Origin: Eukaryota sp. GEM-RC1 | Lineage: Eukaryota | Assembly (NCBI GenBank): GCA_040285855.1 | Contig: JAUFOQ010000006.1 | Location: forward strand, 62,001 to 126,000 | Direction: 5' to 3' | DNA: 64,000 nucleotides | Shown here: positions 1 through 64,000 of the stretch, piece by piece | Numbering within the stretch: the stretch's first letter is position 1 | Layout of the letters: each line of letters begins with the position of its first letter | Translations under genes and position numbers: made by a program | The notes under the pieces: generated by a model | What the model saw: only the letters and a program-made list of their open reading frames with translations | What the model was told of the DNA's origin: nothing | Database searches by the model: none

Positions 1-3000
1 ATTGCCACTTTGATTGCTGATTGCCTGCTACGACTGCAAACTCCACATGAGGAGAAGAAGTACAAATTCGGTGAACTTGTACCACCAATAAGTCATCAAG
101 TTGGTGCAGTATTGAATAAGAAATATTACCGAAACTAAATGAAAGATTTAGTTTGATCAATCCAAAGTTGAAACCGATAATCGACAATGTACCTGAAAAA
201 GCCAACGACTCTGGTTCAATTCCAGTTACTTCTGGCCTATTATAACAAAGGCGACCACCGGAAACTGTTGTATTTTCATACAGCAAAGCCAGATTGTGAC
301 AACCAAAATATGGAAATAAGTCAAAGGACATATGTGTATCACAATCAGGGGAAATCAATTCTGAAAATTGAATGGATTCTATCAAAATTTCAAAGTCAAA
401 TATAGCAAAATGTTGACCTTGAATTTCGACCCTACCTCCCAAAGGCCGAGGACTTGAGATTGAGTCAATTATAGGAGTACACACAGGAATAATGATCGAC
501 GCAAAGAAGAATTGCAATTGTCTATCAACTATTTTAATACCCAATTCAGGAAACTGATTGTTACTTAAAGAAAGAACTAGAGAACCATCATTTCTGCTCC
601 AATTCTTAATGGAACCACCACTAGACTGAAACTCAAAATCTAGAACTGATTGATTAAAGTGACTGTCAATCAGATAGAAAGTACACTCTAATGGAGCACA
701 ACACTTAAAATGATTGGGAAATTGGAAACTTACATCAATCTCATCAATAATATAGAAGATATCACGAAATTCTGTTGACCCTTCAGGTTGGGTGTATGAT
801 TGAAGAACGATAGGAAACCCTGTATCAAAAATAATATTTGACCCTTGGTTAGAAACACTTTTCGATACAATAATGGGAGCGGAAAGATACAAGAATTGAA
901 TGAAACCCCCTAAAAAAGCAGTATCAATCAGTTCTAAAGAGGTCAAATTTGAAAAAATGATTGATCCTGAATAGACAAGTAACGATTCAATCACAACGTT
1001 CTGGCAATTGGTAACGGTAATTTCTCCCCCCATGACTAACATGGTGATGATTGGCCAATGATCAAGATCTTGTTCAAAAATTATATGGCCTTGACTGACA
1101 CTGATATGGGAAATATTAAAAAGGAAGATTTAACAAAATGAAAAGACCCCTCGGATGTAAGTTGCAAACTGTCTATATCCCACGTTCCCATGACTGTGAG
1201 GGTCCTATTTGGCATGAAGAAAGAGTTGGAGTCACCACCTACAGCAGAACTAGCCGTAAAGCACACATTATCATTGAAAATCAAGGTAGAATTCAAAAGG
1301 GAAACTCTGTTAGAGAACGTAACAACTCCATTAAAAGTAATTACTGAGTTACTGAAGTTGATTGGAGAATCAAATGCACAGTCACAATAGAAATCCAGTA
1401 CCGAATCATTGATGACATGGATGATATCATTGGAATTAAAAACAACAAGACTTGTACCTGAAAGTGATTGAAATTCGAACTTCGAAGGAAACTTTACCAT
1501 TCCCTCAAAGACAAGAGTTGAAGATTGTAAGTATACAACTGACGTGTTGAATTCTAGAACACCTTTAGATATTAGAGTTCCATCGTGAAACAAGCAGTTA
1601 TCTTTAAACACACCACGGGAAACAATACTTACATTAGATTTGAAAAAACAAAGTGATGAATTTGAAAGAGTTAATAGATCTATCAAAATTCGTGAGTGAT
1701 TAACAATTAAGTTTGATGTGTCAATGTTGAAATTGGAAATGAAAATTTCAGAATCATGGAAAGTCGTTGCTGTTTCTTCCAAAGAGTTTGAGGGGGAAAT
1801 AAAAGAAGAAATGGTAAGCAAAAGACTGTTGAAGAAAAGCTGACCCGTATTAGATATGAATTGGATGTAAGAATGAGGAGAATTTGATTCTTCGAAACAA
1901 CTCAGAATTTCATGGTTTGATTGAAATATGAGGTATCCATGATTGAAAAAGGGAATATACACTTGGAAATTCTGCGTTGCTAGGTTGAATAAAACCGTGT
2001 TTCTAGTGATTAATGCAGCGTCCTCAGATGAGGATATCAAACGAAAATTATTGTAACACCAGATATTTCCAGATATCAATATGTTACACTTCGATACACA
2101 CTCGATGTCTAAATATTCGATAAAGGTATCATGCAGAGTGATAATAGAATTATGGCCAACATAGAGAGGATCATTCGATTGAACATTGATTGATTGAAGA
2201 GTAGCATTTCCGGTAACAATCCCATCAAAGACAGTCAAGTTCAATGTACAACTCACACATACAAGATGACCACCCATTAAAGTAACATCAGTGACATCAT
2301 CAGTGGTCAAATCGATTTCAACAAGACCAAAAATGTCAAAGGCACTAGGCAATGAAGCAAGCCCTGGGAATTCTTGACTGGGGAAAATGACGTGACCAGA
2401 ACCAGAAACTTCTAGAACAGTGGAAGAAAAAGAAAGCAAAGGAGACATCACGCTAAAGCAAGAGATAATAAGTCGATTAATTGCAACAATTGTAGGAGCT
2501 ATTACAACTAGTGCATCCCTAATTTCAAGAACAAAACCATTAATTTGATCACCGTTTAAGGTACATACATTGACAGAAAGTGGATGGTAAATAACAGTAA
2601 AGTGGCTATTCTCTACATATAATTGGGATAATGACAAAGGAGAATGTAAACGAACAGTTGAGTGATGTAGTACAGAAAGCCTGGCAATAGTATTGTTACC
2701 AAGAGAATTAAAGTTGAACACGTTTAGAGAAGTTTCATGTCCAGTTTCTACAATACAATTACCCAAACAAACAACATCAAAAACCGACCAACTGGGAAGA
2801 TGCAACTTAATGATGGTGTCATCTTTCAAAAACAAAGGAATGTTGTAATTAGTTGGATAAAATATGTGTCGGAGAGACTATTCCGCCTAGAGTTCCATTT
2901 GGATCTAAGACAGACAAGCTACAGCCAGTACTACATTCTATTTTCCCATAATCAAGATAAACTACCACATTGTAAGTACTAGTGAAGGGAATGATTGCAG

Positions 3001-4855
3001 TGCCTGAGACTAGCATAGGTCCGGTAAAGTAATCAATAGAGAACTGTAGATCGTTGGTAAAAGTAACAATAGATTGAGAAAGAATCTGCAGGCTCGCAGA
3101 GTACAGATAAATTAAATTGTTGAAATCAACAGTGTGATCGACAATAAATTTCTGATTAACAGATATCAGATTCGAACCAAATGTACCTCCACTCCATTTC
3201 ATCAATGGAGTTATAACAACATTCTCAGCAGTAATAGCCCCTGAAATGTGTACAATTTCATCAAGATGAAGATCAACTTCATTATTGAAAGTGACACTTG
3301 TGTAAATGAATACCTTTGCCAGCACGTCATTCCATCCTACAAAAGCAAAGAAAGTAATAATTGAGCCACCCTGATTTTGGAAAATCAATGAACAATCAGA
3401 AGTGCAATTGATACTGAAATAAGAAAGAATAGAGGTATTGACAGAGATTGTTGGCTGGATTCCCCCTAAATCAATAGCATGAGGCAGTGGGGGTTGACTC
3501 CAACTTTCTCTATAAGTGTATCCTTCTAAAATAAAGTGTCCGTTTAAATAGGATTTCAATGCGTCATAATTAATGAATGTTTGACACAACTCATGGCAAT
3601 TTAAAGTTCCTCCTCGGAGTCTAATTATTAAAGGGAAATCTGGATAATACTGAAAGTCTAATTCCCCACGAACAACTAATACGAGGTTATGAAAGTTGCA
3701 CAAGTCGTTGTCTTCACATAGAACAGAAACAGAATTTCCGATTTCTACTTCAACACCGTCGACAAAAACCAATGGTAGGTTGTAAGGAATCTGATTTTGT
3801 CTCAATAACAAAGACTCTGAAATTGTTAAAACATTAGATACAGAAAGAACACCTTCACTACCAAGTGTAAGATTGTTAACAACGGCCTGTTGATGTCCTA
3901 CTTGGAATCGTCCTTTAACAAGGTGGACTGTCTTAAGAAAAGCGATGTGATCCTGTGCGTGTAACAGTCTTAGGAATCCTGTAGTGTTGACATGGATAGT
4001 GACAACTGGCGCAGAAAGAGTATTTAAGTATAATGACAGAGAGGCGGAATCTTCTAAATAGATTAAATATCGAGGTGAGTTAGCAGGATAACTGTAAGAA
4101 ACACCCGATGTAATAAATACCTCACCTTCCCCAGAAAAATGATAAACACAATTTGTGTGAAGAGAAGAAGCAAAATTAATAGAAAATAGCGCTAAAATAA
4201 AGTGACAAAAGAAGTCCAATGACTCCAATGTAAGAATATGTGTATTTAAATTCCAACCTTTGTTCAATACCAATGATCCACCAGTGAAGTCTATGGTGAC
4301 GTCATCCTCCAGTATGATGCGAGAAGGGTTGAAAGTGGCAGATAGGGTAAGGTTGTGAAGTAATCTGACTTCGCCTTTGACAGTGATGGGAAAAGAGACG
4401 TTGAGTAAGTCATCCACAAGAAGAGTAATTGAGTTGGACTCAAGCACCGGTTGTAGAGTGAGAGACATGCTAGCCGCGTCAGAAACGAACCTGAAAGGAT
4501 CATCAGATGATGAAGGGCCAACGGTGATGAGGATATTATCTTCATTGTCATTGCGAAAGGACACAATAGATTCAGGATGACAATATACCAGAGAATTGTA
4601 CACAGTCAAAGAGGGTGTAGTTATAACTACATCAGGAGACGCGATGATGACGTGACGAAATTGGGGTACACAAGAACCAATGTGAAGACAAAGAGACAGA
4701 ACGGATGTAGTTTCGGGAATAAACAATGTATCAGTAGAGCTATCGTGACAATATTCATCATTACATAAAGAGGAACAACTCATATCGGCAACAACAACTT
4801 GGTTGACAAGAAGCACAAAAACAATTGAAGCAATCACTGACAATTGAGACACCAT
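1..4855 (-). CDS. Very large secreted/surface protein (signal peptide, long beta-strand-rich region, probable IPT/TIG-like segment); runs off the left window edge
   Basis: ORFs 2849-4855 and 1081-2835 are adjacent, same-strand and similar in composition. N-terminus MVSQLSVIASIVFVLLVNQVVVA is hydrophobic. Coding-like sequence continues below 1081 after shifts at homopolymers, e.g. PIIDSISSPRPLGGRVEIQGQHF near 410-480. Confidence 0.6.
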
Positions 4856-5205
4856 ATGAGGATTCTAAAAGGAGAAGTTGTGATGAGTGGATTGAGAGAT
4901 CGTTATGAGTGTTCTCAATGTCAAACATTTGATCTTCTGACCAACTTCAATCATTTGAGACACCACCATTGACTCCTTCGTTGTGGATCTCATGAAGCTC
5001 TTTGTCTAGACATTGAATATTCGTCAGTGCAAAGTTGTTCGTAAGTATGTATGTTTCAATGCCAATGCTGTTATGAAAACATTCAATGTTGCTCCTTGCA
5101 ATGCTACACAAGTAGAATATACTGCGGTCTTTGTTAATGTTGTATATAGCCAGGTTACAGAAAAAAGATATCGTATCATATTGATTGTTGCAAAACTGTA
5201 TTAAG

Positions 5206-5264
5206 CATAGTACGGAAAACACCGGGCGTGTTTGATGGAAGAACACGTGTTTTTCCGTACTATG
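5206..5264. mobile_element. 59-bp miniature hAT-type TIR element
   Basis: TIR CATAGTACGGAAAA / TTTTCCGTACTATG. Identical 8-bp flanks GTATTAAG at 5198-5205 and 5265-5272. Confidence 0.8.
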
Positions 5265-5674
5265 GTATTAAGTAAAGTGATTGTGTCTGGCTCTGATTCA
5301 TCAACTATCAAAAGAATCGCACTGTTTCTAAATAAGTCCAATTCTAAATTTAGCCTTGGTACAAAATGCAATCAGTAGAATTTGGAAACTTGTCGATAGA
5401 TCAAAAATGCACATGTTTCTTAGAATATTTTTCGTCTTCTTAATGAGATTAGCTGACAGTATACGTATGGGGATAGGAAGAATATTTATGGTGATAGATC
5501 AATACAGATACACCAGATATGGGATTCTCGACAGAGTTCCGAAGCAAGTTAAACCATAGTTCCTAAACAGAATAGAAATAAGTTGATGTATACAAAGAGT
5601 AAATAACAAAACATACAATCGATGATCTAAACAAAAACAAACAATTTAAAACATCAACAATAATTTACAAAAAA

Positions 5675-8271
5675 TCAAGAACTCTGTTGTTTTGCATTAC
5701 AATGAAAGTGACTCACAGTATTATTCGGAAGATAAGCTATGGCTGAAGTACCTACTCTCTTATTACAAATTGAACAAGTAGTGTTTAGATCAACACAAAT
5801 AGACTTCTTCTGAGTTTGAACAAGATGAGACATAATCTTCAAAGAATTTAAATGTACTAAATTACGTTGAACAGACAAGTCTCTGCTTTTAGACGCTAGA
5901 TGATCTAAAACCGAGACCAAAAAGGGAGAAACGTTTTTCAAGGAAGAGTTTTGATCAATAATTTCAAGTGCTTCCAGTGGATCAACAAATCCACTCCACT
6001 TTTTGAGAATTGACATCGCAAAATTTTCATTACTTTTTAATTTTTCGTATTTTGCTGGGGGATATATAAGCACTGAAAACAGCATTAGAAAAATGTTTTC
6101 CGATGATCTATCGTAAACTTGCTTACAATAGTCTTCAGCGATCTGAATATTTGACAATTTGTAGATATATATTGCCAGAACTTCTTCATGATTTCCAAAC
6201 TTTGCGTATAAAAGCGCTTTTTCTTCATACAGTGGACAATCTTTGGGGAAAATCGTTGATAAAATATACTCTGCTTGATAAAATTTCGAAAACATCAAGA
6301 AATTTAAAAATCTGTTTCGCAAATGACCCAAGTCTCCACCTTCAGTTCCAGCAGGTAGTCTACTGGAATTAGGTAAATAAAACTGAGAACTTTCAATTAA
6401 ATGAGATAGTTCGTGAATAAATTCCTTACACAGCGCATTATGAACAGAAACTTCAGTTACTTTAAAATCATAAACCAAGTGTTCATAGAATGGAATCAAA
6501 TTTGATTTGCAATGATGTTCGAGGAAAGGGACAATTATAGAAACAGGAATCAAATTTGATTGATCCATTCGATTAAAGACTCTAAGGGCTAATTGAGGGT
6601 GATCTGGAAGTAGTTTCTTAGTAAAAAATAGTACAAGTTCAGCATCTTTGTTTCCTAATTCAGAAAGATAATCAACAATATTAGAAAAGGAAATAACGAC
6701 GTCATCATTTTGAGCTAATGAGAAGAGTAACTCAAGTGCTCGGCGATGTTGTTCCCGAACTTTCAATAAAAAGATTAATTCACTGTACAAATGTTTACTT
6801 TTTAGAACTTTGGAAGATTCAGAAAGGGAACAGTAAGTCTGATCGGTCTGTAGAAATTTTAAAATTTTGGAGTGATCAATCACAGCATAAATCTTGACTA
6901 AAGCGGTATCAATCAATTCCAAAAGAGAAGTCAAACGAATTCTTTCAGATTCAGACAAATTCAATTTCAATTCATTCACATACATCTCTCGCATTGGAAT
7001 TAAATATTGTTCCAAATAATTATAAGACTCGGAAATGTGAGAATCTGAAACAACTGGAACCTCTTCATTACTACCTTGAGTTTTAGCAGGAATTAGATCT
7101 GGGAAAAAGACAAAACCTTTGTAACCTCGGCTAGACCCTTAACCAAATAAGTAAAACATTTTGAAAACTCACTATTTTTAAATAATTCAAATCCGTAATC
7201 ACGACACACAGACAAGTAGAGCTCATCTGAATTCTCCTGCTTCTCGGCTTTCATCAACTCTACTACTTCCAATGCTTTTTCATACTCCTTAACTGACAAC
7301 TGTTGCTCAACTAACTTAGACCAACTTAGCGGTGTTACCTTAAAAACACCTCCCCCAGACACACAGAACAGTTCGTCTAAAGGCGAGTATTCCGAGTCTC
7401 TTACTTCAGTAATAGCATTACAGGAAAACCCAGTTTTAGAAACTCCCAGAAGAGAGAAAGAGTTGGCCAAACGTAACTCAACTGCTTTACCATCATCGAA
7501 GAAGGTTAACACAAACTTTCCTATTCTGTTTACGGAAAGAGGTACAAACGACCATGATGGGCACTGATCACGTGCTCTAGTGAACCTTCCCATTGAATCA
7601 ACAGCAGCGGCTATATAACCCTCCCCCTGACGACCGTAGCAATAACATTTCATTAGGAGATAAAGGGAGAACATAGGGATTGGAGGTACGAGAAGGGGAG
7701 AATACAGTGCAGACAATTCTACCAGAAGCAGTGTCGATAAAGGAGTATTGTTCCTTCTTTAGGCAGCCAATCAAAAGTCCAAAACACCACGTCATTGAGT
7801 GAACTGGTTCAGCAATGGAGATATCGAAAAGTTGGTGTAGAGAACCCGTTTGGTCAACTATTCGTTGAACAACTATTCTTTTCTATGACAAGTAGCAAGG
7901 AGGTGATGACTATGATGTTGTTCATAGGAAAAGCAGTAGACAGACTCCTTAAATGGAGGTAGGGCGTTAAAGAAAGCAGAAGGGTAGCGGGATGGGTTGA
8001 TCTTGTCAATGTAGACAGTAGAATTGGTGAGGATGATGCATAAACCGAAGGAATTTGCAACAGCTAATTGAGTGATGTCCTTCTTGCTCACACGACCAGT
8101 TGCAACAAGATGAGGTCTTCCAAAAGAACGGACATCTGGATGATAATGTATTATAGTTCCATCAACAGTACCAAGCAGTAAGTTGGTTTCATCGTCTTTC
8201 CAAGAAGTTAAAGCAGTAATAGTGACATTTAAGGAGTCTAGGACCTTGGAGACCTCAATATGAGAGGACAT
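5675..8271 (-). CDS. VPS39: Vps39/TGFBRAP1-like HOPS/CORVET subunit (CNH beta-propeller, CHCR repeat, C-terminal zinc finger), split by frameshifts
   Basis: Pieces 7873-8271, 7598-7795, 7093-7716 and 5675-7015. N-terminal LLLGTVDGTII and KKDITQL. C-terminal LYEEKALLYAKFGNHEEVL and CSICNKRVGTSAIAYLPNNTVSHFHC. Confidence 0.85.
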
Positions 8272-8316
8272 TGAACGATTGCAATTTTCTTCCTTCAACT
8301 TGAACATTAACTACTT

Positions 8317-10532
8317 ATGGAATCTGCTCAATCTGATCCAAACTTCGAACATGACAAACGTATTTAACTACGTGTATTTCTCATACTAGAACTACTTCGC
8401 TCCTTTCTAACTGAAAGACACGAAATGATAAATGGTGTTGCACACTACAATTACATTGATCTTCTTCAAAAAATCTCCAACCGACAAGAGTCTAATCTGC
8501 ACATCCCTTTAGATGATCTCTCTAATGTATCTTTACCTTCTCAAGACTCTAATCCCAGCACATTCCCGAAAATGACCGACCTCTTATGGACAGAATAGTC
8601 CAAAACACCTATTCTTACATCCGACTCTTACACCAAGTTGTTGATGAACTTCTCCCCGAACCCAATGAACTCCCCCACAACTTCTATCATGACATTCCCT
8701 CTCAAGCCCGTAAGAACTACTCCATCTACGTCCTTCCCTTCGCCAAAGCTCTTGACAACCTCTCATCCAACAAAGAAGCAAACTCCCTCATCTCAACCCT
8801 TCGCTCCGTCCGCTCCTCTCACATTGGATCTCTCATCACTTTCAAGGGAATCGTTGTCAGAATGTCTGATATCCGTCCACTGCTGTCTGTAGCAACCTAC
8901 AGATGCCAGCAGTGCAAAGAAATGACTACTCAAACAATCAATGGACAGTCGTTTATCCCTGAAGATAAGTGTGCTTCAGAGTCGTGCAGAAGAGCTGTCT
9001 CTAGAGGAAAGCTGGAACTTCTACCTGCACTTTCAAATTTCATAAAAATTCAAGAAATCAGAGTTCAAGAGAATTCATCTGAAGTTCCTGTTGGTTCTGT
9101 CCCTAGAACTGTCACTGTGTTAGCAAGAGGTGAAGGTGTTGTCAGGAAGTGTGTTGCTGGGGATGAGATTGTAGTCACTGGTATATTCCTGCCTGTTCCT
9201 CAATCACATGAGGCAAGAAGGTCAAATTTCTCACGTCAACGATTGGGGCTCAGTGCAGATACTTATTTCGAGGCACAACAGATCATTCCTCAAAAAAGTT
9301 ATTTGAGCAATGTTAACACTGAACGAGTTTCAACTTTCCTTGACAGTATTAATGTTGTTGATGAAGATTTCTACAACATGCTTGCTGACCACATCGCCCC
9401 TGAGATTTATGGTCATTTGGATGTTAAAAAGGCTTTGCTCCTGCAGTTAGTTGGAGGTGTTGGACGAATCCTTGACGACGGAGTACGTCTTCGTGGTGAT
9501 TTGAACATTCTACTAGTAGGAGATCCTGGAGTTGCTAAATCCCAGCTTCTCAAAAGAGTCACTACCATTAGTCATCGATCAATCTACACCACTGGTAGAG
9601 GTTCCAGTGGAGTTGGTCTAACCGCCAATGTCCAGATAGATCCACTAACTAAAGAGGCTACTCTAGATGGAGGAGCCTTGGTTCTGGCTGATATGGGAGT
9701 TTGTTGTATTGATGAGTTTGATAAGATGGATGACATTGACAGAACTTCCTTGTATGAAACTATGGAACAGCAGACTGTTTCTATCGCTAAGGGTGGTATT
9801 ACTACTACTTTAAATGCTAGAACTGCTGTGCTGGCAGCTGCTAATCCAATCAATTCTAGGTATGACACGTCACTGACCCCTGCTCAGAATATCAATTTGG
9901 CAGCTGCTCTTTTAACCAGATTTGATCTTGTTTTTGTTCTTCTAGATAAGGCTGATCCTGAATTAGACAGGCAATTAGCTAACCACGTGGCTAAAGTACA
10001 CAGAGGAGAGGTAGAATCATTTGGAAATATTCCATTAGAAGTTCTGCGTGGTTATATCAAACACGCCAAGACTTTTGAACCCACTGTTCCCTCCTCTTTA
10101 ACCTCTGATATTGTTGCTCGTTATGTTTCTCTTAGATCTGATGAGGATGAAGCTGTTACATTAGGCGGGGTGGGATACGTGTCACCAAGATCGTTGATGA
10201 CGATTCTTAGATTAGCTCAGGCTATTGCTAGAATTAAGTTGAAGAGAGTTGTTGATATTTCTGATGTTAATGAAGCTCTTAGATTGATGCAGTCTGCTGA
10301 TAGATCTTTGAGATCTGATGGTGGTGGAAGACGACAAACTGATGTTAATTCTGCTATTTTTGATTTGATTCGTATCGCTGCTGAAGAAAATGATTTTGTT
10401 GCATTTTCTAATGTTGTTTCTCTTGGAATTGCTCGTGGTTATACTGAAGAACAAGTATCGAGCACGATCTCATTGTATGAAACTTATCATGCTTTAAGAT
10501 TAGATGATGATGGAGTTATTCACTTAAATTAA
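8317..10532 (+). CDS. MCM7: DNA replication licensing factor MCM7, with two introns (8360-8389, 8527-8558)
   Basis: GDPGVAKSQLLK Walker A, YTTGRGSSGVGLTA, CCIDEFDKM, LLTRFDL arginine finger and a C4 zinc site. Removing two 30-32 nt GT-AG introns joins ATG 8317 in frame to ORF 8586. Confidence 0.95.
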
Positions 10533-10634
10533 AATTTGTATCATATTTTATAGTTGTTTTTCCCGGTTTTAAAGTTTTATTTATTGGCATCTGAAGTAAA
10601 GATAAATAACATTTCATGTGATAGTGACATATCA

Positions 10635-11415
10635 TTAAGCAACCAATGAAGTTCCATATACAATCAGTTCATAGTGTAAATAAGCTCCAAGAACAACAAA
10701 GACATGAAAAAGTTCATGTGACATGAAGAATCCTTCAATGCATCGAAACTGTTTCTCAAAGACTCCATCTATAATTCCTCCCAGGGAATAGGAAATTCCT
10801 CCTCCAGCAAGCAGCAGAGAAGCTGTCACATCACGATAAGTGACCCAGATCATCACAAAAGACACAACACCTATCCAGCCCATGCCTAAAGTAAGAAGAA
10901 GTATAAAGCGACATACCAATGTACAACCATAGACCTACACGGTCAGAGATTTTCTTGAAGAATACAGTCTTGAGAACTATTCCTGTGATACCTATAGTCC
11001 AAAGGACGATTATAGGAACCCAGCGGGCATAGGAGGTAAATACCACACCATGGACACCAGTGAAGGTGCCTGCAATCTGACAGAAGATGGCAGAATGATC
11101 TAAACGTCTCATTACTAGTCTACCCATACTATATGGAGATAAGATGTGATATACACCAGACATTAGCAAGCAGAAGAATAGAGAGAAGCTGTAAAGTACA
11201 ATACACAGAACGGTCTGCCAGTCAACAACAATACGTAAGTACAGTCTAATTAGAAGGGGGATGAATGCTATAGCAGCTAAGAAATGCATCCAAGAACTAA
11301 CTGGTTCAGCAAAGCCCCATATACGTTTAGTGTGATAAGATTTGTTAGAAGGAGGAGCGTTGATTCTATGTTTATCTGATCCCAGATCGCTTTTGTGGTC
11401 ATTATTGGTGGACAT
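10635..11415 (-). CDS. Hemolysin III / PAQR family membrane protein, intron 10886-10916
   Basis: EPVSSWMH, SGVYH, RRLDHSAIF..IAGTFT, SHELFHVFV..GAYLH. A 31-nt GTATGT..TTTAG intron joins the two ORFs (LYIG/MGW). Confidence 0.9.
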
Positions 11416-11805
11416 CGTTGCAAAGAAGAGCAATTGAGATCCAATTCGATTGCATTGACTAACAACACTTGGAACACACATTACTTATATCGACCAATTA
11501 CCAGAATTTTACCAGAAGACTAGAAGTAGGTCATGTACACTACTGTTAAACTATGGATTAAGATCAAGATCGCAAAATTGTTAACACAAATGCCTGTATT
11601 TTGTTTTTCTGGGTACTGTACATGAACTTCTGGTTATTATAGACTTACGTGGAGTAGTGAGGGAACAACAAATCACTTTTTCATATCCATTGATAGATGC
11701 TAAACACAAGCATCTGTCTACTCATTTTCGAGGTTCTCTATTTCTGTTTACAGTATTAGTATAAGACGTGAATCCTTTGTGTCGACATCAATTATACAAT
11801 CTATC

Positions 11806-12251
11806 ATGTCCATTCGTCCTTTCTTTGACCCATTGTTAGATCTCGGAGCATCAACACCAAGAATCACATCTCGATTCTCCACAGACATCCATGAAACAGA
11901 TAACGAGTGGGAGTTGGAGGTTTGTTTTCTTAGAGATAACTAATCTTTAGATGGAAGCACCCGGATTTCGCAAAGAAGAATTGAACATCGAAATTGATGG
12001 TCATGACTTGGTGATTTCAGGTCAACATGTTCGAGAGGAAGAACGTCCTGGCAGAAGAACCGTCTTCCGTGAGAGAGAAGAGAAGAAAGTGGCACGCAGA
12101 TTCACATTGCCGACAAATGCAGGTATGCTCTCCAATTGAAAACTAACATCTAGACCCCTCCAAGATCCGTTGCAAGATGGAGAACGGACTTCTGAAGGTC
12201 AAAGTCCCAAAAGCTGAATCTGGAGGTTCTCGCAAGCGTCTTCAAAAATAG
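11806..12251 (+). CDS. Small heat-shock protein (Hsp20/alpha-crystallin), introns 11920-11950 and 12123-12153
   Basis: Spliced product reads ...TDIHETDNEWELE-MEAPGFRKEELNIEI...RRFTLPTNA-DPSKIRCKMENGLLKVKVPK. Confidence 0.92.
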
Positions 12252-12510
12252 TTATAAATAATAACTTAATTGAATAGTTATAAATTGAATAGTAAATTGA
12301 GTCTATAAAAATCTGTCTTGGTTTTGTACCGAATACATTCAGTTTGGTTTAAGCCACACTGTTATCATCCCCTTGTTGAGTTGATTTTGGGATAACTCCA
12401 AGTTTACTGACATTTGTTATAATTGTACTGCAGAAAGTGTGTTTATATTGTAGAGTCATCAATTCCGCATCACATACGGAACATAAACACCAGCCTCTTC
12501 ACTCAATATA

Positions 12511-13316
12511 ATGGCCGAAGAAATTTGGCGACTATGTATGTTGCCCGAAATACTTATACTAGTGTATGTGTGGAAAATGTTCACTTGGTTATGGTCCATA
12601 TTTTGCAGAAGTTGTGGGAAGATGTCATCAGATACAATTCTTAGATATATTCAATATATCATCACCAAGGAAGTTCTGCAATACCTATTACAACTTCCTC
12701 CTCATGATATGGACGACATTGAATCAAATCAATTGAGAAAATGCAGCTGCACGCAGGTTAGGAGTTGAATATTTCACCTCGCTTCCTTTTCCTCAACCAT
12801 TTTCTTTCTTCCTCAGAGCGACTTTACTCTATCAGGATTATTTCTATAGGTAATACGTTCATTTGTCTTTTCAAACTAAGACAACACCATGGCCAATGAT
12901 GAAGATTCGTGCCATGTTTCAGATGTTTTGACCTTGTTCTCGAGATTCATTCTTGAGTTCTGGAAGATTTCTTTACTGTTTCATGTCGGCTGAATTGGTT
13001 CCTATCTCAACAATTGTTCGTTATGTGCGCAAATATGTAACCCTCCATGCTGGTAGTTCTCATTTTCTTTGTGAAACAGGTTCGAATCAGAGGAGTTACC
13101 CGTCATTTCTTATATGCTTCTCTTCCATCTATATGTGTCAGATGTAGAAGTAGTTCTTATTCTTGTGCACACTACTCACTGTTTTGTCTTGGTAGTATCC
13201 TTCGTGGATCAGCCTTTGTGAGACTACTTAATGTACTTCTTCTTGATTGTCACAAATACTGTTTTGGTTTAACTTTCAGTAGCATTGTCAGGTGTCGTAG
13301 ACTTGTTATTCAATAA
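12511..13316 (+). pseudogene. Possible decayed RING-CH/MARCH-like membrane protein gene
   Basis: Fragments in shifting frames (MAEEIWRLCML..., VCVENVHLVMVHILQKLWED) loosely follow RINGv spacing and are followed by hydrophobic fragments. Many stops. Confidence 0.2.
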
Positions 13317-13650
13317 ATGGTTCGGTATTTCTACGTGTTTAATTTATTTGTTTAAAGGTTCAAGCTGTTCTGTAAAGACCACAGGTTTCTTGTTAGCGGT
13401 ATACAGCATTATTGGCTACGTCCTTTAATCTAGATAGTTTTTGTTAGTATACAGTACTGTGTTTCGCTTTTTTTACATCAGTTAAACGAAATTTGGACAT
13501 GTAAGTCATATCGTTTTGAGAGCTGGTAAGGGAACTGACCTCTGTAACAATCTTTGGTAAGATACTGCTACTACTAAAACAGTAGTAATGAAGTTGTAGT
13601 TGACAATGTCAACTTGACATTCTAGTTGGTCAATTTTCAATTTCTTGTCC

Positions 13651-15268
13651 ATGGCATGTCACAGTGCCTTCTCTGCACAACTGACAACTTATCTACAACA
13701 GACATGCGAAAAACTTCAAAACATCCAAGAAAGCGAAGTCTATAACCGTCTTCGTTCTACTTCCAAAATCAATGAGTTTCGGGTCCCAGAACTGAGGTCC
13801 ATAATAAAGTACTTCAATGACGTCTACGATGCCAATCTCAACCTTTCTTGTAACCTCAAGAGGAAGTTGGCAGACTCCATTCTAGAGTTCATCCATCGTC
13901 CTGAAATACACCATCTCATCAACAACGCCTCCATTCCACAAGTTTTTGATGAATGTAGCCAGTCATTTATCCAATCGCAACATCCTTTCTATTATCCCAT
14001 AAGTAATTTCTATTGTCGCTCACTTCCCTCTACCTTTCCCAGCAGAGAACGAATCCATCTCAGACTCCCTCCACAAGTCTCTGCTGCTCTAACTGCCCAT
14101 TCTCTCTCCAATAACTTTGCTGTAGTAATACGTATCTGGCTCCCTGAAGAGACACCCCCTGTCACCCACTGGACTAGTCACCACGGACTGACTGTCAATG
14201 GAAACAGAGTTGACGTATCTCAGTGCGTGAAGAAGATACGTGGTACAGTGACTCCACAGAAAATCATCACTCAAATACCTGCCGAGATTACATCTTATTT
14301 GGATAACACAATTCCATCAAATACAATTGATTTTGAATCTCCATCAAATATGTCTGGAATGTTGGTTTTCCAGTTAGTGGACAAACTTTCTCTGATTAAG
14401 GCAGTTAATAAGGTAGCAGACCGACCTCCAATCAAATTTGCCCCCTTTGATTTTGATGACGAATTGGCTGCCGTTACGTTAGAGCTCAGTCTTATGGATC
14501 CTCTTTCTTTCATGCGAATTAATAGACCTGCTAGAGGTATCAAATGTAGTCATCGTGAGTGTTTTGATTTAAACACGTTTATTTCTCATTCGGCCAAAAC
14601 CTGTATTTGGCAATGTCCTATCTGTTCCCAATCACTTTCCTTTTTGACTTGAGATTGGACTCTTGGTTTGCTGATTTATTACAGAAGGCTCCTCAAACCT
14701 GTGAAAAGTGATTATCAACATTTTATCAAAAGAAAATTTTAAATTTGAATTTCAAGAAGTTAATGATTCAATTTCTGATTTTTCAGATGATGATGAAAAA
14801 GTTTCAAGTGCTCCTACTGAAGTCGTCAACGTCAACGTTGCACCTTCGCCACCAAACAGAAGATTCTACCATCGATTACCTTCATCTAATCAACATCGAG
14901 GTTACATGATCCCCAATCAACGACATATTGTGATCCCCAGAACCGTTCTTCCTCCCTGTAGTACTGTTCCTGATTACCGTCCTCCAAGGGAAGTTGACGT
15001 CATTGATTTAGAAGATGACTCACCGCCACCACCTCCGCGACCTCAACCTCCACATACTACTCAAATTGCAAGGTATAATCAAGAAGCAGCTGCCCAGAAT
15101 CAAGTTCTTGTTCCCCCCTCTAGAATTTCTAGTTATGCTTCAAACCTAAAGAGATCATCTATGGGTTATGGTCGTGGTATTCATACTGGTATCTCTCCTC
15201 CACATAAGATTGTTAGGGAAGGTAATGACGAGGTTATTGTGATTTCTAGTGATGACGATTTCTGTTAG
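13651..15268 (+). CDS. SIZ1: SIZ/PIAS-type SP-RING SUMO E3 ligase (two apparent 1-nt homopolymer deletions near 14645 and 14706)
   Basis: SAP-like INEFRVPELRSII. SP-RING LSLMDPLSFMRINRPARGIKCSHRECFD..WQCPIC. Continuation DLRLDSWFADLL lies in a shifted frame. SIM-like VIDLEDD and VIVISSDDD. Confidence 0.9.
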
Positions 15269-15614
15269 TTAGCCATTACTGGTGGTTTTTGATTTATGTG
15301 CTGTATTAATGTACTTGTGTTTCTTTTTGAACAGTTTGTTTTATGGTTATTTGTCAATTCTCTGACTGGATTTATTACTAAGGTTTATTACATTAGTGTT
15401 TTCGGGATTTGCTGCTTTGAAGTGTGTCGTTTCATAAACGTTGGCTTTTTTGTATTCTCATTCCAATGTAATTACTACTAGTATTCGGTTGCTTGTATTT
15501 CAAGGTTTCTGACAGCAACCACACAAAATTTGTATTTCTTTCTGTTTATGGTAGATTCGGACAATATATATTCTAGAAACAACAGTATGGTAGACAATAC
15601 AATGTACCAAAACT

Positions 15615-16481
15615 TAGGGATGGCGGCCGGCCCACTTTTTACTCTCGGCCCGGCCATTCACTGCTGGCCGGCCGGCTTTGGCCCACTTTAGTTTTGGGCC
15701 AGACGGCTTTGGCCCAAATACACAGCAGGCCGGCCGGCTTATAAGCCGGCCTAATGACTCAAATTATTACATTTGAGTAACTACTTGTTTACACTGTGCA
15801 AATCGTTTGTGTATTTGGTTTCTTGTTGATTGTTTTCGTTCATAAACTCTGTTTTTAATTCAGTAAAATTTATTGTAGAAACTTACCAAAAACTGCAATG
15901 TTATAATACAAGACTGAGTAGGGTAAGTACGTCCTCTTAAAAATGTTGATGATCAATCGTCATTGTCGATCAGTGCCATCAGGCCTAATATTAATTACTT
16001 GCCGAAAGTGTTGTACTAGATCTTCCGGAAGCTTTTTCTTTAAAACAGAAGAAGGAGGAGCTGAAGCAGACGCAATAGGAACAGAAGCAGATTGTGATTG
16101 TATATTAGAATCTGTAGAGGAGATTATTTTTACTTGGTGGGAATCATTAGGCGAGGACATGTGTGAATACAAAGAGGTCAAAAAATCTGAAAACTGAAAG
16201 AAATCCACCTGTAGAAGCCTCTTTAATATTGATCTTACTAATGATAATATCAAATCCCAACTGATGACATCAACAGAATAGTTAACAAATGAATATATAA
16301 AGCGAGTTTATCAACATATAATTCGACTTTGGGCCGGCTTGGGCCGGCTAAATCAGCCCGTGGGCCAGCCATCAACAACTTAGGGCCAGCCGGCTCGGCC
16401 CAGAAAAATTCAGTAAATATTTGGGCTGGCCGGCTAATAAGCCGGCTTAGCCGGCTTAAATTGGGCCGGCCGCCATCCCTA
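15615..16481. mobile_element. Non-autonomous hAT-type DNA transposon (867 bp)
   Basis: TIR TAGGGATGGCGGCCGGCCCA / TGGGCCGGCCGCCATCCCTA. 8-bp TSD CCAAAACT at 15607-15614 and 16482-16489. GC-rich GCCGGC/GGCCCA subterminal repeats at both ends. Confidence 0.93.
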
Positions 16482-16921
16482 CCAAAACTTATTGTATTGT
16501 AACAATACATCATATTATTTGTGATCTGCTGGTTCTAACCTTAAATCACCCATAGACAATGATTAAACGAAGAGGAAGATCTCGTTCGAACACTGTGGTT
16601 GAATGGACTGTTTTTCATCCCTTAAAATACAGGACAATGACAAGTCAATTTTAAACAAAAACAGGGTTTATGATCAATCAATGATATAAATGATTTTGCC
16701 AAAAATATTAACTATCAGACAAAGTGTCTAAACTATGATCCTTCTGTCCATCATCAAACAACTTACCTAAAATTGAATTATACAATCTGAGCACTGAAAG
16801 AAACAATGCATACGGTAACCTACTTAGCCAAAAATTTTGATTGAAAAATTTGCCGTACTCAGAACGCAATACAATGAATTTGTACTTATCAACATTCATT
16901 TGGTTAATTAAATGACGTACT

Positions 16922-17272
16922 TTGTATTTTTATGATTCGAATGGTCATCTGGAAAAGGCTGAACAGCGAAAGTGTTCAAGTTATGCGGATGCTTTGCAGA
17001 AGCTTAATGAAAATCTATATTCTAAGTTTTCATTTGTTCCATTTGCAATTTCAATTTTCGGTAATATTGGTCCAGCCGGTTTAAAGTTTTTCAGTGATTT
17101 TAGTCTTTTATGTCGTTCTAATGGCAAGGTGTTCAATAGCGCTGTATGGATTAATCGAATTATGTTTGCTCTTTCTAGAAACATTCCCAAGTATTTATGT
17201 TCCATTTATTCGAAGTTGTATAGGGACAATTCTCGTGTTGATGTGGAGAATTTAACTTCTTTCATTTTCTGA
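16922..17272 (+). mobile_element. 3' fragment of a non-LTR retrotransposon ORF (region C-terminal to a restriction-like endonuclease)
   Basis: KAEQRKCSSY...FVPFAISIFGNIGPAGLKF matches the AE..K..KY...F.PF..E..G.LG pattern at the end of RLE-type non-LTR ORFs. AATAAA follows downstream. Confidence 0.65.
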
Positions 17273-17753
17273 AACAGTATGTATTAATTTATTGTTGCAA
17301 ATAAACTGTTATATACTTTGTATTTTTTAGTCCATTTTATAGGTCCGTTTTGTGCTCTGTTTAATCAGTGTCATGCTTAATTCAATTTAAAGAAAGAACT
17401 CGGTCCTACATTGTCCAACAACTATATTGGCAAATTCTAAATTCACATACCAAAAGTTCACATGCTTTGACATCGTCAACAGTCAACAATGATCCTAATC
17501 TGATTATGATTCCTGGTAGAACTGAGGGTCAGAGCGGAAGGGCCTCTAGAAACACACCATCATCACCAAGATATCTTCATTATTCAAGAACCGAACTGCC
17601 TCACTTCGATCAACCCCTACACTGCAAGATTAACCCTAGACCCAGAAATTTCGTTTCAGCCGTTTCTGTAACAAGTTCTCTCTCCACTGTATTCTCCAAT
17701 CTCCTTTTCTAATCTTTCTATTGATAGTTTAGTGGAGCCCTTCCAAATTGAAA

Positions 17754-17826
17754 GTTTCTGTAGTGTAGTGGTAATCACGTGATGCTCACACCGTCAAGGT
17801 CCCGGGTTCGACCCCCGGCAGAAACA
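17754..17826 (+). tRNA. trnV-CAC: tRNA-Val (anticodon CAC)
   Basis: Acceptor stem GTTTCTG/CAGAAAC, anticodon arm TGATG-CTCACAC-CGTCA, T-loop GGTTCGAC. No encoded CCA. A T6 Pol III terminator follows at 17828-17833. Confidence 0.97.
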
Positions 17827-18925
17827 CTTTTTTGTCTAACATTTCCGTTTTACCAAGTTACTTGCCTAATTAAATGTTTTCCTTGTAATTGTCAGCTGCT
17901 GAGAAGATCTTTGCGCTCCCTAGGAGAGTACTACAGAAAGAAATTTTAGACTTTTGTTGCTCTTAGCAAAAGGTTCGAAATATTGTGTTGTGAAAGAAGT
18001 TGTCTGAAATTGTTCCATTTCGGAGTTCCATTTATAGGAACAGAACTAGGTTTGTATTTCATTTTTTTATACCAGTATATAATTGTAGAATCTCACTATT
18101 TTCAAAAATAGTGAGATAAGAACAAAAATTAGAACTCAACATCATTAATGCAACCTTCATTGCCATCAATCTAACAGAAGCTTTTTCTTCATAGAAAACA
18201 CTAAGAGCTCAAAGAGCTTTCGAGAACATGACATGAATTGTTTTAAAGACTGAAAAGACTAGTATACCATTCAACCAAAACTTATGATCACTCTGTTATA
18301 AAGTTTATCGATGAAGGTTCCAAATTACATATAATGATAAAAGCTATGAAACACCAGACGATCAAACTATTTACTAATTCATTTTTTAAGGTCTTTTTCA
18401 AAATAGGAGAAAAAACAAAGAGCATCCTTACCATAGATTGAAATTGCAAAAGGACAAAATTTGTACTCAACATGTCTAGTTTGTTTGAATGCAGTCAAGG
18501 GCACATCATACTTGTTAATGCCAGCTGCTGGATGCTAGTATTGTATCTAATAGTTATTATTTATGGAGTGTATACAACAACATACATAAGATCAATATTT
18601 AATCATTTAATACATGTGGTACGAAATCTCAGGATAAATATTGTCTCACAAGGACACTTTTCAAATAGAGTTAGTCTCATTTAGACTAATTGTTTCTCGA
18701 AGTGTAATATGTTTTAACTGATTTCTACCGGTTTTGTTTACATATTGCTGAATTTGTATGACATAGAGATGATGACAACTGTAGATACAAAAACGACAAT
18801 TTGTTTTCTTAACTGAACTATTGTTAAAGTCACAGTCGAACTCCATGAAGAGCTATGATGGAAAAAAATTCCAATTTCAAACTGAACGACTCTCAATCTA
18901 TTAAGCTACTACACCACTCTAGCCT

Positions 18926-19758
18926 ATGTCCCTTCGAATTCTTCAACAACGCTTGGACAATATTTCACGGCTGAAAAAAGACATTGATACTCGATTCTCT
19001 TCATCTGCTGACAATAGCTCTTCTTCCTACTATAAACCAGGTGTTCAATCAAAGTGTGAACAGTTTGCTGAAGAACTGCATGATGTCTATTCAGTCTTTG
19101 GTCGAAACATCGCATTTACTAATCCCAAGGTGTTCACCACCCCTAAATCGTCCTCTAAACGCCCTAAAACATCAGCAAGCATCTCTAAAAGACACTATAC
19201 TTCTCCTGCTGCTTTCTCTAACACTTTCACTCACTTGTTGAACTTTTCTCATGCTACTGTGCCTGATTCTTTCTCTGTCTCTTCACCATCATCTTATTCC
19301 ACTGCTCAAAGAACTCTTAATCGATCTTCTGAAGAAGATCTCTCAAATCTTCCTGTTAATCACACCTCCAAGCTTCACTATGGATCTCCAAACCTTGTTC
19401 CTATTCATTTTGTTCCAGATTCTCCTAGTAATCCGAAAAGAAACGGAGACCAAAAACAGCTGAAGAACCTGTTAGAGATTCAACTTTTCTTACAACTGCC
19501 TTATCATTTTCCTCTTCCCCTTCACATACATCAGTTGTACTTTCCTCCACCCCAACACTTCTTCAGAAACGGAAATCTAGAAGTAAGTTGAGTGAACCAG
19601 ACTATGTAGTAGAAGAAATAGAGACTGTAGTTCCAGAATTAAATGTCAAGGTCCTGGGTTCGATTCCCTCTTTGGCAGGGTTTTTAGCATCTTCTAGGTC
19701 TTCACAGTTGTCTAGTAGAAGTTCTGCCAGAAGTTCAAGTAGAAAAACTCGACGATGA
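18926..19758 (+). CDS. Hypothetical Ser/Pro-rich protein (probable frameshift near 19440-19455)
   Basis: 221-aa ORF. A shifted frame continues coding-like (TAEEPVRDSTF...SRKTRR) to a stop near 19758. Confidence 0.45.
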
Positions 19759-20625
19759 TTGTTTTTTTTCATGATTTCATCCATTTGAGCGCTACTTTTC
19801 TTGGAAACGTGATGCTATTCGATGATTGTTATGTTGTCCTTGCAGTGAGTTACAGTTTCATTAAGGCAATTTGTAAATTTTGGACAATTCAGAAAATTTT
19901 TGGCTTTGTTTGGGGACAATATCGTCGAGATTAATTTGATCCTCTTTGTTGATTGATAGCCCTACTTTTGATTTTGTAGTTGTATTTAGTTGTAGAACTT
20001 TGGTGCTTATTTACATCATGCTTTGAAATGTAGATAATGTATCTGGTCCAAAGTTTTTCTGAAGAGGACGAGTTCAAAACTAACATTCTAACATTCTCAA
20101 TGTGAGAGCTGACCAGACCACAGGGAACTTCAATAAAGGAACTTATCACGTCACCTTGTCAAATTAGAACAATCAACAGTATTATGTCGGTCTTTTCGAT
20201 TCACCAAAATACAGTGTATGGTAAGTTTCTACCAGAAACCATCTTGTTTTGATGACATTGAGTATTAGATCATCTTTTTTTTATTTTCGAATATAAAATC
20301 TAGAAACCATCTTAAAAGCAATGAATGAAGTATTTAAAAAGATATTTAATGACTTGGGGATTACAACGCGCCATGATCGATCACGGTTAGCTAAAATTGA
20401 GCGATTTTGAGTTCAGAATGATAAAATTGTTGCTACTGTATGTTTACTACAAATAGGATAAAATAGTGGATGTTTACATATAACCTTATTTTATTGTCAA
20501 TATTTGAGCAATATACTGATGTTTGGCTTCGGCTCAAGCTGTTATGGTTATGTTTCAATTGATAGATTAATACATATAATTCAAGTCGTCTCTGATGACA
20601 GTTTTTTCGACCACTATTTTTGTCA

Positions 20626-21576
20626 ATGTCGATTTGTCACGCTATTTATTCAGGAGACCAGGTAGCTCTCCAGCATACAAAACATCAGGACAATTCTAAC
20701 GGTCTTCACACGATATCTCTTGCTCATATCACTGCTCCCCGTTTTTCTTCTAGAGGCAAATCGGATCCCTTCGGATTCCACTCCCGTGAGTTCCTTCGGA
20801 ACTTAGTCCTAGGAAAGACCGTGAACTTCTGTACATTGCCTTCCAATTCTTCTTCTGGGGATCTCAGCCTTCCCTCTATTCCCTCAATTACAATTCACAT
20901 TGTCCGTAATGGGTGGGCTCGTGTAAATGAATTTCCCTCAAATTGTGCTGTCTCTGCCTTGTATTCCCAACTCATTAAAGCACAACAGGAAGCTAAATCA
21001 GAACAACGTGGTATATGGTCTGATCCTTCTACCTCTCGTTCTCTCCTACAAGAGGAGAAGATCACGATTGATCCACCGCCCAGAATAGTCTTCTCTAAGC
21101 CTCAATCTACAGCCAAACACATCACATCAACAGCTCAAAAATGTATTGTTGATCACGTCATTACAGGTTCTTTCATCAGGATCATTATCACTGATCGTCG
21201 TCCAATGCTTTCTATCTCTATCTCTCTTGCTGGAATCCAATGTCCTGTCTTCAGAAGGGATGCTCAAGGTCAATCAGTTCCAGATCCTTTTGCAGAACAA
21301 GCAAAGTTCTTCGTAGAGAGCCGTCTTTTGCATCGAGAAGTTCCTATAGAAATACATCAGTTTGATGATAAGAGAAACTGCTGGGTGGGAAGTATTCGTG
21401 CTGAACAAGGAGACCTCCAATGTTTACTCTTGAAAAGTGGCCTAGCTAAGCTCAACGAACATCATCTGCTTTTCACTCCAACTACAGCTCCTTCTTTAAG
21501 AGAAGCAGAACAAGAGGCAAAACATGGAAGAATCAATATCTGGACAGATTTTGTCCCTCCACAGAGTAACAACTGA
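20626..21576 (+). CDS. SND1: Tudor-SN/SND1-like protein, only the first two staphylococcal-nuclease domains
   Basis: AIYSGDQV..ISLAHITAPR..DPFGFHSREFLRNLVLGKTV..AQQEAKSEQRGIWS. Second repeat ISLAGIQCP..PDPFAEQAKFFVESRLLHREV..AEQEAKHGRINIW. Confidence 0.8.
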   Translation: MSICHAIYSGDQVALQHTKHQDNSNGLHTISLAHITAPRFSSRGKSDPFGFHSREFLRNLVLGKTVNFCTLPSNSSSGDLSLPSIPSITIHIVRNGWARVNEFPSNCAVSALYSQLIKAQQEAKSEQRGIWSDPSTSRSLLQEEKITIDPPPRIVFSKPQSTAKHITSTAQKCIVDHVITGSFIRIIITDRRPMLSISISLAGIQCPVFRRDAQGQSVPDPFAEQAKFFVESRLLHREVPIEIHQFDDKRNCWVGSIRAEQGDLQCLLLKSGLAKLNEHHLLFTPTTAPSLREAEQEAKHGRINIWTDFVPPQSNN

Positions 21577-21806
21577 TTTTGAAAGCTAAACTTGATCATA
21601 TTCATCTTGTTTGATTGATTTCTTGAAGTGTTTCTTCGTTTCTGTATAATAAATAGCCCCGGTTGATGAAGATTAGTCGTATTAATTATTTCTTTAGTAC
21701 GAAAGATTGATGTTCAAGTTCTGTATGCGTATACATTGTATGAGATAAATCAATTTTAACAATAAAATTAAATGTACATTGTACAATATTTGAATAATCT
21801 TTCTAA

Positions 21807-22647
21807 ATGGATGAGCTCCTTGGTTTGTTGAAGAATCTCTTTGTAAAAACAGATTCAAGACCGAAGTCTCAGAAAATCACACTCACAGTATCCTCGTGGA
21901 ACATTGGAGATCGCGGAACCAAAGATGATTATGAACTTTGGCGGCACCAAGTGTCTGCCACATTGGAGGAACATCAGCCCGATGTTCTCCTTCTTCAAGA
22001 AGCTCTGCATTGGAGCTCTCTTCTTTCTGTGTTGTATTTACCGGTGTCGCTCCAAGTGGGAGACCTTGTGGCGGCATCAAAGAAAGTCATGGGAAACCGT
22101 CATTCAACGACTGTTTTTGGTCCAAGAGTGGAGTATCTGGGTGAGGAAGTAGTCCCTGTGATTGGACATCGTACACTGGTAAACCGTATGAAGTTTTGTG
22201 GAGAAGAACTTTTTCATGGTCAACTTCCATGGTCCTTCGAATGCTAAGAAACGGAAGTTGAATAAGGCTGCAAAAGTTTTGGAAATTGTTCAATTTCTGA
22301 AATATTGGTCCACAGTTGAAACACCAGTAATTATTGCTGGTGATTTCAATTATTCTCTCATTCGACCCTTAACGCGATCAGAAGCAGATCTACTGGGGGC
22401 AGAGATAACCTATTTTGAGGATGGATTCTCTATTTTGGATTGTTTAAAATTTTCAAATTTATCATATATCGAAAATCTAGATGACAAACGCAGGTCAAAA
22501 GGTGCAATTGACTTTATATTATTATTTTCCAACAATTCATCATTGAACCTCGTTAGTACTGACAGAATCAATTCGCCAGAAAGTACATCAAAGATGCTCA
22601 ATCATCCATTGGTTAAGGCAATTTTTGAATTTGAGATACTTCAATAA
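21807..22647 (+). CDS. Exonuclease/endonuclease/phosphatase (EEP) superfamily protein, one frameshift near 22212
   Basis: VSSWNI, PDVLLLQE, VNFHGP, PVIIAGDFN, AIDFIL, LNHPLV in the correct order across ORFs 21807-22247 and 22198-22647. Confidence 0.85.
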
Positions 22648-22671
22648 ATATAAAATACTTAAAATTGAATT

Positions 22672-24681
22672 TTATTGAGGAATTACAACTGAGGTATCAA
22701 AAATAGTTGAAATTTCCTGCATTAATTTCTTTTCAACAACTTCCTCCTTAGGTTTAGACATCAAAAACTCAGTAACACGTGAACAAATTGAATTCAACCC
22801 TGAAATTTTAAATTTTGACTCAAATACTGAGGCCAATCTCAAAATTAGTTTAGGTGGAACTGGAATATAAACAAAGGGAAAACCATTCATATCAGAAAGT
22901 TGTACTAACTCAATTAACAGATGAAACATTTCTGGTGCACTTTCACTTGTTTTAAAGAAATTTGAAAGTTCCAAGAATTTACTATGTTTAAATTTGGTAA
23001 TTGATTCTGAATCTGGTTGTGGAAGAGTTACACCGAAAGTTTTTGTAGCAATGACGAGCTGCTCCGAAACAGTGTCAACGTCATTTGATTGTTTTAAACT
23101 ATCAATCAAATTATCAATTGATTCGTAACTACCTTGAGGCGACGAGTTTGCTAAAATCTTCAGTGATTGAGGTAAATTGAGCTTCTCATCAATTTTGATT
23201 GATGGCAGGGGATGACTGTTTTCAAATCTGACATGAGTTTCAATAAGTATTGCTAAAAGTTGACATAATGAAGGTCCAACGGTTTTGAGAAAATGCTTGA
23301 CAACAACGTCGTTTAAATCATGCAAATCCTTTGAATAGAGATCATTTTTGATTGAAGAGGAGAACGTCACATGTTCAGTCAAAATAAATGACAACTGATC
23401 AGCAATTATATTCAGCTGGTTTTGGAAAGAATCGCGTGTGGGTGTACTGATTTGAGTAATAAGAGTGGAATAGATTTCCTCCCCGAAATTCTTAAAATAT
23501 TGAACAACAGGGTGTTTAACTGTTAGATCAAAATCCAGTACAAATACTTCATTCAAAATGTCTAAAACTTTGTGAGCATCAACTCGAGGCTTTTCAACTT
23601 CTGTTGTTTCCTTTTGATTCTTTTTGCCACCTTTTTTCTTCTTTTTTGGAGTGGTCAATGTTGGGGATGATTGAAAGTTAGATAGAACGAATTCCTCAAG
23701 AACTGGAAATGACAGATTTTTAAACAACACTTCAAATTCTGAGAGGTTGGATGAAAAAATTAAAAATTTCCCAATGTTGATCATAGGTCGCTCTCGAACT
23801 TCAAAAGTTGAACAAATAAATTCAGCAAAATTTTCCAAAAATTCTAAATCACTTTGAACAAAAACTGAAAGATCAATCACGTCATTCGATTTGTAAGTCA
23901 ATATCGATTCACAAATAGTATCAAAAAATAATGAAGTCACAAAGTAATCCCCAAGGACAAACCCATCAATTTGATTGATTAAAAAATCAAACGATAACGA
24001 GTCACGATCATTGAGATAATATATACCATCTTGTAATATTTGGTCAACTTTGGAAATTTTAGATTTTTCAGTGTAAACGGTTGGAATAAACGTATCCTTG
24101 TCAAACTCCCCTTGAAGTGATTCCCGAATAGTATCAACAACAAGATCAATTATGTCTTGTGGTAAGTTTTGAACAACTTCCAAATCCGTCAGAATGATTG
24201 GAGTTTCAACAGAAGTCAATTGAAGGATGACGTCATCACATTTTGACTTGAACCAAGAAGATAGAAGATAGAAGTGGGCGTGGAAGAAAGGTTCACAATT
24301 ATGACGTGATAATTGTGTTTTTAAGACATCAATGGTAACATTGTACAGCTTAGAGAGAGAGTACAAGTCCAGGAAGCCTTCGGATTGGAGAGAGTTGGAG
24401 ATTGAAGAACAAATAGTAGACCAGTAAGGGGCAGAGATAAGGTCACCTTTGTGGCTTACAACTTCTTGTGGAGAGAAACGTGTAGCAATGGAATGAACGT
24501 CGTCAATGTCGAGATTTAATGTTGAAGAGATGTCAATGGTAGACATTCTATGGTTTTTGGAGGAGAGGAGAGACGATATTGTGGACATTAATCCAGTAGT
24601 AGTGTAGTGGTAGTCCCCAGATACAGTTGAAATAACAGTTATGAGTCCACGTTCTTGGAGAAGCTGAAGAAGTTGTGACAT
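22672..24681 (-). CDS. UFL1: E3 UFM1-protein ligase 1-like
   Basis: N-terminal LQERGLITVISTVSGDYHYT, winged-helix-like repeats and a central KKKKKGGKK tract, as in UFL1. Confidence 0.7.
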   Translation of the reverse strand: MSQLLQLLQERGLITVISTVSGDYHYTTTGLMSTISSLLSSKNHRMSTIDISSTLNLDIDDVHSIATRFSPQEVVSHKGDLISAPYWSTICSSISNSLQSEGFLDLYSLSKLYNVTIDVLKTQLSRHNCEPFFHAHFYLLSSWFKSKCDDVILQLTSVETPIILTDLEVVQNLPQDIIDLVVDTIRESLQGEFDKDTFIPTVYTEKSKISKVDQILQDGIYYLNDRDSLSFDFLINQIDGFVLGDYFVTSLFFDTICESILTYKSNDVIDLSVFVQSDLEFLENFAEFICSTFEVRERPMINIGKFLIFSSNLSEFEVLFKNLSFPVLEEFVLSNFQSSPTLTTPKKKKKGGKKNQKETTEVEKPRVDAHKVLDILNEVFVLDFDLTVKHPVVQYFKNFGEEIYSTLITQISTPTRDSFQNQLNIIADQLSFILTEHVTFSSSIKNDLYSKDLHDLNDVVVKHFLKTVGPSLCQLLAILIETHVRFENSHPLPSIKIDEKLNLPQSLKILANSSPQGSYESIDNLIDSLKQSNDVDTVSEQLVIATKTFGVTLPQPDSESITKFKHSKFLELSNFFKTSESAPEMFHLLIELVQLSDMNGFPFVYIPVPPKLILRLASVFESKFKISGLNSICSRVTEFLMSKPKEEVVEKKLMQEISTIFDTSVVIPQ

Positions 24682-24741
24682 TTAGACAGTAGTTTAAACT
24701 TTAAAGTACTGTCTGGTTGTTTTAATCAAAAAAGTTGTCTA

Positions 24742-27700
24742 ATGGATTCCATCTGTTTGTCTGAATCGTTACTGACATTGATTTTTACAAAGCACTTGGA
24801 GTTTTGGCACAGTCGTGTTTGTTCTCATGATGTTCTCAAGAAGCTACCTCCAGTTACACTACCCCAATTTGCTCTAAATCTTGTCAACACTCTCGGGACA
24901 GTGAGTTTACGTGTGAGATCGGCACTTCTATGTAGCATAAGTTCGTTTTTGTCTTCCCAAACTCTCGCAGTGTTCAACCTCCGTAACCTTCATGAGCTAC
25001 TCGCTATTGGGCGTGCTTTGGATTCCAGTGTGTCTTCCTGTGATCTCTTTGTAGATGAACATGACTCTCTAATCCGTTGCTTTCACAACTTCCTTTCATC
25101 AGATACAGTTAGATCAATTACATATGGGCAGTTGTCAAGCACATCTCTTCCTCCACTTCTCCATGCCTACCCTAACCTTCAAAGAGTTACCGCCATGTGT
25201 GGTTTCACTGGTGACTTCGACAAGTTTGTTGACTCTTTGGTTCAACTTTCTCAATTATCTACATTATCTCTTTCCTTCACATCTCAATTTACCAACGAAT
25301 GTCTTAGTTCTTTGCCTAGATTTTTTGCTTCAAGTAAATCTCTACCTATCCTAAAAGAAGTTATTCTCTGTAATGTTCCCTTGAATTTAGACTGTGGACC
25401 TTTATTTGATACAGTTTTCAGTAATACACGAGTCCAAAAGTTTAAATTCACTAATTCTCTCCTCACTAAGCATTGTCTTGAGTCATTGCTTCTGAAAGTC
25501 TTTCAAACGTCAACTGATCTTAAAGAACTCATTATTAGTAACTGTGTCTTTGAATGGCACCGATCAACACGTGATATTGATTTCAGTCAATTGATTCCTG
25601 CTTTATCTCAACAATCAAATTTGAAGAAACTGGAATGGTCATTTTGGAGAGGGGAAAGTACTGGTCCGATTGCCCTACACGTAATCAAATCAATCAAATT
25701 TAACAAGAGTTTAGCTCAGATCTCACTTGCTGGTATTTGTCCGAAGTCTACGTACAGTACTCCTGAGTTGTTGTCAGACTCTTTTGCTAATGAATTAACT
25801 GCAATTGTCAATGAAAATGATGCAATCAAATATTTGGATATAAGTGTTAACAAGTTTTTAAATTTGCAATTCTCAAAGTTCTGTAAATCTTTAGAATCAA
25901 ATACCACTTTAATTCACTTAAAGCTGGACCTCTATTCATGCGAGCAAGTTATTACCTTGGTAAACTGTCTTAAAACTAACACAGTGTTGTCTGTTGTTGA
26001 TTTGAATGATTCTTCAATAGCTCCATTTGCTCTTAGTATTTTGAATCAATTGGTAAAATTTAAAAATGGTTCTCTCAAAATTTTGCTAGATTCTACTTGT
26101 CAAAAAGAACTGGATCGGCTAAATAAGGGTGTATATTGGATGGATCTGAAGTGTAATTGTGCTTGTTCAATTTGCCACTCTTTAAGTGAATTAAAAAACC
26201 GAAATATCTTAAAATTTGAAAATGTTCCACCTTATTTGATTGAAGTTATTATCGACACTGTTCAGAAGAGCTCAATTGTCAATCAGTTATCTGATTGTTA
26301 TTTAGTTTACTCGTCATCAGAAGAGTTTTCTAATGAATTTCTGCCTGCAATTCATTCAATGTCACTAAAACTACAGGATCAATACCAAATCAAGCTACAT
26401 TTAGACGTCTCTAAGCTAACTTGTAACATTGACGGAACTTGTTCTGGAGTTAATTTTCTTAGGGTTGGTAACCAGGTTAATTTAAATTTCTTGAGTGCTC
26501 AGTCTCAGGCATTGCAGCTATCAATCTTATTTGATAGCCCTTATGCTGGTGAGAAACCATGGGGACAATCATTGTCCAATTTTTCAAATTTGTTGAGTAT
26601 TGAACTCATAATCAATTTTCCATTGTATAATAATCACAAATTTTTAACTGAACTGTCCAATATTTTAAATGTTCTCCCTTTGGAAAACCTCACCATCAGT
26701 AGTAAATACTCTTTAGATTTCTCAAACGGCTTCTTTGAGTTTTGTTCAGTTATGGAGACTAATAATTCTATCAAAGTTTTGGATTTGAGTAATTCATTTC
26801 TTACTCCAGAATCATTTCAAAAAGTTGTATCTATTTTGGAATCAAATTCGACATTGGAGAAATTAATTCTCAAACAGTGTTTACGATCAAATCATCACGT
26901 TAGTCCGAGTTTTAATGTTTTGCCTTTGATTGAAAATTCTTCATTAAAAGAGCTCAGTTTTAACGAGTGTTTTAAGTACTTTTGTTCTTCTGACAACAAG
27001 TCTATGGGTATTCCTATAGAAATTTTAAAATCTCTCAATTTAAATTCGGGTTTAACAAATTTGTCTTTGGCATCTGTATGCCCATTGTCTTTTTTTCAGC
27101 TGTTTCTTCTGACACCTACACTCTTCATGTTTTCTCCAATCCTCAATTCGACCAATTATTGAAATTAGTTACTAATAATTCAAAAATTTGTAGTTTTGAT
27201 CTAAGTGGAAACCTCTTTACTGATTCACAATTTCAAATGCTTTGTTCCGCAATCCAATCTAATTCTTCTATTTTAACTCTCACATTAGATTTGATTTCTT
27301 CTGATCACGCGATTCCCTTAATTGAAGCACTTTCAAAAAATCAGACTATAAGTACGGTTATTTTTGGTAAGAATTCAATTTTATCTTCTTATGTGCTGTA
27401 CATTTTAACTAAAATTTTGGACTCCAGGCCTGTTGAAATTTCATTCCTTTCCCCAGGAACTCAATCTATTTTCGATTCAATTGTTGATGGAGAAGGTTGG
27501 GAATATTTAGAAGTTGAAACGTCATGTTGTTTAACAATGGCTCAAGTGATTCAACAAAAAGAAGTTCCAAAACTTAAACTGCTCAATCCTCTTGGTGTTG
27601 GTCTTGATATTTTTTCGGTCTCCCTTCAAAAGAATTCCTTTGTTACTTTAATTTCTATTGAATATAATAACTTGGATTTATTTACAAGTGTTAGCCGAGA

Positions 27701-27968
27701 GCTAATTAAGTTCTTTTCCAGCCTGGATCCAGCTAGAGATGTGACCTTGGAATTAGATCTTAGTAATATTCAAATATTTGATGGAATTTTCAAAGTTTTG
27801 GGAATATTATTGGACAATCAACTATCTCTGGATGTGATTGTTCTTAATGATGATCATGAAAGTTCCTCTGATTTTGCCTCCTTCCTTAATCGGCTGAAAG
27901 TGACAAAGGCTGTGAAGAAGTTAAAAGTTAAAACTTGGAGGACAACAAAAGTTATTTATCTAAAGTAG
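24742..27968 (+). CDS. RNI/NLRC3-like leucine-rich repeat protein (frameshift near 27090)
   Basis: Repeated L..N.TL..L.L / LDLS.N motifs in ORFs 24742-27162 and 27078-27968. The shift falls at a T-run. Confidence 0.8.
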
Positions 27969-28623
27969 GTTTTTTCTGTGTACATGTATATTAAATATTT
28001 AAAATAGATTACATATTATTCAACTTGACTTATGTCACAAATCTATAACACGCTAATTTTACCTCCTTTTGAATTAACCCTGACCATCACGATGACGTTA
28101 CCATGATTTCTGGTAATACTTGGTACTGTTCATTCCTATTATAACGATTCACTCAGATCATTGGTAAGCATGTAATTTGAGGGCTATTCACATTCTGTTT
28201 GCGATTACGTTAACTTCTACTAGTAGTAGAATCAGATTGAATCTGGGTGCATGTGTTTGGGAAAAATGGTATTTAGGATGTATTTAGGTATTCTTGAAGT
28301 AATTCTAAAAACTTAAAACTTACACGATTCAGGAGTTATGTCTAGATCAATTTCAAATTTTAATTCAAATTTTAATTTTGTACTGTGAACTAATTTTGAA
28401 GTGTACATGTTAGAATATTTTTATAGTTTTTCTTTGTTACCTTAAAAAAGCAGACACCTGTAAATGTTGATTCAATGTCTTTTCAACAGATTTTCAATAG
28501 AAAAATAGGTATAATACAAAGAACTATTTCAATCTAAAATCATCTTGAAACAAAGCAATAAAACTGTTCATATTGTTGACAAACAACTTCCACATCATCA
28601 ATTCAATCAATTTAAATACCAAA

Positions 28624-29459
28624 CTACTCAGCCTTTACTTCCAAGTTCCTTAACCACGAGCTAGAGAGCTTCACGTCATCACCGACCATTAAACTGCCTA
28701 CTACTCTGATATCAAGGGCTGGGAGACCTCGAGTCTTTCTTTTCTCATTGATTCTGTATACACTGTCAATAGTTTCTTCAGAGGCGATAATCATGGCGTC
28801 ACTGATGAGAAGAGCGGGACCAGCGTCATCTGAAAGAGGTAAGAGCTCAATCAAAACACGGGGAGCAACATCAGTCAAAAATGATTGAACGCTTCCACAG
28901 CGCTGTTGGAAGGACTGAATGTGAGAGGAATGAGTTTTGTCTTGAACAAAGTCATCTTCAGTAATACCCACGATGAGTTTACCAGAGCATGACAAGGCAG
29001 CGCAGTGAAGGAGGAGACGGTGGCCATTGTGGAGTCTGTCAAAAGTACCTCCGACGAGGACGGTTGGGAAGGTGGTGAGATTTGGTTCTTTAGACGGGGA
29101 GTAGTAGTCAAGATGAGGATGTTCGCAGTGAATTGAGAGCTTGTGGAGAACGAGTGGGGGCATGGAAAGTTTAGAGCGGCCTTCATGTATTCCAGCAAGA
29201 AACTCTGGGAGTTCAGTGTCATAGAACAGAGTCTGGATATGAGGATCTGCAAAAACGAGGGTCTGCTAGGGCAGAAGTAAACAACTGAATTAAGATGGGG
29301 ATTAGCGCGAGTAATGACCGAATACACTCGAAGAAGAAGAGTATGGAGATCCTCCCATGAGAACTTTTCCACTCTACCATTGAACTGAACGAAGAGGCAA
29401 GCCGAAGAGAGTGACGCACACGACTCGATCAAAGACAACGTGTGGTATTTAAAAGCCAT
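28624..29459 (-). CDS. Phosphopantetheine adenylyltransferase (COASY/Cab4-type cytidylyltransferase fold), split by a shift or intron near 29160-29250
   Basis: VLVGGTFDRLHNGHRLLL (HxGH), LIVGIT, ASEET, INEKRKTRGLPAL, KLSSSWLR. Confidence 0.85.
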
Positions 29460-30512
29460 TCCAAGACTGATTTCTACAGCACCCAACTGAACAAGATCTC
29501 TAGAAGCATTGTCGAAACTATTTTGAGGAGGCATCATTTGTTATTGTTGCTATTCAGATGTTCTGCTAGTGGCAAGGACAACTCGTGAATTTCATTAAAT
29601 TTGTTTTGACTGTATGAATGAATGTATGTATGTATGTATGTTGTCGCTATGCGACACAAACTAATAAAAATATATGCCATTTTTTCATATGCTAGTGATT
29701 CGTTTAACGAAACTCTGACTTTGTCTATTTAGATATGACTTAGTAGAAAACCATTCTAGAAAGAAACAGTATTGGACTTATGAAAAACTTTCAGAAAAAT
29801 GACGAAATTCGACGTTTAATCAAATAAACAATAATACAGGAACAAACAACTCAAGATCAAGTAATGATAGTCATATAAATACATAAAATAAAAGCACTAA
29901 ACCGAGGGAAGACTGTACTATAAAACCCCATTAAAGATGACAAAAGATAATAATTAAAAAACAAGAAATTATTCAGAAAGACAGTAATACTTGTTAATGG
30001 AAAAACGTAATTCTTTTGAAAACTTCTACGATAAACCAGCAAGAGTCACAAAAAGTTGAGGTTCCCAAAGCAATAAAACGGCAGAAAGGAAAGAAAAACA
30101 GTACCTAATGTGGTATTAAATTAGATAACCTAACTACTTTGAGCAAATCAATATCAAAGAACCTTCCAAAACAACAAGAGAAGTAGAAAAACGGATGAAC
30201 AACTTCTCTTTTCTTTCACACTTCAAGATCTAATTCTGAAGTAGAATCATTGAAGTTAAAGTCAAAAGCAGGTTCCTCTATAACAACTAAATTATCATAA
30301 ATATCCATTTTCAAGAGTGAATAAATAATTTTAACAATGAACTTAGAGTTAACACCAAAAGGAATCCGAATATTATTTAAAAATTCAGACACAAATTCAG
30401 AAATTTCTCTTCCAACTTGATATTTTTTCTTTCGTCTTTTTTTTTCTATTAATGGCATTTAATATAGGTACCTCTTCTAAAACACGGTGTTTCAACAAAA
30501 TTAAATTATGAA

Positions 30513-31010
30513 TTAAAAACAATTTTCCATCCACAAAAACGGTTCTTCTAGAGGGGACTCATTGTAGAAGTTCAACATGTTTGAAAGACATTCTTGCTTA
30601 AATTCCTCATATGTTTCAGCATAAGTATCTTCAAAATCCTTGTAGATTTTCTTCACAAAAGTGTGTCGGTTGATGTGAAAAGTATCTGCAAGGAACTCTA
30701 GAACGTAGTCAGACAGCCAGGTCTTGGAGGTGAGAAAGAAATTAAGGTAGTAGTAGTGGGAGAAGTAAGTAAACCTCCTGGGATCAAGAGTGTCTAATTC
30801 TAAGAGAGAGTTAGCTAGGGAAAGAAGTTTGGATTCATGTTGATTTGGGACATATGGATAATTCAGGATGACGGCAGACGGTGCTCCTGGAGATTGGGAA
30901 GAAAGGGTAGGGGAAGAGGAGGAATCTGAAAGGGACGCATTGGAGGAAGAATCACAAGAACTTGACAAGTCACTGGTAACATCAATAACTTCAGGTGATG
31001 ATGAACTCAT
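30513..31010 (-). CDS. Hypothetical protein with Ser-rich N-terminus
   Basis: Open frame from MSSSSPEVIDVT, followed by an aromatic-rich helical region. No family recognised. Confidence 0.35.
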   Translation of the reverse strand: MSSSSPEVIDVTSDLSSSCDSSSNASLSDSSSSPTLSSQSPGAPSAVILNYPYVPNQHESKLLSLANSLLELDTLDPRRFTYFSHYYYLNFFLTSKTWLSDYVLEFLADTFHINRHTFVKKIYKDFEDTYAETYEEFKQECLSNMLNFYNESPLEEPFLWMENCF

Positions 31011-31357
31011 TGGAGTGTTAAGAGATTCATGTTTGACTATTAGTAGGAGTGAAGAAGAAGAAACTGTATCAACCAAAAAAAACGATGGTGGTCCTCTTAA
31101 ACCATATCAAATCATTTTCTTACTGGGTGTTGGTTTCCAGATCTTGTGCTGCAAGTTCAATATATGCCAAACGTTATGAATTTAAAGTAGTAACATCTGC
31201 GATTTCTCCTAAACGATCAATCTTGTATTGACATGTGAATGTACTAGTACTACGACGATTACTACATACAGATTCAGAATTTGTGAATAATTTAGAATCA
31301 AATGTCCAATTTAGTTAAACAATTGGAAACTAAATTCTTAAATTCTTCTCTTGACAT

Positions 31358-31991
31358 ATGAAAACCAACACCGACCTTCTTCGAGAACTAATGACAAGAC
31401 AATCTGATCTCTCCCAAAGTGTCATTGATGCCATGTCTAAGATTGATCGCAAACACTTTGTACCTCCCAAATTATCCTTTTCAGCGTACGACGACTCTCC
31501 ACTCTCTATTGGTCTTAATCAAACAATTTCCGCTCCACATATGCATGCTATGATGGCAACTGATCTTGAAGAAAAACTGTTTCCAGGAAGTAATGTTCTT
31601 GATATTGGTGCTGGTAGTGGTTACCTGACAGCACTTATGGCTGAAATGGTCGGCCCAACGGGTCATGTAACAGCAATTGAACGTATTCCAGAACTGACCG
31701 CAATGGCACAACACAATCTATCACATTATCCTCACCTCTCTAAAAAGAATCACGTTAGTTACTGGAGATGGCAAGCTGGGGTTCAGGGAGAACGCTCCTT
31801 ATGATTGCATTCATGTTGGGGCAGCAGGAGCCATTCCTCCAGAGTTGATACGGCAATTGAAAGTTGGGGGATTACTGTCTATACCAGTTACTGAGGGTTC
31901 TAGACAAAATCTCAAGCTAATTTCCAAGAAAGAGGATGGATCCTTGTCGATAAGAGATCGTTGTGGTGTAAGATTTGTTCCTCTTGTTTGA
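31358..31991 (+). CDS. PCMT1: Protein-L-isoaspartate O-methyltransferase (frameshift at A-run 31742-31746)
   Basis: AYDDSPLSIGLNQTISAPHMHA and VLDIGAGSGYLTA, then in the shifted frame GDGKLG..NAPYDCIHVGAA..QLKVGG..VRFVPLV*. Confidence 0.93.
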
Positions 31992-32552
31992 TGACGTGAT
32001 CTGGTTTGATGACGTGATAATTTCTTTTTGTATATTTTTCTGTATATATTGTGTACGAGTGAGAATCTTTTCTTGTACATTGATATATGATAACGAATCT
32101 TTCCAAGTATAATGTTCAAAACTATGATTAAGCAACATTCTATTGCAATGTATTGGTATTGATCTTTCTATTCACTATTGATGGTCAATCGATACTGATT
32201 GTCAATCATTATAGTTGTTTACATTGAATTACAGTTGTTGTATAAAGCAACCAATAATAAAGAAGTCGTATTGGTTTCAACAGTTTTCTCAGTACAATTG
32301 TCTTTTCTGGAAGCACTGACTGCTGTTAAAATTGAACTAATTCAAAATTAAACTGCAAGTAACATCATAATTTATCATCATGACTATTCTTTAAACAAAA
32401 ATCGATCAACATTGTCACTAAAATATTTGAAATTTTTGAAATTCAAAAGTTATGATTTAAGGTTGTTTTCAGTGCATGTAGTTCAAAATGAAACATCACT
32501 TAATAGTGAACTTGTTAACTTGTTCGAAAACAAAAACTTAATGTTATTATAC

Positions 32553-35091
32553 TTACCAAAACGACCACCGGATACGATTTTTTGAGATCTTATTGATATA
32601 AGTTTGAGTTTGATGGTCAATAGGATTCTTCCGAAGATTAATTTCCATTATAACAAGATTATCTTTCACCGCTTCTGCCAATGCCACAGCACCTTCATTC
32701 CCAATAGAATTTGATTGTAAATGCATCATGGAAATTGTAGATGTATTTTTCAAAACTTCCGCCAAAACCATCGCACCGTCATTTCCGATAGAATTGGACT
32801 GTAAAAAAACCATGGAAATACTAGAATTAACTTTCAACAGTTCGGCTAATACTTTAACTCCATCCAATCCAATGGAGTTGTGTTTGAGAACAATCGTAGT
32901 TAGTTTAGAATCAGAACTGAATTGAAGATGACCAAACAGCTTTAAAAGGACATCATCAGACAATGAACAATTATTGAAATCAATGGAAGTCAATGTCTCA
33001 TTGGTCCTTATTAAATCACGTAAACTGTTGAGTGCATCGTCGTCAGCAATACGACATCTAGTAAGTGAAAGTTTTTAACTTTGACACTCACCAAAAAGGA
33101 TTGTAGAGAAGAAATTTCTCCTGCAGTTATTGTAGGCCATAAAGTTTGTGGAAAATAAGAAAATTCGCGTTTTCTAAAACTAAAAACATTAGGAAAGAAA
33201 CAAAGGTCAATTACCGATCTATACATACATCGGATTTGAATATAGTAGAGGACACTTAAAAAACTTTGATGCTCAATGTCACGACATTCAACACTCATAA
33301 TAGGAACATCTGCCTTCAAAGCATCTAGTAGTAGAGCTAATTCAACATCTGTAACTTGATTTTCATAAGAAATTAGTCCCTGATGTCGATTAATAGAATG
33401 AGGAGGAACGACAACTCCACATATCATTGAGTTTGCTGACGTGGCGAGCTGGAAAATCCCGACAAGAGTTTTAAAAGTCAAAGAATTCTTGTCGAGACTA
33501 ATATAATGTAGACATGATGTTGATTGAATATCAGCAAATATTTTTAAAACATCGTCATCAGACAGCTTACAATCATCGAATTCGACAGAAAATAAAGTGG
33601 TATTGACCCTGAACAAATCACGCAAACTGTTGATTGCATTTTCAGAAAATCGACACTTTTTTAAAATAAGACTTTCAATATCATGGTTTGATTGTAAAAT
33701 CGACTGTAAAGAGGCGATGTCTTCAGCTGAAACATCCGTATGAATTGAAGGTGAAAAACAAAACTCACCGTCATCAATGTTGACAAAATGAGGAGAAATA
33801 TTAAAATCTATAACGGAATTATAAATAGTAAAAACTTCAATAAATTCTAAAATTTTCGCCAAAGACGGATTTTGCCAACCACGGCATTTAACACGTTTAA
33901 TGGGAAGATTTGATTTTAAAGCATTTAAAAGTACACCAATATCATCTTCATTAAGAAGATATTGATAATCAATAGTACCAGTAGAAATATCAAGTGAATG
34001 TGGGAGAAAATCCAAATTGCAATTATAAGAATTTGAATAAATGACTTCAAAACATTTGATTAAAGAACTAAACTTCAAGTGAATCATATAAAATTTACAG
34101 AGTGTAGAATTCTGTTGAAGTCCTTGAAATATTGGAGCAAAAAGAAAAGTTTGACACTCAAAAGGACTAAAACAAAAAGAAGTCAACCCCGTGTTCTTTT
34201 CCAACATCTCTGCCAAGGCAATTGTCTCTTGTTCAGACGGATTTTGTTTGCCATGTGATATCACTAACGTATGAAGCGTAGTGTTACTCTCAAGTGCTTT
34301 ACAAACTGATAAAAGTGACGAGCTACCTTCCGTAATGAAAAGTGATTTTAAAACGGTATTGACTTTAAAAACATTGGCGAGAAGTTCGGTACAAAAGTCA
34401 GTACACAACATTGTTACTTCTTTTAGAGAAGAATTGTTCTCAAGCGCAACAAGCACGCGAGAATCAAGAGACTCATACCGAGTAATAGTCAGAGATTTTA
34501 AATTTTCACTGCTAAAGAGTGGCACGACAACAGAAGAATCGCCCTTTTCTTGACTCTTCAATGATACATCTGCTTCCTGAGTTGAACTACTTTTGGATAG
34601 AGAGGTGAAAAGACGAAGTAGATCAGAATTGTGAAGAGAACATGTGTGATCCCTCAATTTGATCCTTTTCAATGTCCTGTTTGTAGTGAACATGTCACCA
34701 AGATCATTGGCATGTGATGGACGGAAATCATAAAAATCTAAGTCCAAATCATGAACTGACGAGTTGTTCATGAGTGACTTACAAAACAAAGATAAACTAT
34801 CTTCAGAATAAACAGAGATAATGAGACGTTTAACTCGTGGTAAAAACTGGGGGGAAGATTCTAATAAGAAGCCAGATTGGCTAAATGTAGACAGACCCAT
34901 TTGAACCAATTCAACGGTGTGACATAGAGGTAGGATCCTCTCAGGATTAACACGGAACTGATGATCAATCAGGTAGATGGAATGTATATGAGCGTCAAAG
35001 AAAGAAGAGATCTTGGAAAAACGAAAAACACTACCAAAATCTGAAAGAAGCTTCCACAGAAGACACAAAGACACAAAGTTATAACTATATG
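32553..35091 (-). pseudogene. 3' part of an NLRC3-like LRR gene interrupted by the 26-kb element (frameshift near 33075)
   Basis: LRR motifs (LQSNSIGNDGAMVLAEVLK). The frame stays open up to the junction (YSYNFVSLCLLW...) and joins the 5' part at 61349-61716 in frame. Confidence 0.85.
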
Positions 35092-35092
35092 T

Positions 35093-36094
35093 ACAACATT
35101 TGTAACTACAACATTTGGTGATACAACATTTGTAATGACAACATTTGTAACTACAACATTTGGTGATACAACATTTGTAACTACAACATTTGTAACTACT
35201 GTCAACTACTGAATAGAGCCCCTACCGATTAGAGCCCCAGAGACAAGGGGCTCTAAAACAGAGCCCTACTGAATAGAGCCCTTAATTAAAAACACATCAC
35301 TAATTTAAATATAAGATATTGAAACTAATAAATCGCTCTATTTAAGAAAACTGAATAGACTAGTCCACATCAATTTTTTTTTACCATGGATCCAAAATCT
35401 CATCGTTCAAGAGCAGGAATTTCAAACCACCGACCCCGTCTTTCAAAAAGAGACGTTCTCAAGCGCAAATGACTGTTTGGGTTTAAACAAAAGATACTTA
35501 TTGAGCTAACAACTGAAAAAGGTGAAAGCTACTGTGCTTTCAGAACCACTGAATTTGATTGCTGAAGACGTTCTAGCTTAATTTATCTGTAACTCATAGA
35601 CTTGACCCATAAAATCACCGAACAATCAGTGGTTATTTAATCAAAAGTGAGCTTAAAAAACTACTGAATAGAGCCCTCACTTATAGCGGCTCTAAAACAG
35701 AGCCATACCGATTAGAGCCCTACCGATTAGAGCCCCTATGTAATTTTTTTGTGGCTCTAAATTAGAGCCCGGGCTCTATTCAGTAGTTGATAGTACAACA
35801 TTTGGTGATACAACATTTGTAATGACAACATTTGTAACTACAACATTTGGTGATACAACATTTGGTGATACAACATTTGTAATGACAACATTTGGTGATA
35901 CAACATTTGGTGATACAACATTTGTAATGACAACATTTGGTGATAGAACATTTGGTGGTACAACATTTGGTGATACAGCATTTGTAATTACAACATTTGT
36001 AACTACAACATTTGGTGATACAACATTTGGTGATACAACATTTGTAATGACAACATTTGGTGATACAACATTTGGTGATACAACATTTGTAATG
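35093..36094 (+). repeat. Left-terminal array of 27 x 15-bp units (ACAACATTTG + TAACT/GTGAT/TAATG), interrupted by a MITE
   Basis: 7 units at 35093-35197 and 20 units at 35795-36094, with an exact 15-bp period. Confidence 0.95.
35199..35793. mobile_element. 595-bp TA-targeting (Tc1/mariner-like) MITE nested in the 15-bp array
   Basis: 23-bp TIR CTGTCAACTACTGAATAGAGCCC (1 mismatch). TA duplicated at 35197-35198 and 35794-35795. Removal restores a perfect repeat unit. Internal AGAGCCC(C)TAC repeats. Confidence 0.92.
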
Positions 36095-36198
36095 AAAGTG
36101 TCGTATGTGGAATGAATTGTTGACATTGATATTTTTTTCTTCTATATATAATGTCGTTAAACACAACCAATACAATATACAATCTCAGTTTATCAAAC

Positions 36199-38627
36199 TT
36201 AACTAACACTACTATATCCCCCCATCACCCTCGCAAACATCACAGCCAACGAAAACGACTCCTTATATCCAATCCCGCAACAATACTCACACATCACTTC
36301 ACGAAATTCATCCAATATTCCCAAACACTGTTCATCACAAACCAATTCATCATTTAAATCTAGTATCGACACAACAAAAGTATTGGTCAACGACAACACA
36401 TAAAAGTACTTCTCCTCATCATTCAAATGAAAACTCAAAATTTTGGCCACTATTAAATTTAAATCTTTTAACAACTGAAGTTTCAAACTCATATGTGATT
36501 GACAGTCTGATGTTGAATCATTTGGTTCCAGTGCAGTGGTACAATATTGTGGACAATTGTGAGAACCTTTGTTTCTGTCTGCATTGCAATACTATGAGTA
36601 TTGTTCAAGTTGTTTTCAAAATCTGTCTGAAGACCAAGTGAATTTGTTATTCTGTTGATAGATGCAGTGTCCTCATGATCTGTAACTTTTTTTGATAATT
36701 TCAAACTAGGTAAATTCAAATTTGGTTTGAGAGTATTTCGAGACAATAGATTTGGTCTCAATTTAGGCAAAGTACTAACTGTAGTTTTTTTCAGTTTTGG
36801 CACAGGTTTGTGAAAAATTAAATCAGAATTGATGGCACTTACACTTTGATCATTGAGACAATCATCGTCATCATTCACAACAAAATCATTCATACTAGAC
36901 GACGCATCGTCATCATCATCAGTTTCATCATCTCCACTATCACTTCCAGAGACAACAACTTCATTATCGAATAATTCTAAAACTGAATCAGAAGTGGTAT
37001 TAAAATTGTCATTTTTGGAACATCTTCCACCAAATCTTCCTTAATTTCTTCACTGACTTGATCAAGAACATCAACAGTTTCCATACTATCACCAACACTA
37101 GAAATAATATTGGACGAAAATTCATCAAAAGTCTTCAACACAGAAGGCCAATTTCTAACAATTTTTTCATTTTGTAAAGACAAAGGATAAAGAGGTTTTG
37201 TAACTGGTCGACAGGGGTGAAAAGTGGAATAATACCACTGATAAAGATCCATCCTTGGCTTTGGAAATCTTGAAGAAATATCTAAAATTTTAATTGAGTT
37301 CCAATTCTTCACCCTACTCAATGTGACGTACAATTGGGCATACTCCCAAAAATTTAATGAAACTTCAATTCCTTCAATTGTTAGACCCTGAGATCTATGG
37401 ACTGTTATTGCCCAACAAGGACGAAGAGGATACTGCAATCGGGATGCTATAATTACAGGCTTTTTCTTCTCATTTAACACCTCAATTTCAAATTTAGTCG
37501 GAGTAATTTTGATTGGTTCTTCGTCCCTCCCGAATCTTACATTAATGAAATGTGAAGTCTCTGAAAAATCAATAATTTTGCCTTTTGGCCCATTTACTAG
37601 ACCCAGATCTGGTTTGTTTTGGGTAAACATTACCAAACCCCCGACGACACAGTGAAATTTTTGTTCGGCAAAATCGTTTAGCCTACTTGATAATTTTTTT
37701 ACATTTAAATCAACAGCCTTTTCCATTTGTTCCTCATTAGGCTTACCAAATGCCCAACTTTTACCAATTTCTGATTTAATTAAGGTTTCATTGAACTTAT
37801 CGAGGGAATGAAATTCAACATTTTCATTCCCTTGTTCAGATAATAATTCAAATTGCTTTAAATTTTCGTCGGCGACATCCTTGTTTCTAGCAAATAATTT
37901 GGTTGGACTTTCAATATTTTTGGCTAATGAAATTTGTTTCATATAGTCATCAAAAAGTCCGAGACGTATTTCATTCAAAAAATAAAAAAATTGACATCAC
38001 TTTCTTGTCGAATACTTCCAGATAATTCAATAAAATTTAAATTCAAATCCTTCCAAGACTGTGATGAAAACGTAAAGTCTGAAAGTTGAAGGACATTACG
38101 GGTGTTTGAATCAGACTTTACAATTGGTGCAAGTTGCAAAAAATCACCAAAAATTACAACTTGAAGTCCACCAAATGGTAACTGAGACTTTAGTAAATCT
38201 TTAAATATATCAGATGCTCTGTTGAATAATTCAGCAGTCAACATTGAAATTTCATCAATAACAAGCATTGAATTTCTGGCAGTAATAGATCTTAAAATAG
38301 ATTTAACACTCGAAGGCATAGAGCGAATGACATCAGATATTGGTTTTTCATAACGGATAAATTATAACCAAAGAGAGAGTGTAGTGTTTGACCACCAAAG
38401 ACAGTTGAAGCAACACCAGTAGTAGCAGTAAAAAAGACATGGCCACCTGGTCTCATTATCTTGGAACCCGCATTAGACCACCACTGTTTAAGACAGTACA
38501 GTAGGTAAGACTTGCCCGATCCGGCACCACCAGTAATGAAGAAATTCTTACGCTTAGAAGGTCTAGCATGAGTTATCGCTTGGAAGACCTGAGCCTGTTC
38601 GTTTGTAAGTGTGTTGATAATGGACAT
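36199..38627 (-). CDS. PIF1: PIF1-family SF1B DNA helicase with acidic/low-complexity tail and Cys-rich C-terminus (several frameshifts)
   Basis: LTNEQ, FFITGGAGSGKS, TATTGVA..GGQTLHSLF, LVIDEISML, PFGGLQVVIFGDFLQLAPI, IRQ, GLVNG, RLQYPLRPCWAITVHRSQGLTI, QLYVTLSRV. Linking the 36199-36893 ORFs is inferred. Confidence 0.9.
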
Positions 38628-39084
38628 TGAGTGTGTGAAGTGGTGATGTTTAAGATGCAGATTGTGCAGGGAAACTTTCCTTTCATTATAACTTATATAT
38701 CTACCTTCACTGTATGGACAATGCTGGTCGTACACAAGTCTTAGCAGCTTATTCTACCATCATCAACTTTCTATCGTCTCGTATGTCAAATTATATGTCT
38801 TTGTAAAATGTGATGTTGGTGTTGGGATCGATCTTGATGAAATAGAGCAATGTATCGTGTCATTGGACTACTTTCGAGCACTTCAACACATATCCGAGTC
38901 TTTTAAAGTCACCCCCTTGATCTTACAAATCAAACATGAGATCTCTCTCCTAGCACTCGTTGATGCCATTCTATCTGAAGACAAGGTACCTTCTGCTTCT
39001 GTTTCACTAAATCCAAGGTAATTTCTCCTCCTCCCTGCATAGCTGATGTTCCTCGTAGAAGTGGAACACACCGATCTGTGTTCT

Positions 39085-39888
39085 CTATATGTCGACTGTA
39101 ATCTCCTCATTGCTATATGTTATAAAATAAAACTGTTCTTTATACTTAAGCAATGAATCAATGAAACTCACAAACTCCTTGTCACAATCTGCATCACATT
39201 CACAAATCTCATTCACATCAAACAAGTTGAACAACGAAGACACCCTTTTAACAACAACGGACATTTCAATAAACTCCTCATCTTGACTGTTCTCACACAT
39301 AAGAATTATATCTGTCAATGGTTCAGAACATCCTGTAAACTCTTGGAATACTTCAGTAAGTAACAATTCCCTACATTCATCAACATTCAAGGACAGTAGC
39401 AAAACTGTCAATACTTTAACTAGACACTGCCGATCACTAATACTCCAAAGAAATTCGGAAATATCATTGAGAAACAATATTCTTGCACACTTTGTGATCA
39501 ACAACGTGTTATACATTGCTTGTAAAGAATTTGCAAGTACAAATAACAGGACAGAAAAACAATTTAGCATTCCCTCAACATCTACACTACTACTACAACA
39601 ACAAACAATTTTGAATACCACGTTCCACAATGGAATCGACGGCATTGTCTTACATTTCGCTAGTATATGTGAGCAGATTGAAAGTAAAGGAGATAAAGAA
39701 GTTAAGTCATCTTCAGGATTTGGATGAAAGCTCATACGATGTATGTGAGACAAAAGTGATGTCAATTTGTCAAGAGAGTTAAGTTCTCCTATGGCCATGC
39801 ATTTGATACACCCACATGCTTGTATTTGTTGAATGAGATATGTTTCAAAGAATGTTGCCAAACAATCTTGTAAGATATTGTTGGTCAT
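39085..39888 (-). CDS. Hypothetical helical protein with Cys clusters (element cargo)
   Basis: 267-aa ORF with CGCIKC and CECDADC. No family recognised. Confidence 0.55.
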   Translation of the reverse strand: MTNNILQDCLATFFETYLIQQIQACGCIKCMAIGELNSLDKLTSLLSHIHRMSFHPNPEDDLTSLSPLLSICSHILAKCKTMPSIPLWNVVFKIVCCCSSSVDVEGMLNCFSVLLFVLANSLQAMYNTLLITKCARILFLNDISEFLWSISDRQCLVKVLTVLLLSLNVDECRELLLTEVFQEFTGCSEPLTDIILMCENSQDEEFIEMSVVVKRVSSLFNLFDVNEICECDADCDKEFVSFIDSLLKYKEQFYFITYSNEEITVDI

Positions 39889-39930
39889 TGAATTGATAGT
39901 GAAGGAAAATATTTTTCCGGCAAAAATCCA

Positions 39931-41081
39931 ATGTCAGTTGTATGTCTTTATTCACTCTCATATCAGTCTTCAGATGATGCTACGTCTATGTCTGTCAATT
40001 ATAACAAGAAACGACGCTCTAACGCTTTCCGAAGAAAGAATATGAACAAGCACCAGGATGTCTATAACGTCTTTAGTTATACATCGACAAAGGTGGATGG
40101 TAAAAGTGTTCAGCTCGGTCCCAATGGGGATTATATTCTAATTTCACGACCTCGTGATAATTCAACAGATGGACTTTCTATAAGTACCAACAATGATGAA
40201 TTCCTCTCAGACTTGGTACAGTCTAAGGAAGACTTTTTGAGAATATTGTTCACTTTATTAATTCTAGAACTCAGTATTTAGCTTCCCAAGGCGCAAAAGT
40301 ACCAGACATTTCTTCACGTTTTAAGAAAGTGTATGGTATGAATGCTGAAGAAAACGAAGATCTTTCTGAGTTTTATTCGATTGCTCCTAATAGAACTCAT
40401 ATTGTTAAGAAAAAGAACAAGCACCTTAAAGAAGCTAAAGTTGTGAGCAAAGAAGCCACAACTCCAGAACCTCTCACAAAGTCCTCTCGTAACTCTCCCG
40501 TTGAATCCGCTCCTTCTAATCCTACTGAAAACAATGAAATTCAATCCTCCCTAGGATCACTTGTTTCCAAGACTTTGGGACATCAGTGTGGAAAGGAAAA
40601 GCCTATCTCAGGCAGCGATAAGAGAAAGAAGTTAGAGATAAAGAAGTTAAATGTAGGACCTGTTTTGCAGAAACAACTGGCAAGTAGAACAAAATAAAGA
40701 AGATGTTGTTTATTGAATGAGATAAGTGTGCATGGTCTAGTATAGGACTCCGAAGATGTGAAGTGAAGTCTAAGGTCTAGGTTCACTTTTCTTTCATACA
40801 TGAATCCACTGATCTAATTCTAGATAACTGAACCTCAACCTAAGAAGATTGTTGACGTTGACAGCGTTGTCAAGACTGGTCATGAGGCAGTGACTACTCT
40901 TTTAGCAAACTCTAAGCATTCACTTGACGAGAAGGAACTTGAACTCATCTTTAGTGCAGTTGCTTCCGCCCTTCGTGAAACCACCACCCCAGTAATTGAA
41001 AGAGCTATTCGAATTGCTGGTGATACTACTCGTGATACTGCTAGCCTCATACACCATATGCGATTTAAAACTCATCTTTAG
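39931..41081 (+). CDS. Hypothetical element gene, fragmented
   Basis: ORFs 39931-40281 and 40329-40697 link by one shift at a T-run (~40236: DFFENIVHF...KKVYGM). The link to 40890-41081 is unclear. Confidence 0.45.
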
Positions 41082-41201
41082 TGCAGTTGCTTCCGCCCTT
41101 CGTGAAACCACCACCCCACCCCAGTAATTGAAAGAGCTATTCGAATTGCTGGTGATACTACTCGTGATACTGCTAGCCTCATACACCATATGCGATTTAA
41201 A
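40942..41201 (+). repeat. Tandem duplication, 127-bp period, 2 copies
   Basis: AACTCATCTTTAGTGCAG...GCGATTTAAA at 40942 and 41069. The second copy has a 5-nt insertion. Confidence 0.92.
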
Positions 41202-41754
41202 TTTGTTTTTATAGATCATTATTGTAGTTTTCTTTGTTTAGATATCAATAAAGCATCCCGTTCTTCTTTTGTTTCAAGTCTCTTCCTTGTTAACACGAAA
41301 TCAACATATACGTTCTAGTTCAATGCATTGTCAATGTTGTGATACACAAGAGCATTGAAAATAACATTGTTGATGTATTAATTAATGAATGATGTCAAGT
41401 AAGTAAGTACAAAAATGTTGTATTTGAAGTGTAGGAGATATCCGAAGACAGAAAAGATGTCTGCTATCTGTAGACAAACAAGACAAGACTCCAAAAATGA
41501 ATACTGCAATTTCACTTTTCTTCTCTCTTGACATGCGTATGATCCTCCATCTTTCTAACTATAGACATTGTGATGATGCCAAAAGTAAGTTTTGGTCACG
41601 ATATGTGCTTGCTGCCACGTATATCTATGAGAAGTGACCTCTTTACATAGATGGCAATTCCGCTCTTCTTGTCAATTTGTCTCCTGCACTCGACAATTGG
41701 GCAAGATGAGTTGGGTTGTCATCTGGTGTATCGTGGTTGCACTCATTGCTTTGC

Positions 41755-43600
41755 TTTGCGTCCACATCCGCCATTTCTCAATTCCGCCATCCAGATACTG
41801 TTTCCATTGCACGGTCACGGGATTTGGATGGTGGGTTGAAGGAATGTGTTGTTCCGTGGTTTTCTCTTTATACACTTCTTCTGTGATGATGCTCCTTCAG
41901 TTATCTCCTCTGCTGAAAACACTGGATTTCTGACTGATTCTTGCTGAATGCCTCTTGCATTGTATGTTTCGTAGATCCGCTTGAAGATTGTCCTCTGAGA
42001 AGTATGGTTGTCTTGTGATTTGTCTTGGCCATACTGTATAACTTTCTTCGTTCCATCGTGATTGAGCCATTGTTAACAATCAAACAGATCGCTGAAAATC
42101 CTGAATTTTTAATCAGTAATCGTGCATCGGCCATACTGTATAACTTTCTTCATTCCCTCCGTTTCATTTCTCTCTGCTCTTCTTCTCAAAGTCATAATGG
42201 GAACATCTTGAGCAATAGCTTGGTGGTATATCTTCGTTCCTCTATACAATTCAGAAGTAGAGTAGATCAACAGATGTAAATGGTCTTTATGTCATATACA
42301 TCACCTCTTCAAATCCTGCCACCCCCGCTTCTTTGGGAACAAAATTCGTTGGTGAAAAACAGAAAATGTGACTTTCAATATCAATTAAGTTGGGGGAGAT
42401 ATCCAGATCAATCACTGTCCTGTTAATAGACAGAATTTTGCATAAAGTAATAAGGCCTTTCATACTGGGACTTCTCAATCCAAGACTGCGGGAGAAATCA
42501 ACTCCATTACCATTCAAATGAAAAAAAAATCTCTCTTTAATGTCTTTCTGTTTCCAGGCAATGGAATACTTAGTCTCATTGTCATGTTTGGCGTCCAATC
42601 ATAATCATTACACGATGTTGTTAGATCATTACCTTCAATGGAAACGACCTGCCCGCTATGTTTACAGTTTCCCAAGCACATAGTTCTACCAGCCACAAAA
42701 CTCTCCGATTTTATCAATGATTTATGTGATAGTGATTTGCAAGAAAGAAAAAACGTGTATAAAATTGTAAAACACACGTTCAAAACAATGGAATGATGTC
42801 ATGAGTTCTGAGAATAACAGTGGAGAATGTCGTTCATTCGTTGCTCTCGTACAACTTTTCTGTCTTTTTACGATTTGTTTATCTAAATTAGTTTTTTTGA
42901 AAAAACTAGAGCGATATTTAAATGAACTAAGATCTTAATTTCACGTTTCGTGGATATGGAAGATTCTAATGTATGTTTCCTTTGCTAAAACAACTCTCAA
43001 CTATTGAAGAATCCGAATTTGTTAGTTCACTACTGTCAACCCTGTCACCTCAACTGAACCCGAAACCCTGCAATGGAGTCTATCTTAAACAGGGTATCTT
43101 AAACAACAATTAAAAAACGATAAGGAAGGCTTTTCAACGAGGTTTTCGAAACTTTTCTTAGTTGATTTAGCTGGATCTGAACGTGTTGGTGATGCAGGAA
43201 CGTCAGGGATTGGCTTGGTGATCCCTAATACTATAAGAAACCCTGCAATGGAGTCAGTCTCGAGTTGAGTTAGATAAGGATAGGGAGGCTGTATCATCAA
43301 AGCTACGGCAGTGGAGGTTGAAAATCTACTGTTTATCAACAAGTGCAGTTGTATTTGAGTTACAAAAAGTTTTAATTACAACTGATTCAGTTCCAAAAAC
43401 TTTCAAGGCTTGTTTCTATGAAGAGAAATTTTTTAGACGTAGACGCCTTACACAGTATTCAAGAAAAGAACGAAGTGAACAAAACTTGGTCCACAGATTT
43501 GCTCTCCAATAAGGTGATCCAGATTTTCACATGAATCAAAAACTTGCCATTGGAACGTTGAATATAGACAACGACGTTGTCGAAACTCTTCATACAGAAT
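41755..43600. other. Patchwork of short fragments copied from the element's own genes and from host genes
   Basis: At least 12 segments match other parts of the element, plus an LRR-gene fragment and a kinesin LVDLAGSER fragment (see findings). Confidence 0.88.
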
Positions 43601-44004
43601 GTTTTTGATTTAAACTTTTCGTTACTAAAAAATTGTTTTAGTATCTTCAAGTAAATCTGTAGTTCTCATCATGAAAAGAACCAGTCACAAGATAATTAAT
43701 AAAGTTAAGGCTCATTGTTCTGGGCCATCCTTTGTTTGTACTGAACAGAATCACAATGAAGGTCAACAATGTGTAAAGAAATGGCGACTTCCACGAATTA
43801 AGTGTCAGGACCTGTTTGCAAATTCTTGAACAATAGATGGTTAGGACAATACAAATTGTACATTAATCCACGTGAATGACAAATTCAACACAATGAATAA
43901 ACCCTTGTTTGTCTACTGTCGTATTGTATTGATTGAAAGTCAAAAATGGAATTTTTGTTAGACTATGACTTACTTTAGACATAAATTTTCCTCTCTGTAC
44001 AAAC

Positions 44005-45703
44005 ATGTCAACATCATTCCGTGTCCGCCAACGTTTTCCCAAACAACAGATGCAACTAGACTTCGTAAATGACATTCCTGCGGAAGTTACAGATGTTGAA
44101 ATAATCATCGTCCAAGACACTGCGGGCGACTTCTTCATTGTCGTAGTGTATAATGGACATATTCAATACCATTTAAATCTCGTTCTTGTAACATCAGACG
44201 TTGCACAAACAAAGTTCCTTTTCAGCTTAACATCGTCCTCTAATCTTCGTGCAATCACTCCCCTTGAAGATACACAGTGTATTAGCGACGTGATATCTTT
44301 CATCGTAAAAACCACCCTCTCATCTCATAACCTGATTGTATCCCCTTCTTCTCTTTCCAGTTTGACTAAAACAGTTAACGAGGCTCTTGCTATTCCTGTT
44401 AAAACTACTACTCCTTCAATTTCTACTTCATCTGATTGTTGTTATGTCTATTCAGTTATCCATTTTATTATACGTCACATTGAACGTTTCTTCGAACTCA
44501 ATGTAAATCATTTCAAAGAACTAGATTTTGATACTCCTGCTACTCCTCTCTTCAATTGTTTTTATTCGAAAGATATTGAAGGTGTTCGTGCGCAAATCGC
44601 TGACATTTATCCTGTTTTTGCGGCGGGTCAACACGATCCTTTCAATTTCCTTGCCAAACTTTTAAAAACACTTGACAAGGAATTCCGCACCACCTTGCCA
44701 TCTTCATCAAATGATGAATTACACTCTTTGTCAAAAATTTGAACCACAGTCTGAATCAGAAGAAACTGATACTACAGACTTCCAATATTATGGATATGAT
44801 TTAGATGAGAAACCATCACCAAAAAAAGTTCAGACTCAGTTAGATGTCAAATCATCACTTCAGCAAGATTTAGATCAATTGTTGATAACTCAAAAATTAA
44901 AGCATTCTTGTGCTGTTAATGCATTTTGTTTCTGTATTAAAACAACAACAAAATGTTCTTGGTGTGGGACTGATCCAACATCTAAAATTCACTTCGCCTT
45001 GGAAATTAACAAGGAAAGTATCCAAAGGCGGTATCCTTCTAGACCAACCGATCTCGAATCATTGTTGCAAGCTCATCTACCTTTTCGAAAAGAAATAATT
45101 TGTGCTACTTGTCCTGAACAAAAATCAGAAATTACTGAAACTTTTGCTTCTCTTCCAAAAGCTCTTATCATTAGACTGACTGGACATCCTCAACCAGTTA
45201 TTATTTCTTCAAATCTATCACTCTATCTATTCCTGTCTTCTGAAGCACAATTGGGTTCAGAATCGATTGAGTTTTCCCCTACCAATGAAATCAACTCACA
45301 ACTGCCACTTAAGGACATTTACACATTGTCTCATTATCCAACATCAGAAGAATTGTCTGTCTTTGACATTTCTAATGAAAATGAAAGAAAGTGTGGGAGT
45401 CAGCATTTTGTTAGAGGTAGTGATTGGGAAAGAAGTACCAGTCGAACCTCAACCGCCAAAGTGTCAACCAAGACCAAAAGTAGTGTTGAAGAAAAATACA
45501 CATACAGACTGCTGTCTGCGATCTGTCATTACGATTCCCTTGCTGACGGTCACTGTGTGACATATGCAAAGGAAAAAGAAGGTTCTTGGTGGTTACATGA
45601 TACCAATAGTGATTGCAAGAAAGGTGTAGACGAACAGACAGTATTAACTGAGATTTCTTTAAATGGCTATGTTTTACTTTATCAACATCAATATTTAGAA
45701 TAA
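44005..45703 (+). CDS. USP-family (peptidase C19) deubiquitinase-like protein, frameshift near 44735
   Basis: Cys box-like SDCCYVYSVIHFI, GQHDPFNFLAKLL, CSWC...CATC, SLPKALIIRL, His box YRLLSAICHYDSLADGHCVTYAK..WWLHD, GYVLLYQ. Confidence 0.85.
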
Positions 45704-45853
45704 ACGCATAGTAATAAATTGTTCTACATGTATCTAAGAGAAAATAAAAGTGTACACAAAGCGATCCTTGTAAATGTAGTTGTGAAGACATGAGAATTCC
45801 TTGTTCTATCAGTACAGTATAGTTGTTTACAGCTCCATAATTTTCCCACTCCA

Positions 45854-48800
45854 ATGACTTCTATTATACTGCTAACACCCCTCGCCTCGTCCACATCCGC
45901 CATTGCTTCATCACATCACCCAAACACTGTTTCCATAGCACGGTCACGGGATATGGATGGTGGGTTGAAGAAATGTGTGGATACGTGCTTCCCGATGTCG
46001 TTTCCGCTTATTCTGTGCTCTATCCTCTCGTCCACATCCGCCATTGCTTCATCACATCACCCAAACACTGTTTCCATAGCACGGTCACGGGATATGGATG
46101 GTGGGTTGAAGAAATGTGTGGATACGTGCTTCCCGATGTCGTCTCCGCTTATTCTGTGCTCTATCCTCTCGTCCACATCTGCCATTGCTTCATCACATCA
46201 CCCAAACACTGTTTCCATAGCACGGTCACGGGATATGGATGGTGGGTTGAAGAAATGTGTGGATACGTGCTTCCCGATGTCGTCTCCGCTTATTCTGTGC
46301 TCTATCCTCTCGTCCACATCTGCCATTGCTTCATCACATCACCCAAACACTGTTTCCATAGCACGGTCACGGGATATGGATGGTGGGTTGAAGAAATGTG
46401 TGGATACGTGCTTCCCGATGTCGTCTCCGCTTATTCTGTGCTCTATCCTCTCGTCCACATCATGGAAACGTGATCTCTCTATCGATGGAGACGTTGAGCA
46501 GAATCCAGGTCCCCATGATCGTTTACCATCCCCAGAAGTAAAGAGACCCAGAAGAACTTCTGTGTCACCATCGCCTCCTCCATCTCTGCCAGAACCGCCA
46601 ACTGAAGAAACTCTAACAGAAGAACCGCCAACAGAAGAAACTCAGCTAAAACAAAAGAAACATAATCAAAGAACTAAATACCACATGGGCATATTGCATC
46701 GTTACTGCCGTATTCCACATGAAACTTTTGCCCATCCAGTGCTAAGATCTGGAAGAACACCTGGTTTCCAAGTTTGTTCATGTATGAATCATGTTTTTAT
46801 AGATGAATCCGAAAACTTAACTGATCTCGCTCCAGATGTCATTCCCAATCCAGACAATGAATCACGACGCTCGTTCCTGGCCCAAATTATGCAAGAGTGT
46901 TGCAAACCTGGTGACACGCCAAGTAATTGGAGAATTGAAAATTACATCATGGCCAAACACTATGAATCGGAGTTGATTGAATGTCAACAAGATGCTAATC
47001 ATTACTTGCTCAGTTATGATGGAGCGTTGGAATCCCTCCATAAATATTGGTGTCAATTGTGTGACCCTAATCGAGAATCTACTGTGAGTTTACCGATTAT
47101 GCCTCTTGGATTCAAATATGAGATGCCTCCCCATTGTCCTCAAAAACAACCTTCTTTTCGTGAATCGTTTTGCCTTTTTATTGCTCCATGTCTCTTCTGC
47201 CTTCTTCCTGGTCACAGTTATAATGATTGTCCCTTCCAAACTTTTAGACTTAGTGATGTTTCATTAAGTATCACATCCTTGTATCAAAATATCAACCCTA
47301 AAGTTTTGGTACGTCCTGAGGTTATGCTGGACATTTTATTAACAATGCTCCATCTGCAATTTGTTGTGGATGAGAAGAAACTCAACCTTCAAGTGTATGA
47401 TCGTACGAATAATCATTTTACTTTGGAAATGTTCAAAGAAAACCAAAAAGTGATTGAAAAGTTTGCAAAGTCAAAAGCTGGTTATAAACTCAAAATGTTA
47501 ATCTTTGATATTGCTCATGTTATTGAATTAATTGAAAAGAAGCCCCCAAAAAACCTGATGTTGATGTCAAAGATTCTGATTTTGAACATACTGACGATCC
47601 TACAGACGATCCTTTAAATGATGACGAATTTGATGATCTATATAATCAAACTTCTCTTAGTATTATGTGGGATGATTTTAATAATATCAGAGATTCGTCA
47701 TACACTTCTCAATTACTTTCAAGATTTTTTAACTTTTGTCATTTTCTCGAGCACTATACTTTTGTGGATACAGATGAAGAAAGCCGCATTGTCGAAATTA
47801 AAGACCCTGAAACTAAACAAGTTGTAGAACGGAAAGAAGTTTACCGACATCAGTTTACTGTATATCAAGATTTTTTCGAAAACAAAATTGAAACTATGAG
47901 TATGCTCATGTTCCAACTGTCATTTTGTGCCCATTACCATTCAAATGAAAAAAAAGATCTCTCTTTAATGTCTTTCTGTTTCCAGGCAATGGAATACTTA
48001 GTCTCATTGTCATGTTTGGCGCCCAATCATAGTTATTACAAGATGTTGTTAGATCATTACCTTCAATGGAAACGACCTCCCCGCTATGTTCACAGTTTCC
48101 CAAGCACTGCAACTGTGGCTTCACCAGAGGAACCAACGTCGGAATTTACATCAATTGATTTTCCTAAAGTATGCTCTAAATTAGCACATTTGAAATCTTA
48201 TGTCCGCGAAAGTGATTTACTAACACAAATTCTTGAAATTTTGACAATAAATGAACAGTGGAATCATACTGTTGACAGTAATGACGCCTACTTCCACTTG
48301 GTGTTTTCTTGCTTTCAGTTGATTTCAAAAGCACGTAACTGCCGTATTGCATTTGTTAATGAAGGAAAAGACACTTTTTATCAATTGTTTCGTGTTGTTG
48401 GTCAAAATCATGTCAAAGACAACAATATTATTCCGTTTATTGTTTCTGGTCAAACAGGTTCCGGGAAATCTGTCTTAACTGGTGTTGTTGTGGTCATGGT
48501 TACTTTGAAACCAATCATTGTGTGTCAACCTAGAGTTCTACCAGCCACAAAACTCTCCAATTTTATCAATGATTTATGTGATAGTGATTTTCCTCTGTCT
48601 GGATACCGAACAGGCAACAAGAATACGAACATTCCAGTACATTCACCAAGATTTATCGAAGTTCAAACCGCTGCCTTCACTTCTAAATTTCTGACAAACA
48701 ATAGCAATCTGTCTCGATTTGCAACTATCATGGTGGATGAAGTTCATGAAAGAAAATGTGACATTGACATTTTATTAGCACAAATGAGAATAATTTCCCA

Positions 48801-51800
48801 AACTGATTCAAAATTGAGAGTGGTAATCTGTTCGGCAACTATGGACAAACCTAATCCTTGTTTTAATTACCTTACACAAGGAAATTATTTAGATAACGAA
48901 CCCTCCTATACTATCCATGCAGCTGGAAGAACCAATCCACTGATTGTCCTTGATGTGAATCTTGTTCGTCAAAATGAATTTCATTATAGTCCCTTAATAT
49001 CAAAACTTGTGATAACTCCGATTTTTGAACCTACACTTCAACAGGTTTTCAATGATCATTTTATTGATATTTACACTTATTTTGTCTTAAATGTGAACTT
49101 ATACTACGACTATTTCACTCAAAACTGTAATCCTCTTTCATATAAAAGTATCAATTTCAGAGCGTTAGCCCGACTATGTCTCTGTTATTACTCCCTGTCT
49201 CAGAAACTTTTCCGGTATGAACCAGAATGTACAGGATTTACTTTGCTCGTGTTTCTTCCTGGAAGTCCAGAAATTACAACTCTCAGTAATATTATTGAGA
49301 ATGAGTATGAGAGTCAGAAAAAAGTGGATCTGGTGGTCTATACATCCCAGCTTCTTCTGAGAAGCCAGGTGTGTATCCGTTGTATTCAAGTCTGGATTCA
49401 GTCCAACAAGATGCAGCTGTGGCTAAACCAGCGAAAAAACAATTTAAAATTGTCATTGCTACCAATATAGCAGAATCTTCCTTGACTATTGATGGGGTCA
49501 AATTTGTCATTGACTGTGGTTTGTCAAAGCAAACTGATGCAGATGACCTTCTCGACACTCATCATTGCTCCATTGCTTCTTTGGACCAGCGCTCTGGTCG
49601 TGCTGGAAGAAATTCTCCTGGACTTTCGTTACGTCTTGTGCAGACAAACTTATATCCGGATGGAACTTCGAGATTGCATTATGATAAACCAGAAATTCTA
49701 ACTTGTTCGTTGATTGAGCCATTGTTAACAATCAAACAGATCGCTGAAAATCCTCAATTTTTAATCAGTAATCGTCCAAATCCCCCTGAATTTTTTTATC
49801 AGTCAACTGCCTGATGTTCCTTCTAGCGACAACATCATGTCTTCGGTTGATGTTCTTTTCCGCACTAATGTTCTTTCAAAAACCAACTAAATTCTCCCCT
49901 TACTTATCTCGGAAAGATTTGCACCAATGCCAATATTTCATTCTACAACTTCAAGTTTTTATTTTTCTGTTTAACAAACAATTACCTGTGTCCTGGATTG
50001 ATTCTTCTTGCGGGTATCAATTCTATGTCGTTCATTCGTTGCTCTCGTACAACTTTTATGTCATTTTACGATTTGTATACCTTTTCACAATCGATTCCTT
50101 TACTCAAACAACTCTCTACTATTGAAGAATCTAAAGTTGTACGTTCAGACATGTTTTTCAAATTATCCTTGGTTCATTACATTTTATGTGGCGAATTTAT
50201 TAAAAATCTGGATATTGTCCCAACACGTGATCAAACCCTTAATGATCAAGCCCTTAAGAATTTATCTAAATTAGTTTTTCTGAAAAACTAGAGCGATATT
50301 TAAATGAACTAAGATCTTTAGTTTCACGTTTCGTGGATATGGAAGATTCTAATACTCATCTCAAAAATCAATTAAATGTATTGGAAGGCATTGCTCTAAA
50401 GCTTGTCAATTTCATATCAAATCCTTCTGAAGTTACACTCAATATGTTTCAAAATGAATCAACAATCTTCTCTTCTCTTTTGAACCTCCAAATTCAACGA
50501 CGTCTCTCTTTCAAGCCATTGTGGCTTCTTATCCCAATAAGTCATTCCATTCAACTGTAGTAGACAATTCATTCTCAGTTAGGTTGAAGTTGGAAGGTTA
50601 TGTCAATGGAGAAAAATTTAACAACTTTATAAAGAAATTGTTTGATGAACAAAATATTGTCAAATCTTCCAAATCTCTAAAAGTTAATGACAGTGGTGAT
50701 GACAGTACTCGTTCAGAGACATTATGTTCAAAAGTTAAAATTACTTCAGATCTAGCTCCAGGTGAAACCCAAAGCACTGTTGTTATGTTGCATTCAGAGA
50801 ATACAACTGAAATTGAAAATCTACTGTTTGTCAACAAGTGCCGTGGAACTCTTGATTCATTAAAAAAAATTTCTCTTACGTTCCATCTTGATTGGCATAG
50901 ATTCATTATCAAATCACGATTCAATTTATCAATGGCATTGAAAGTTGTCAATGACCGAGAATTTTGGAACATGTACAACCAATTGTTACAGTGGGGTAAT
51001 ATCGTACATTTGACTATACCAAGAAATTCTATTAAATTAACTTTCGACATTATGTCAAGTCCTTGTAGTGATTTGACTCAATACACTCGTATTGATAATG
51101 AGTGGTCCAAGGAAGTTAAATGTGCCAAATCACTGTTCCCTGTACCTACAGATCTAGGTTATCATAATGGTATTTCTGTTGGTGATAAGTTTCCACAATT
51201 CTTGTCTCATATTCCTTCTTCATGTCAATACTTGTTCATCGTATGGCAAATGAACTTCAATATCAATTTGGTTTCGGAAATGGCAAAGCCATCTATCAAG
51301 GTTGGTACACCAATGCATTGTCAAGATTCGAGGTTCAAACAATTAATTGCATACAGTAATGAGCTGGATATTCATGGATCTTTTGAGGTAAAACGTGTCT
51401 GGAATGTTTACTGGCCTTATCATGAGTTACCAATCGAATCCACCTTTGGATGTATCAATCGATTACGTATTTTGGTATATTTAACGGAACAAGGTGAGGT
51501 TCCCATAACTGTGTTGAAATCGTGGTATGACAACATTATTATTCTTGATTTCAACTTACTGAAAAGTAACAGTCCACCAGTTACCGTGGATTATGTGAAT
51601 GGAAGGAAACATCATTTCCAGTTACTAAATTTCCAAGTCAATGATGAACAGGACCTGTTGATGTGCTTTGATCCTGCGTGTCCTTTATGTGCATCATCAT
51701 GTACTACACTTAATGAAGTAGTAAATTCTGAAATTACCTTAGCCCAACACAAGGTTGAAGAACCTATGATCCCCGAAAACGCTGACCTTCCTGAACCCAT

Positions 51801-53529
51801 GATTAGTGAAACTACTGCATTGCCCCAGTCACCAGTAGCTACAAGTACTTTGGATTTGTCATCTTGGACTAAGTCGTATTGTACTGCCTCTTCTCATACT
51901 GCTAAATATTTAGGACAAAATGTTCAAATCTTAAATTTTACACGTGAAGAAATGAGAACTTTCTATGTTGTTTTTTCATTTGAATCAAAAATTGCCATTG
52001 GAACGTTGAATATAGACAACGACGTTGTCGAAACTCTCCATACAGAATTTTTTTCTGCTAATACTCCTACTCCTACTCCTACTCCTGTGTTGAATGTTAC
52101 ATTACGATTTGTAGTCTACAACATTGATAAAGAACTCCGAAGGTTCAGTCGCAGTATTGATGATGATAGACCACAGTGTAAACCATTTGACAATCAATTG
52201 ACTATGTTTGCACTTCATCATCAATTGCTTTACCAGGCCATACTGATTGCTTTTGAAGGGCCCATATTTATGATTCAATACAAGCCAAAAACAGACAAAC
52301 GAAAGACTATTCGACAAGTATTACCGTTGCCGTTGGCCAGAGACAGTTTTGATTCTCAATGTATTGACATGGCTGCTGCAAAAATTGTTTTGTTGTCGCA
52401 ACGAAGACTCTGTTGTTGATCATTTTTGTGCAGGAAGATGAAAAAAATTGTGTTAATTGTTCAGAATTATCAACATTAATGGATTTAAACATGTCTGAAA
52501 TTGATCGTGACGAAGAATTCAAAAGTTTGAAGTGCTATGACGATTTCGTTCTAGTTGTCGGCACTTGTTCCATCCGAAAGTTAGACTTGTATGAAAGGGA
52601 GCTGCTTGGTGAACAACCTGTATGGGAATTTTGCTCCTGTCACAAAGATGACAGAATTATAGATGCAGTGTATGTTAAGCATTATGACACAATAATGTAC
52701 ATCACGGAATTTGGGTTCTGTGTTGGTTTCGGTTTGAAACTACCAAAGAAACAGATTCAATTTATTATTGATTGTTCAAGTGGTGAGTTCACAGGTCAAC
52801 TGTTAAAAATCGATTTTTGCAATGATTTAAATTCTTTCATTGTTCTGAAAAGGATGGAACACTGTTAATGCTTTCAGCATTATCTGTGATTGGTATTTCT
52901 GGTGTACCATTAGAAGTTCATGATGTTCGCTCTTGTGATTCAAAAAATATTTACGAACAACGAAGTCTTGAACTACATGCTTTAACTGTTCAATCGACTC
53001 AACAAGTTCAACAAGTTGAGATTCCTGTTGTTGAAGAAAGTGCTCATCCCATCGACATTGATACGACGAAAAGACTTCAGTTTCTTTCATCTAGATGGAG
53101 TGTTGATGAAAAAATGAACAAGGTGAAGCATTTGTTGACTATATTTGAGTTACAAAAGTTGTAATTACAACTGATTCAGTTGAAAAAGTAAGGAAACTTT
53201 CAAGGCTTGTTTCTGAGGTTGCTTTTAAAGTTGTGACACTAGAGGGTGGAAAACCACGAAAGATTACATCAAGTCTGAAAATATTCGATGAACAGACTGA
53301 TCCTGTTTTATTGATCAGTACTACTCAATTAGCGGTTAACCATTCTGTTCGGGCTGATCTTTGTATAATCTTTGATCTGCCAAATGATGCCAGACATGTT
53401 TACAATTTGTATGAACATAATCAAAAAATCGTTGTCTTTTACGATTCTATCCGTGATAAGGACAAAAAGCAAAATTTGGAAAAACACTTCTTTAGACCCT
53501 CAGGATTGCAAGCACTTGATTTTATATAG
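45854..53529 (+). CDS. ~2550-aa polyprotein: 47-aa repeats, 2A peptide, CCHC knuckle, DEAH/RHA helicase, long unknown region, degenerate helicase-C-like end (many 1-nt frameshifts)
   Basis: DVEQNPGP, CLFCLLPGHSYNDC, GQTGSGKS, IVCQPR, MVDEVHER, ICSATM, LVFLPG, IVIATNIAESSLTIDGVKFVIDCG, QRSGRAGR. Consecutive + ORFs link mostly at homopolymer runs. Full continuity is inferred. Confidence 0.75.
45886..46461 (+). repeat. 4 x 141-bp near-identical tandem repeat upstream of the first 2A motif
   Basis: CCACATC phase at 45891, 46032, 46173, 46314 and 46455. Confidence 0.95.
46463..46513 (+). other. 2A-like ribosomal skipping (StopGo) peptide WKRDLSIDGDVEQNPGP
   Basis: Exact D(V/I)ExNPGP consensus, in frame with ORF 45854. 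Confidence 0.88.
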
Positions 53530-53998
53530 TCTTTCAATAATTCATTGATGTTTTTTTATTATGTAGAACAATATAATAATTATAAGTCTTTATTACAATT
53601 TTTCTTTATTTATCAATCAACGAAGAAGTTGATTGATTGGGTTTATCTGGTCTAAATTTATAATTTATTCCATGATTTTTCACATAAACTATGCGACCAC
53701 ATCTACACTGAATATGTAACAAATTGGTCTGGTTTTATATGTCACATTTTCTGACATACTAAATCTGTAACAAATTTCTGTCAGATTTCAGGTGGATGAA
53801 ATTCACGGATTGTTCTGTGTGTAATAACTATGTAACAAAACATTGGTATTCAGACTACGTCTGACACAGTTCAAACTGCAAAATTGAACATTGTAATATT
53901 GTACAATTATTATTGTTTATTTGCTGTGTTATTCTTATATGTTTTACAAAATTATAAATACATCTATATTGTACTATTTATTCTCTATCACTGTCAAT

Positions 53999-55524
53999 TC
54001 ATTTTTTTAAAAGTCTTTTTGATTCCAAAAGCACTTGCAGTGGTTTTAATTCTTCGTTTTCCTGTTTTTTCCCTAAAACTTCATTTTCGTCTTTTGTCTT
54101 TGACGATTTGTTTTCAAATTTTGTTGTTGAACCATCAATTACATTTTGTTCTGTCACCAAGTCAGGTTGTACACTCTGAAGTAGATCATACATAACAAGA
54201 CATAGATTTTTTCTTGATCTGTTAGTGTTTAATTTTGTCTGATTTTGTTCCTGACGTGCATCAACCATTAATCCTTGTAAAATTAAAGTAACATTCAAAC
54301 AGACAATCCATCCACAGATAAGAGACGATGTTGACTGTGCAAAAGGTATATAGTAGTCCACCTTATACTCTGGTAATCTTGCAAACAGATTTGTTTCCCC
54401 ACATCCATAAACAGTTCTAAAAGGATTAACGATTAATTCAGTGGTTAATGAATAATCCAAAGAATCATAAATATTGAATAATAAAACATTTGCTTCATTT
54501 AGAAACAATTCAATAAGAATCCAATGACCAGATCCTGCATCACCAGGAACATGTTCTTTCACCAAACATAATGGGGCAAGAATTCTTTTCCTGATTTTAG
54601 TGTATCGACAATAGCCTTACCAGAATGTAAGGCATAGCATATTGGATCACCTACCAACTGTTGAGTTTCTTGAGATTGCAGGAATTTGTACCTACTTGAT
54701 TTAAATTTTTGGAATGCAAGCATCACAATGAAATCAAGTTCAGAACTCAACAAGAGTTGTGTTTTACCTTCCCTATCATCCTTTGTCAACATTTTCTCAA
54801 TATCACTAAATTCAAATTTTAATTTTGAATTTATGTAAAACTGATCACTGATTAAATCTACAGAAAGAATCAACGGGTTACGTTGTTTTTTGCGTTTCAT
54901 AGGTTTAGATAAATTAGCATTATCACTGACTGGAACAGGAACTATTTCAGATGGTTCAGAGAAAATAGAATGAATATGATTGATTGCGAAGTTATCAATA
55001 CGACGTTTTGGTGAAGGAAAAACGACTTGCGATGGAGTATCGTCAAAGCGAGTATTGTCACAATCATGTAAAAGAGGAGGAGACTGAGGCTGAGGAGGAG
55101 GAGGGGAACGAGCAATTGTAACTCGTTTAACGTCTTTGAGTAGATCCTTAAGATGATTTAGAGTTGAAGTTGTTGAAGGAAGTGGAAGAGATATGTCACG
55201 CTTCTCATAAGAACCATCAAAAGGAAAGAGATGAACAGTTTCTAGATCAACATCTAGCACAATGGCAACGGCTGATTTGTAGTTGAGGCAAAAATCCATG
55301 GTACCCTTTTTAAGATCATCTGGTAAGTCAGATGTTGACACTTCCGTTATGTGGATGGATTTAGTTCTCCATGAATTGTATGTTCCATAAGGAAGAAGAA
55401 CAAGTGACAAGTTAACTGCATGCTTATCAGCAAGCTTTACAACAAGTTTCATATATGTTTTGATGGTACGGGAACGACTTTCTTGTTCAGAAGTATTTCT
55501 GAGTTTGAAGATTGAGTAGGACAT
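53999..55524 (-). CDS. Ulp1/SENP-like (peptidase C48) cysteine protease with N-terminal extension, frameshift near 54570
   Basis: GSGHWILI (His), IYDSL (Asp), AQSTSSLICGWIVC (Gln, Cys). Upstream LLSSELDF lies in ORF 54559-55524. Confidence 0.78.
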
Positions 55525-55638
55525 GGGAAATTCTGATATAGACTTTATTACAGTTTTCGTTTTTTAACACGTGAATTCACACACACATGTCCATTACAGT
55601 CTGTGTGGGATTTCATTTTCCTTCCTCCTACAGTATAA

Positions 55639-58600
55639 ATGTCGTTTGTTCTGCATCCAAACAGATGTTGTCCGCCATTCTGTCCTTATCTGACTCAACT
55701 TGTGACTGACTCCATTGCACGGTTTCGGGCTCAGTTGAGTTTAGATAAGGACAGTTCTTTCCCTCCACTGCCTCCACTTCTGTTGCTTCGATAATGCCGC
55801 CATTCTGTCCTTATCTGACTCAACTTGTGACTGACTCCATTGCACGGTTTCGGGCTCAGTTGAGTTTAGATAAGGACAGTTCTTTCCCCTCCACTGCCTC
55901 CACTTCTGTTGCTTCGATAATGCCGCCATTCTGTCCTTATCTGACTCAACTTGTGACTGACTCCATTGCACAGTTTCGGGCTCAGTTGAGTTTAGATAAG
56001 GACAGTTCTTTCCCCTCCACTGCCTCCACTTCTGTTGCTTCGATAATGCCGCCATTCTGTCCTTATCTGACTCAACTTGTGACTGACTCCATTGCACGGT
56101 TTCGGGCTCAGTTGAGTTTAGATAAGGACAGTTCATTCTGTGTTTTATCAACACATACATTTGTTGCCATGAAGTACTCGTCTCCCCTGTTTATCCCTTC
56201 CCATCCTCCGTTCCCAAAAGACCTCACCGCTGATGGTGATATTGAATCCAATCCAGGACCCGTAACTCAAGAAGCCATAAACTCAGTTTATCCTAATCAA
56301 TGGGTTGATGACGAAGCGATAGTGGAGTACTGTAAAGTGATATTTCAACAAGCAGGGTTAGACTTTGAAAGCATGTTTATCCATCCGACCACATGGCTTC
56401 AATACATTGTTTCACCAGATGTCCCGCTAGATCAATGGTTGTTGACGAAAATTCAGCGAAATCAAAGAACAAACTCCAAATATCTCTTTGTTCCCCTTAG
56501 TGATACCATGACTAGAAATGCTAATTATTCCAGAGAAGGTGTCACTGGTTCTATTGGGGTTTAGCCATTATAGACTGTTGTGAAAAGGAATGGATCTTCA
56601 TTGATCCGATGTTAACTACCGTCGATATGAGTAAGTCTATGGTAAAATCAGCTGTAGACATAATATCCGAACTACTTGTGCCATGGGGGTATGTTTTCCG
56701 TTATGTGCCTGTGACTAAAACACAATCTGCTAACGACTGTGGAGTTTATGTCATTGCGTATATTCAAAAATATGTTGAACTTTTTAAAAGACTCACGTAT
56801 GTTCCGTCTCTAATGTATTTGGAAACTTATTTGGTCCAAGTGAACATTGAACTTCAAGCAAACATATTTTGTGAAAAAATTCTGGAGGTCTTGTCTCAAC
56901 AAAGAACACTTTATCTACAACAACGTCAAACCACAGTAGCTCCTATTGTACCATCGTTACCCATTCAACCTCCTGCCGGTAAAGAACATCCAACCACTTC
57001 AATTCCTCTCACAGGTTCACGTCTTGCTAGCACTAAAGCATCTACTGGTTTAAGCACTAAAAAAAGTAAAGCCAAAATTTCTGATATTCCATCACCACGA
57101 GGTTCACCTTTAATTCAACGAAATAAATTTAGAACTACCAGCTCCCTTGTTTCAACTGGTGACACTCCAATGCGAAAGACTCACCGCCGTATGTCCACAT
57201 TGGAATCATCGGAATTACCATCATCTGAACTATCATCGCCATCTGAACTATCATCATTAACTGAACTACCACCATCTGAACTACCACCCAAATCACAGGC
57301 CTCCATTATGTCGTATCCATCGCCAATTCAAGAAGAAATCCATAAAATGGAAGTAAATCTACACACTGAGCCTATCGAACAAGAAATACAAATTCAAGAC
57401 TTTCTTAATTCCCCTTTACTTTGGAACAATCTGCCAACTTTTTGTTTAATTCATGTTCAAAGTGATTTTGCCAAAAAGAAAGAATTAATGGCAAAAATGT
57501 TCAACTTGTTCAAGATGATGATGACATTGAAACTGTTGAAGGTGAAGCTGAAAATCAATTAGAAGTTAAACGTGATTCTTCTGTTGATCCGATTGTATCA
57601 ATTTCCATCCAGATCATTGATCACAATGAGTTTAATGAAAAACATTTATTTTCTCATGGCAATTTTGATACTACAAACTTGGATTTGTGTACTTTACATA
57701 TTTCAGATAGTGAATCCAGTATGCTTAAAAACTTCATCTCCTTCATTACTCAACATTGTCCACGATTGTTTGTGAGTTATGACTTTCACTTAGATACATT
57801 TCCCTTTCTTGTATCACGTTGTCAAGTCCTCAAAATCAATACAACGTTTACTTTTCCAGAATTTAAACCCTATATTCCCTTTTGGTTCAACAAATGGTGT
57901 AAGGAAACAACTTTTGGTCCGTTTTTTAGTCTCGATTTGAATGCTGTACTGAAGAATTTTTATGTCTTTACTGGTGGCCGTTTTTTGGAAAATGTTGTTC
58001 AAATTTTTCTTGAAATGAATAATTTTTCTAAAAATGAAACTGTCAAACGCTTGGAAGAACTTAATCATGACTCTGATCCTGATGAAGTTCAATTGATCAA
58101 TAATGTCCAAAACTTGCATGGCATAATTGACAGTATTAATGTTTTAGTTCCAGACAATCCCAAAGTGAAGGTCGATAAGATTAAAAAGAAATTTGTAAGA
58201 AATTTGGAGAAAGTAAATGAACTTTGGGCCAAGGAATCGACAAGACCGCTATTGTTGATGAACTCAATTCAACAATTACCTCTGATTGAGTACTTGTTGG
58301 CTGACCTACTGGATCCCAAAAAACAAACATTACGTTCAAAGTCACCAATGAAAGTGGTTAAGAAACGACTAGACAATGTTGTATTCAAATCGAAGGTTAA
58401 ATTTATTGAATCTCGTGTTAAGAGAGCTCATCAAGTAAGAGTACGTGGTTCTCTCTTTTTGAAACATTTTTTGTTCATAATTTTCATCATTCGGGTATTT
58501 TAGGTTACATTAAGAAGTTACTGCCTGCTACTGTTCCAAATGTAACTGTTAAGGAAGAAATGAATTCTGATACAAATGAGTCAACTGATGAAGAAACAGA

Positions 58601-61222
58601 TGTACATTCAGAGTCTATCCATGCTGCTACTCCTCCTATTAAATTAGAAAATATTGAAGATGTGAGTGGTGAACCTGAACTTGACCTTTGGACCAAAATT
58701 CAAACTAACAAATTTGAATTGCCAGACTGGAAGAATTTTTTACGTTGAAATCAATGGAACAAGTGTTATCTATGATGACGATTAGGGACGAAAGACTTGT
58801 AAACAATCAGAATCATATTAGGACTGTAAAAGAGTCTTTAGAAAACATAACTTCTAAACCAAATGAGGCCTCAACTCAAAATCAGTTTGCTCAACACTTC
58901 TTGATGCATTACATTCCTCGTTTAGAACTAGCTGCTCGATCTGTTGGACTTGATAGGATTGTGTTTCCCAGTAGTCATCGTTTATCTCGTATATTGCATT
59001 ACATGGCTACTGAAATTATAACGAATTACAAGACTAACATGAGTGAACACTTTCACGAATATGTTTTTCAGGTATTTAATTTGGTTATCCTGAAAAAGAT
59101 AGACTTAACAAGCTTACTGATAAGAATCAACGACAAGAGTTGTGTACAAAGCTTAATGAAGTCAGACAGTTGATCATTAATGGGGAAATTTCAAAAATTA
59201 ATTTTCAAGATGTTGAAGTGTTTCCTGATCCCAATTCTAGACTGAGTTTACTATTTTTTAACTATTTGTTTACTTTTTTTGAAGGTAAAATGGAAAAAAC
59301 AATCTATTATGCTGAAAAAGTAGATCCTTTGAAATTCTTAAGTCATGCAGTGTATTTGAAACGTCTTGTTGAAGACTCTTGTACTGGTGTTACTGCCAAT
59401 AATCCTTTTCCTCTGACAAAATCATTGATTCCTAATCATATTAGGTTGGATACTTCATGGTTTAAAGAAGTTTATACATCAGAAATTAAAGGTAACTTTG
59501 ATGACGTTCGAAAAGATATTTGGCACTCAGTTTTGAAACCAAAGTGTCTTCCAAAGTCATTGTCTCATGACTTCAAATACAGTTCTATTTCTACAGATGG
59601 AGTTAGCTGTAGTTTAATGATGATGCGGAAAGATCTGCTTGATGGGAGAGGAAATCCTCATAAGAAGGTGAAAGCGGTTAACCACACCAGTACTGAAAGG
59701 TACATTGATTCTTTGAGTTCAACAGAAATTCAAAACTTAAATTTGAAATCAAAAAGAATTGTTGCTATTGATCCTAATCAGCATGATTTGATGTACTGTG
59801 CTTCTTTAAAATCTAAGGAGGAAAAGGAAATCGAAGGTTTCGATACATCAGCCAAACTCAGAAGAAGAAAGATTTCTCCAAAATCATCAAAGAAAAAAGG
59901 AAGCTTGAAAAAATTAAAAAATGAATTGAAGGATTGGAAAGACGCACCCACTATTGACAAACCATCAACTGTCAAGTTGAAAAATCGTGATAATTGGAAA
60001 GTATTCAGATACACTGCTGGGGAGCGCAATGCCGATATTAAAAAGTCTCCATGGAAAAGAAAAAAACAAGGAAGGAAAGAAAAAGAGCTAAGAGAAAGAA
60101 GAGGAAGCTGGAGAAGAAAATAAGACGATATAATCTCCACCGTTTATCTGAGTCCGAACGGTTACAACAATACTCTACCCAATTTATTCACATTCCAGAT
60201 GGCAGACGCATTGACATAAATGGGCAACAAATTTTAGATCAATGGGGCTCTAACTCACCAGGTAGTAAATCTTGTGAATTGACTCAGTATTCTGCTTTTG
60301 TTCTTGGTAAAGAAATTACCTGTTCCTTATTACGATCACCCACTACTGATCAAAGAACTACTGCAGGAATTTACGAAGAAAAGTGGTTTAGACGTAGACG
60401 CTTAACACAGTATTCAAGAAAGGAACGAAGTGAAAAAACATGCTTCACAGATTTGCTCTCCAGTTTGGAAACCCAGATGAAGTCATTGTTGGGTATGGAG
60501 ACTGGAACGACACTGCTTTTCGTCGAAGAAGAGGTAAAGCATCTACTGTGAAAGGTGTTTCAATTCGGAAATTATTGAAAAAATTTGGATTTAAAGTGTT
60601 CCTAGTTGATGAATTTAAGACCAGCAAATGTTGTTCTGCATGTGTTTCCAGAAACGACGAAGGTATCTGTTCCAATCCTGAAAGGATAAAAGTCACTGAT
60701 CCTCATTGGAAGAAGAAGTTACAGAAGGAAGAGAAAGAATTAAAAAAGGAAATTATGGAACACAATCAATTAGACAATATTGTGCAGCGTAACTTTGATG
60801 ATGAATGGACTGACCAGTTGCCATTATCGAAAGAAAGATTGAAGAGCAAAAAAGTCTCACCATGGGGCTTAGTTGAATGTGCTAAATGTCATGTCCTCTG
60901 GAATAGAGACTTCAATTCTGCTATCAATATTTACAATATTGTAGATGGAACCATTCAAGGTCAAGGTAGACCTGCCATCCTCGAGAGACCAAAATCTCAA
61001 ACAACACCTGTCGTGGATGGCGGGAATACAGATCAGATTCCTAAGAAAAAGACTGTGAGTAAGGGTAAGGGTAAAGCAAAGCGTCCTCTAACAAAAGTCA
61101 GAGGTCCTAACAAGTGTGGTATATGTTTTCAACCTGGACATAACAGAGCAACTTGTCCAAATAAGCCTAAGAAAGATGTACCCAAGGACTCACACGTAAA
61201 CCAGAAAGATCAGGAATCTTGA
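55639..61222 (+). CDS. ~1860-aa polyprotein: 42-aa repeats, 2A, Ulp1-like protease, S/P linker, degenerate PolB-exonuclease-like domain, Fanzor1 nuclease, CCHC knuckle
   Basis: Eight single-base restorations (~55761, 56541, 57475, 58470, 58740, 59095, 60042, 60435) join all + ORFs from ATG 55639 to TGA 61222 (5584+8=5592 nt, 1864 codons). Motifs: DIESNPGP; GHW/IDP/TQSANDCG; IVAIDPN, VDEFKTSKCCSAC, CAKCHVLWNRDFNSAINI; CGICFQPGHNRATC. Confidence 0.8.
55672..56134 (+). repeat. ~3.7 x 126-bp near-identical tandem repeat upstream of the second 2A motif
   Basis: CCGCCATTCTGTCC at 55672, 55797, 55923 and 56049. The first unit is one C shorter. Confidence 0.95.
56211..56261 (+). other. 2A-like ribosomal skipping peptide FPKDLTADGDIESNPGP
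   Basis: Exact D(V/I)ExNPGP consensus, in frame, immediately before the Ulp1-like domain. Confidence 0.88.
58348..61222 (+). CDS. Fanzor1-type (eukaryotic TnpB-like) RNA-guided RuvC endonuclease moiety
   Basis: YKTNMSEHF, IPNHIRLDT, ISTDGVSCS, RuvC-I D (59770), VIVGYGDW, RuvC-II E (60611), CxxC..CxxC, RuvC-III D in WNRD (60908), GRP. Confidence 0.92.
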
Positions 61223-61372
61223 ATCTATGAAGTTAGCCCGTCTTAAAAGACTTTGCGAATGAGGATATTTGTCTAATAATTTAGACATTTGTTCAAACTG
61301 TGAGTTTTGCTCTATATGAGATCATGAAAATGTGAAGGGTTATGCCCTTATGCATTTGGAATGAAATTCACA
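61223..61372 (+). ncRNA. Candidate Fanzor omega-RNA (scaffold to element end 61348, plus ~15-20 nt flank-derived guide)
   Basis: Lies between the Fanzor stop and the mapped element end. Hairpins TGTCTAA-taat-TTAGACA (61270-61287) and AAGGGT-tat-GCCCTT (61335-61349). The 5' boundary is unknown and may overlap the ORF. Confidence 0.6.
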
Positions 61373-61716
61373 GTACCAAAATCTAGGCGAAAAGTGATAT
61401 TCTTGAAGAACAGAATAACTGCAGAAAACGCCAATTTACAGAATCGGTTGCTGATAAAACCAACTCTTTGTATGAATGTCTGTAATTCTGTTTTCAGATT
61501 GTGATATTGAAAAGTACCTAAACCAGAGCAAGACTTCGCTGAAAGTTTGAGCCACTGAGACGTGATTGATAGCAATAGAGAGTCCTGGAGACGGATAGAC
61601 TTGGGAGACGTTAAAGTGGTGTCAGACGGTTGAGGAGAGGAGAGGGAAAGAATGTTATCATTATCCAGTACAGTGTCTGAAGGACGACTGGACTTTAATG
61701 GAGGTTCTTCAGTCAT
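61349..61716 (-). pseudogene. 5' part of the interrupted LRR gene
   Basis: MTEEPP...IRLQDSLLLSI...RVGFISNRF..AVILFF resembles the N-terminus of LRR paralogue 24742 (ICLSESLLTLI...TLGTVSLRV..ISSFL). The stop arises only on entering the element. Confidence 0.85.
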
Positions 61717-62527
61717 AAAACTGTTGTTACTGTAGTGCAAACTTGAAGAAAAATCATCTTAATTCACTTGAACACAACAAAACTTGTTTGTTTTTTCATA
61801 CATTGCCAATACCAAATTTTTGCGAGAAAAGATGACTTTTTCCATCATTTTTTGGAATTCAAATGCTGACAACACTGTGCTAAGAGCAGTTAACTTGAGT
61901 TTCTAAACAAAGGATGCTCTTTGTTTGATCTCTGGTTTTGATCAAATTGTTAATAAAAGAATGTAATGCGAACTACAAGAATGAATGCAATTAATGATAC
62001 AATTAATGAATCCCAAAAGCACTTTCTGCTCGTAGTAGTTTCATTAAAGGAACACTATCTGCAATTTTTCGGAAATGAATGTTGTCTTATTGATATTGCG
62101 TTTAAGTTTTTGTTATTAAATAATTGAATCTGTCCAATTCATCACATATTGTCGTGTCGGATGTGAGTTTTTTTACATAAAACTCAAGGGCTCAATTTTC
62201 TTCATAAATAAACTATCTCATTGAAACTCATGAATTAAGAACAAATGAAATGTTGTTTGTTAAGGTCTGATCGTACATTATATATGAAACCAAACGTATG
62301 CCAATATCTTTCAAAACATTGTTGAAAATCACGCGGCCACTAAAGATAACATCAACACGTAGCAGTAGTCTTCAAGTTCCTGAAGATTTCATTAACATTT
62401 TGGTTCAGAAACACTGTCAGTACATGTAGACATATATTGAAAAATTGTTGAATCCGGGTCACAATATTTATTGAAAATGTGTTGAAATGTATTGCGCCTA
62501 TCAATGAAATTTTTATACAGTATGTAA

Positions 62528-63085
62528 CTAATCTGATACTGTTTTCTCAGTATTAATTATAATTTTGGATAAATATGCCCCAAGTCTCTTATAACCTTCT
62601 CCATCTAAATGAAATCCATCCACTAGATCACCTGAAATTTCTTCAAACCAAGTAACAAATTGACAATTGCGACGTCGTGAACATAATGTTTGGTATTTCT
62701 CATTCACTTCCTCGGTAAACGACGGAACACCACTATAGCGGATAGGAGGAAGCTCCAGGATCAGTAACTTAGAACTACTGGGTATCATGGCAAAGATTTT
62801 ATCCATCAAGTAACTGAATCTCGTGACAACGTCATCAATAGATGAGTTCTGAGCGATATCGTTAGTTCCACCCATTAGAATGACAATCTCAGCTTCTTTG
62901 AAAATGTTTTCGACGACCATGGAAGAAATCTGGGAAATTGTATAACCGGAGACTGCTAAGATCAAAACAGACGCGTTGTAAGAATCGGGAAGCACAATAG
63001 AAGAGCCATACGGTGTGTCCATATCATCTCGACCAGGAAAAGTGTAACCAGAAGTCAAAGAATCTCCCAAAGTAATGACTAACAT
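62528..63085 (-). CDS. SGNH/GDSL hydrolase
   Basis: TLGDSLTSG, AVSGYT, MGGTNDI, DGFHL blocks. Confidence 0.9.
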   Translation of the reverse strand: MLVITLGDSLTSGYTFPGRDDMDTPYGSSIVLPDSYNASVLILAVSGYTISQISSMVVENIFKEAEIVILMGGTNDIAQNSSIDDVVTRFSYLMDKIFAMIPSSSKLLILELPPIRYSGVPSFTEEVNEKYQTLCSRRRNCQFVTWFEEISGDLVDGFHLDGEGYKRLGAYLSKIIINTEKTVSD

Positions 63086-63257
63086 GTTGAGAGAGACGAA
63101 CAAGGTGGGAAAATTGGACCAAATTTAAATTGACTCTTGGATTTGAAATGGAAGTTCTTTATTTCAATAATATTTAAAATACTTAAAACGCCAACAGACA
63201 AAGGATGAAAAAACACAATGCAAATATTAATAAAAAATGCAAAAAATGCTTAAAAAA

Positions 63258-64000
63258 CTAGCTAAACACAGAATTCAAATTACAAATCACATCTTCACCT
63301 TCACTAATACAATTCGTCATCATCTCAATCAATTTTGATTGCCGTTTATACAACGACGCTGGACTCGGCTGAGGTAACACAATAGCCCTAACATTACTCA
63401 AATATTGATCCGCATCATTCAAAAACCCTTGTACTTCAACCAGCAACTCAGAAAGTTTACCTTTAATCTCTACTAGAAAACTCTCTCCAGAAGGAACCAA
63501 GGAGCCAGATCCTAAAGAGAATAAACAAGAAGCTAACTGTTTAACGGATTCAATCTGAGTGTTAACCCACTTTAAATAGTCCTGCCATTTGGAACTAAAG
63601 CTAGTAAAGGCAGGTTCAATTTCTGAAAGTCGAGATTCAGCCAGGGAAGTTCTAGACGCCACGTTTTCATGTGATTTGATTAGACTATCAACTGACGTTA
63701 GGGTGGTTAACATGCGTTGAGAGAACTCGTGAAAACAGTGGTAGAAGATACATTTGGAAGAGAAAACGTCTACATTGGATTGAGATCGTTGACAGTTACT
63801 TTCAGCAGATGCTAAGAGAAGGTCTTTTTGATACTTTCTTGATTTTTCGTCTCAGAAACCGATTTAATTTTTAAATTTATGGAATATTCCGCTGCTTCGA
63901 CATCTTCGAGTTCCCGCGTTAAAGCAGCAATCTTCGTTTTAATCGAATCCTTTTGTGTAATCAAAGTATCACGGTGACGTGTAAGGTCAATAATCTGGGA
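63258..64000 (-). CDS. Coiled-coil-like hypothetical protein, 5' end outside the window
   Basis: 151-aa ORF with further helical coding-like sequence up to the window edge. Confidence 0.5.

Follow-up and report, generated by a model that had tools for sequence, protein, structure and literature searches.

A 26-kb TIR-less mobile element with a PolB-exonuclease-Fanzor1 fusion in an LRR-family gene, and its possible spread by nuclease-driven copying

The closest precedent for the element considered here is the fungal MCi-2 of Mucor circinelloides, an unclassified element with Fanzor1 at its 3' end, 11-12-bp duplications beginning with a fixed motif, variable 5' regions that differ between copies and, in the excerpts of the sources cited here, no TIRs (PMC3627910; Bao and Jurka 2013). 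It measures ~7-9 kb, is present in 11 copies, and has a partial Crypton recombinase in one subfamily (PMC3627910). The CRe-1/2/3 elements of Chlamydomonas, which are non-autonomous Helitron2 elements, also carry Fanzor1 and, according to the same excerpts, no transposase of their own; their 3' ends are intact, their 5' ends are truncated, and 7-19-bp duplications lie just downstream of a fixed motif (PMC3627910; PMC10288648). SPu-1/mariner-type elements with Fanzor1 are a few kb long, with paired TIRs, TA after the right end, and a plain TA duplication (PMC3627910). The long duplications at TIR-less Fanzor elements lack an explanation in the portions of the two papers cited here (PMC3627910; PMC10288648), although a role of Fanzor in them has been floated (PMC10288648). 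The role that Fanzors play for their host transposons is presented as an open question (PMC10530073), and TnpB-driven homing has been reviewed (PMC13565253).

The element lies in a window of 64,000 nucleotides, the whole stretch of DNA that was analysed (Eukaryota sp. GEM-RC1, GCA_040285855.1 JAUFOQ010000006.1:62001-126000), and all positions refer to it (Table 1). It shares an 11-bp duplication and the absence of TIRs with MCi-2, but is 26 kb long and carries Pif1, a DExH helicase, USP, Ulp1-like domains, 2A polyproteins and a PolB-exonuclease-Fanzor fusion. Since MCi-2 is already published, the TIR-less end structure has a precedent, whereas the size and the cargo do not; the original suggestion that the element matches no recognised superfamily in size, end structure and cargo, and may be an undescribed family, is supported as to the lack of a clean fit, but not as to the ends. 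The CRe ends match verified Helitron2 in the cited excerpts, while we found neither asymmetric inverted repeats nor a Rep partner, and the cargo is far larger. TA follows the right end as in the SPu-1/mariner type, but no TIR is present on the left to pair with it, and instead of a plain TA there is an 11-bp duplication, TA plus 9 nt. Literature and database searches gave no precedent for the PolB-exonuclease-Fanzor1 fusion or for 2A polyproteins in a 26-kb DNA element; the two together would be a new architecture for an RNA-guided nuclease.

Table 1. Coordinates of the element, its parts and its flanks in the window
Feature	Position	Strand	Basis
Interrupted host LRR-family gene, 3' part	32553..35042	-	paralogue alignment
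Left target duplication, 11 bp, TACCAAAATCT	35032..35042	+	direct-repeat search
Whole element, 26,331 bp	35043..61373	.	duplication, paralogue colinearity, terminal RNA pairing
15-bp tandem array, core ACAACATTTG, ~7 + 20 units, split by the MITE	35092..36089	+	
Nested 595-bp MITE, TA duplication, 23-bp inverted ends, 13 AGAGCC sites	35199..35793	.	
Pif1-type DNA helicase, no Rep domain, frameshifted here	36202..38627	-	Pfam, copies
Small ORF, no family match	38692..39021	+	
267-residue ORF	39085..39888	-	Atlas clusters
Broken low-complexity ORF, no family match, 132-bp tandem duplication at end	39931..41201	+	
Mosaic of self fragments, 1.85 kb	41759..43606	.	
USP/UCH-type deubiquitinase, N-terminal part without known match	44005..45703	+	Pfam UCH
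Polyprotein D, ~2,500 residues across frameshifts	45854..53529	+	
2A motif of polyprotein D	46490-46513	+	motif search
Ulp1-like protease, ~505 residues in other copies	53999..55524	-	motif by eye
Polyprotein F, ~1,850 residues across frameshifts	55639..61222	+	
2A motif of polyprotein F	56238-56261	+	motif search
76-nt terminal stem-loop, predicted Fanzor guide-RNA scaffold	61298..61373	+	folding
Right target duplication, 11 bp, TACCAAAATCT, first bases TA	61374..61384	+	direct-repeat search
Interrupted host LRR-family gene, 5' part	61374..61716	-	paralogue alignment

Ends, target duplication and host gene

As originally claimed, a single insertion splits a minus-strand LRR-family gene: the paralogue P0002 aligns on either side of the element, at 61% over 61716-61372 and at 62% over 35041-33062. 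The GC content is 36.4% in the element and 36.5% in the host part. When the element is removed at TACCAAAATCT, the gene becomes colinear with the paralogue, and the resulting 787-residue frame reads R-L-D-F-G-S-V-F at the join (R-I-N-F-G-S-S-F in the paralogue). Among 333 direct repeats of at least 4 nt between the two junction zones, TACCAAAATCT is the single longest; some 11-mer is common to about 4% of random zone pairs if frame and colinearity are not demanded. The original prediction had set the boundaries at 35088 and 61352, at a TATG regarded as a target-site duplication or a recombination core, with an ambiguity of up to 4 nt. Neither role of TATG is supported, nor is an ambiguity of just 4 nt: the left end sits 45 bp outside the proposed boundary and the right end 21 bp outside it, and the host duplication is 9-11 bp. 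Excision leaving one TATG does restore an open frame, but so do 56 other repeats (57 of the 333 with TATG itself), and the product of 814 residues holds 27 extra ones.

The right end is placed at 61373, because the predicted RNA structure closes exactly where the duplication starts: the outer stem of the terminal stem-loop runs to the element's final base, and one further pair uses the T of the duplication. The 21 nt past TATG pair with the interior of the element (-25.3 versus -11.7 kcal/mol). Among 2000 shuffled sequences 3 attain this energy, and so do 3 among 2000 21-mers from the host. A TATG element sitting in an intron or in a small earlier insertion (75-81 nt) was also considered, and was rejected in view of this pairing. 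The asymmetry described originally is confirmed, with the 15-bp array on the left, hairpins on the right (folding z -3.4) and no TIR. In a comparison of both end regions of this copy no inverted repeat was found, the first 20 bases matching at 8 and the best exact inverted match being 6 nt; an A-rich tail is absent at both ends. The last two bases of the duplication could instead be the first two of the element, so that a second reading is possible, with a 9-bp duplication TACCAAAAT and an element at 35041-61373 with the ends CTG...CAG. A search for host proteins ending with the left-end peptide of the element gave no candidate, which is weak evidence.

The nested TA-flanked MITE was overlooked in the original prediction. 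Its left terminus, read together with TA, shares 10 of 13 bases with the right terminus of the element plus TA, a likeness equalled by 25 of the 127,974 13-mers of the window, the comparison being post hoc; the left terminus of the element agrees with the MITE terminus at 5 of 13. The CATTTG of the array occurs also twice within the final 90 nt of the right end (P ~0.009, post hoc). Rfam gave one match at chance level (E 0.59), and a metagenome scan with the 20-nt right-end motif gave one chance match, in a bacterial gene.

Cargo and copy number

Most of the cargo listed originally holds, namely PIF1, USP (UCH), a helicase (DEAD/Helicase_C), a TnpB-type Fanzor and two 2A motifs; the case for the Ulp1-like proteases is weaker. 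For the minus-strand one the evidence is an H-W...D...Q...C pattern recognised by eye; it has no Pfam match, and its N-terminal ORF has no usable match in the Atlas; the plus-strand one matches Pfam weakly (E 0.019 here, ~1e-5 in variant copies). The ubiquitin/SUMO-type proteases, USP included, probably counter host silencing. The Pif1-type helicase, whose frame is read through in other copies, scores 143 bits to Pif1 and 82 to Helraiser. A Rep domain is absent from its 680-residue copies; among the 13 other copies listed, 7 have the same start methionine and none has an upstream extension. The nearest Atlas clusters of the 267-residue ORF (region searched, 39088-39933) are unnamed or HEAT/ARM-like helical proteins, which we regard as a lead only. 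The self-fragment mosaic, another feature missed originally, consists for 1001 of its 1848 nt of 32-177-bp pieces of the element's own genes (80-98% identical); all 22 donor matches fall inside the element, and five control regions give 0-3 matches. A kinesin fragment and an LRR-family-like fragment are also present in it.

Polyprotein D comprises 47-residue repeats, the 2A motif, a zinc-knuckle helical domain, the DExH helicase, an unmatched region and a degenerate helicase C-terminal domain; polyprotein F comprises 42-residue repeats, 2A, an Ulp1-like domain, a PolB 3'-5' exonuclease-like domain, Fanzor1 and a terminal zinc knuckle. The two 2A motifs, of the form D(V/I)ExNPGP, probably split the polyproteins. 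The first 254 residues of polyprotein D were modelled as all-helical (pLDDT 59.5), while the fold predicted after the DExH helicase has a pLDDT of 26, too low to interpret. For the model of the domain after 2A no Foldseek match was obtained at E<=0.001 (best Z 5.4, uninformative), and the domain has no match among the sequences of solved structures. Relatives with 39% identity have the same repeats-2A-zinc-knuckle layout; eight matches to this part are lineage-like, and a ninth covers the 2A motif only.

Fanzor1 is fused behind the PolB-type exonuclease domain (a point absent from the original prediction), and this fusion is kept across subfamilies that are only 30-47% alike. The motifs AIDPN, VDEFKTSKCCSAC, CAKCHVLWNRD and STDG are present in the window and in the copies; the protein has the RuvC D, the shifted E six residues before the zinc finger, the C4 finger, RD and TDG of Fanzor1, and the catalytic D/E/D is intact. 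Its structure matches are three Fanzor1 proteins, the best being SpuFz1. The sequence contains many single-base frameshifts. The one at 60040-60066 in Fanzor recurs in 14 of the 18 fetched proteins spanning that site. Unless this shift is programmed or stems from a sequencing error, the nuclease may be inactive in many copies.

In the protein collection, four cargo regions have 9-26 cluster members each, and Fanzor occurs at about 44 separate places; the genes of the element are present in dozens of nearly identical copies, and two diverged subfamilies exist besides. This direct count of Fanzor places is the figure that we use; capture-recapture (lists of 14, 23 and 10, one shared place) gives more than 100 places from lists that are not independent draws. 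In P0123 and P0130 a different 5' module is joined to an exonuclease part that is 96-97% identical. By gene number, co-location of modules was found in 17 of 47 cases within 30 of Fanzor (random mean 12.1, p 0.07) and in 6 of 47 within 15 (random mean 6.7). This is not significant; the multicopy state is shown for the genes, and the other copies may or may not be whole 26-kb units. With multicopy genes and ends free of inverted repeats, the original description of a giant TIR-less mobile element is borne out.

Possible mode of spread

Profile searches of the element (Pfam, PHROGs, NCBIfam) gave no match to DDE, HUH, recombinase or reverse transcriptase, in agreement with the earlier claim that no mobilising enzyme is recognisable; the PHROGs 'transposase' matches fall on the TnpB zinc finger. 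An element with no recognisable jumping enzyme but with its own nuclease and helicase points to copying during repair as a likely route. We tentatively favour the explanation that Fanzor cut an empty site, repair copied the element in from the right end, and end-joining left the duplication. The 76-nt stem-loop is likely the Fanzor guide scaffold, judging by its folding, which accords with the earlier placement of Fanzor1 at the guide-supplying end; the right flank, i.e., the duplication and the next bases, would serve as the guide. The right end would be a transposon terminus like that of the nested MITE, precise and flanked by TA, so that the first entry at a new site would need a TA-targeting integrase, acting in trans and probably borrowed, or lost from the left arm here. 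In alleles that lack the element, Fanzor would cut downstream of TA at a distance of a few bases; the broken end on the right would copy the element from the occupied allele, plausibly with the help of Pif1, and the new copy would be end-joined to the left-hand end still holding TA plus 9 nt. Such copying would make the right end exact and the left end irregular, and would leave a TA+9 duplication; the ends and duplications of CRe-1/2/3 and MCi-2 are published parallels. Template switching during the repair synthesis could produce the mosaic and the module swaps between subfamilies.

The constant right end, variable left end and target motif that the copy-in model supposes would have to hold beyond the one pair of ends read here, those of this copy, and the nearest paralogue is just 62% identical, so that guide-directed jumps between paralogues poorly explain the first entry. 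The non-significant co-location, the recurrent Fanzor frameshift, the CTG...CAG reading of the ends and the stretches of polyprotein D without an assigned family also speak against the model. It is doubtful that the element represents a new class without any transposase, with virus-style 2A polyproteins and at least 100 copies, spread by its own RNA-guided nuclease with the exonuclease-like domain and Pif1 steering host repair. With dozens of young copies in three subfamilies, sequence comparison would be enough to test the role of Fanzor: cut-and-paste and nuclease-driven copy-in should differ in the length of the duplication, in the target motif and in the variation of the left end.

We consider rather unlikely, but worth serious attention, a giant Mutator-like element that is non-autonomous and lacks long inverted repeats, which has the CTG...CAG ends and the TACCAAAAT duplication and was moved by cut-and-paste with a Mutator transposase from elsewhere, Fanzor just restoring excised copies. 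The 9-bp reading yields 3-bp matching ends, for which the copy-in model has to invoke coincidence or microhomology, and Mutator duplications normally measure 9 bp. In the cited excerpts, KAONASHI-type non-TIR Mutator elements combine 9-nt duplications with Ulp1 cargo and captured fragments (PMC2528002), such capture being typical of Pack-MULEs, and transposase-less elements of the Mutator type, which make 9-bp duplications, have been described with Fanzor1 (PMC3627910). However, the latter have clear TIRs, and our element, unlike KAONASHI, has Fanzor, helicases and 2A polyproteins instead of a Mutator transposase, profile searches having found no Mutator transposase domain in it. The two bases after the duplication must also equal the first two of the element by chance, and the likeness of the right end to the MITE is left unexplained. 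A tyrosine-recombinase element of the Crypton type, with TATG as its core and the originally proposed ends, is very improbable. CryptonS has TATGG ends, in some cases with Ulp1 (PMC3212892), and Fanzor is known within Cryptons; but TATG is one of 57 frame-restoring repeats, the 27 extra residues are bounded by a perfect 11-bp repeat, and the TATG boundary cuts through the terminal stem. Profile searches of the element detected no recombinase, and the 11-bp host-derived duplication differs from the 4-6-bp terminal direct repeats of Cryptons, which make no target duplication.

A Helitron2-like rolling-circle element, with a HUH Rep in trans as for CRe-1/2/3 and a duplication due to Fanzor cutting, is in line with the variable duplications found with Fanzor1 in CRe elements and with the part of the terminal bases in a hairpin, and Helitron-like elements carry helicase, UCH and Ulp1 domains in the cited excerpts (PMC11417382). 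Here, however, the helicase is of the cellular Pif1 type and not of the RepHel type, with no upstream extension in the listed copies; no Rep is fused to it, no HUH/Y2 motif occurs in the coding frames, no asymmetric inverted repeat pair exceeds 6 nt, and a target duplication is present. We think this explanation improbable. We give scarcely more credit to an autonomous element of an undescribed class, although about 1,000 residues of polyprotein D without an assigned family could hide an integrase: the conserved repeats-2A-zinc-knuckle layout with no matches outside the eight lineage-like ones and the high copy number of every module found speak for it, but no catalytic motif was recognised in polyprotein D, and the all-helical model of its first 254 residues is unlike RNase H or HUH folds. 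Misassembly of unrelated repeats might be suspected from the frameshifts; a false join would not duplicate host sequence exactly and make the gene colinear with its paralogue again, and we regard misassembly as the most improbable of these explanations.

Polintons/Mavericks have long TIRs, a full PolB, an integrase and a capsid; here there are no TIRs, and the exonuclease part of PolB occurs alone, fused to Fanzor. The missing reverse-transcriptase match and A-rich tail do not fit a non-LTR retrotransposon. Viral contigs gave no match to the C-terminal part of Fanzor or to Pif1; two loci in them have a 29% Fanzor relative.

Insertion site and boundaries

Concerning the insertion of the element into a gene of the LRR family, the original prediction is upheld: in the full-length paralogue P0002, which has 942 residues, both halves of the minus-strand host gene find their counterpart, residues 1-121 aligning to 61716-61372 and residues 118-774 to 35041-33062. 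The TATG boundaries proposed with it had to be abandoned. There are 333 direct repeats of at least 4 nt between the junction zones; TATG is one of the 57 that restore an open frame, and it leaves 27 residues absent from P0002. No other repeat is as long as TACCAAAATCT (35032-35042 and 61374-61384), and with it the gene is again colinear with P0002. The latter is a predicted protein and could conceal a predicted intron at the junction; the RNA pairing is independent of it. The 21 nt past TATG pair with the element interior (61298-61304 with 61373-61367, probabilities 0.99-1.0). This pairing gains 13.6 kcal/mol, as much as 3/2000 shuffles and 3/2000 host 21-mers reached. From the colinearity and this independent pairing, therefore, the element is 35043-61373.

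Gene content, frameshifts and copies

The cargo announced earlier was largely recovered: Pif1, USP, a DExH helicase, Fanzor1, two 2A motifs and two Ulp1-like parts (the minus-strand one by eye).

Features of the element from left to right, in window positions
Feature	Positions	Strand	Description
Left end			Unique sequence, first 49 bp
15-bp array			After the unique 49 bp; split by the MITE with TA duplication
MITE	35199-35793		595 bp, TA-flanked, 23-bp inverted ends, 13 AGAGCC sites; nested in the array
Pif1-type helicase		minus	Right of the array
Three ORFs			No family assignment; between helicase and mosaic
Mosaic	41759-43606		Between the three ORFs and USP
USP			Between mosaic and polyprotein D
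Polyprotein D	45854-53529	plus	~2,500 residues across frameshifts; repeats (45886-46461, 141 bp), 2A motif, zinc knuckle, DExH helicase
Ulp1-like gene		minus	Between polyproteins D and F; motif by eye
Polyprotein F	55639-61222	plus	~1,850 residues across frameshifts; repeats (55672-56138, 126 bp), 2A motif, Ulp1-like domain, PolB exonuclease-like domain (E 1e-7), Fanzor1

The coding tandem repeats are near-perfect and open both polyproteins just before 2A; the relatives P0123, P0135 and P0136 keep this layout with unrelated repeat units. The TA-flanked MITE implies that the genome holds a TA-targeting transposase, and some copies might have its left end combined with the right end of the giant element. 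Short stretches copied from genes of the element itself, in either orientation, make up 1001 of the 1848 nt of the mosaic (22/22 donor matches inside the element; five control regions give 0-3 matches), which also holds a kinesin fragment and an LRR-like fragment. It may serve as a source of small RNAs or be filler from template switching. Five pieces abut nearly gapless at 43237-43606.

The element ORFs are interrupted by frameshifts. Long reads shorten homopolymer runs; such a run is present in 18 of the 24 zones inspected (a count without width control, one zone being from the host gene). Since these frames are also read through in other copies, most frameshifts are probably sequencing errors. 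Of 18 fetched proteins spanning the Fanzor frameshift at 60040-60066, 14 share it, and there are two distinct read-through forms; the in-frame A-AAA-AAA run there may be a -1 slippery site or a systematic homopolymer error.

A look-up in the protein collection found 6/10 window ORFs, five in clusters (Pif1, 19 members; polyprotein D, 14 and 9; Ulp1-like, 16; Fanzor, 26) and one as a singleton; additional Fanzor clusters have 18, 8 and 11 members. Those members that have a name are entered at NCBI as Eukaryota sp. GEM-RC1; for a 36% relative the label is Eukaryota sp. TZLM1-RC. The closest Fanzor type has 47 gene numbers among the matches listed, or 46 separate places on 10 contigs; two match the window at only 35-74%, and ~44 remain. 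Two diverged subfamilies (10 and 13 places listed; Fanzor core 58-70% and ~45%) retain the exonuclease-Fanzor fusion (proteins P0118 and P0110). Some gene numbers echo the window order (Pif1 2212, Ulp1 2224, Fanzor 2242; Pif1 4850, Fanzor 4870). Because overall co-location of the modules by gene number is not significant, we consider it only likely that the other copies are whole units. A study of free-living metamonads in which a GEMRC lineage is named puts the repetitive share of two genomes at 55% and 48%, with no mention of Fanzor in the available portion of its main text (PMC11316075). A Fanzor relative (656 residues, 29%) occurs on a 214-kb viral contig (L002, 9134-11104), and the same match in another, L003.

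Mobilising enzyme and relation to known families

As originally stated, no mobilising enzyme was recognised by Pfam (applied to 44 long frames, 84 short ones and 45 proteins of other copies or relatives), PHROGs (24 frames), NCBIfam (16) or motif scans. With 143 bits to Pif1 and 82 to Helraiser, the helicase is nearer to the former; it starts at the same methionine in 7 of 13 other copies listed, further upstream in none. In a set of 1.84 billion representatives, no more than 8 lineage-like relatives were found for the post-2A domain, which is all-helical in the structure model. An integrase may still be hidden in polyprotein D, since ~1,000 of its residues have no assignment. No transposase was found in 25 frames of the host part 8553-31801. 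The host part has ordinary eukaryotic genes (MCM, SP-RING, SNase, UFM1 ligase, PCMT; Vps39 at 5678-7138), and these are broken by frameshifts like those in the element.

The claim that no known superfamily matches holds for Helitrons (cargo in excerpts of PMC11417382), Cryptons (features from part of PMC3212892), Tc1/mariner, Polintons and non-LTR families, whose tested features the element fails; it may belong to Mutator. In its workings it comes closest to the TIR-less Fanzor1 elements MCi-2 (Mucor circinelloides) and CRe-1/2/3 (Chlamydomonas). Giant transposons and Fanzor-transposon associations are described in sections of PMC6431247 and PMC10530073, respectively. Searches of published papers on Fanzor (a scope outside Repbase and supplements) turned up neither a giant Fanzor element with PIF1/Ulp1 nor Fanzor in metamonads. 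The titles and abstract beginnings of the matches listed describe no Fanzor with a fused exonuclease or break-induced replication, and the matches listed on 2A in DNA transposons or protists no such element. We conclude that this is a real giant family, probably previously undescribed; that it represents a transposase-free class seems to us unlikely.

Right end and a possible copy-in mechanism

A 76-nt stem-loop (predicted fold) terminates the element at the right, where Fanzor guide scaffolds lie. For SpuFz1, a scaffold of ~75 nt and a CATA motif are reported. Published Fanzor1 scaffolds reach across the end of the transposon and take in the duplication as well (PMC10711439, in part). The duplication starts with TA; in a post hoc comparison with the MITE terminus, the right terminus read inward matches at 10/13 bases (a level met by 25 of 127,974 window 13-mers) and the left at 5/13. 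From these features we read the right end as apparently precise and TA-type, and the left as irregular.

Pif1 acts in break-induced replication. Judging from one site, Fanzor may cut the empty allele some bases beyond TA, whereupon the right broken end would copy in the element, starting at the element's right terminus; end-joining of the copy to the left broken end would give exactly a TA+9 duplication. Elements spreading in this way would be expected to look as CRe-1/2/3 are described (3' ends intact, 5' ends truncated, duplications of 7-19 bp next to a fixed motif), and likewise MCi-2 (PMC3627910, in part). A Fanzor role in such duplications has been speculated on (excerpt of PMC10288648), and TnpB homing summarised (excerpt of PMC13565253). 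First entry at a new site would still require an integrase, acting in trans or encoded in a left arm since lost. The chief competing explanation is that the element is a Mutator-like one of the non-TIR kind, flanked by a duplication of 9 bp (PMC2528002, in part): the final two bases of the repeat could be the element's, giving 9 bp and CTG...CAG ends.

The direct repeat extends to 14/15 bases (35028-35042 / 61370-61384), the left copy being preceded by ACAC and the right one by ACAG; the target is thus similar to the right end of the element. On the minus strand, the host-gene direction, the left end (35043-35075) has a pyrimidine-rich tract with terminal CAG, while the right junction (61360-61384) offers GT donors; speculatively, splicing from the GT within the duplication would keep the host frame, adding two residues.

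Follow-up and report, generated by a model that had tools for sequence, protein, structure and literature searches.

We analysed a 64,000-nucleotide stretch of DNA, hereafter the window, from Eukaryota sp. GEM-RC1 (GenBank assembly GCA_040285855.1, contig JAUFOQ010000006.1, positions 62,001 to 126,000 of the forward strand). The left half of the window carries ordinary eukaryotic genes (MCM, Vps39, UFL1), with a 24-nt inverted pair, a 20-nt palindrome and a tRNA-Val gene in the host DNA at 15615-16481 and 17754-17827, and two host stretches, 18117-18429 and 61910-62118, share a weak inverted similarity (69-75%). To the right lies a large mobile element with the following main features:

35032..35042, + strand: left 11-bp target-site duplication, chance of such a repeat 0.0056
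35043..61373, no strand: whole mobile element, 26.3 kb, with a perfect 11-bp direct repeat at both ends and multicopy genes
36159..38627, - strand: PIF1 helicase gene, frameshifted in this sequence, cluster of 19
45854..50560, + strand: 141-bp repeats, a motif that we take to be 2A-like, a presumed zinc knuckle and the DEAH helicase; the main donor region
58718..61222, + strand: Fanzor/TnpB-family gene (PF07282, E 7.9e-8), frameshifted in this sequence
61374..61384, + strand: right 11-bp target-site duplication, matching the left copy perfectly

The gene content comprises PIF1, a ubiquitin protease, the DEAH helicase, Ulp1-like proteases, a PolB exonuclease domain (E 1.3e-7) and Fanzor. These genes fall into clusters of 14 and 5 (helicase), 19 (PIF1), 16 (Ulp1-like) and 26, 18 and 14 (parts of Fanzor), and close relatives of the element proteins (in the case of the DEAH helicase 66-95% identical) are recorded by NCBI under Eukaryota sp. 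GEM-RC1. If 35043-61373 and one copy of the repeat are taken out in silico, an 801-aa open reading frame belonging to a host LRR-family gene is restored, and 11 family-protein alignments span it with few gaps; the empirical chance of the 11-bp repeat was computed before frame restoration was required. Element ends at a 4-nt repeat were dropped as a candidate, with 2 spanning alignments versus 11 for the 11-bp repeat. Given that the element ends are flanked by the 11-bp duplication and that the host frame is restored, the mosaic described below lies inside one recent 26.3-kb insertion.

The element is unclassified. It has no terminal inverted repeats, the longest inverted match between the terminal 120 nt being 6 nt, and a hairpin with a 5-bp stem was noted by eye at 61335-61349, about 25 nt inside the right end. 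Searches by Pfam, PHROGs, motif patterns and ESM Atlas, none of them deep, gave no transposase, recombinase or reverse transcriptase; ESM Atlas returned nothing from 0.8 and otherwise HEAT-like leads of mixed families, and a single-sequence fold made in the transposase hunt reached a pLDDT of 39. A Crypton recombinase was not found in the element. Unlike in Helitron or Helitron2, PIF1 stands alone, without an accompanying Rep, and no HUH pattern occurs in six frames (a strict pattern and hence a weak test). Published Fanzor elements offer a closer comparison in the available part of their description (PMC3627910): CRe-1,2,3 have target duplications of 7-19 bp and MCi-2 has duplications of 11-12 bp without inverted ends, and in these elements Fanzor sits at the 3' end, internal deletions occur, the 5' parts vary and short stretches of sequence have been captured. 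The present element is like MCi-2 in its 11-bp target duplication, lack of inverted ends and 3' Fanzor, which is a likeness in anatomy. It differs from the CRe and MCi-2 elements, as described there, in its 26 kb with PIF1, DEAH, ubiquitin-protease, Ulp1-like and PolB-exonuclease genes, and in a capture that is internal and made of many pieces. Replitrons, as far as the available part of PMC10288648 describes them, provide no anatomical match beyond variable duplications.

Frameshifts in the element lie near homopolymers of at least 5 in 13 of the 15 cases checked, versus 116 of 496 background windows. This excess suggests uncorrected long-read consensus in the element, so small indels are not to be read as decay, and the element genes may be intact in the cell. 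Other copies of the family vary in structure. In P0049 and P0059 the exonuclease gene is joined to the Fanzor N-terminus; P0188 and P0189 have a different 34-aa repeat and a Ulp1-like module of only 35-47% identity attached to a 95% identical exonuclease gene; and P0001 is a helicase fused, across a deletion, to the gene at 51.3 kb. The family thus includes deletion and module-swap copies (P0001, P0188, P0189). At the left end, an approximately 600-bp MITE-like element at 35197-35795, with 25-nt inverted ends (96%) and TA at both outer ends, sits in a 15-bp array at 35092-36089.

Inside the element, positions 41759-43606 (1848 bp) are a patchwork, 1.85 kb long, in which at least 15 short pieces can be told apart (n = 15, 32-176 bp, median 81 bp):

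41759..41861, + strand: 141-bp hairpin unit in variant form, 83% identical to 45888-45990, fold z -4.6
41862..42337, no strand: stretch without a match, interrupted by a DEAH piece; a 23-nt sequence is duplicated exactly at 42027 and 42129 (31 nt if 2 mismatches are allowed)
42059..42126, + strand: nested piece of the DEAH-helicase gene, 97% to 49711-49778
42338..42481, - strand: piece of a host LRR-family repeat, running antisense to those of the element, with 79% identity to P0107 over 48 aa
42504..42738, + strand: two DEAH-gene pieces with 2-nt filler between them, 96% to 47931-48107 and 98% to 48534-48590, alleles of other copies
42827..43029, + strand: three DEAH-gene pieces, sources 50025, 50261 and 50095, at 93, 96 and 85%
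43049..43317, - strand: 126-bp unit in variant form, inverted and interrupted by the kinesin piece; a 19-nt sequence is duplicated exactly at 43062 and 43237
43095..43217, + strand: piece of a host kinesin motor, 41/41 aa to P0172, Pfam PF00225 E 4.5e-5
43318..43417, + strand: two gene pieces, 94% to 50813-50844 and 84%, with an 8-nt gap, to 53142-53214
43417..43524, + strand: Fanzor piece of a second subfamily, 83% DNA identity to 60372-60478, 35/36 aa to P0093
43524..43606, + strand: piece of the gene at 51973-52054, 94%

The original prediction had listed thirteen copy/source pairs in this region, and self-BLAST recovered all 13 (32-176 bp, identity 81-98%, E 5e-78 to 2e-7) with ends within about 11 nt of those proposed. 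When the window is divided into 32 two-kb slices, slice 42001-44000 holds 12 distant-match blocks (907 bp), and each of the other 31 holds at most one after hits into the mosaic are set aside; the match density of the mosaic is far beyond chance. Element matches cover 1001 bp of the 1848 bp, so that the element family makes up 54% of the mosaic, host-gene matches cover 267 bp and 580 bp match neither. The pieces were described as abutting, slightly diverged and mostly in source orientation. They abut only in part, given gaps of 197, 211 and 88 bp; divergence is slight for 8 of the 13 (93-98%) and larger for the other five (81-85%); and 11 of the 13 element pieces are on one strand. Two host pieces, two flanking duplications and the forward order of the pieces had escaped that first description. 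Reading frame changes between pieces, one piece contains a stop codon, and the stretches matching neither element nor host have no Pfam match, no meaningful PDB match and weak codon scores. Scanning metagenomes with a 19-nt mosaic word gave three loci, none matching the window over more than 27 nt and taken as chance, and the viral contigs and prokaryote genomes searched held no related loci.

The tandem units that contribute to the mosaic, of 141 bp (45886-46461) and 126 bp (55672-56138), have an 18-nt motif in common (10 matches versus 0.01 expected). In each kind of unit a long predicted hairpin carries this motif at its tip, on a stem that differs between the two (z -1.1 and -4.0, compared with -4.6 for the mosaic variant), and the hairpin loop is one that we take to resemble the U1A-binding heptamer. 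Both arrays are in frame and just before what is presumably a 2A-like peptide. The units have no Rfam match, and Rfam over 34000-64000 gave two weak hits below the gathering score; among the mosaic 141-bp unit and two window units (3 sequences) there is no covariation, as in 0 of 33 pairs have both partners changed. At 40942-41201, bordering the mosaic zone on the left, is a 132-bp tandem duplication with a 5-nt insertion, which may be part of the same rearrangement as the mosaic.

The pieces had been ascribed to the element's own genes. They do come from the element family, Fanzor included, but the donors are other copies of at least two subfamilies, together with host genes; other family copies match the fragments better than the window's own copy does. 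The DEAH pieces have two substitutions in common with P0007 and P0011, and one stretch is 19/19 identical to P0002 and P0012; the longest DEAH piece found no full match among the fetched proteins. Of 17 codons in the 85% piece (source 50095), 5 differ by synonymous and 3 by replacement changes, and the piece at 43524..43606 has one residue in common with P0024 that is absent from the other 7 family proteins aligned there. For the Fanzor piece, the comparison comprised the 14 fetched proteins that hold an exact anchor word, and identity is 33-35/36 aa to 8 second-subfamily proteins versus 28-30/36 to 6 window-like proteins; relative to the window gene, its first 21 codons contain 5 synonymous changes and 1 replacement. 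The DEAH pieces thus match the subfamily of the window and the Fanzor piece another one. Of the two host pieces, the kinesin piece is identical at 41/41 aa to a full-length gene and hence copied and recent; this gene, P0172, is the single member of its cluster and is recorded on another contig. The LRR piece was compared with 76 family representatives; P0107 was the best of these (79% over 48 aa), and the exact donor was not among them. The gene number of P0172 is 4 away from that of the PIF1 copy P0072, and 5.6% of numbers are that near a listed element gene; if gene numbers follow position, the kinesin gene would flank another element copy. Gene-number synteny of other copies was set aside, as clustering was weak (P 0.05-0.19) and split Fanzor halves were not adjacent.

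The arrangement of the pieces is not random. The 11 same-strand element pieces are largely in donor order (tau 0.82, P 1.3e-4; the test omits the two inverted 126-bp-unit pieces), with 8 of 11 in increasing order (P 0.002) and three out of order. The mosaic has all 12 independent element donors on its right-hand side (P 0.026 in a post hoc test). Two pieces are nested, the DEAH piece between 23-nt repeats and the kinesin piece between 19-nt repeats. Exact repeats of at least 19 nt at 50-300 nt spacing occur twice in the mosaic, each time enclosing a foreign piece, and not once in 32 kb of host DNA. The kinesin piece also has an 11-nt restart stutter, its first 11 nt being present at 43081 as well (P 0.0005); of five fillers tested this is the one with a significant local template, the other four having none. 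At the six direct joins there are overlaps of 1, 1 and 1 nt or fillers of 2, 2 and 6 nt, values that are approximate given that the window copy is a stand-in for the true donors. With the same stand-in donor, no microhomology above 1 nt was seen at these joins.

We consider the mosaic to be, with a probability of roughly 0.58, a template-switching repair scar, left by one or a few rounds of error-prone synthesis with many restarts. A broken or stalled end inside the element would have paired with other family copies, and the polymerase would have moved along the right-hand part of these copies in jumps of about 30-180 nt, making side trips to unrelated DNA and returning a few bases upstream, which would create the flanking duplications, before synthesis rejoined the element near 43.6-44.0 kb. 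Evidence of a function is so far lacking, and we take the mosaic to be a by-product. Donor order and a common strand point to copying along element templates and not to ligation of loose pieces. Likewise, foreign pieces enclosed by short duplications suggest that the polymerase departed, copied elsewhere and returned slightly upstream. The original prediction of template switching or filler capture is thus upheld by the nested pieces with their duplications, the 11-nt stutter and the joins with 1-nt overlap or short filler. Its idea of serial capture at a hotspot fared less well: there is no identity gradient along the mosaic (rho -0.39, P 0.19; 13 pieces, stand-in donors), and the forward order fits one or a few copying runs better. 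Nor did a trigger by Fanzor breaks find support, as three stretches at the right end that could serve as guides have matches of only 8-9 nt to the region, which is chance level. Template switching usually uses microhomology, and its lack at the joins is the main weak point of the repair-scar reading. The 580 of 1848 bp without a match, the 3 of 11 pieces out of order and the three inverted pieces also count against it.

Several other origins were weighed. A heritable capture site, at which repeated uptake is passed on by transposition and serves as a record or small-RNA source against relatives, would account for a stretch that is 54% element family from at least two subfamilies; the element was recently inserted, with a perfect 11-bp duplication, so the mosaic may have travelled along, and nesting permits more than one round. 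However, a constant repeat between pieces is absent, unlike in a CRISPR-like array, the only repeats being two unrelated duplications of 19 and 23 nt. The identity gradient is missing too, independent additions would not give a forward order, and a host kinesin piece lies inside, all of which makes such a site unlikely. When longer proteins were searched with a frame that spans three joins, three proteins were hit, all through the Fanzor piece only, which speaks weakly against such a site, as such DNA is rarely called as a gene. The stronger version, a dedicated internal site that records sister-subfamily and host pieces, is inherited and is used as guide or silencing RNA, that is, an adaptive transposon memory, is in our view highly unlikely. 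It is also doubtful that the mosaic was inserted as cDNA after a reverse transcriptase had switched between RNAs of the element and of the host. In favour of this origin, the kinesin piece and all 11 element pieces on the common strand are sense on the + strand and the two minus-strand genes contribute none, and near-blunt joins with small additions and duplications of 19-31 nt fit target-primed insertion. The LRR piece, however, is antisense, the 126-bp-unit pieces are inverted and no reverse transcriptase domain occurs among the scanned window frames and related proteins.

A break filled by end joining of loose fragments, from degraded extrachromosomal element DNA as well as from other DNA, would explain why joins overlap by at most 1 nt, and multi-fragment insertions are known in yeast from the available part of PMC11724301. 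We nevertheless regard this origin as very improbable: ligation predicts random order and strand, whereas 11 of 13 element pieces are on one strand and ordered, and the flanking duplications are left unexplained. An assembly or library artefact is just as poor a candidate. The excess of frameshifts near homopolymers (13/15 versus 116/496) does suggest uncorrected sequence errors in the element, but misjoins by overlaps or k-mers need common sequence where the joins have at most 1 nt, random chimeras would not be mostly of one family in forward order, and a host kinesin piece lies within a 19-nt duplication. Finally, collinearity with one decayed relative, which the original prediction had set against itself, is seen in part: 8 of 11 pieces are in order, and the family includes the deletion and module-swap copies P0001, P0188 and P0189. 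It is still extremely unlikely that a single related element inserted here and decayed by deletions into the mosaic: two host genes are represented, three pieces are inverted, two are nested between duplications, the DEAH pieces are of the window subfamily and the Fanzor piece of another, and no element ends or target duplication were seen around the mosaic.

Among known systems, the repair-scar reading finds its nearest parallel in the TST-jump chains of human cells after chromosome-bridge breakage (10.1101/835058). In the available part of that report these contain 8-14 templates with a median of about 180-200 bp, are joined bluntly or with little microhomology, include 2-20 bp whose origin is unclear and are attributed to template switching. 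As far as that description extends, the mosaic resembles them in its tandem short copied pieces (15 here), its clustered donors with some from elsewhere and its near-blunt joins (1-nt overlap or 2-6 nt filler, approximate); it is unlike them in lying in a protist element, in its median of 81 bp and in donors mostly from one family in forward order. The mosaic would thus work like a TST-jump chain or filler capture, an analogy that does not file it as a TST-jump member. Filler in other elements is explained in similar terms in the portions of the sources available, with Pack-TIR capture by gap filling and FoSTeST (PMC8277862) and maize Ds2 filler by gap repair or template switching (PMC3260210). 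Host gene pieces (kinesin, LRR) inside an element are a likeness to Pack-TIR, Pack-MULE and Ds2 filler as described there; an element without terminal inverted repeats and many tiny pieces, mostly of its own family, are differences. At yeast breaks, templated insertions copy and paste distant DNA, and according to the available part of PMC11724301 5-7% are complex, often with two inverted pieces of one locus, unlike the at least 15 pieces, mostly in direct order, seen here. The main text of a paper on the group of the element-protein relatives (PMC11316075) is without Fanzor, RNAi or Argonaute. We found no description of the element or the mosaic in the literature searched, which included Fanzor with metamonads and comprised few subscription papers and no supplements.

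As a chain of pieces from many templates the mosaic is real and unusually dense, and the giant Fanzor element that contains it is unclassified. If the mosaic is a repair scar, it would be a natural example of a template-switch chain with many jumps, such as has been described for broken human chromosomes, in a host from a protist lineage reported to be without classical end joining (the available part of PMC8516963 describes metamonads without Ku and DNA-PKcs, from a set of species that excludes this lineage). The 26-kb element, with Fanzor, two helicase types, several proteases and no recognisable transposase, may merit more attention than the scar. For the element family, such template switching would be a route to swap subfamily modules and to pick up host genes.

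What the first reader, a model, noticed from the sequence alone, without database searches (positions are those of the whole stretch)
45854..56261. Two unrelated genes share one design: perfect tandem repeats, then a 2A skip peptide, then an enzyme
Seen: 4x141 bp precede WKRDLSIDGDVEQNPGP (46463-46513), and ~3.7x126 bp precede FPKDLTADGDIESNPGP (56211-56261). Both unit lengths are multiples of 3 and stop-free in the 2A frame, but the two units are unrelated in sequence. Established: D(V/I)ExNPGP StopGo motifs are known from RNA viruses, the N-termini of some non-LTR retrotransposon ORFs and a few cellular genes. Inference: 2A discards a copy-number-variable leader, so the repeats could act at the DNA/RNA level (promoter monomers, translation tuning) or yield small repeat peptides. 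Two such modules in a DNA element with no RT is unusual.
Basis: partly seen in the sequence, partly recalled or inferred. Interest (0 to 1): 0.8.

Follow-up and report, generated by a model that had tools for sequence, protein, structure and literature searches.

The report
Swappable hairpin leaders ending in 2A
In a single-celled eukaryote, two giant genes of a multi-copy, likely mobile element that carries a Fanzor nuclease start with tandem repeats sharing one predicted RNA hairpin and then a virus-like 2A signal, which likely lets the ribosome discard the variable repeat peptide so that leaders can be swapped without changing the enzyme.

Summary
Both repeat arrays and both 2A motifs are real. 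Two corrections: the units are not unrelated, since both hold a 75-nt hairpin with a shared 25-nt tip and compensatory stem changes; and the first 126-type unit is out of frame as assembled. The modules head two giant genes (DEAH helicase; Ulp1-exonuclease-Fanzor1) of a family with 9-26 near-identical gene models per segment in one named protist genome. Paralogues carry 1-8 in-frame units; at least six unrelated leader types sit before two Ulp1 bodies, exchanged at or beside the 2A codons; 35 of 36 models that retain the body start have an intact 2A, including a Fanzor in a second species. Best reading: repeats are cis-acting RNA hairpins inside the ORF and 2A is a plug-in joint that drops the junk leader peptide. 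The hairpin loop reads AUUGCAC/AUUGCAG/AUAGCAC, the U1A/U2B'' recognition heptamer, but is predicted to be 7 nt, shorter than U1A prefers. Skipping, expression and mobility are untested; no transposase or RT was found.

The parts
45854..46462 (+). Leader 1: ATG 45854 plus 4.1 x 141-bp units (47 aa each), in frame with 2A
45901..46398 (+). Four 75-nt hairpins (45901-45975, 46042-46116, 46183-46257, 46324-46398), loop AUAGCAC, interrupted lower stem (z -1.9)
46463..46513 (+). 2A/StopGo motif 1, WKRDLSIDGDVEQNPG|P
46511..53529 (+). Gene 1 body in frameshifted pieces: basic/low-complexity start, Cys/His-rich unknown region, DEAH/RHA helicase, unknown region, weak second Helicase_C; one ORF from leader into helicase in paralogues P0007 and P0012. 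The pieces after 50.3 kb are joined to it by inference only
54002..55524 (-). Multi-copy gene without 2A, divergent from gene 2; Ulp1-like His/Asp/Cys spacing by eye only, no Pfam hit
55639..56210 (+). Leader 2: ATG 55639, 3.7 x 126-bp units (first unit 125 nt as assembled), 72-nt linker
55680..56131 (+). Four 75-nt hairpins (55680-55754, 55805-55879, 55931-56005, 56057-56131), loop AUUGCAC, z -6.7
56211..56261 (+). 2A/StopGo motif 2, FPKDLTADGDIESNPG|P
56259..61222 (+). Gene 2 body in frameshifted pieces: Ulp1/C48 protease, PolB-type exonuclease domain (catalytic motifs look degenerate), Fanzor1, zinc knuckle; homologue P0001 is one 1473-aa ORF with 2A, exonuclease and Fanzor
44005..45703 (+). 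Multi-copy USP deubiquitinase gene without 2A, 150 bp upstream of leader 1
61223..61350 (+). Candidate Fanzor guide-RNA scaffold and right end (position inferred; fold only z -1.8)
41746..43606 (.). Patchwork of 30-180-nt fragments of family genes (80-98% identical), including a better-paired 141-type hairpin at 41772-41846 (z -6.0) and two inverted 126-type tips with loop AUUGCAG

Best explanation
The two modules are exchangeable leader cassettes at the start of two giant genes in a multi-copy, likely mobile, Fanzor1-encoding element: each repeat unit is predicted to fold into the same RNA hairpin, and the 2A peptide likely releases the repeat-encoded leader so that the enzyme starts at the same proline whatever leader it carries. 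Shown: arrays, motifs, in-frame copy-number variation, leader/body mosaics joined at the 2A codons, 2A conservation across bodies 33-44% identical and in a second species, shared hairpin geometry. Inferred: the hairpins act in cis on the mRNA (protein binding, translation or transcript fate), dose set by unit number; intergenic space is only 115-150 bp, so they lie inside the ORF and are translated; 2A insulates the enzymes from a hydrophobic, unconstrained peptide and so lets leaders expand, contract and swap by recombination among copies. The hairpin's ligand is unknown; a U1A/U2B''-type RRM is the best lead.
For: 2A intact in 35 of 36 fetched models that hold the first body residues, the other has NLGP; three more distant gene-1 paralogues with unrelated leaders also keep it (P0022, P0023, P0117). 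Gene-1 leaders: 2,2,2,3,3,3,4,7 units of 47 or 51 aa in 8 models. Gene-2 body VTQE takes 42-type (14 models), 38-type (3) or another leader (1); body SKDS takes 38-type (3), 33-type (2), 27-type (1), 76-type (1). Fanzor homologue in a second species has an N-terminal 2A. Hairpin: 11 of 30 pairs change on both sides among 3 sequences; 85.5% of cells paired against 28-57% when slid; plus strand folds better than minus in all three. 2A-2 has the DLTxDG upstream motif with D12/S15 described by Li et al. (PMC12846837, passages), and its 14-mer is listed as predicted class A, untested, in Rao et al. Table S2.
Against: No skipping, expression or transcript start was measured. The motif alone does not guarantee activity; many retrotransposon 2As are weak (PMC3708506, passages). 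Covariation rests on two independent unit types only, and related sequences inflate these counts. The window's own 141 hairpin is interrupted (z -1.9; whole unit -0.2). Mosaicism is not confined to 2A (P0123 switches body type further in). Linkage of all four genes in other copies is not shown; element ends and a transposase were not found. Both genes are frameshifted in the window.
Confidence: 0.6

Rival explanations
1. The repeats are DNA-level promoter monomers like those of mouse L1; each unit carries a start site and an in-frame ATG, the palindrome is a DNA binding site or cruciform, and 2A evens out the N-terminus.
For: Copy number varies among copies as in L1Md promoters (PMC6454616, abstract); both window unit types contain in-frame Met and also fold as DNA (z -2.3 and -3.8); leader swapping parallels promoter replacement (recalled).
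Against: Arrays lie downstream of a conserved first ATG, inside the ORF; G-U pairs favour the sense RNA strand; stem sequence is free while pairing is kept, unlike a transcription-factor site.
Confidence: 0.15
2. 2A mainly works as an attenuator (fall-off or reduced yield) that, with the stable hairpins, keeps a nuclease, proteases and helicase at low levels.
For: Most tested retrotransposon 2A-like peptides reduced protein abundance (bioRxiv 10.64898/2026.06.17.732966, section 13); self-restraint model in PMC3708506; hairpins of -36 kcal/mol inside an ORF would slow ribosomes (inference).
Against: These 2As are W/R/D virus-like and Leu-poor, the pattern that paper ties to skipping rather than reduction (passages); attenuation does not explain swaps at the 2A codons. 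Not exclusive of the best explanation.
Confidence: 0.12
3. The hairpins are precursors of small RNAs (Dicer-type cuts of the 24-bp stem) that regulate the element or the host, and the tip is a processing signal.
For: Near-perfect 22-25-bp stems of variable sequence under a conserved tip.
Against: The 141-type stem in the window is interrupted; no reason for strict in-frame placement; no small-RNA data.
Confidence: 0.08
4. The leader peptides are functional products or targeting signals, with 2A splitting the protein between two locations.
For: Last 35 leader residues are hydrophobic in many types (11-residue Kyte-Doolittle maximum 1.0-2.65 in 13 models); precedent of 2A-like signal sequences (PMC4981915, abstract).
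Against: Leader peptides of at least eight types share no sequence and swap freely before the same body; the two window units keep base pairing, not amino acids.
Confidence: 0.05
5. Arrays and mosaics are assembly artefacts of a repeat family.
For: Element genes carry many frameshifts; 12 of 15 inspected break regions hold a run of 5 or more identical bases (no background control); reads were not seen.
Against: Units differ by point changes within arrays; distinct unit lengths and copy numbers recur on different contigs; the design recurs with unrelated units.
Confidence: 0.03

Closest known systems
2A-bearing APE-type non-LTR retrotransposons (L1Tc, Ingi, CR1, L2, Crack)
   Same: 2A near the N-terminus of a mobile-element protein, ahead of the enzyme (PMC3708506, passages).
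   Different: No RT or APE hit in this element; two 2A genes plus two genes without; tandem hairpin leaders; RNA-guided nuclease cargo.
Fanzor1 elements, in particular MCi-2 of Mucor circinelloides
   Same: Fanzor1 (SpuFz1 E 1e-13, PpFz1 E 7e-8); multi-copy, no recognisable TIRs, near-identical 3' part with exchangeable 5' regions (PMC3627910, section 12).
   Different: Here the exchangeable part is a translated repeat leader ending in 2A; Fanzor is fused behind Ulp1 and exonuclease domains; TSDs and a transposase fragment were not found. The passages read mention no 2A, protease, exonuclease or tandem repeats.
RNA-virus StopGo motif class 4 (DLTxDG + DxExNPGP)
   Same: Upstream hexapeptide and core match; W in the same register in 2A-1 (PMC12846837); best distant phmmer hits were to 2As of virus-like polyproteins.
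   Different: Single N-terminal 2A in a chromosomal gene, nothing functional recognisable upstream.
U1 snRNA stem-loop II / U2 stem-loop IV (U1A, U2B'', SNF sites)
   Same: C followed by AUUGCAC or AUUGCAG in a hairpin loop; the three key purines A1, G4, A6 are invariant in 11 of 11 window copies.
   Different: Predicted loop 7 nt versus 10-11 nt; AUAGCAC in the 141 type; tandem copies in coding mRNA; no Rfam U1/U2 match.
Mouse L1Md promoter monomers
   Same: Tandem, copy-number-variable units at the 5' end of a mobile element (PMC6454616, abstract).
   Different: Those are untranslated promoter units of a retrotransposon; these are in-frame, structured and followed by 2A.

Membership tests
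StopGo/2A (class A; Li motif 4) | Core D(V/I)ExNPGP in an open frame with an upstream start | tested here: met
StopGo/2A (class A; Li motif 4) | Upstream DLTxDG-type hexapeptide | tested here: met
   DLTADG exact; DLSIDG one change; motif from PMC12846837
StopGo/2A (class A; Li motif 4) | Conservation among diverged homologues | tested here: met
   35 of 36 models; bodies 33-44% identical
StopGo/2A (class A; Li motif 4) | Peptide-bond skipping activity | not testable with these tools
   needs reporter or proteomics
Fanzor1 | D...TS-C4 zinc finger-RD motif and similarity to Fanzor1 proteins | tested here: met
   IDPN, VDEFKTSKCC, CAKC..WNRD present; D-to-TS spacing about 283, slightly over the 125-275 given in PMC3627910
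Fanzor1 | Multi-copy, element-borne | tested here: met
   clusters of 26 and 18 gene models, 4 in a second species
Fanzor1 | Conserved structured guide RNA 3' of the ORF | tested here: inconclusive
   61220-61350 folds at z -1.8; no DNA of other copies
Fanzor1 | Defined transposon ends (TIR/TSD) or cognate transposase | tested here: inconclusive
   no flanking direct or inverted match above 12 nt; no transposase hit in 69 of 85 ORFs; one copy only
APE-type non-LTR retrotransposon with 2A | RT and APE endonuclease downstream of 2A | tested here: not met
U1A/U2B'' binding site | C-AUUGCA(C/G) heptamer in a loop | tested here: met
   7 of 11 copies exact (5 AUUGCAC, 2 AUUGCAG), 4 AUAGCAC; unpaired probability 0.97 or more
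U1A/U2B'' binding site | Loop of at least 10 nt | tested here: not met
   7-nt loop with closing-pair probability 0.98-1.0; opening it costs 6-8 kcal/mol; requirement from PMC4114683
U1A/U2B'' binding site | Host encodes U1A/U2B'' and binds the hairpin | not testable with these tools
   no genome held; diplomonad U2 snRNAs lack SL IV (PMC6679479)
L1Md-type promoter monomers | Units lie in the untranslated 5' region and drive transcription | tested here: not met
   units lie downstream of the first in-frame ATG; promoter activity itself untested
Any curated Rfam family | Covariance-model match | tested here: not met
   40000-64000, E up to 5: two weak unrelated hits, none on the arrays

The most novel reading that the evidence does not exclude
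A transposase-less Fanzor element spreads with a plug-and-play expression system: arrays of hairpins that mimic the U1A/U2B'' sites of spliceosomal snRNAs recruit a host RRM protein to the element's mRNAs, are translated through, and are cut loose by virus-type StopGo, with the 2A codons serving as the recombination joint for exchanging leaders among genes.
Probability: 0.2. Interest if true: 0.9.

Novelty: new variant of a known kind. Interest (0 to 1): 0.72.

Why it matters
N-terminal 2As are common in eukaryotic mobile elements and their purpose is open (Rao et al.). This family offers a natural experiment: one genome, dozens of copies, the same enzyme behind many leaders, always joined at an intact 2A. 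It suggests 2A can serve as an insulator that lets cis-acting RNA live and turn over inside a coding region. It would also extend StopGo to Fanzor-type DNA elements and to a free-living metamonad, and adds a new structured RNA, new 2A peptides and an unusual Ulp1-exonuclease-Fanzor fusion to test.

Tried and rejected
No whole genome held. Tip pattern: 0 hits in viral contigs; 1 in metagenome contigs, inside what reads by eye as a bacterial coding sequence without a hairpin array, taken as chance. Fanzor alignment in viral contigs: 109 pattern matches, none confirmed. Rfam: nothing on the arrays. Covariance model of the hairpin: no further full copy in the window. Peptide back-translation for hairpins in other leaders: the positive control reached only 2 of 60 shuffles, the nine others were not significant, so no power. 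Heptamer coding capacity: compatible in 3 of 10 other leaders under the looser pattern, about what chance gives. Locus-tag adjacency as a linkage test: tags do not appear to follow position (6 of 30 against 5.1 expected), uninformative. Single-sequence AlphaFold of 50785-52416: pLDDT 32, not used. ESM Atlas: no usable hit for two unknown regions. Earlier scan findings: none in three look-ups. Ribozyme, SECIS, IRE, H/ACA and snRNA-gene readings were considered from memory and dropped because their motifs are absent by eye. Not-in-print claim rests on searches (listings only; one search listed 15 of 414, none with 'Fanzor') and on supplement look-ups; other supplements, including the Fanzor locus tables of PMC10530073 and the datasets of PMC12846837, were not searched and could list these loci.
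Full report
Observation. The two 2A motifs are the only such octapeptides in six frames, against 7e-5 expected. Module 1 is open from ATG 45854. Module 2 is open only from unit 2, because the first unit lacks one C; five paralogue models read from the same first ATG sequence through to 2A.

Setting. The left part of the window holds ordinary eukaryotic genes (MCM, Vps39, SP-RING ligase, Tudor-SN-like, UFM1 ligase, PCMT). From 44.0 to 61.2 kb lie four genes: a USP, gene 1 (2A, then a DEAH/RHA helicase about 660 residues later), a minus-strand gene with Ulp1-like spacing by eye, and gene 2 (2A, Ulp1, PolB-type exonuclease domain, Fanzor1, zinc knuckle). Each is multi-copy: clusters at 90% identity hold 14 (gene 1), 9 (its later piece), 16 (minus gene), 18 and 26 (Fanzor pieces) and 11 (USP) gene models. 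These are models, not loci, and only 15 per cluster were listed. Named members carry the label Eukaryota sp. GEM-RC1, a skoliomonad metamonad in the paper on these organisms, whose assemblies are Nanopore plus Illumina (10.1101/2023.05.03.539051, passages and section 5). The window's genes are in pieces; paralogues read through most breaks (P0007, P0012, P0050, P0064, P0086), and 12 of 15 inspected break regions contain a run of 5 or more identical bases (no control). I read the breaks as mostly residual long-read errors; decay of this copy is not excluded. That the four genes form one element is inferred from adjacency here and similar copy numbers; the linkage test in other copies was uninformative, and ends were not found.

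The leaders vary, the 2A does not. Eight gene-1 models with 2A have 2 to 7 units of 47 or 51 aa, in frame. Gene-2 models show 42-type units (1-3 annotated, 14 models; models that start at an internal Met undercount), and unrelated 38-, 76-, 33- and 27-aa units. One body takes three leader types, a paralogous body four, and the 38-type sits on both; the sequence switches fall just before, inside or right after the 2A. Of 36 fetched models that retain the first body residues, 35 have an intact motif and one has NLGP (three virus-like polyproteins were left out of the 134 proteins). Gene-1 paralogues only 33-44% identical keep W-x-x-(D/N)-L...D(V/I)ExNPGP behind other leaders, one with three 52-aa repeats. 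A 1473-aa exonuclease-Fanzor protein of a second species also starts with a leader and 2A, without visible repeats. Against a special role of the joint: P0123 is mosaic further inside the body as well.

The two units share an RNA fold. The 141 unit, a variant of it at 41772-41846 and the 126 unit align without gaps over 75 nt; tip identity 20 of 25, arm identity 9 of 25. All three fold in the same register: about 24 bp of lower stem, 4 bp, a 2x2 pyrimidine loop, two C-G pairs and a 7-nt loop; z -1.9, -6.0 and -6.7, each better on the sense strand. Eleven of 30 pairs change on both sides; slid controls drop from 85.5% to 28-57% paired. This is two lineages, so it is suggestive rather than statistical proof. 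No Rfam family matches. The loop reads AUUGCAC in 5, AUUGCAG in 2 and AUAGCAC in 4 of 11 window copies. AUUGCAC with a closing C-G pair is the U1A site and AUUGCAG the U2 SL IV variant (PMC2203988, PMC5992148, PMC4114683, passages). Against this lead: U1A prefers loops of 10 nt or more, the 7-nt loop dominates the ensemble and opening it costs 6-8 kcal/mol, diplomonad U2 snRNAs lack SL IV (PMC6679479, passages), and three other leader types cannot encode the heptamer.

Mechanism. With 115-150 bp between genes, cis-acting hairpins sit inside the reading frame. Their peptide is unconstrained and often hydrophobic near its end. An active 2A would release it and give every copy the same Pro-starting enzyme, often with a basic cluster soon after (nuclear-signal reading recalled). 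That frees leaders to expand, contract and be exchanged by recombination among copies. The 2As look like the active viral type: DLTxDG with D12/S15 (PMC12846837, passages); the 2A-2 14-mer is listed as predicted class A, untested, from an unclassified sequence (PMC12338488, supplement row); neither peptide nor the organism labels were found in the supplements of the 2026 eukaryotic screen. Activity is not shown, and many retrotransposon 2As are weak or lower protein yield (PMC3708506, passages; 10.64898/2026.06.17.732966, passages and section 13; 10.64898/2026.09.24.754024, passages, added nothing on elements). The Fanzor keeps its three acidic catalytic positions; the exonuclease motifs are intact in the second species but look degenerate in this family (motif names recalled). 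How the element moves is unknown: no RT, transposase or capsid among 69 of 85 ORFs scanned.

Comparison. N-terminal 2As are known from APE-type retrotransposons; Fanzor1 elements with exchangeable 5' regions from MCi-2 (PMC3627910, passages and sections 12, 15); guide RNAs lie 3' of Fanzor ORFs (PMC10530073, passages); tandem 5' monomers from mouse L1 (PMC6454616, abstract); 2A signal sequences from PMC4981915 (abstract and opening). I found no report of 2A in a Fanzor element or of translated hairpin arrays ending in 2A in searches, which cover open-licence papers only and were seen as listings.

Verdict. A real, family-wide design and a new variant of known parts. Interest 0.72; confidence in the insulating-joint mechanism 0.6; the U1A-mimic reading 0.2.

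Noticed in passing
window 41746-43606: Patchwork of at least 13 fragments of 30-180 nt from the element's genes (helicase, Fanzor, both hairpin types) mixed with host-like bits (a kinesin-like LVDLAGSER at about 43160 and an inverted piece resembling the host LRR-gene family at 42287-42500, both by eye). It could be a capture zone of the element, repair filler or a host silencing locus.
   Followed up: partly
window 36200-38750 (-): PIF1 helicase gene in three frameshifted pieces; unclear whether host or element-borne; no Rep/HUH domain seen beside it.
   Followed up: partly
window 35092-36140: Arrays of 15-bp units (TACAACATTTGGTGA type) on both sides of a 25-nt inverted repeat pair (35197-35221 / 35771-35795); looks like a separate small non-autonomous element.
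   Followed up: no
window 40942-41201: Two copies of a 132-bp unit, not matching the hairpin model.
   Followed up: partly
window 16916-17272 and 17754-17827: ORF that by eye resembles the C-terminal endonuclease region of a non-LTR retrotransposon (no Pfam hit), 480 bp from a tRNA-Val gene.
   Followed up: no
window 21807-22647: Two overlapping ORFs with endonuclease/exonuclease/phosphatase-like motifs by eye (SWNIG, LLLQE, IIAGDFN, IDFI); no Pfam hit at 1e-4.
   Followed up: no
window 45808-45830 and 55628-55640: Both 2A genes have TACAGTATA shortly before the first ATG; possible shared core promoter or splice-acceptor-like motif.
   Followed up: no
P0091, P0092, P0114, P0122, P0123: A paralogous gene-2 body carries two Ulp1-like domains in tandem after the 2A.
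   Followed up: no

Follow-up and report, generated by a model that had tools for sequence, protein, structure and literature searches.

The Fanzor1 nuclease SpuFz1 is guided by an omega-RNA with a scaffold of 75 nt, and its guide of 14–15 nt directly follows the last base of that scaffold (PMC10432273). According to the same source, SpuFz1 cuts at 16–21 nt, guides of 10 nt are minimally active and activity reaches a plateau at 13 nt. A heteroduplex of 8 bp is described as inactive and one of 15 bp as active. In the RNAs of three solved Fz1 systems, the first stem-loop (SL1) has seven base pairs (PMC11423790). A review of solved Fanzor structures assigns the 3' copy of the target-site duplication (TSD) to the scaffold and the 5' copy to the TAM (PMC13565253), a rule from which the reading favoured below departs.

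The window is the whole stretch of 64,000 nt analysed here. It is eukaryotic, containing the housekeeping genes MCM, Vps39, UFL1 and PCMT, and the closest named relatives of its proteins are labelled Eukaryota sp. GEM-RC1, TZLM3-RCL and TZLM1-RC. Isolates so named are described as Skoliomonas metamonads, with MinION R9 assemblies corrected by Illumina reads (10.1101/2023.05.03.539051). An LRR gene in the window is interrupted by an element of about 26 kb (Table 1), as the original prediction had stated: the unbroken paralog P0007 (942 aa) aligns in two parts on the minus strand, amino acids 1–121 to 61716–61372 and 118–774 to 35041–33062. Our main reading, to which we assign a probability of about 0.68, is that the element ends at 61373 between copies of an 11-bp repeat, that its last ~115 bases are likely the scaffold of an omega-RNA, and that a guide starting at 61374 or 61375 would direct a cut to the LRR allele without the element, which would likely promote the element's re-copying.

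Table 1. Features of the Fanzor1-bearing element and of the LRR gene that it splits (positions in the window)
Feature	Position	Strand	Remarks
LRR gene, 3' part	32553..35042	-	one frameshift, at 33072
Predicted TAM region AAACAC	35026..35031	+	prediction from one insertion; shifts by 1–2 nt if the guide starts at 61375–61376
Left 11-bp direct repeat TACCAAAATCT	35032..35042	+	likely target-site duplication, 9–11 bp
Fanzor1-bearing giant element	35043..61373	+	26,331 bp, ends ± 2 nt; without recognised transposase
Subterminal 15-bp repeat array, left end	35092..36089	+	split by a MITE-like insertion of ~600 bp
Pif1-type helicase cargo gene	36977..38753	-	frameshifted
Second long frameshifted reading	43969..53529	+	ubiquitin hydrolase, 141-bp repeats, 2A-like motif at 46490, DEAH helicase, helicase C domain
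Upstream polyprotein part	55749..58503	+	126-bp repeats, 2A-like motif at 56238, protease-like region, exonuclease; frameshifted
Degenerate PolB-type 3'-5' exonuclease	57466..58000	+	in the upstream polyprotein part
Fanzor1 coding region	58455..61222	+	five frameshifts (about 58469, 58732, 59097, 60060 and 60436)
Fanzor1 motifs		+	RuvC D 59770, E 60611, D 60908; C4 zinc finger 60629/60878; C-terminal CCHC knuckle 61115
Omega-RNA SL1 (predicted)	61263..61294	+	7-bp hairpin 61270–61287 on a 5-bp lower stem; pair probabilities 0.9–1.0
Omega-RNA three-way junction (predicted)	61297..61374	+	z −4.5, 1/300 shuffles (78-nt window picked after the fold was seen); topology shared by related loci, with covariation
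Right 11-bp direct repeat	61374..61384	+	predicted first 11 nt of the guide
Predicted 15-nt guide TACCAAAATCTAGGC	61374..61388	+	prediction from the fold; start may be 61375
LRR gene, 5' part	61374..61716	-	start codon at 61716

The 11-bp-repeat ends are favoured by colinearity with the paralog, by repeat statistics and by the fold when compared with 61 related loci. Between the end zones, 35000–35110 and 61320–61420, there are 64 exact repeats of at least 4 nt (43 of 4 nt, 15 of 5, five of 6 and one of 11), where chance predicts 42.6 of 4 nt and 0.004 of 11 nt; the 11-nt pair is the only repeat longer than 6 nt. When 2637 open in-frame junctions were scored against P0007, the top junction (score 414) removed 26,342 bp, the exact spacing of the 11-bp repeat, and was gapless at the junction. 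Neighbouring registers scored 409 and 406, so that the protein score locates the end approximately and the exact base is set by the repeat. The original prediction had put the right end at 61348 with a TATG duplication. This repeat belongs to a class found at chance level; it is one of three repeats of at least 4 nt inside the ends that give open in-frame joins, and its junction scores 378 against P0007, with 24 residues inserted. We therefore prefer the 11-bp repeat and, on colinearity, repeat and fold, place the end 25 bases later. Under this reading the former end, duplication, guide and TAM (35083–35091) all fall inside the element and are likely wrong. The flanks that had been quoted are present, at 61349 and 35078, and 126 nt do separate the Fanzor stop (TGA, 61220–61222) from 61348, but the distance from stop to element end becomes about 151 nt.

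If the duplication is 9 bp, the element would read 5'-CTG...CAG-3'; no terminal inverted repeat (TIR) longer than 3 bp was found at its ends. Ends and duplication are drawn from a single insertion and a single paralog, the predicted protein of which could be spliced, and across copies conservation is predicted to stop at 61373 ± 2, not at GCCCT(TATG). Exact scans of metagenome and viral contigs with patterns of the right end gave 0 loci, as did those of prokaryote genomes with the left repeat, and a protein scan of viral contigs gave none that was confirmed. Two of eight exact look-ups for chimeric proteins reading across the left end in other copies were found, both single-member clusters, and a further search for such proteins was without matches. 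On the LRR strand (-), the element edges resemble those of an intron, with GT within the right repeat and AG within the left one after a pyrimidine-rich run (35032–35070); a transcript spliced at these edges would keep its frame and carry a duplication of two codons. Removal of the whole element from the LRR transcript as an intron was set aside as unlikely at a length of 26 kb.

The DNA behind the Fanzor stop is predicted to fold into a compact structure that runs up to the repeat. The best fold is that of 61260–61374 (z −6.8, equalled by 0/300 shuffles); the longer segments 61223–61374 (z −4.4, 0/300) and 61223–61372 (z −3.5, better than 200/200 shuffles) also fold well, the 126-nt region 61223–61348 is marginal (z −1.9, 13/300 equal), and 61260–61374 deprived of its last 26 nt has a z of −0.4. 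All three stems reported earlier exist, although the first is weak: 61240–61251 has −1.3 kcal/mol and a pair probability of 0.54, 61270–61287 has 7 bp and −6.1 kcal/mol, and 61335–61349 has −5.7 kcal/mol. A linker of 2 nt separates the lower stem of SL1 from the three-way junction, in which 61297–61307 pairs with 61364–61374 as the closing stem around a small hairpin (61310–61320) and a long one (61328–61357). What had been taken for the guide, 61349–61372, is predicted to pair as part of the scaffold, supplying the 3' arms of the long hairpin and of the closing stem. Replacing 61349–61374 gave an equal fold in 7/4000 cases with random pieces of the window and in 0/2000 with shuffles, borders having been picked after the fold was seen; with the borders of the original prediction the figures were 46/1000 and 35/1000 respectively. 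The flank after 61373 behaved like random DNA in this test (535/1000), and in the predicted fold 61375–61384 is unpaired, the first base of the repeat alone pairing in the closing stem. The arrangement expected of a Fanzor1 omega-RNA, in which a 7-bp SL1 precedes a stem closing on the final base of the scaffold, is thus predicted for an end at 61373, not at 61348.

Related Fanzor1 loci provide a scale for this fold. A metagenome scan gave 80 of them (L001–L080; protein identity 29–37%), of which 72 gave a Fanzor frame; 11 were dropped (no end motif, 4; short flank, 2; duplicates, 5) and 61 distinct loci were profiled, 38 of them in alignment A4. Each locus end was taken as the shared motif, with DNA variable from +2 on. 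A first measure, the position of the last long-range pair in each folded segment, proved noisy (23/61 within ±3 of the end) and was replaced, on the same 61 loci, by a per-position pairing profile. Mean long-range pairing is 0.77–0.98 over the nine bases before the end, 0.28 at +2 and at most 0.14 beyond. With its end at 61373 our DNA shows 0.91–1.0 and then 0; with its end at 61348 pairing is 0 before the end and strong in the flank. The consensus fold of the 38 aligned loci comprises SL1, linker, terminal-base closing stem, small hairpin and long arm. Of its 20 pairs, 10 show compensatory changes, although the closing stem is nearly invariant. A covariance model of these 38 loci (R1) gave 31 weak matches and 0 at the right end of the window element, so that the likeness is one of topology, not of sequence; Rfam returned three chance-level matches for the window RNA, none above the gathering score. 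The suggestion that the tail is the Fanzor's omega-RNA is borne out to the extent that its fold topology matches the related loci, and we consider this tail most likely to be an omega-RNA of the element's Fanzor1, with a predicted scaffold at ~61260–61373.

The 80 loci belong to a Fanzor1 element family that is widespread in metagenome contigs. Its members share a fixed terminal motif, and their omega-RNA, of ~110 nt, shows covariation and in some cases overlaps the gene end. These elements are ready candidates for prediction of guide and TAM.

A guide drawn from the flank was expected to match the uninterrupted LRR allele, and this holds for the corrected guide too. A transcript would run past the element end and be trimmed to about 15 guide bases; Fanzor would bind this omega-RNA, read the TAM just 5' of the duplication and cut the empty LRR allele about 16–21 nt downstream, as SpuFz1 does, and repair from the occupied chromatid or homolog would restore the element. 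Should the frameshifts be real rather than assembly errors, the RNA might be served by a Fanzor in trans. Homing of a 26-kb element is what we infer from these parts; as no transposase was found, the excision that restorative homing needs stays a presumption. At the occupied left junction the guide matches at positions 1–11 and mismatches at 12–15. With the duplication inside the guide, this junction would offer both the TAM and 11 matches and would be told apart from the empty allele only by positions 12–15. The guide-length data for SpuFz1 make self-protection with an 11-nt self match plausible but marginal.

Most of this self match would be removed if the ends stand and all or part of the 11-bp repeat is a target motif of fixed sequence, its 5' copy holding the TAM, its 3' copy belonging to the scaffold and the guide starting later (up to 61385). 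Such an arrangement is the rule in the solved structures reviewed above, the TSDs of MCi-2 are given as 11–12 bp with a fixed first part (PMC3627910), and the position that follows the end motif is invariant in 58/61 related loci. Yet the predicted fold leaves all but the first base of the right repeat unpaired, the guide of SpuFz1 is described as following the scaffold's last base without a gap, and the TSDs of CRe-1 are reported to be variable (7–19 bp) and to follow immediately on a fixed TTTT, consistent with a TAM that lies outside the duplication (PMC3627910). We regard a fixed motif as unlikely and retain a guide that contains the duplication.

By search scores and fold ranks, the nuclease is closer to Fanzor1 than to Fanzor2 or TnpB. 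PF07282 scores above cutoff in the window Fanzor; the copy P0170 matches SpuFz1 (E 8.5e-15) and PpFz1 (3.7e-9) and has no match to Fanzor2 at E<=1; and ranks 1–7 of a fold search, whose query model had a mean pLDDT of 62, are all Fz1, the nearest solved structures being SpuFz1, PpFz1 and GtFz1. The RuvC D-E-D triad and the C4 finger are intact, with the E close before the finger, and the C-terminal RD motif is present. The family is multi-copy: it comprises 35 close proteins in four clusters, two of them encoded by the window and some being halves of one copy, and 24 proteins were listed from the first four family clusters.

Whether the system still works depends on how the frameshifts are read, and the window copy's Fanzor is made only if they are assembly errors, which is probably the likelier cause. 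Each frameshift lies in or beside a run of 5–7 nt, with no stop among the aligned codons. P0162, P0169 and P0170 (644 aa) are open across the frameshifts at 60436 and near 60060, and P0001 and P0005 (69%) across the three proximal ones; among listed copies at least 90% identical, none is open from exonuclease to stop. The LRR and PCMT host genes are broken by similar frameshifts. Host genes at 31355–31990, 5675–7758, 2–4864 and 24679–27968 also read as overlapping frames, and the PCMT gene resumes in another frame after an A run, which points to homopolymer assembly errors. Were the frameshifts real, the omega-RNA could be a true relic of a family that is dead or merely rearranging, without cutting or homing. 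Five frameshifts in the Fanzor region, breaks in nearly every cargo gene, a MITE and a fragment mosaic inside the element, ten listed family proteins that start at a Met just after the 60436 shift and a degenerate exonuclease motif would suit such a history, and CrFNuc-1 is reported to have bound its RNA without cutting (PMC10530073). Against it stand the lack of nonsense codons among the aligned codons, breaks that sit in homopolymers and differ between copies, the housekeeping methyltransferase gene broken likewise, the MinION R9 origin of the named relatives' assemblies, described as corrected with short reads, and the conservation of catalytic residues and stop in copies 87–97% identical. 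We judge a relic to be quite improbable.

Very improbable indeed is an element spanning 35092–61348 with a TATG duplication and a guide from 61349/53, its 72 extra bases stemming from a small earlier insertion, or from a GT-AG intron of 66 nt together with a duplication of 6 nt, into which the element later jumped: TATG does stand on both sides with an open in-frame join, and the minus strand has GT and AG with a pyrimidine-rich run around the extra segment, but the 11-bp repeat would need a second event, the supposed host flank would pair with the element interior as it does in the swap test, the end would lack a closing stem, and 54–70% of the guide would be paired, where the 61 relatives have a median of 30% and reach 66% at most.

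From the reading frames, Fanzor1 appears to be the C-terminal module of a 2A-like/PolB-type exonuclease polyprotein (55749–61222). P0014 and P0179 (1473 and 1479 aa) are whole and carry in one frame a 2A-like motif, a PolB-type 3'-5' exonuclease (E 5e-13) and Fanzor1; the window polyprotein has the same module order, with a degenerate exonuclease motif where the acidic motifs are intact in P0014, which comes from a related protist. The 2A consensus is given as D(V/I)ExNPGP, and non-LTR retrotransposons are reported to carry 2A-like motifs (PMC3708506). In our element, tandem arrays with units of 141 bp (45886–46461) and 126 bp (55672–56138), 98–99% identical, each lie just upstream of such a motif. 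Two protease-like regions, 53999–54616 (-) and 56250–56900 (+), are presumably of Ulp1 type, judging from His, Asp, Gln and Cys motifs; they had no Pfam match as Ulp1-type proteases and adjoin a ubiquitin hydrolase (44666–45703).

Two further features mark the interior of the element. The MITE-like insertion in the 15-bp array, at about 35199–35793, has 25-bp inverted ends with TA on both sides, and by rule we take it to be Tc1/mariner-like. Between 41759 and 43606 lies a mosaic of 14 pieces of 32–177 nt, 80–98% identical to their sources and 1001 bp in total. The sources are the element's own downstream genes, including Fanzor (43417–43524); there is also an LRR-like piece (42347–42481), and a piece at about 43120–43240 that we take to be kinesin-like. 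No repeat was seen between the mosaic pieces, which could be filler DNA left by break repair or could give rise to silencing RNAs.

No transposase, Rep or recombinase was found by Pfam in 46 long and 67 shorter frames of the window, nor by PHROGs in 14 window frames, the frameshifts lowering the sensitivity of both searches; atlas searches with two uncharacterised frames gave no usable family. Assignment to Helitron or Helitron2 is not supported, Pif1 being found but no Rep (HUH) family in the same 46 + 67 frames at that reduced sensitivity; nor is a Crypton, with no recombinase detected in the scanned window frames; and a DDE assignment is likewise not supported, with no transposase match and no TIR beyond 3 bp. 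The 9–11-bp duplication does fit the 9–10-bp TSD length of the MuDR type, again with neither a transposase match nor a TIR >3 bp. It is possible, though doubtful, that the element belongs to a new group of protist transposons, giants of about 26 kb that lack a recognisable transposase. In these, Fanzor1 would come last in a 2A-skipped polyprotein, a fused PolB-type exonuclease would trim either the guide RNA or the ends of the cut DNA, and a guide holding the duplication would tell self from non-self only at positions 12–15. Among the matches listed, no title or abstract describes a natural exonuclease-Fanzor fusion or this element, which is a weak indication; supplementary Fanzor catalogues could list such proteins.

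Prediction of omega-RNA, guide and TAM from element junctions is routine, and the first version here would give a truncated scaffold and a wrong TAM. This kind of omega-RNA is already known; what differs is the long duplication inside the predicted guide together with the 2A-like/exonuclease-fused Fanzor, and these are more unusual than the RNA itself. The locus suggests that exonuclease and Fanzor are naturally fused in a giant element present in many copies in a metamonad-type protist. How a Fanzor1 carried by an element with a long duplication spares that element's left junction could be tested cleanly here, a question that the solved Fanzor systems, with their TA-type duplications, do not address; with dozens of copies, one alignment would yield the TAM and the TSD rule.

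Set beside known systems, the element most resembles SpuFz1, PpFz1 and GtFz1 as described (PMC10432273, PMC11423790), which are its best sequence and fold matches and share the RuvC D-E-D with E just before the zinc finger, and, by prediction here, an RNA immediately downstream of the stop codon, in which SL1 has 7 bp and a final stem precedes the guide. Spu-1 itself is given as about 2.1 kb long with 30-nt inverted repeats and a CATA TAM; our element, by contrast, has 26 kb, no TIR found, a duplication of 9–11 bp that would be part of the guide, and a Fanzor that ends a polyprotein. The L001–L080 elements share SL1, linker, terminal closing stem, small hairpin and long hairpin, but have a fixed terminal motif and a free-standing Fanzor of ~650 aa; the five for which a left end was observed, out of the first 40 checked, measure 2–3.5 kb, against 26 kb here. 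Mucor MCi-2 and Chlamydomonas CRe-1/2/3, as reported in PMC3627910, likewise carry Fanzor1 at the 3' end, have no ordinary TIRs and show comparably long TSDs (11–12 bp and 7–19 bp) with a transposase that is unclear or absent; unlike them, the window element is several times larger, has helicase, protease and exonuclease cargo, and showed no detectable Crypton recombinase or Helitron Rep. A guide from the right flank, a TAM from the left flank and the empty site as target, as predicted here, also recall the restorative homing of IS200/IS605 and IS607 TnpB (PMC13565253). That homing is described in bacteria for scarless elements of 1–2 kb, whereas the present case would extend it, by inference, to 26 kb and a long duplication.
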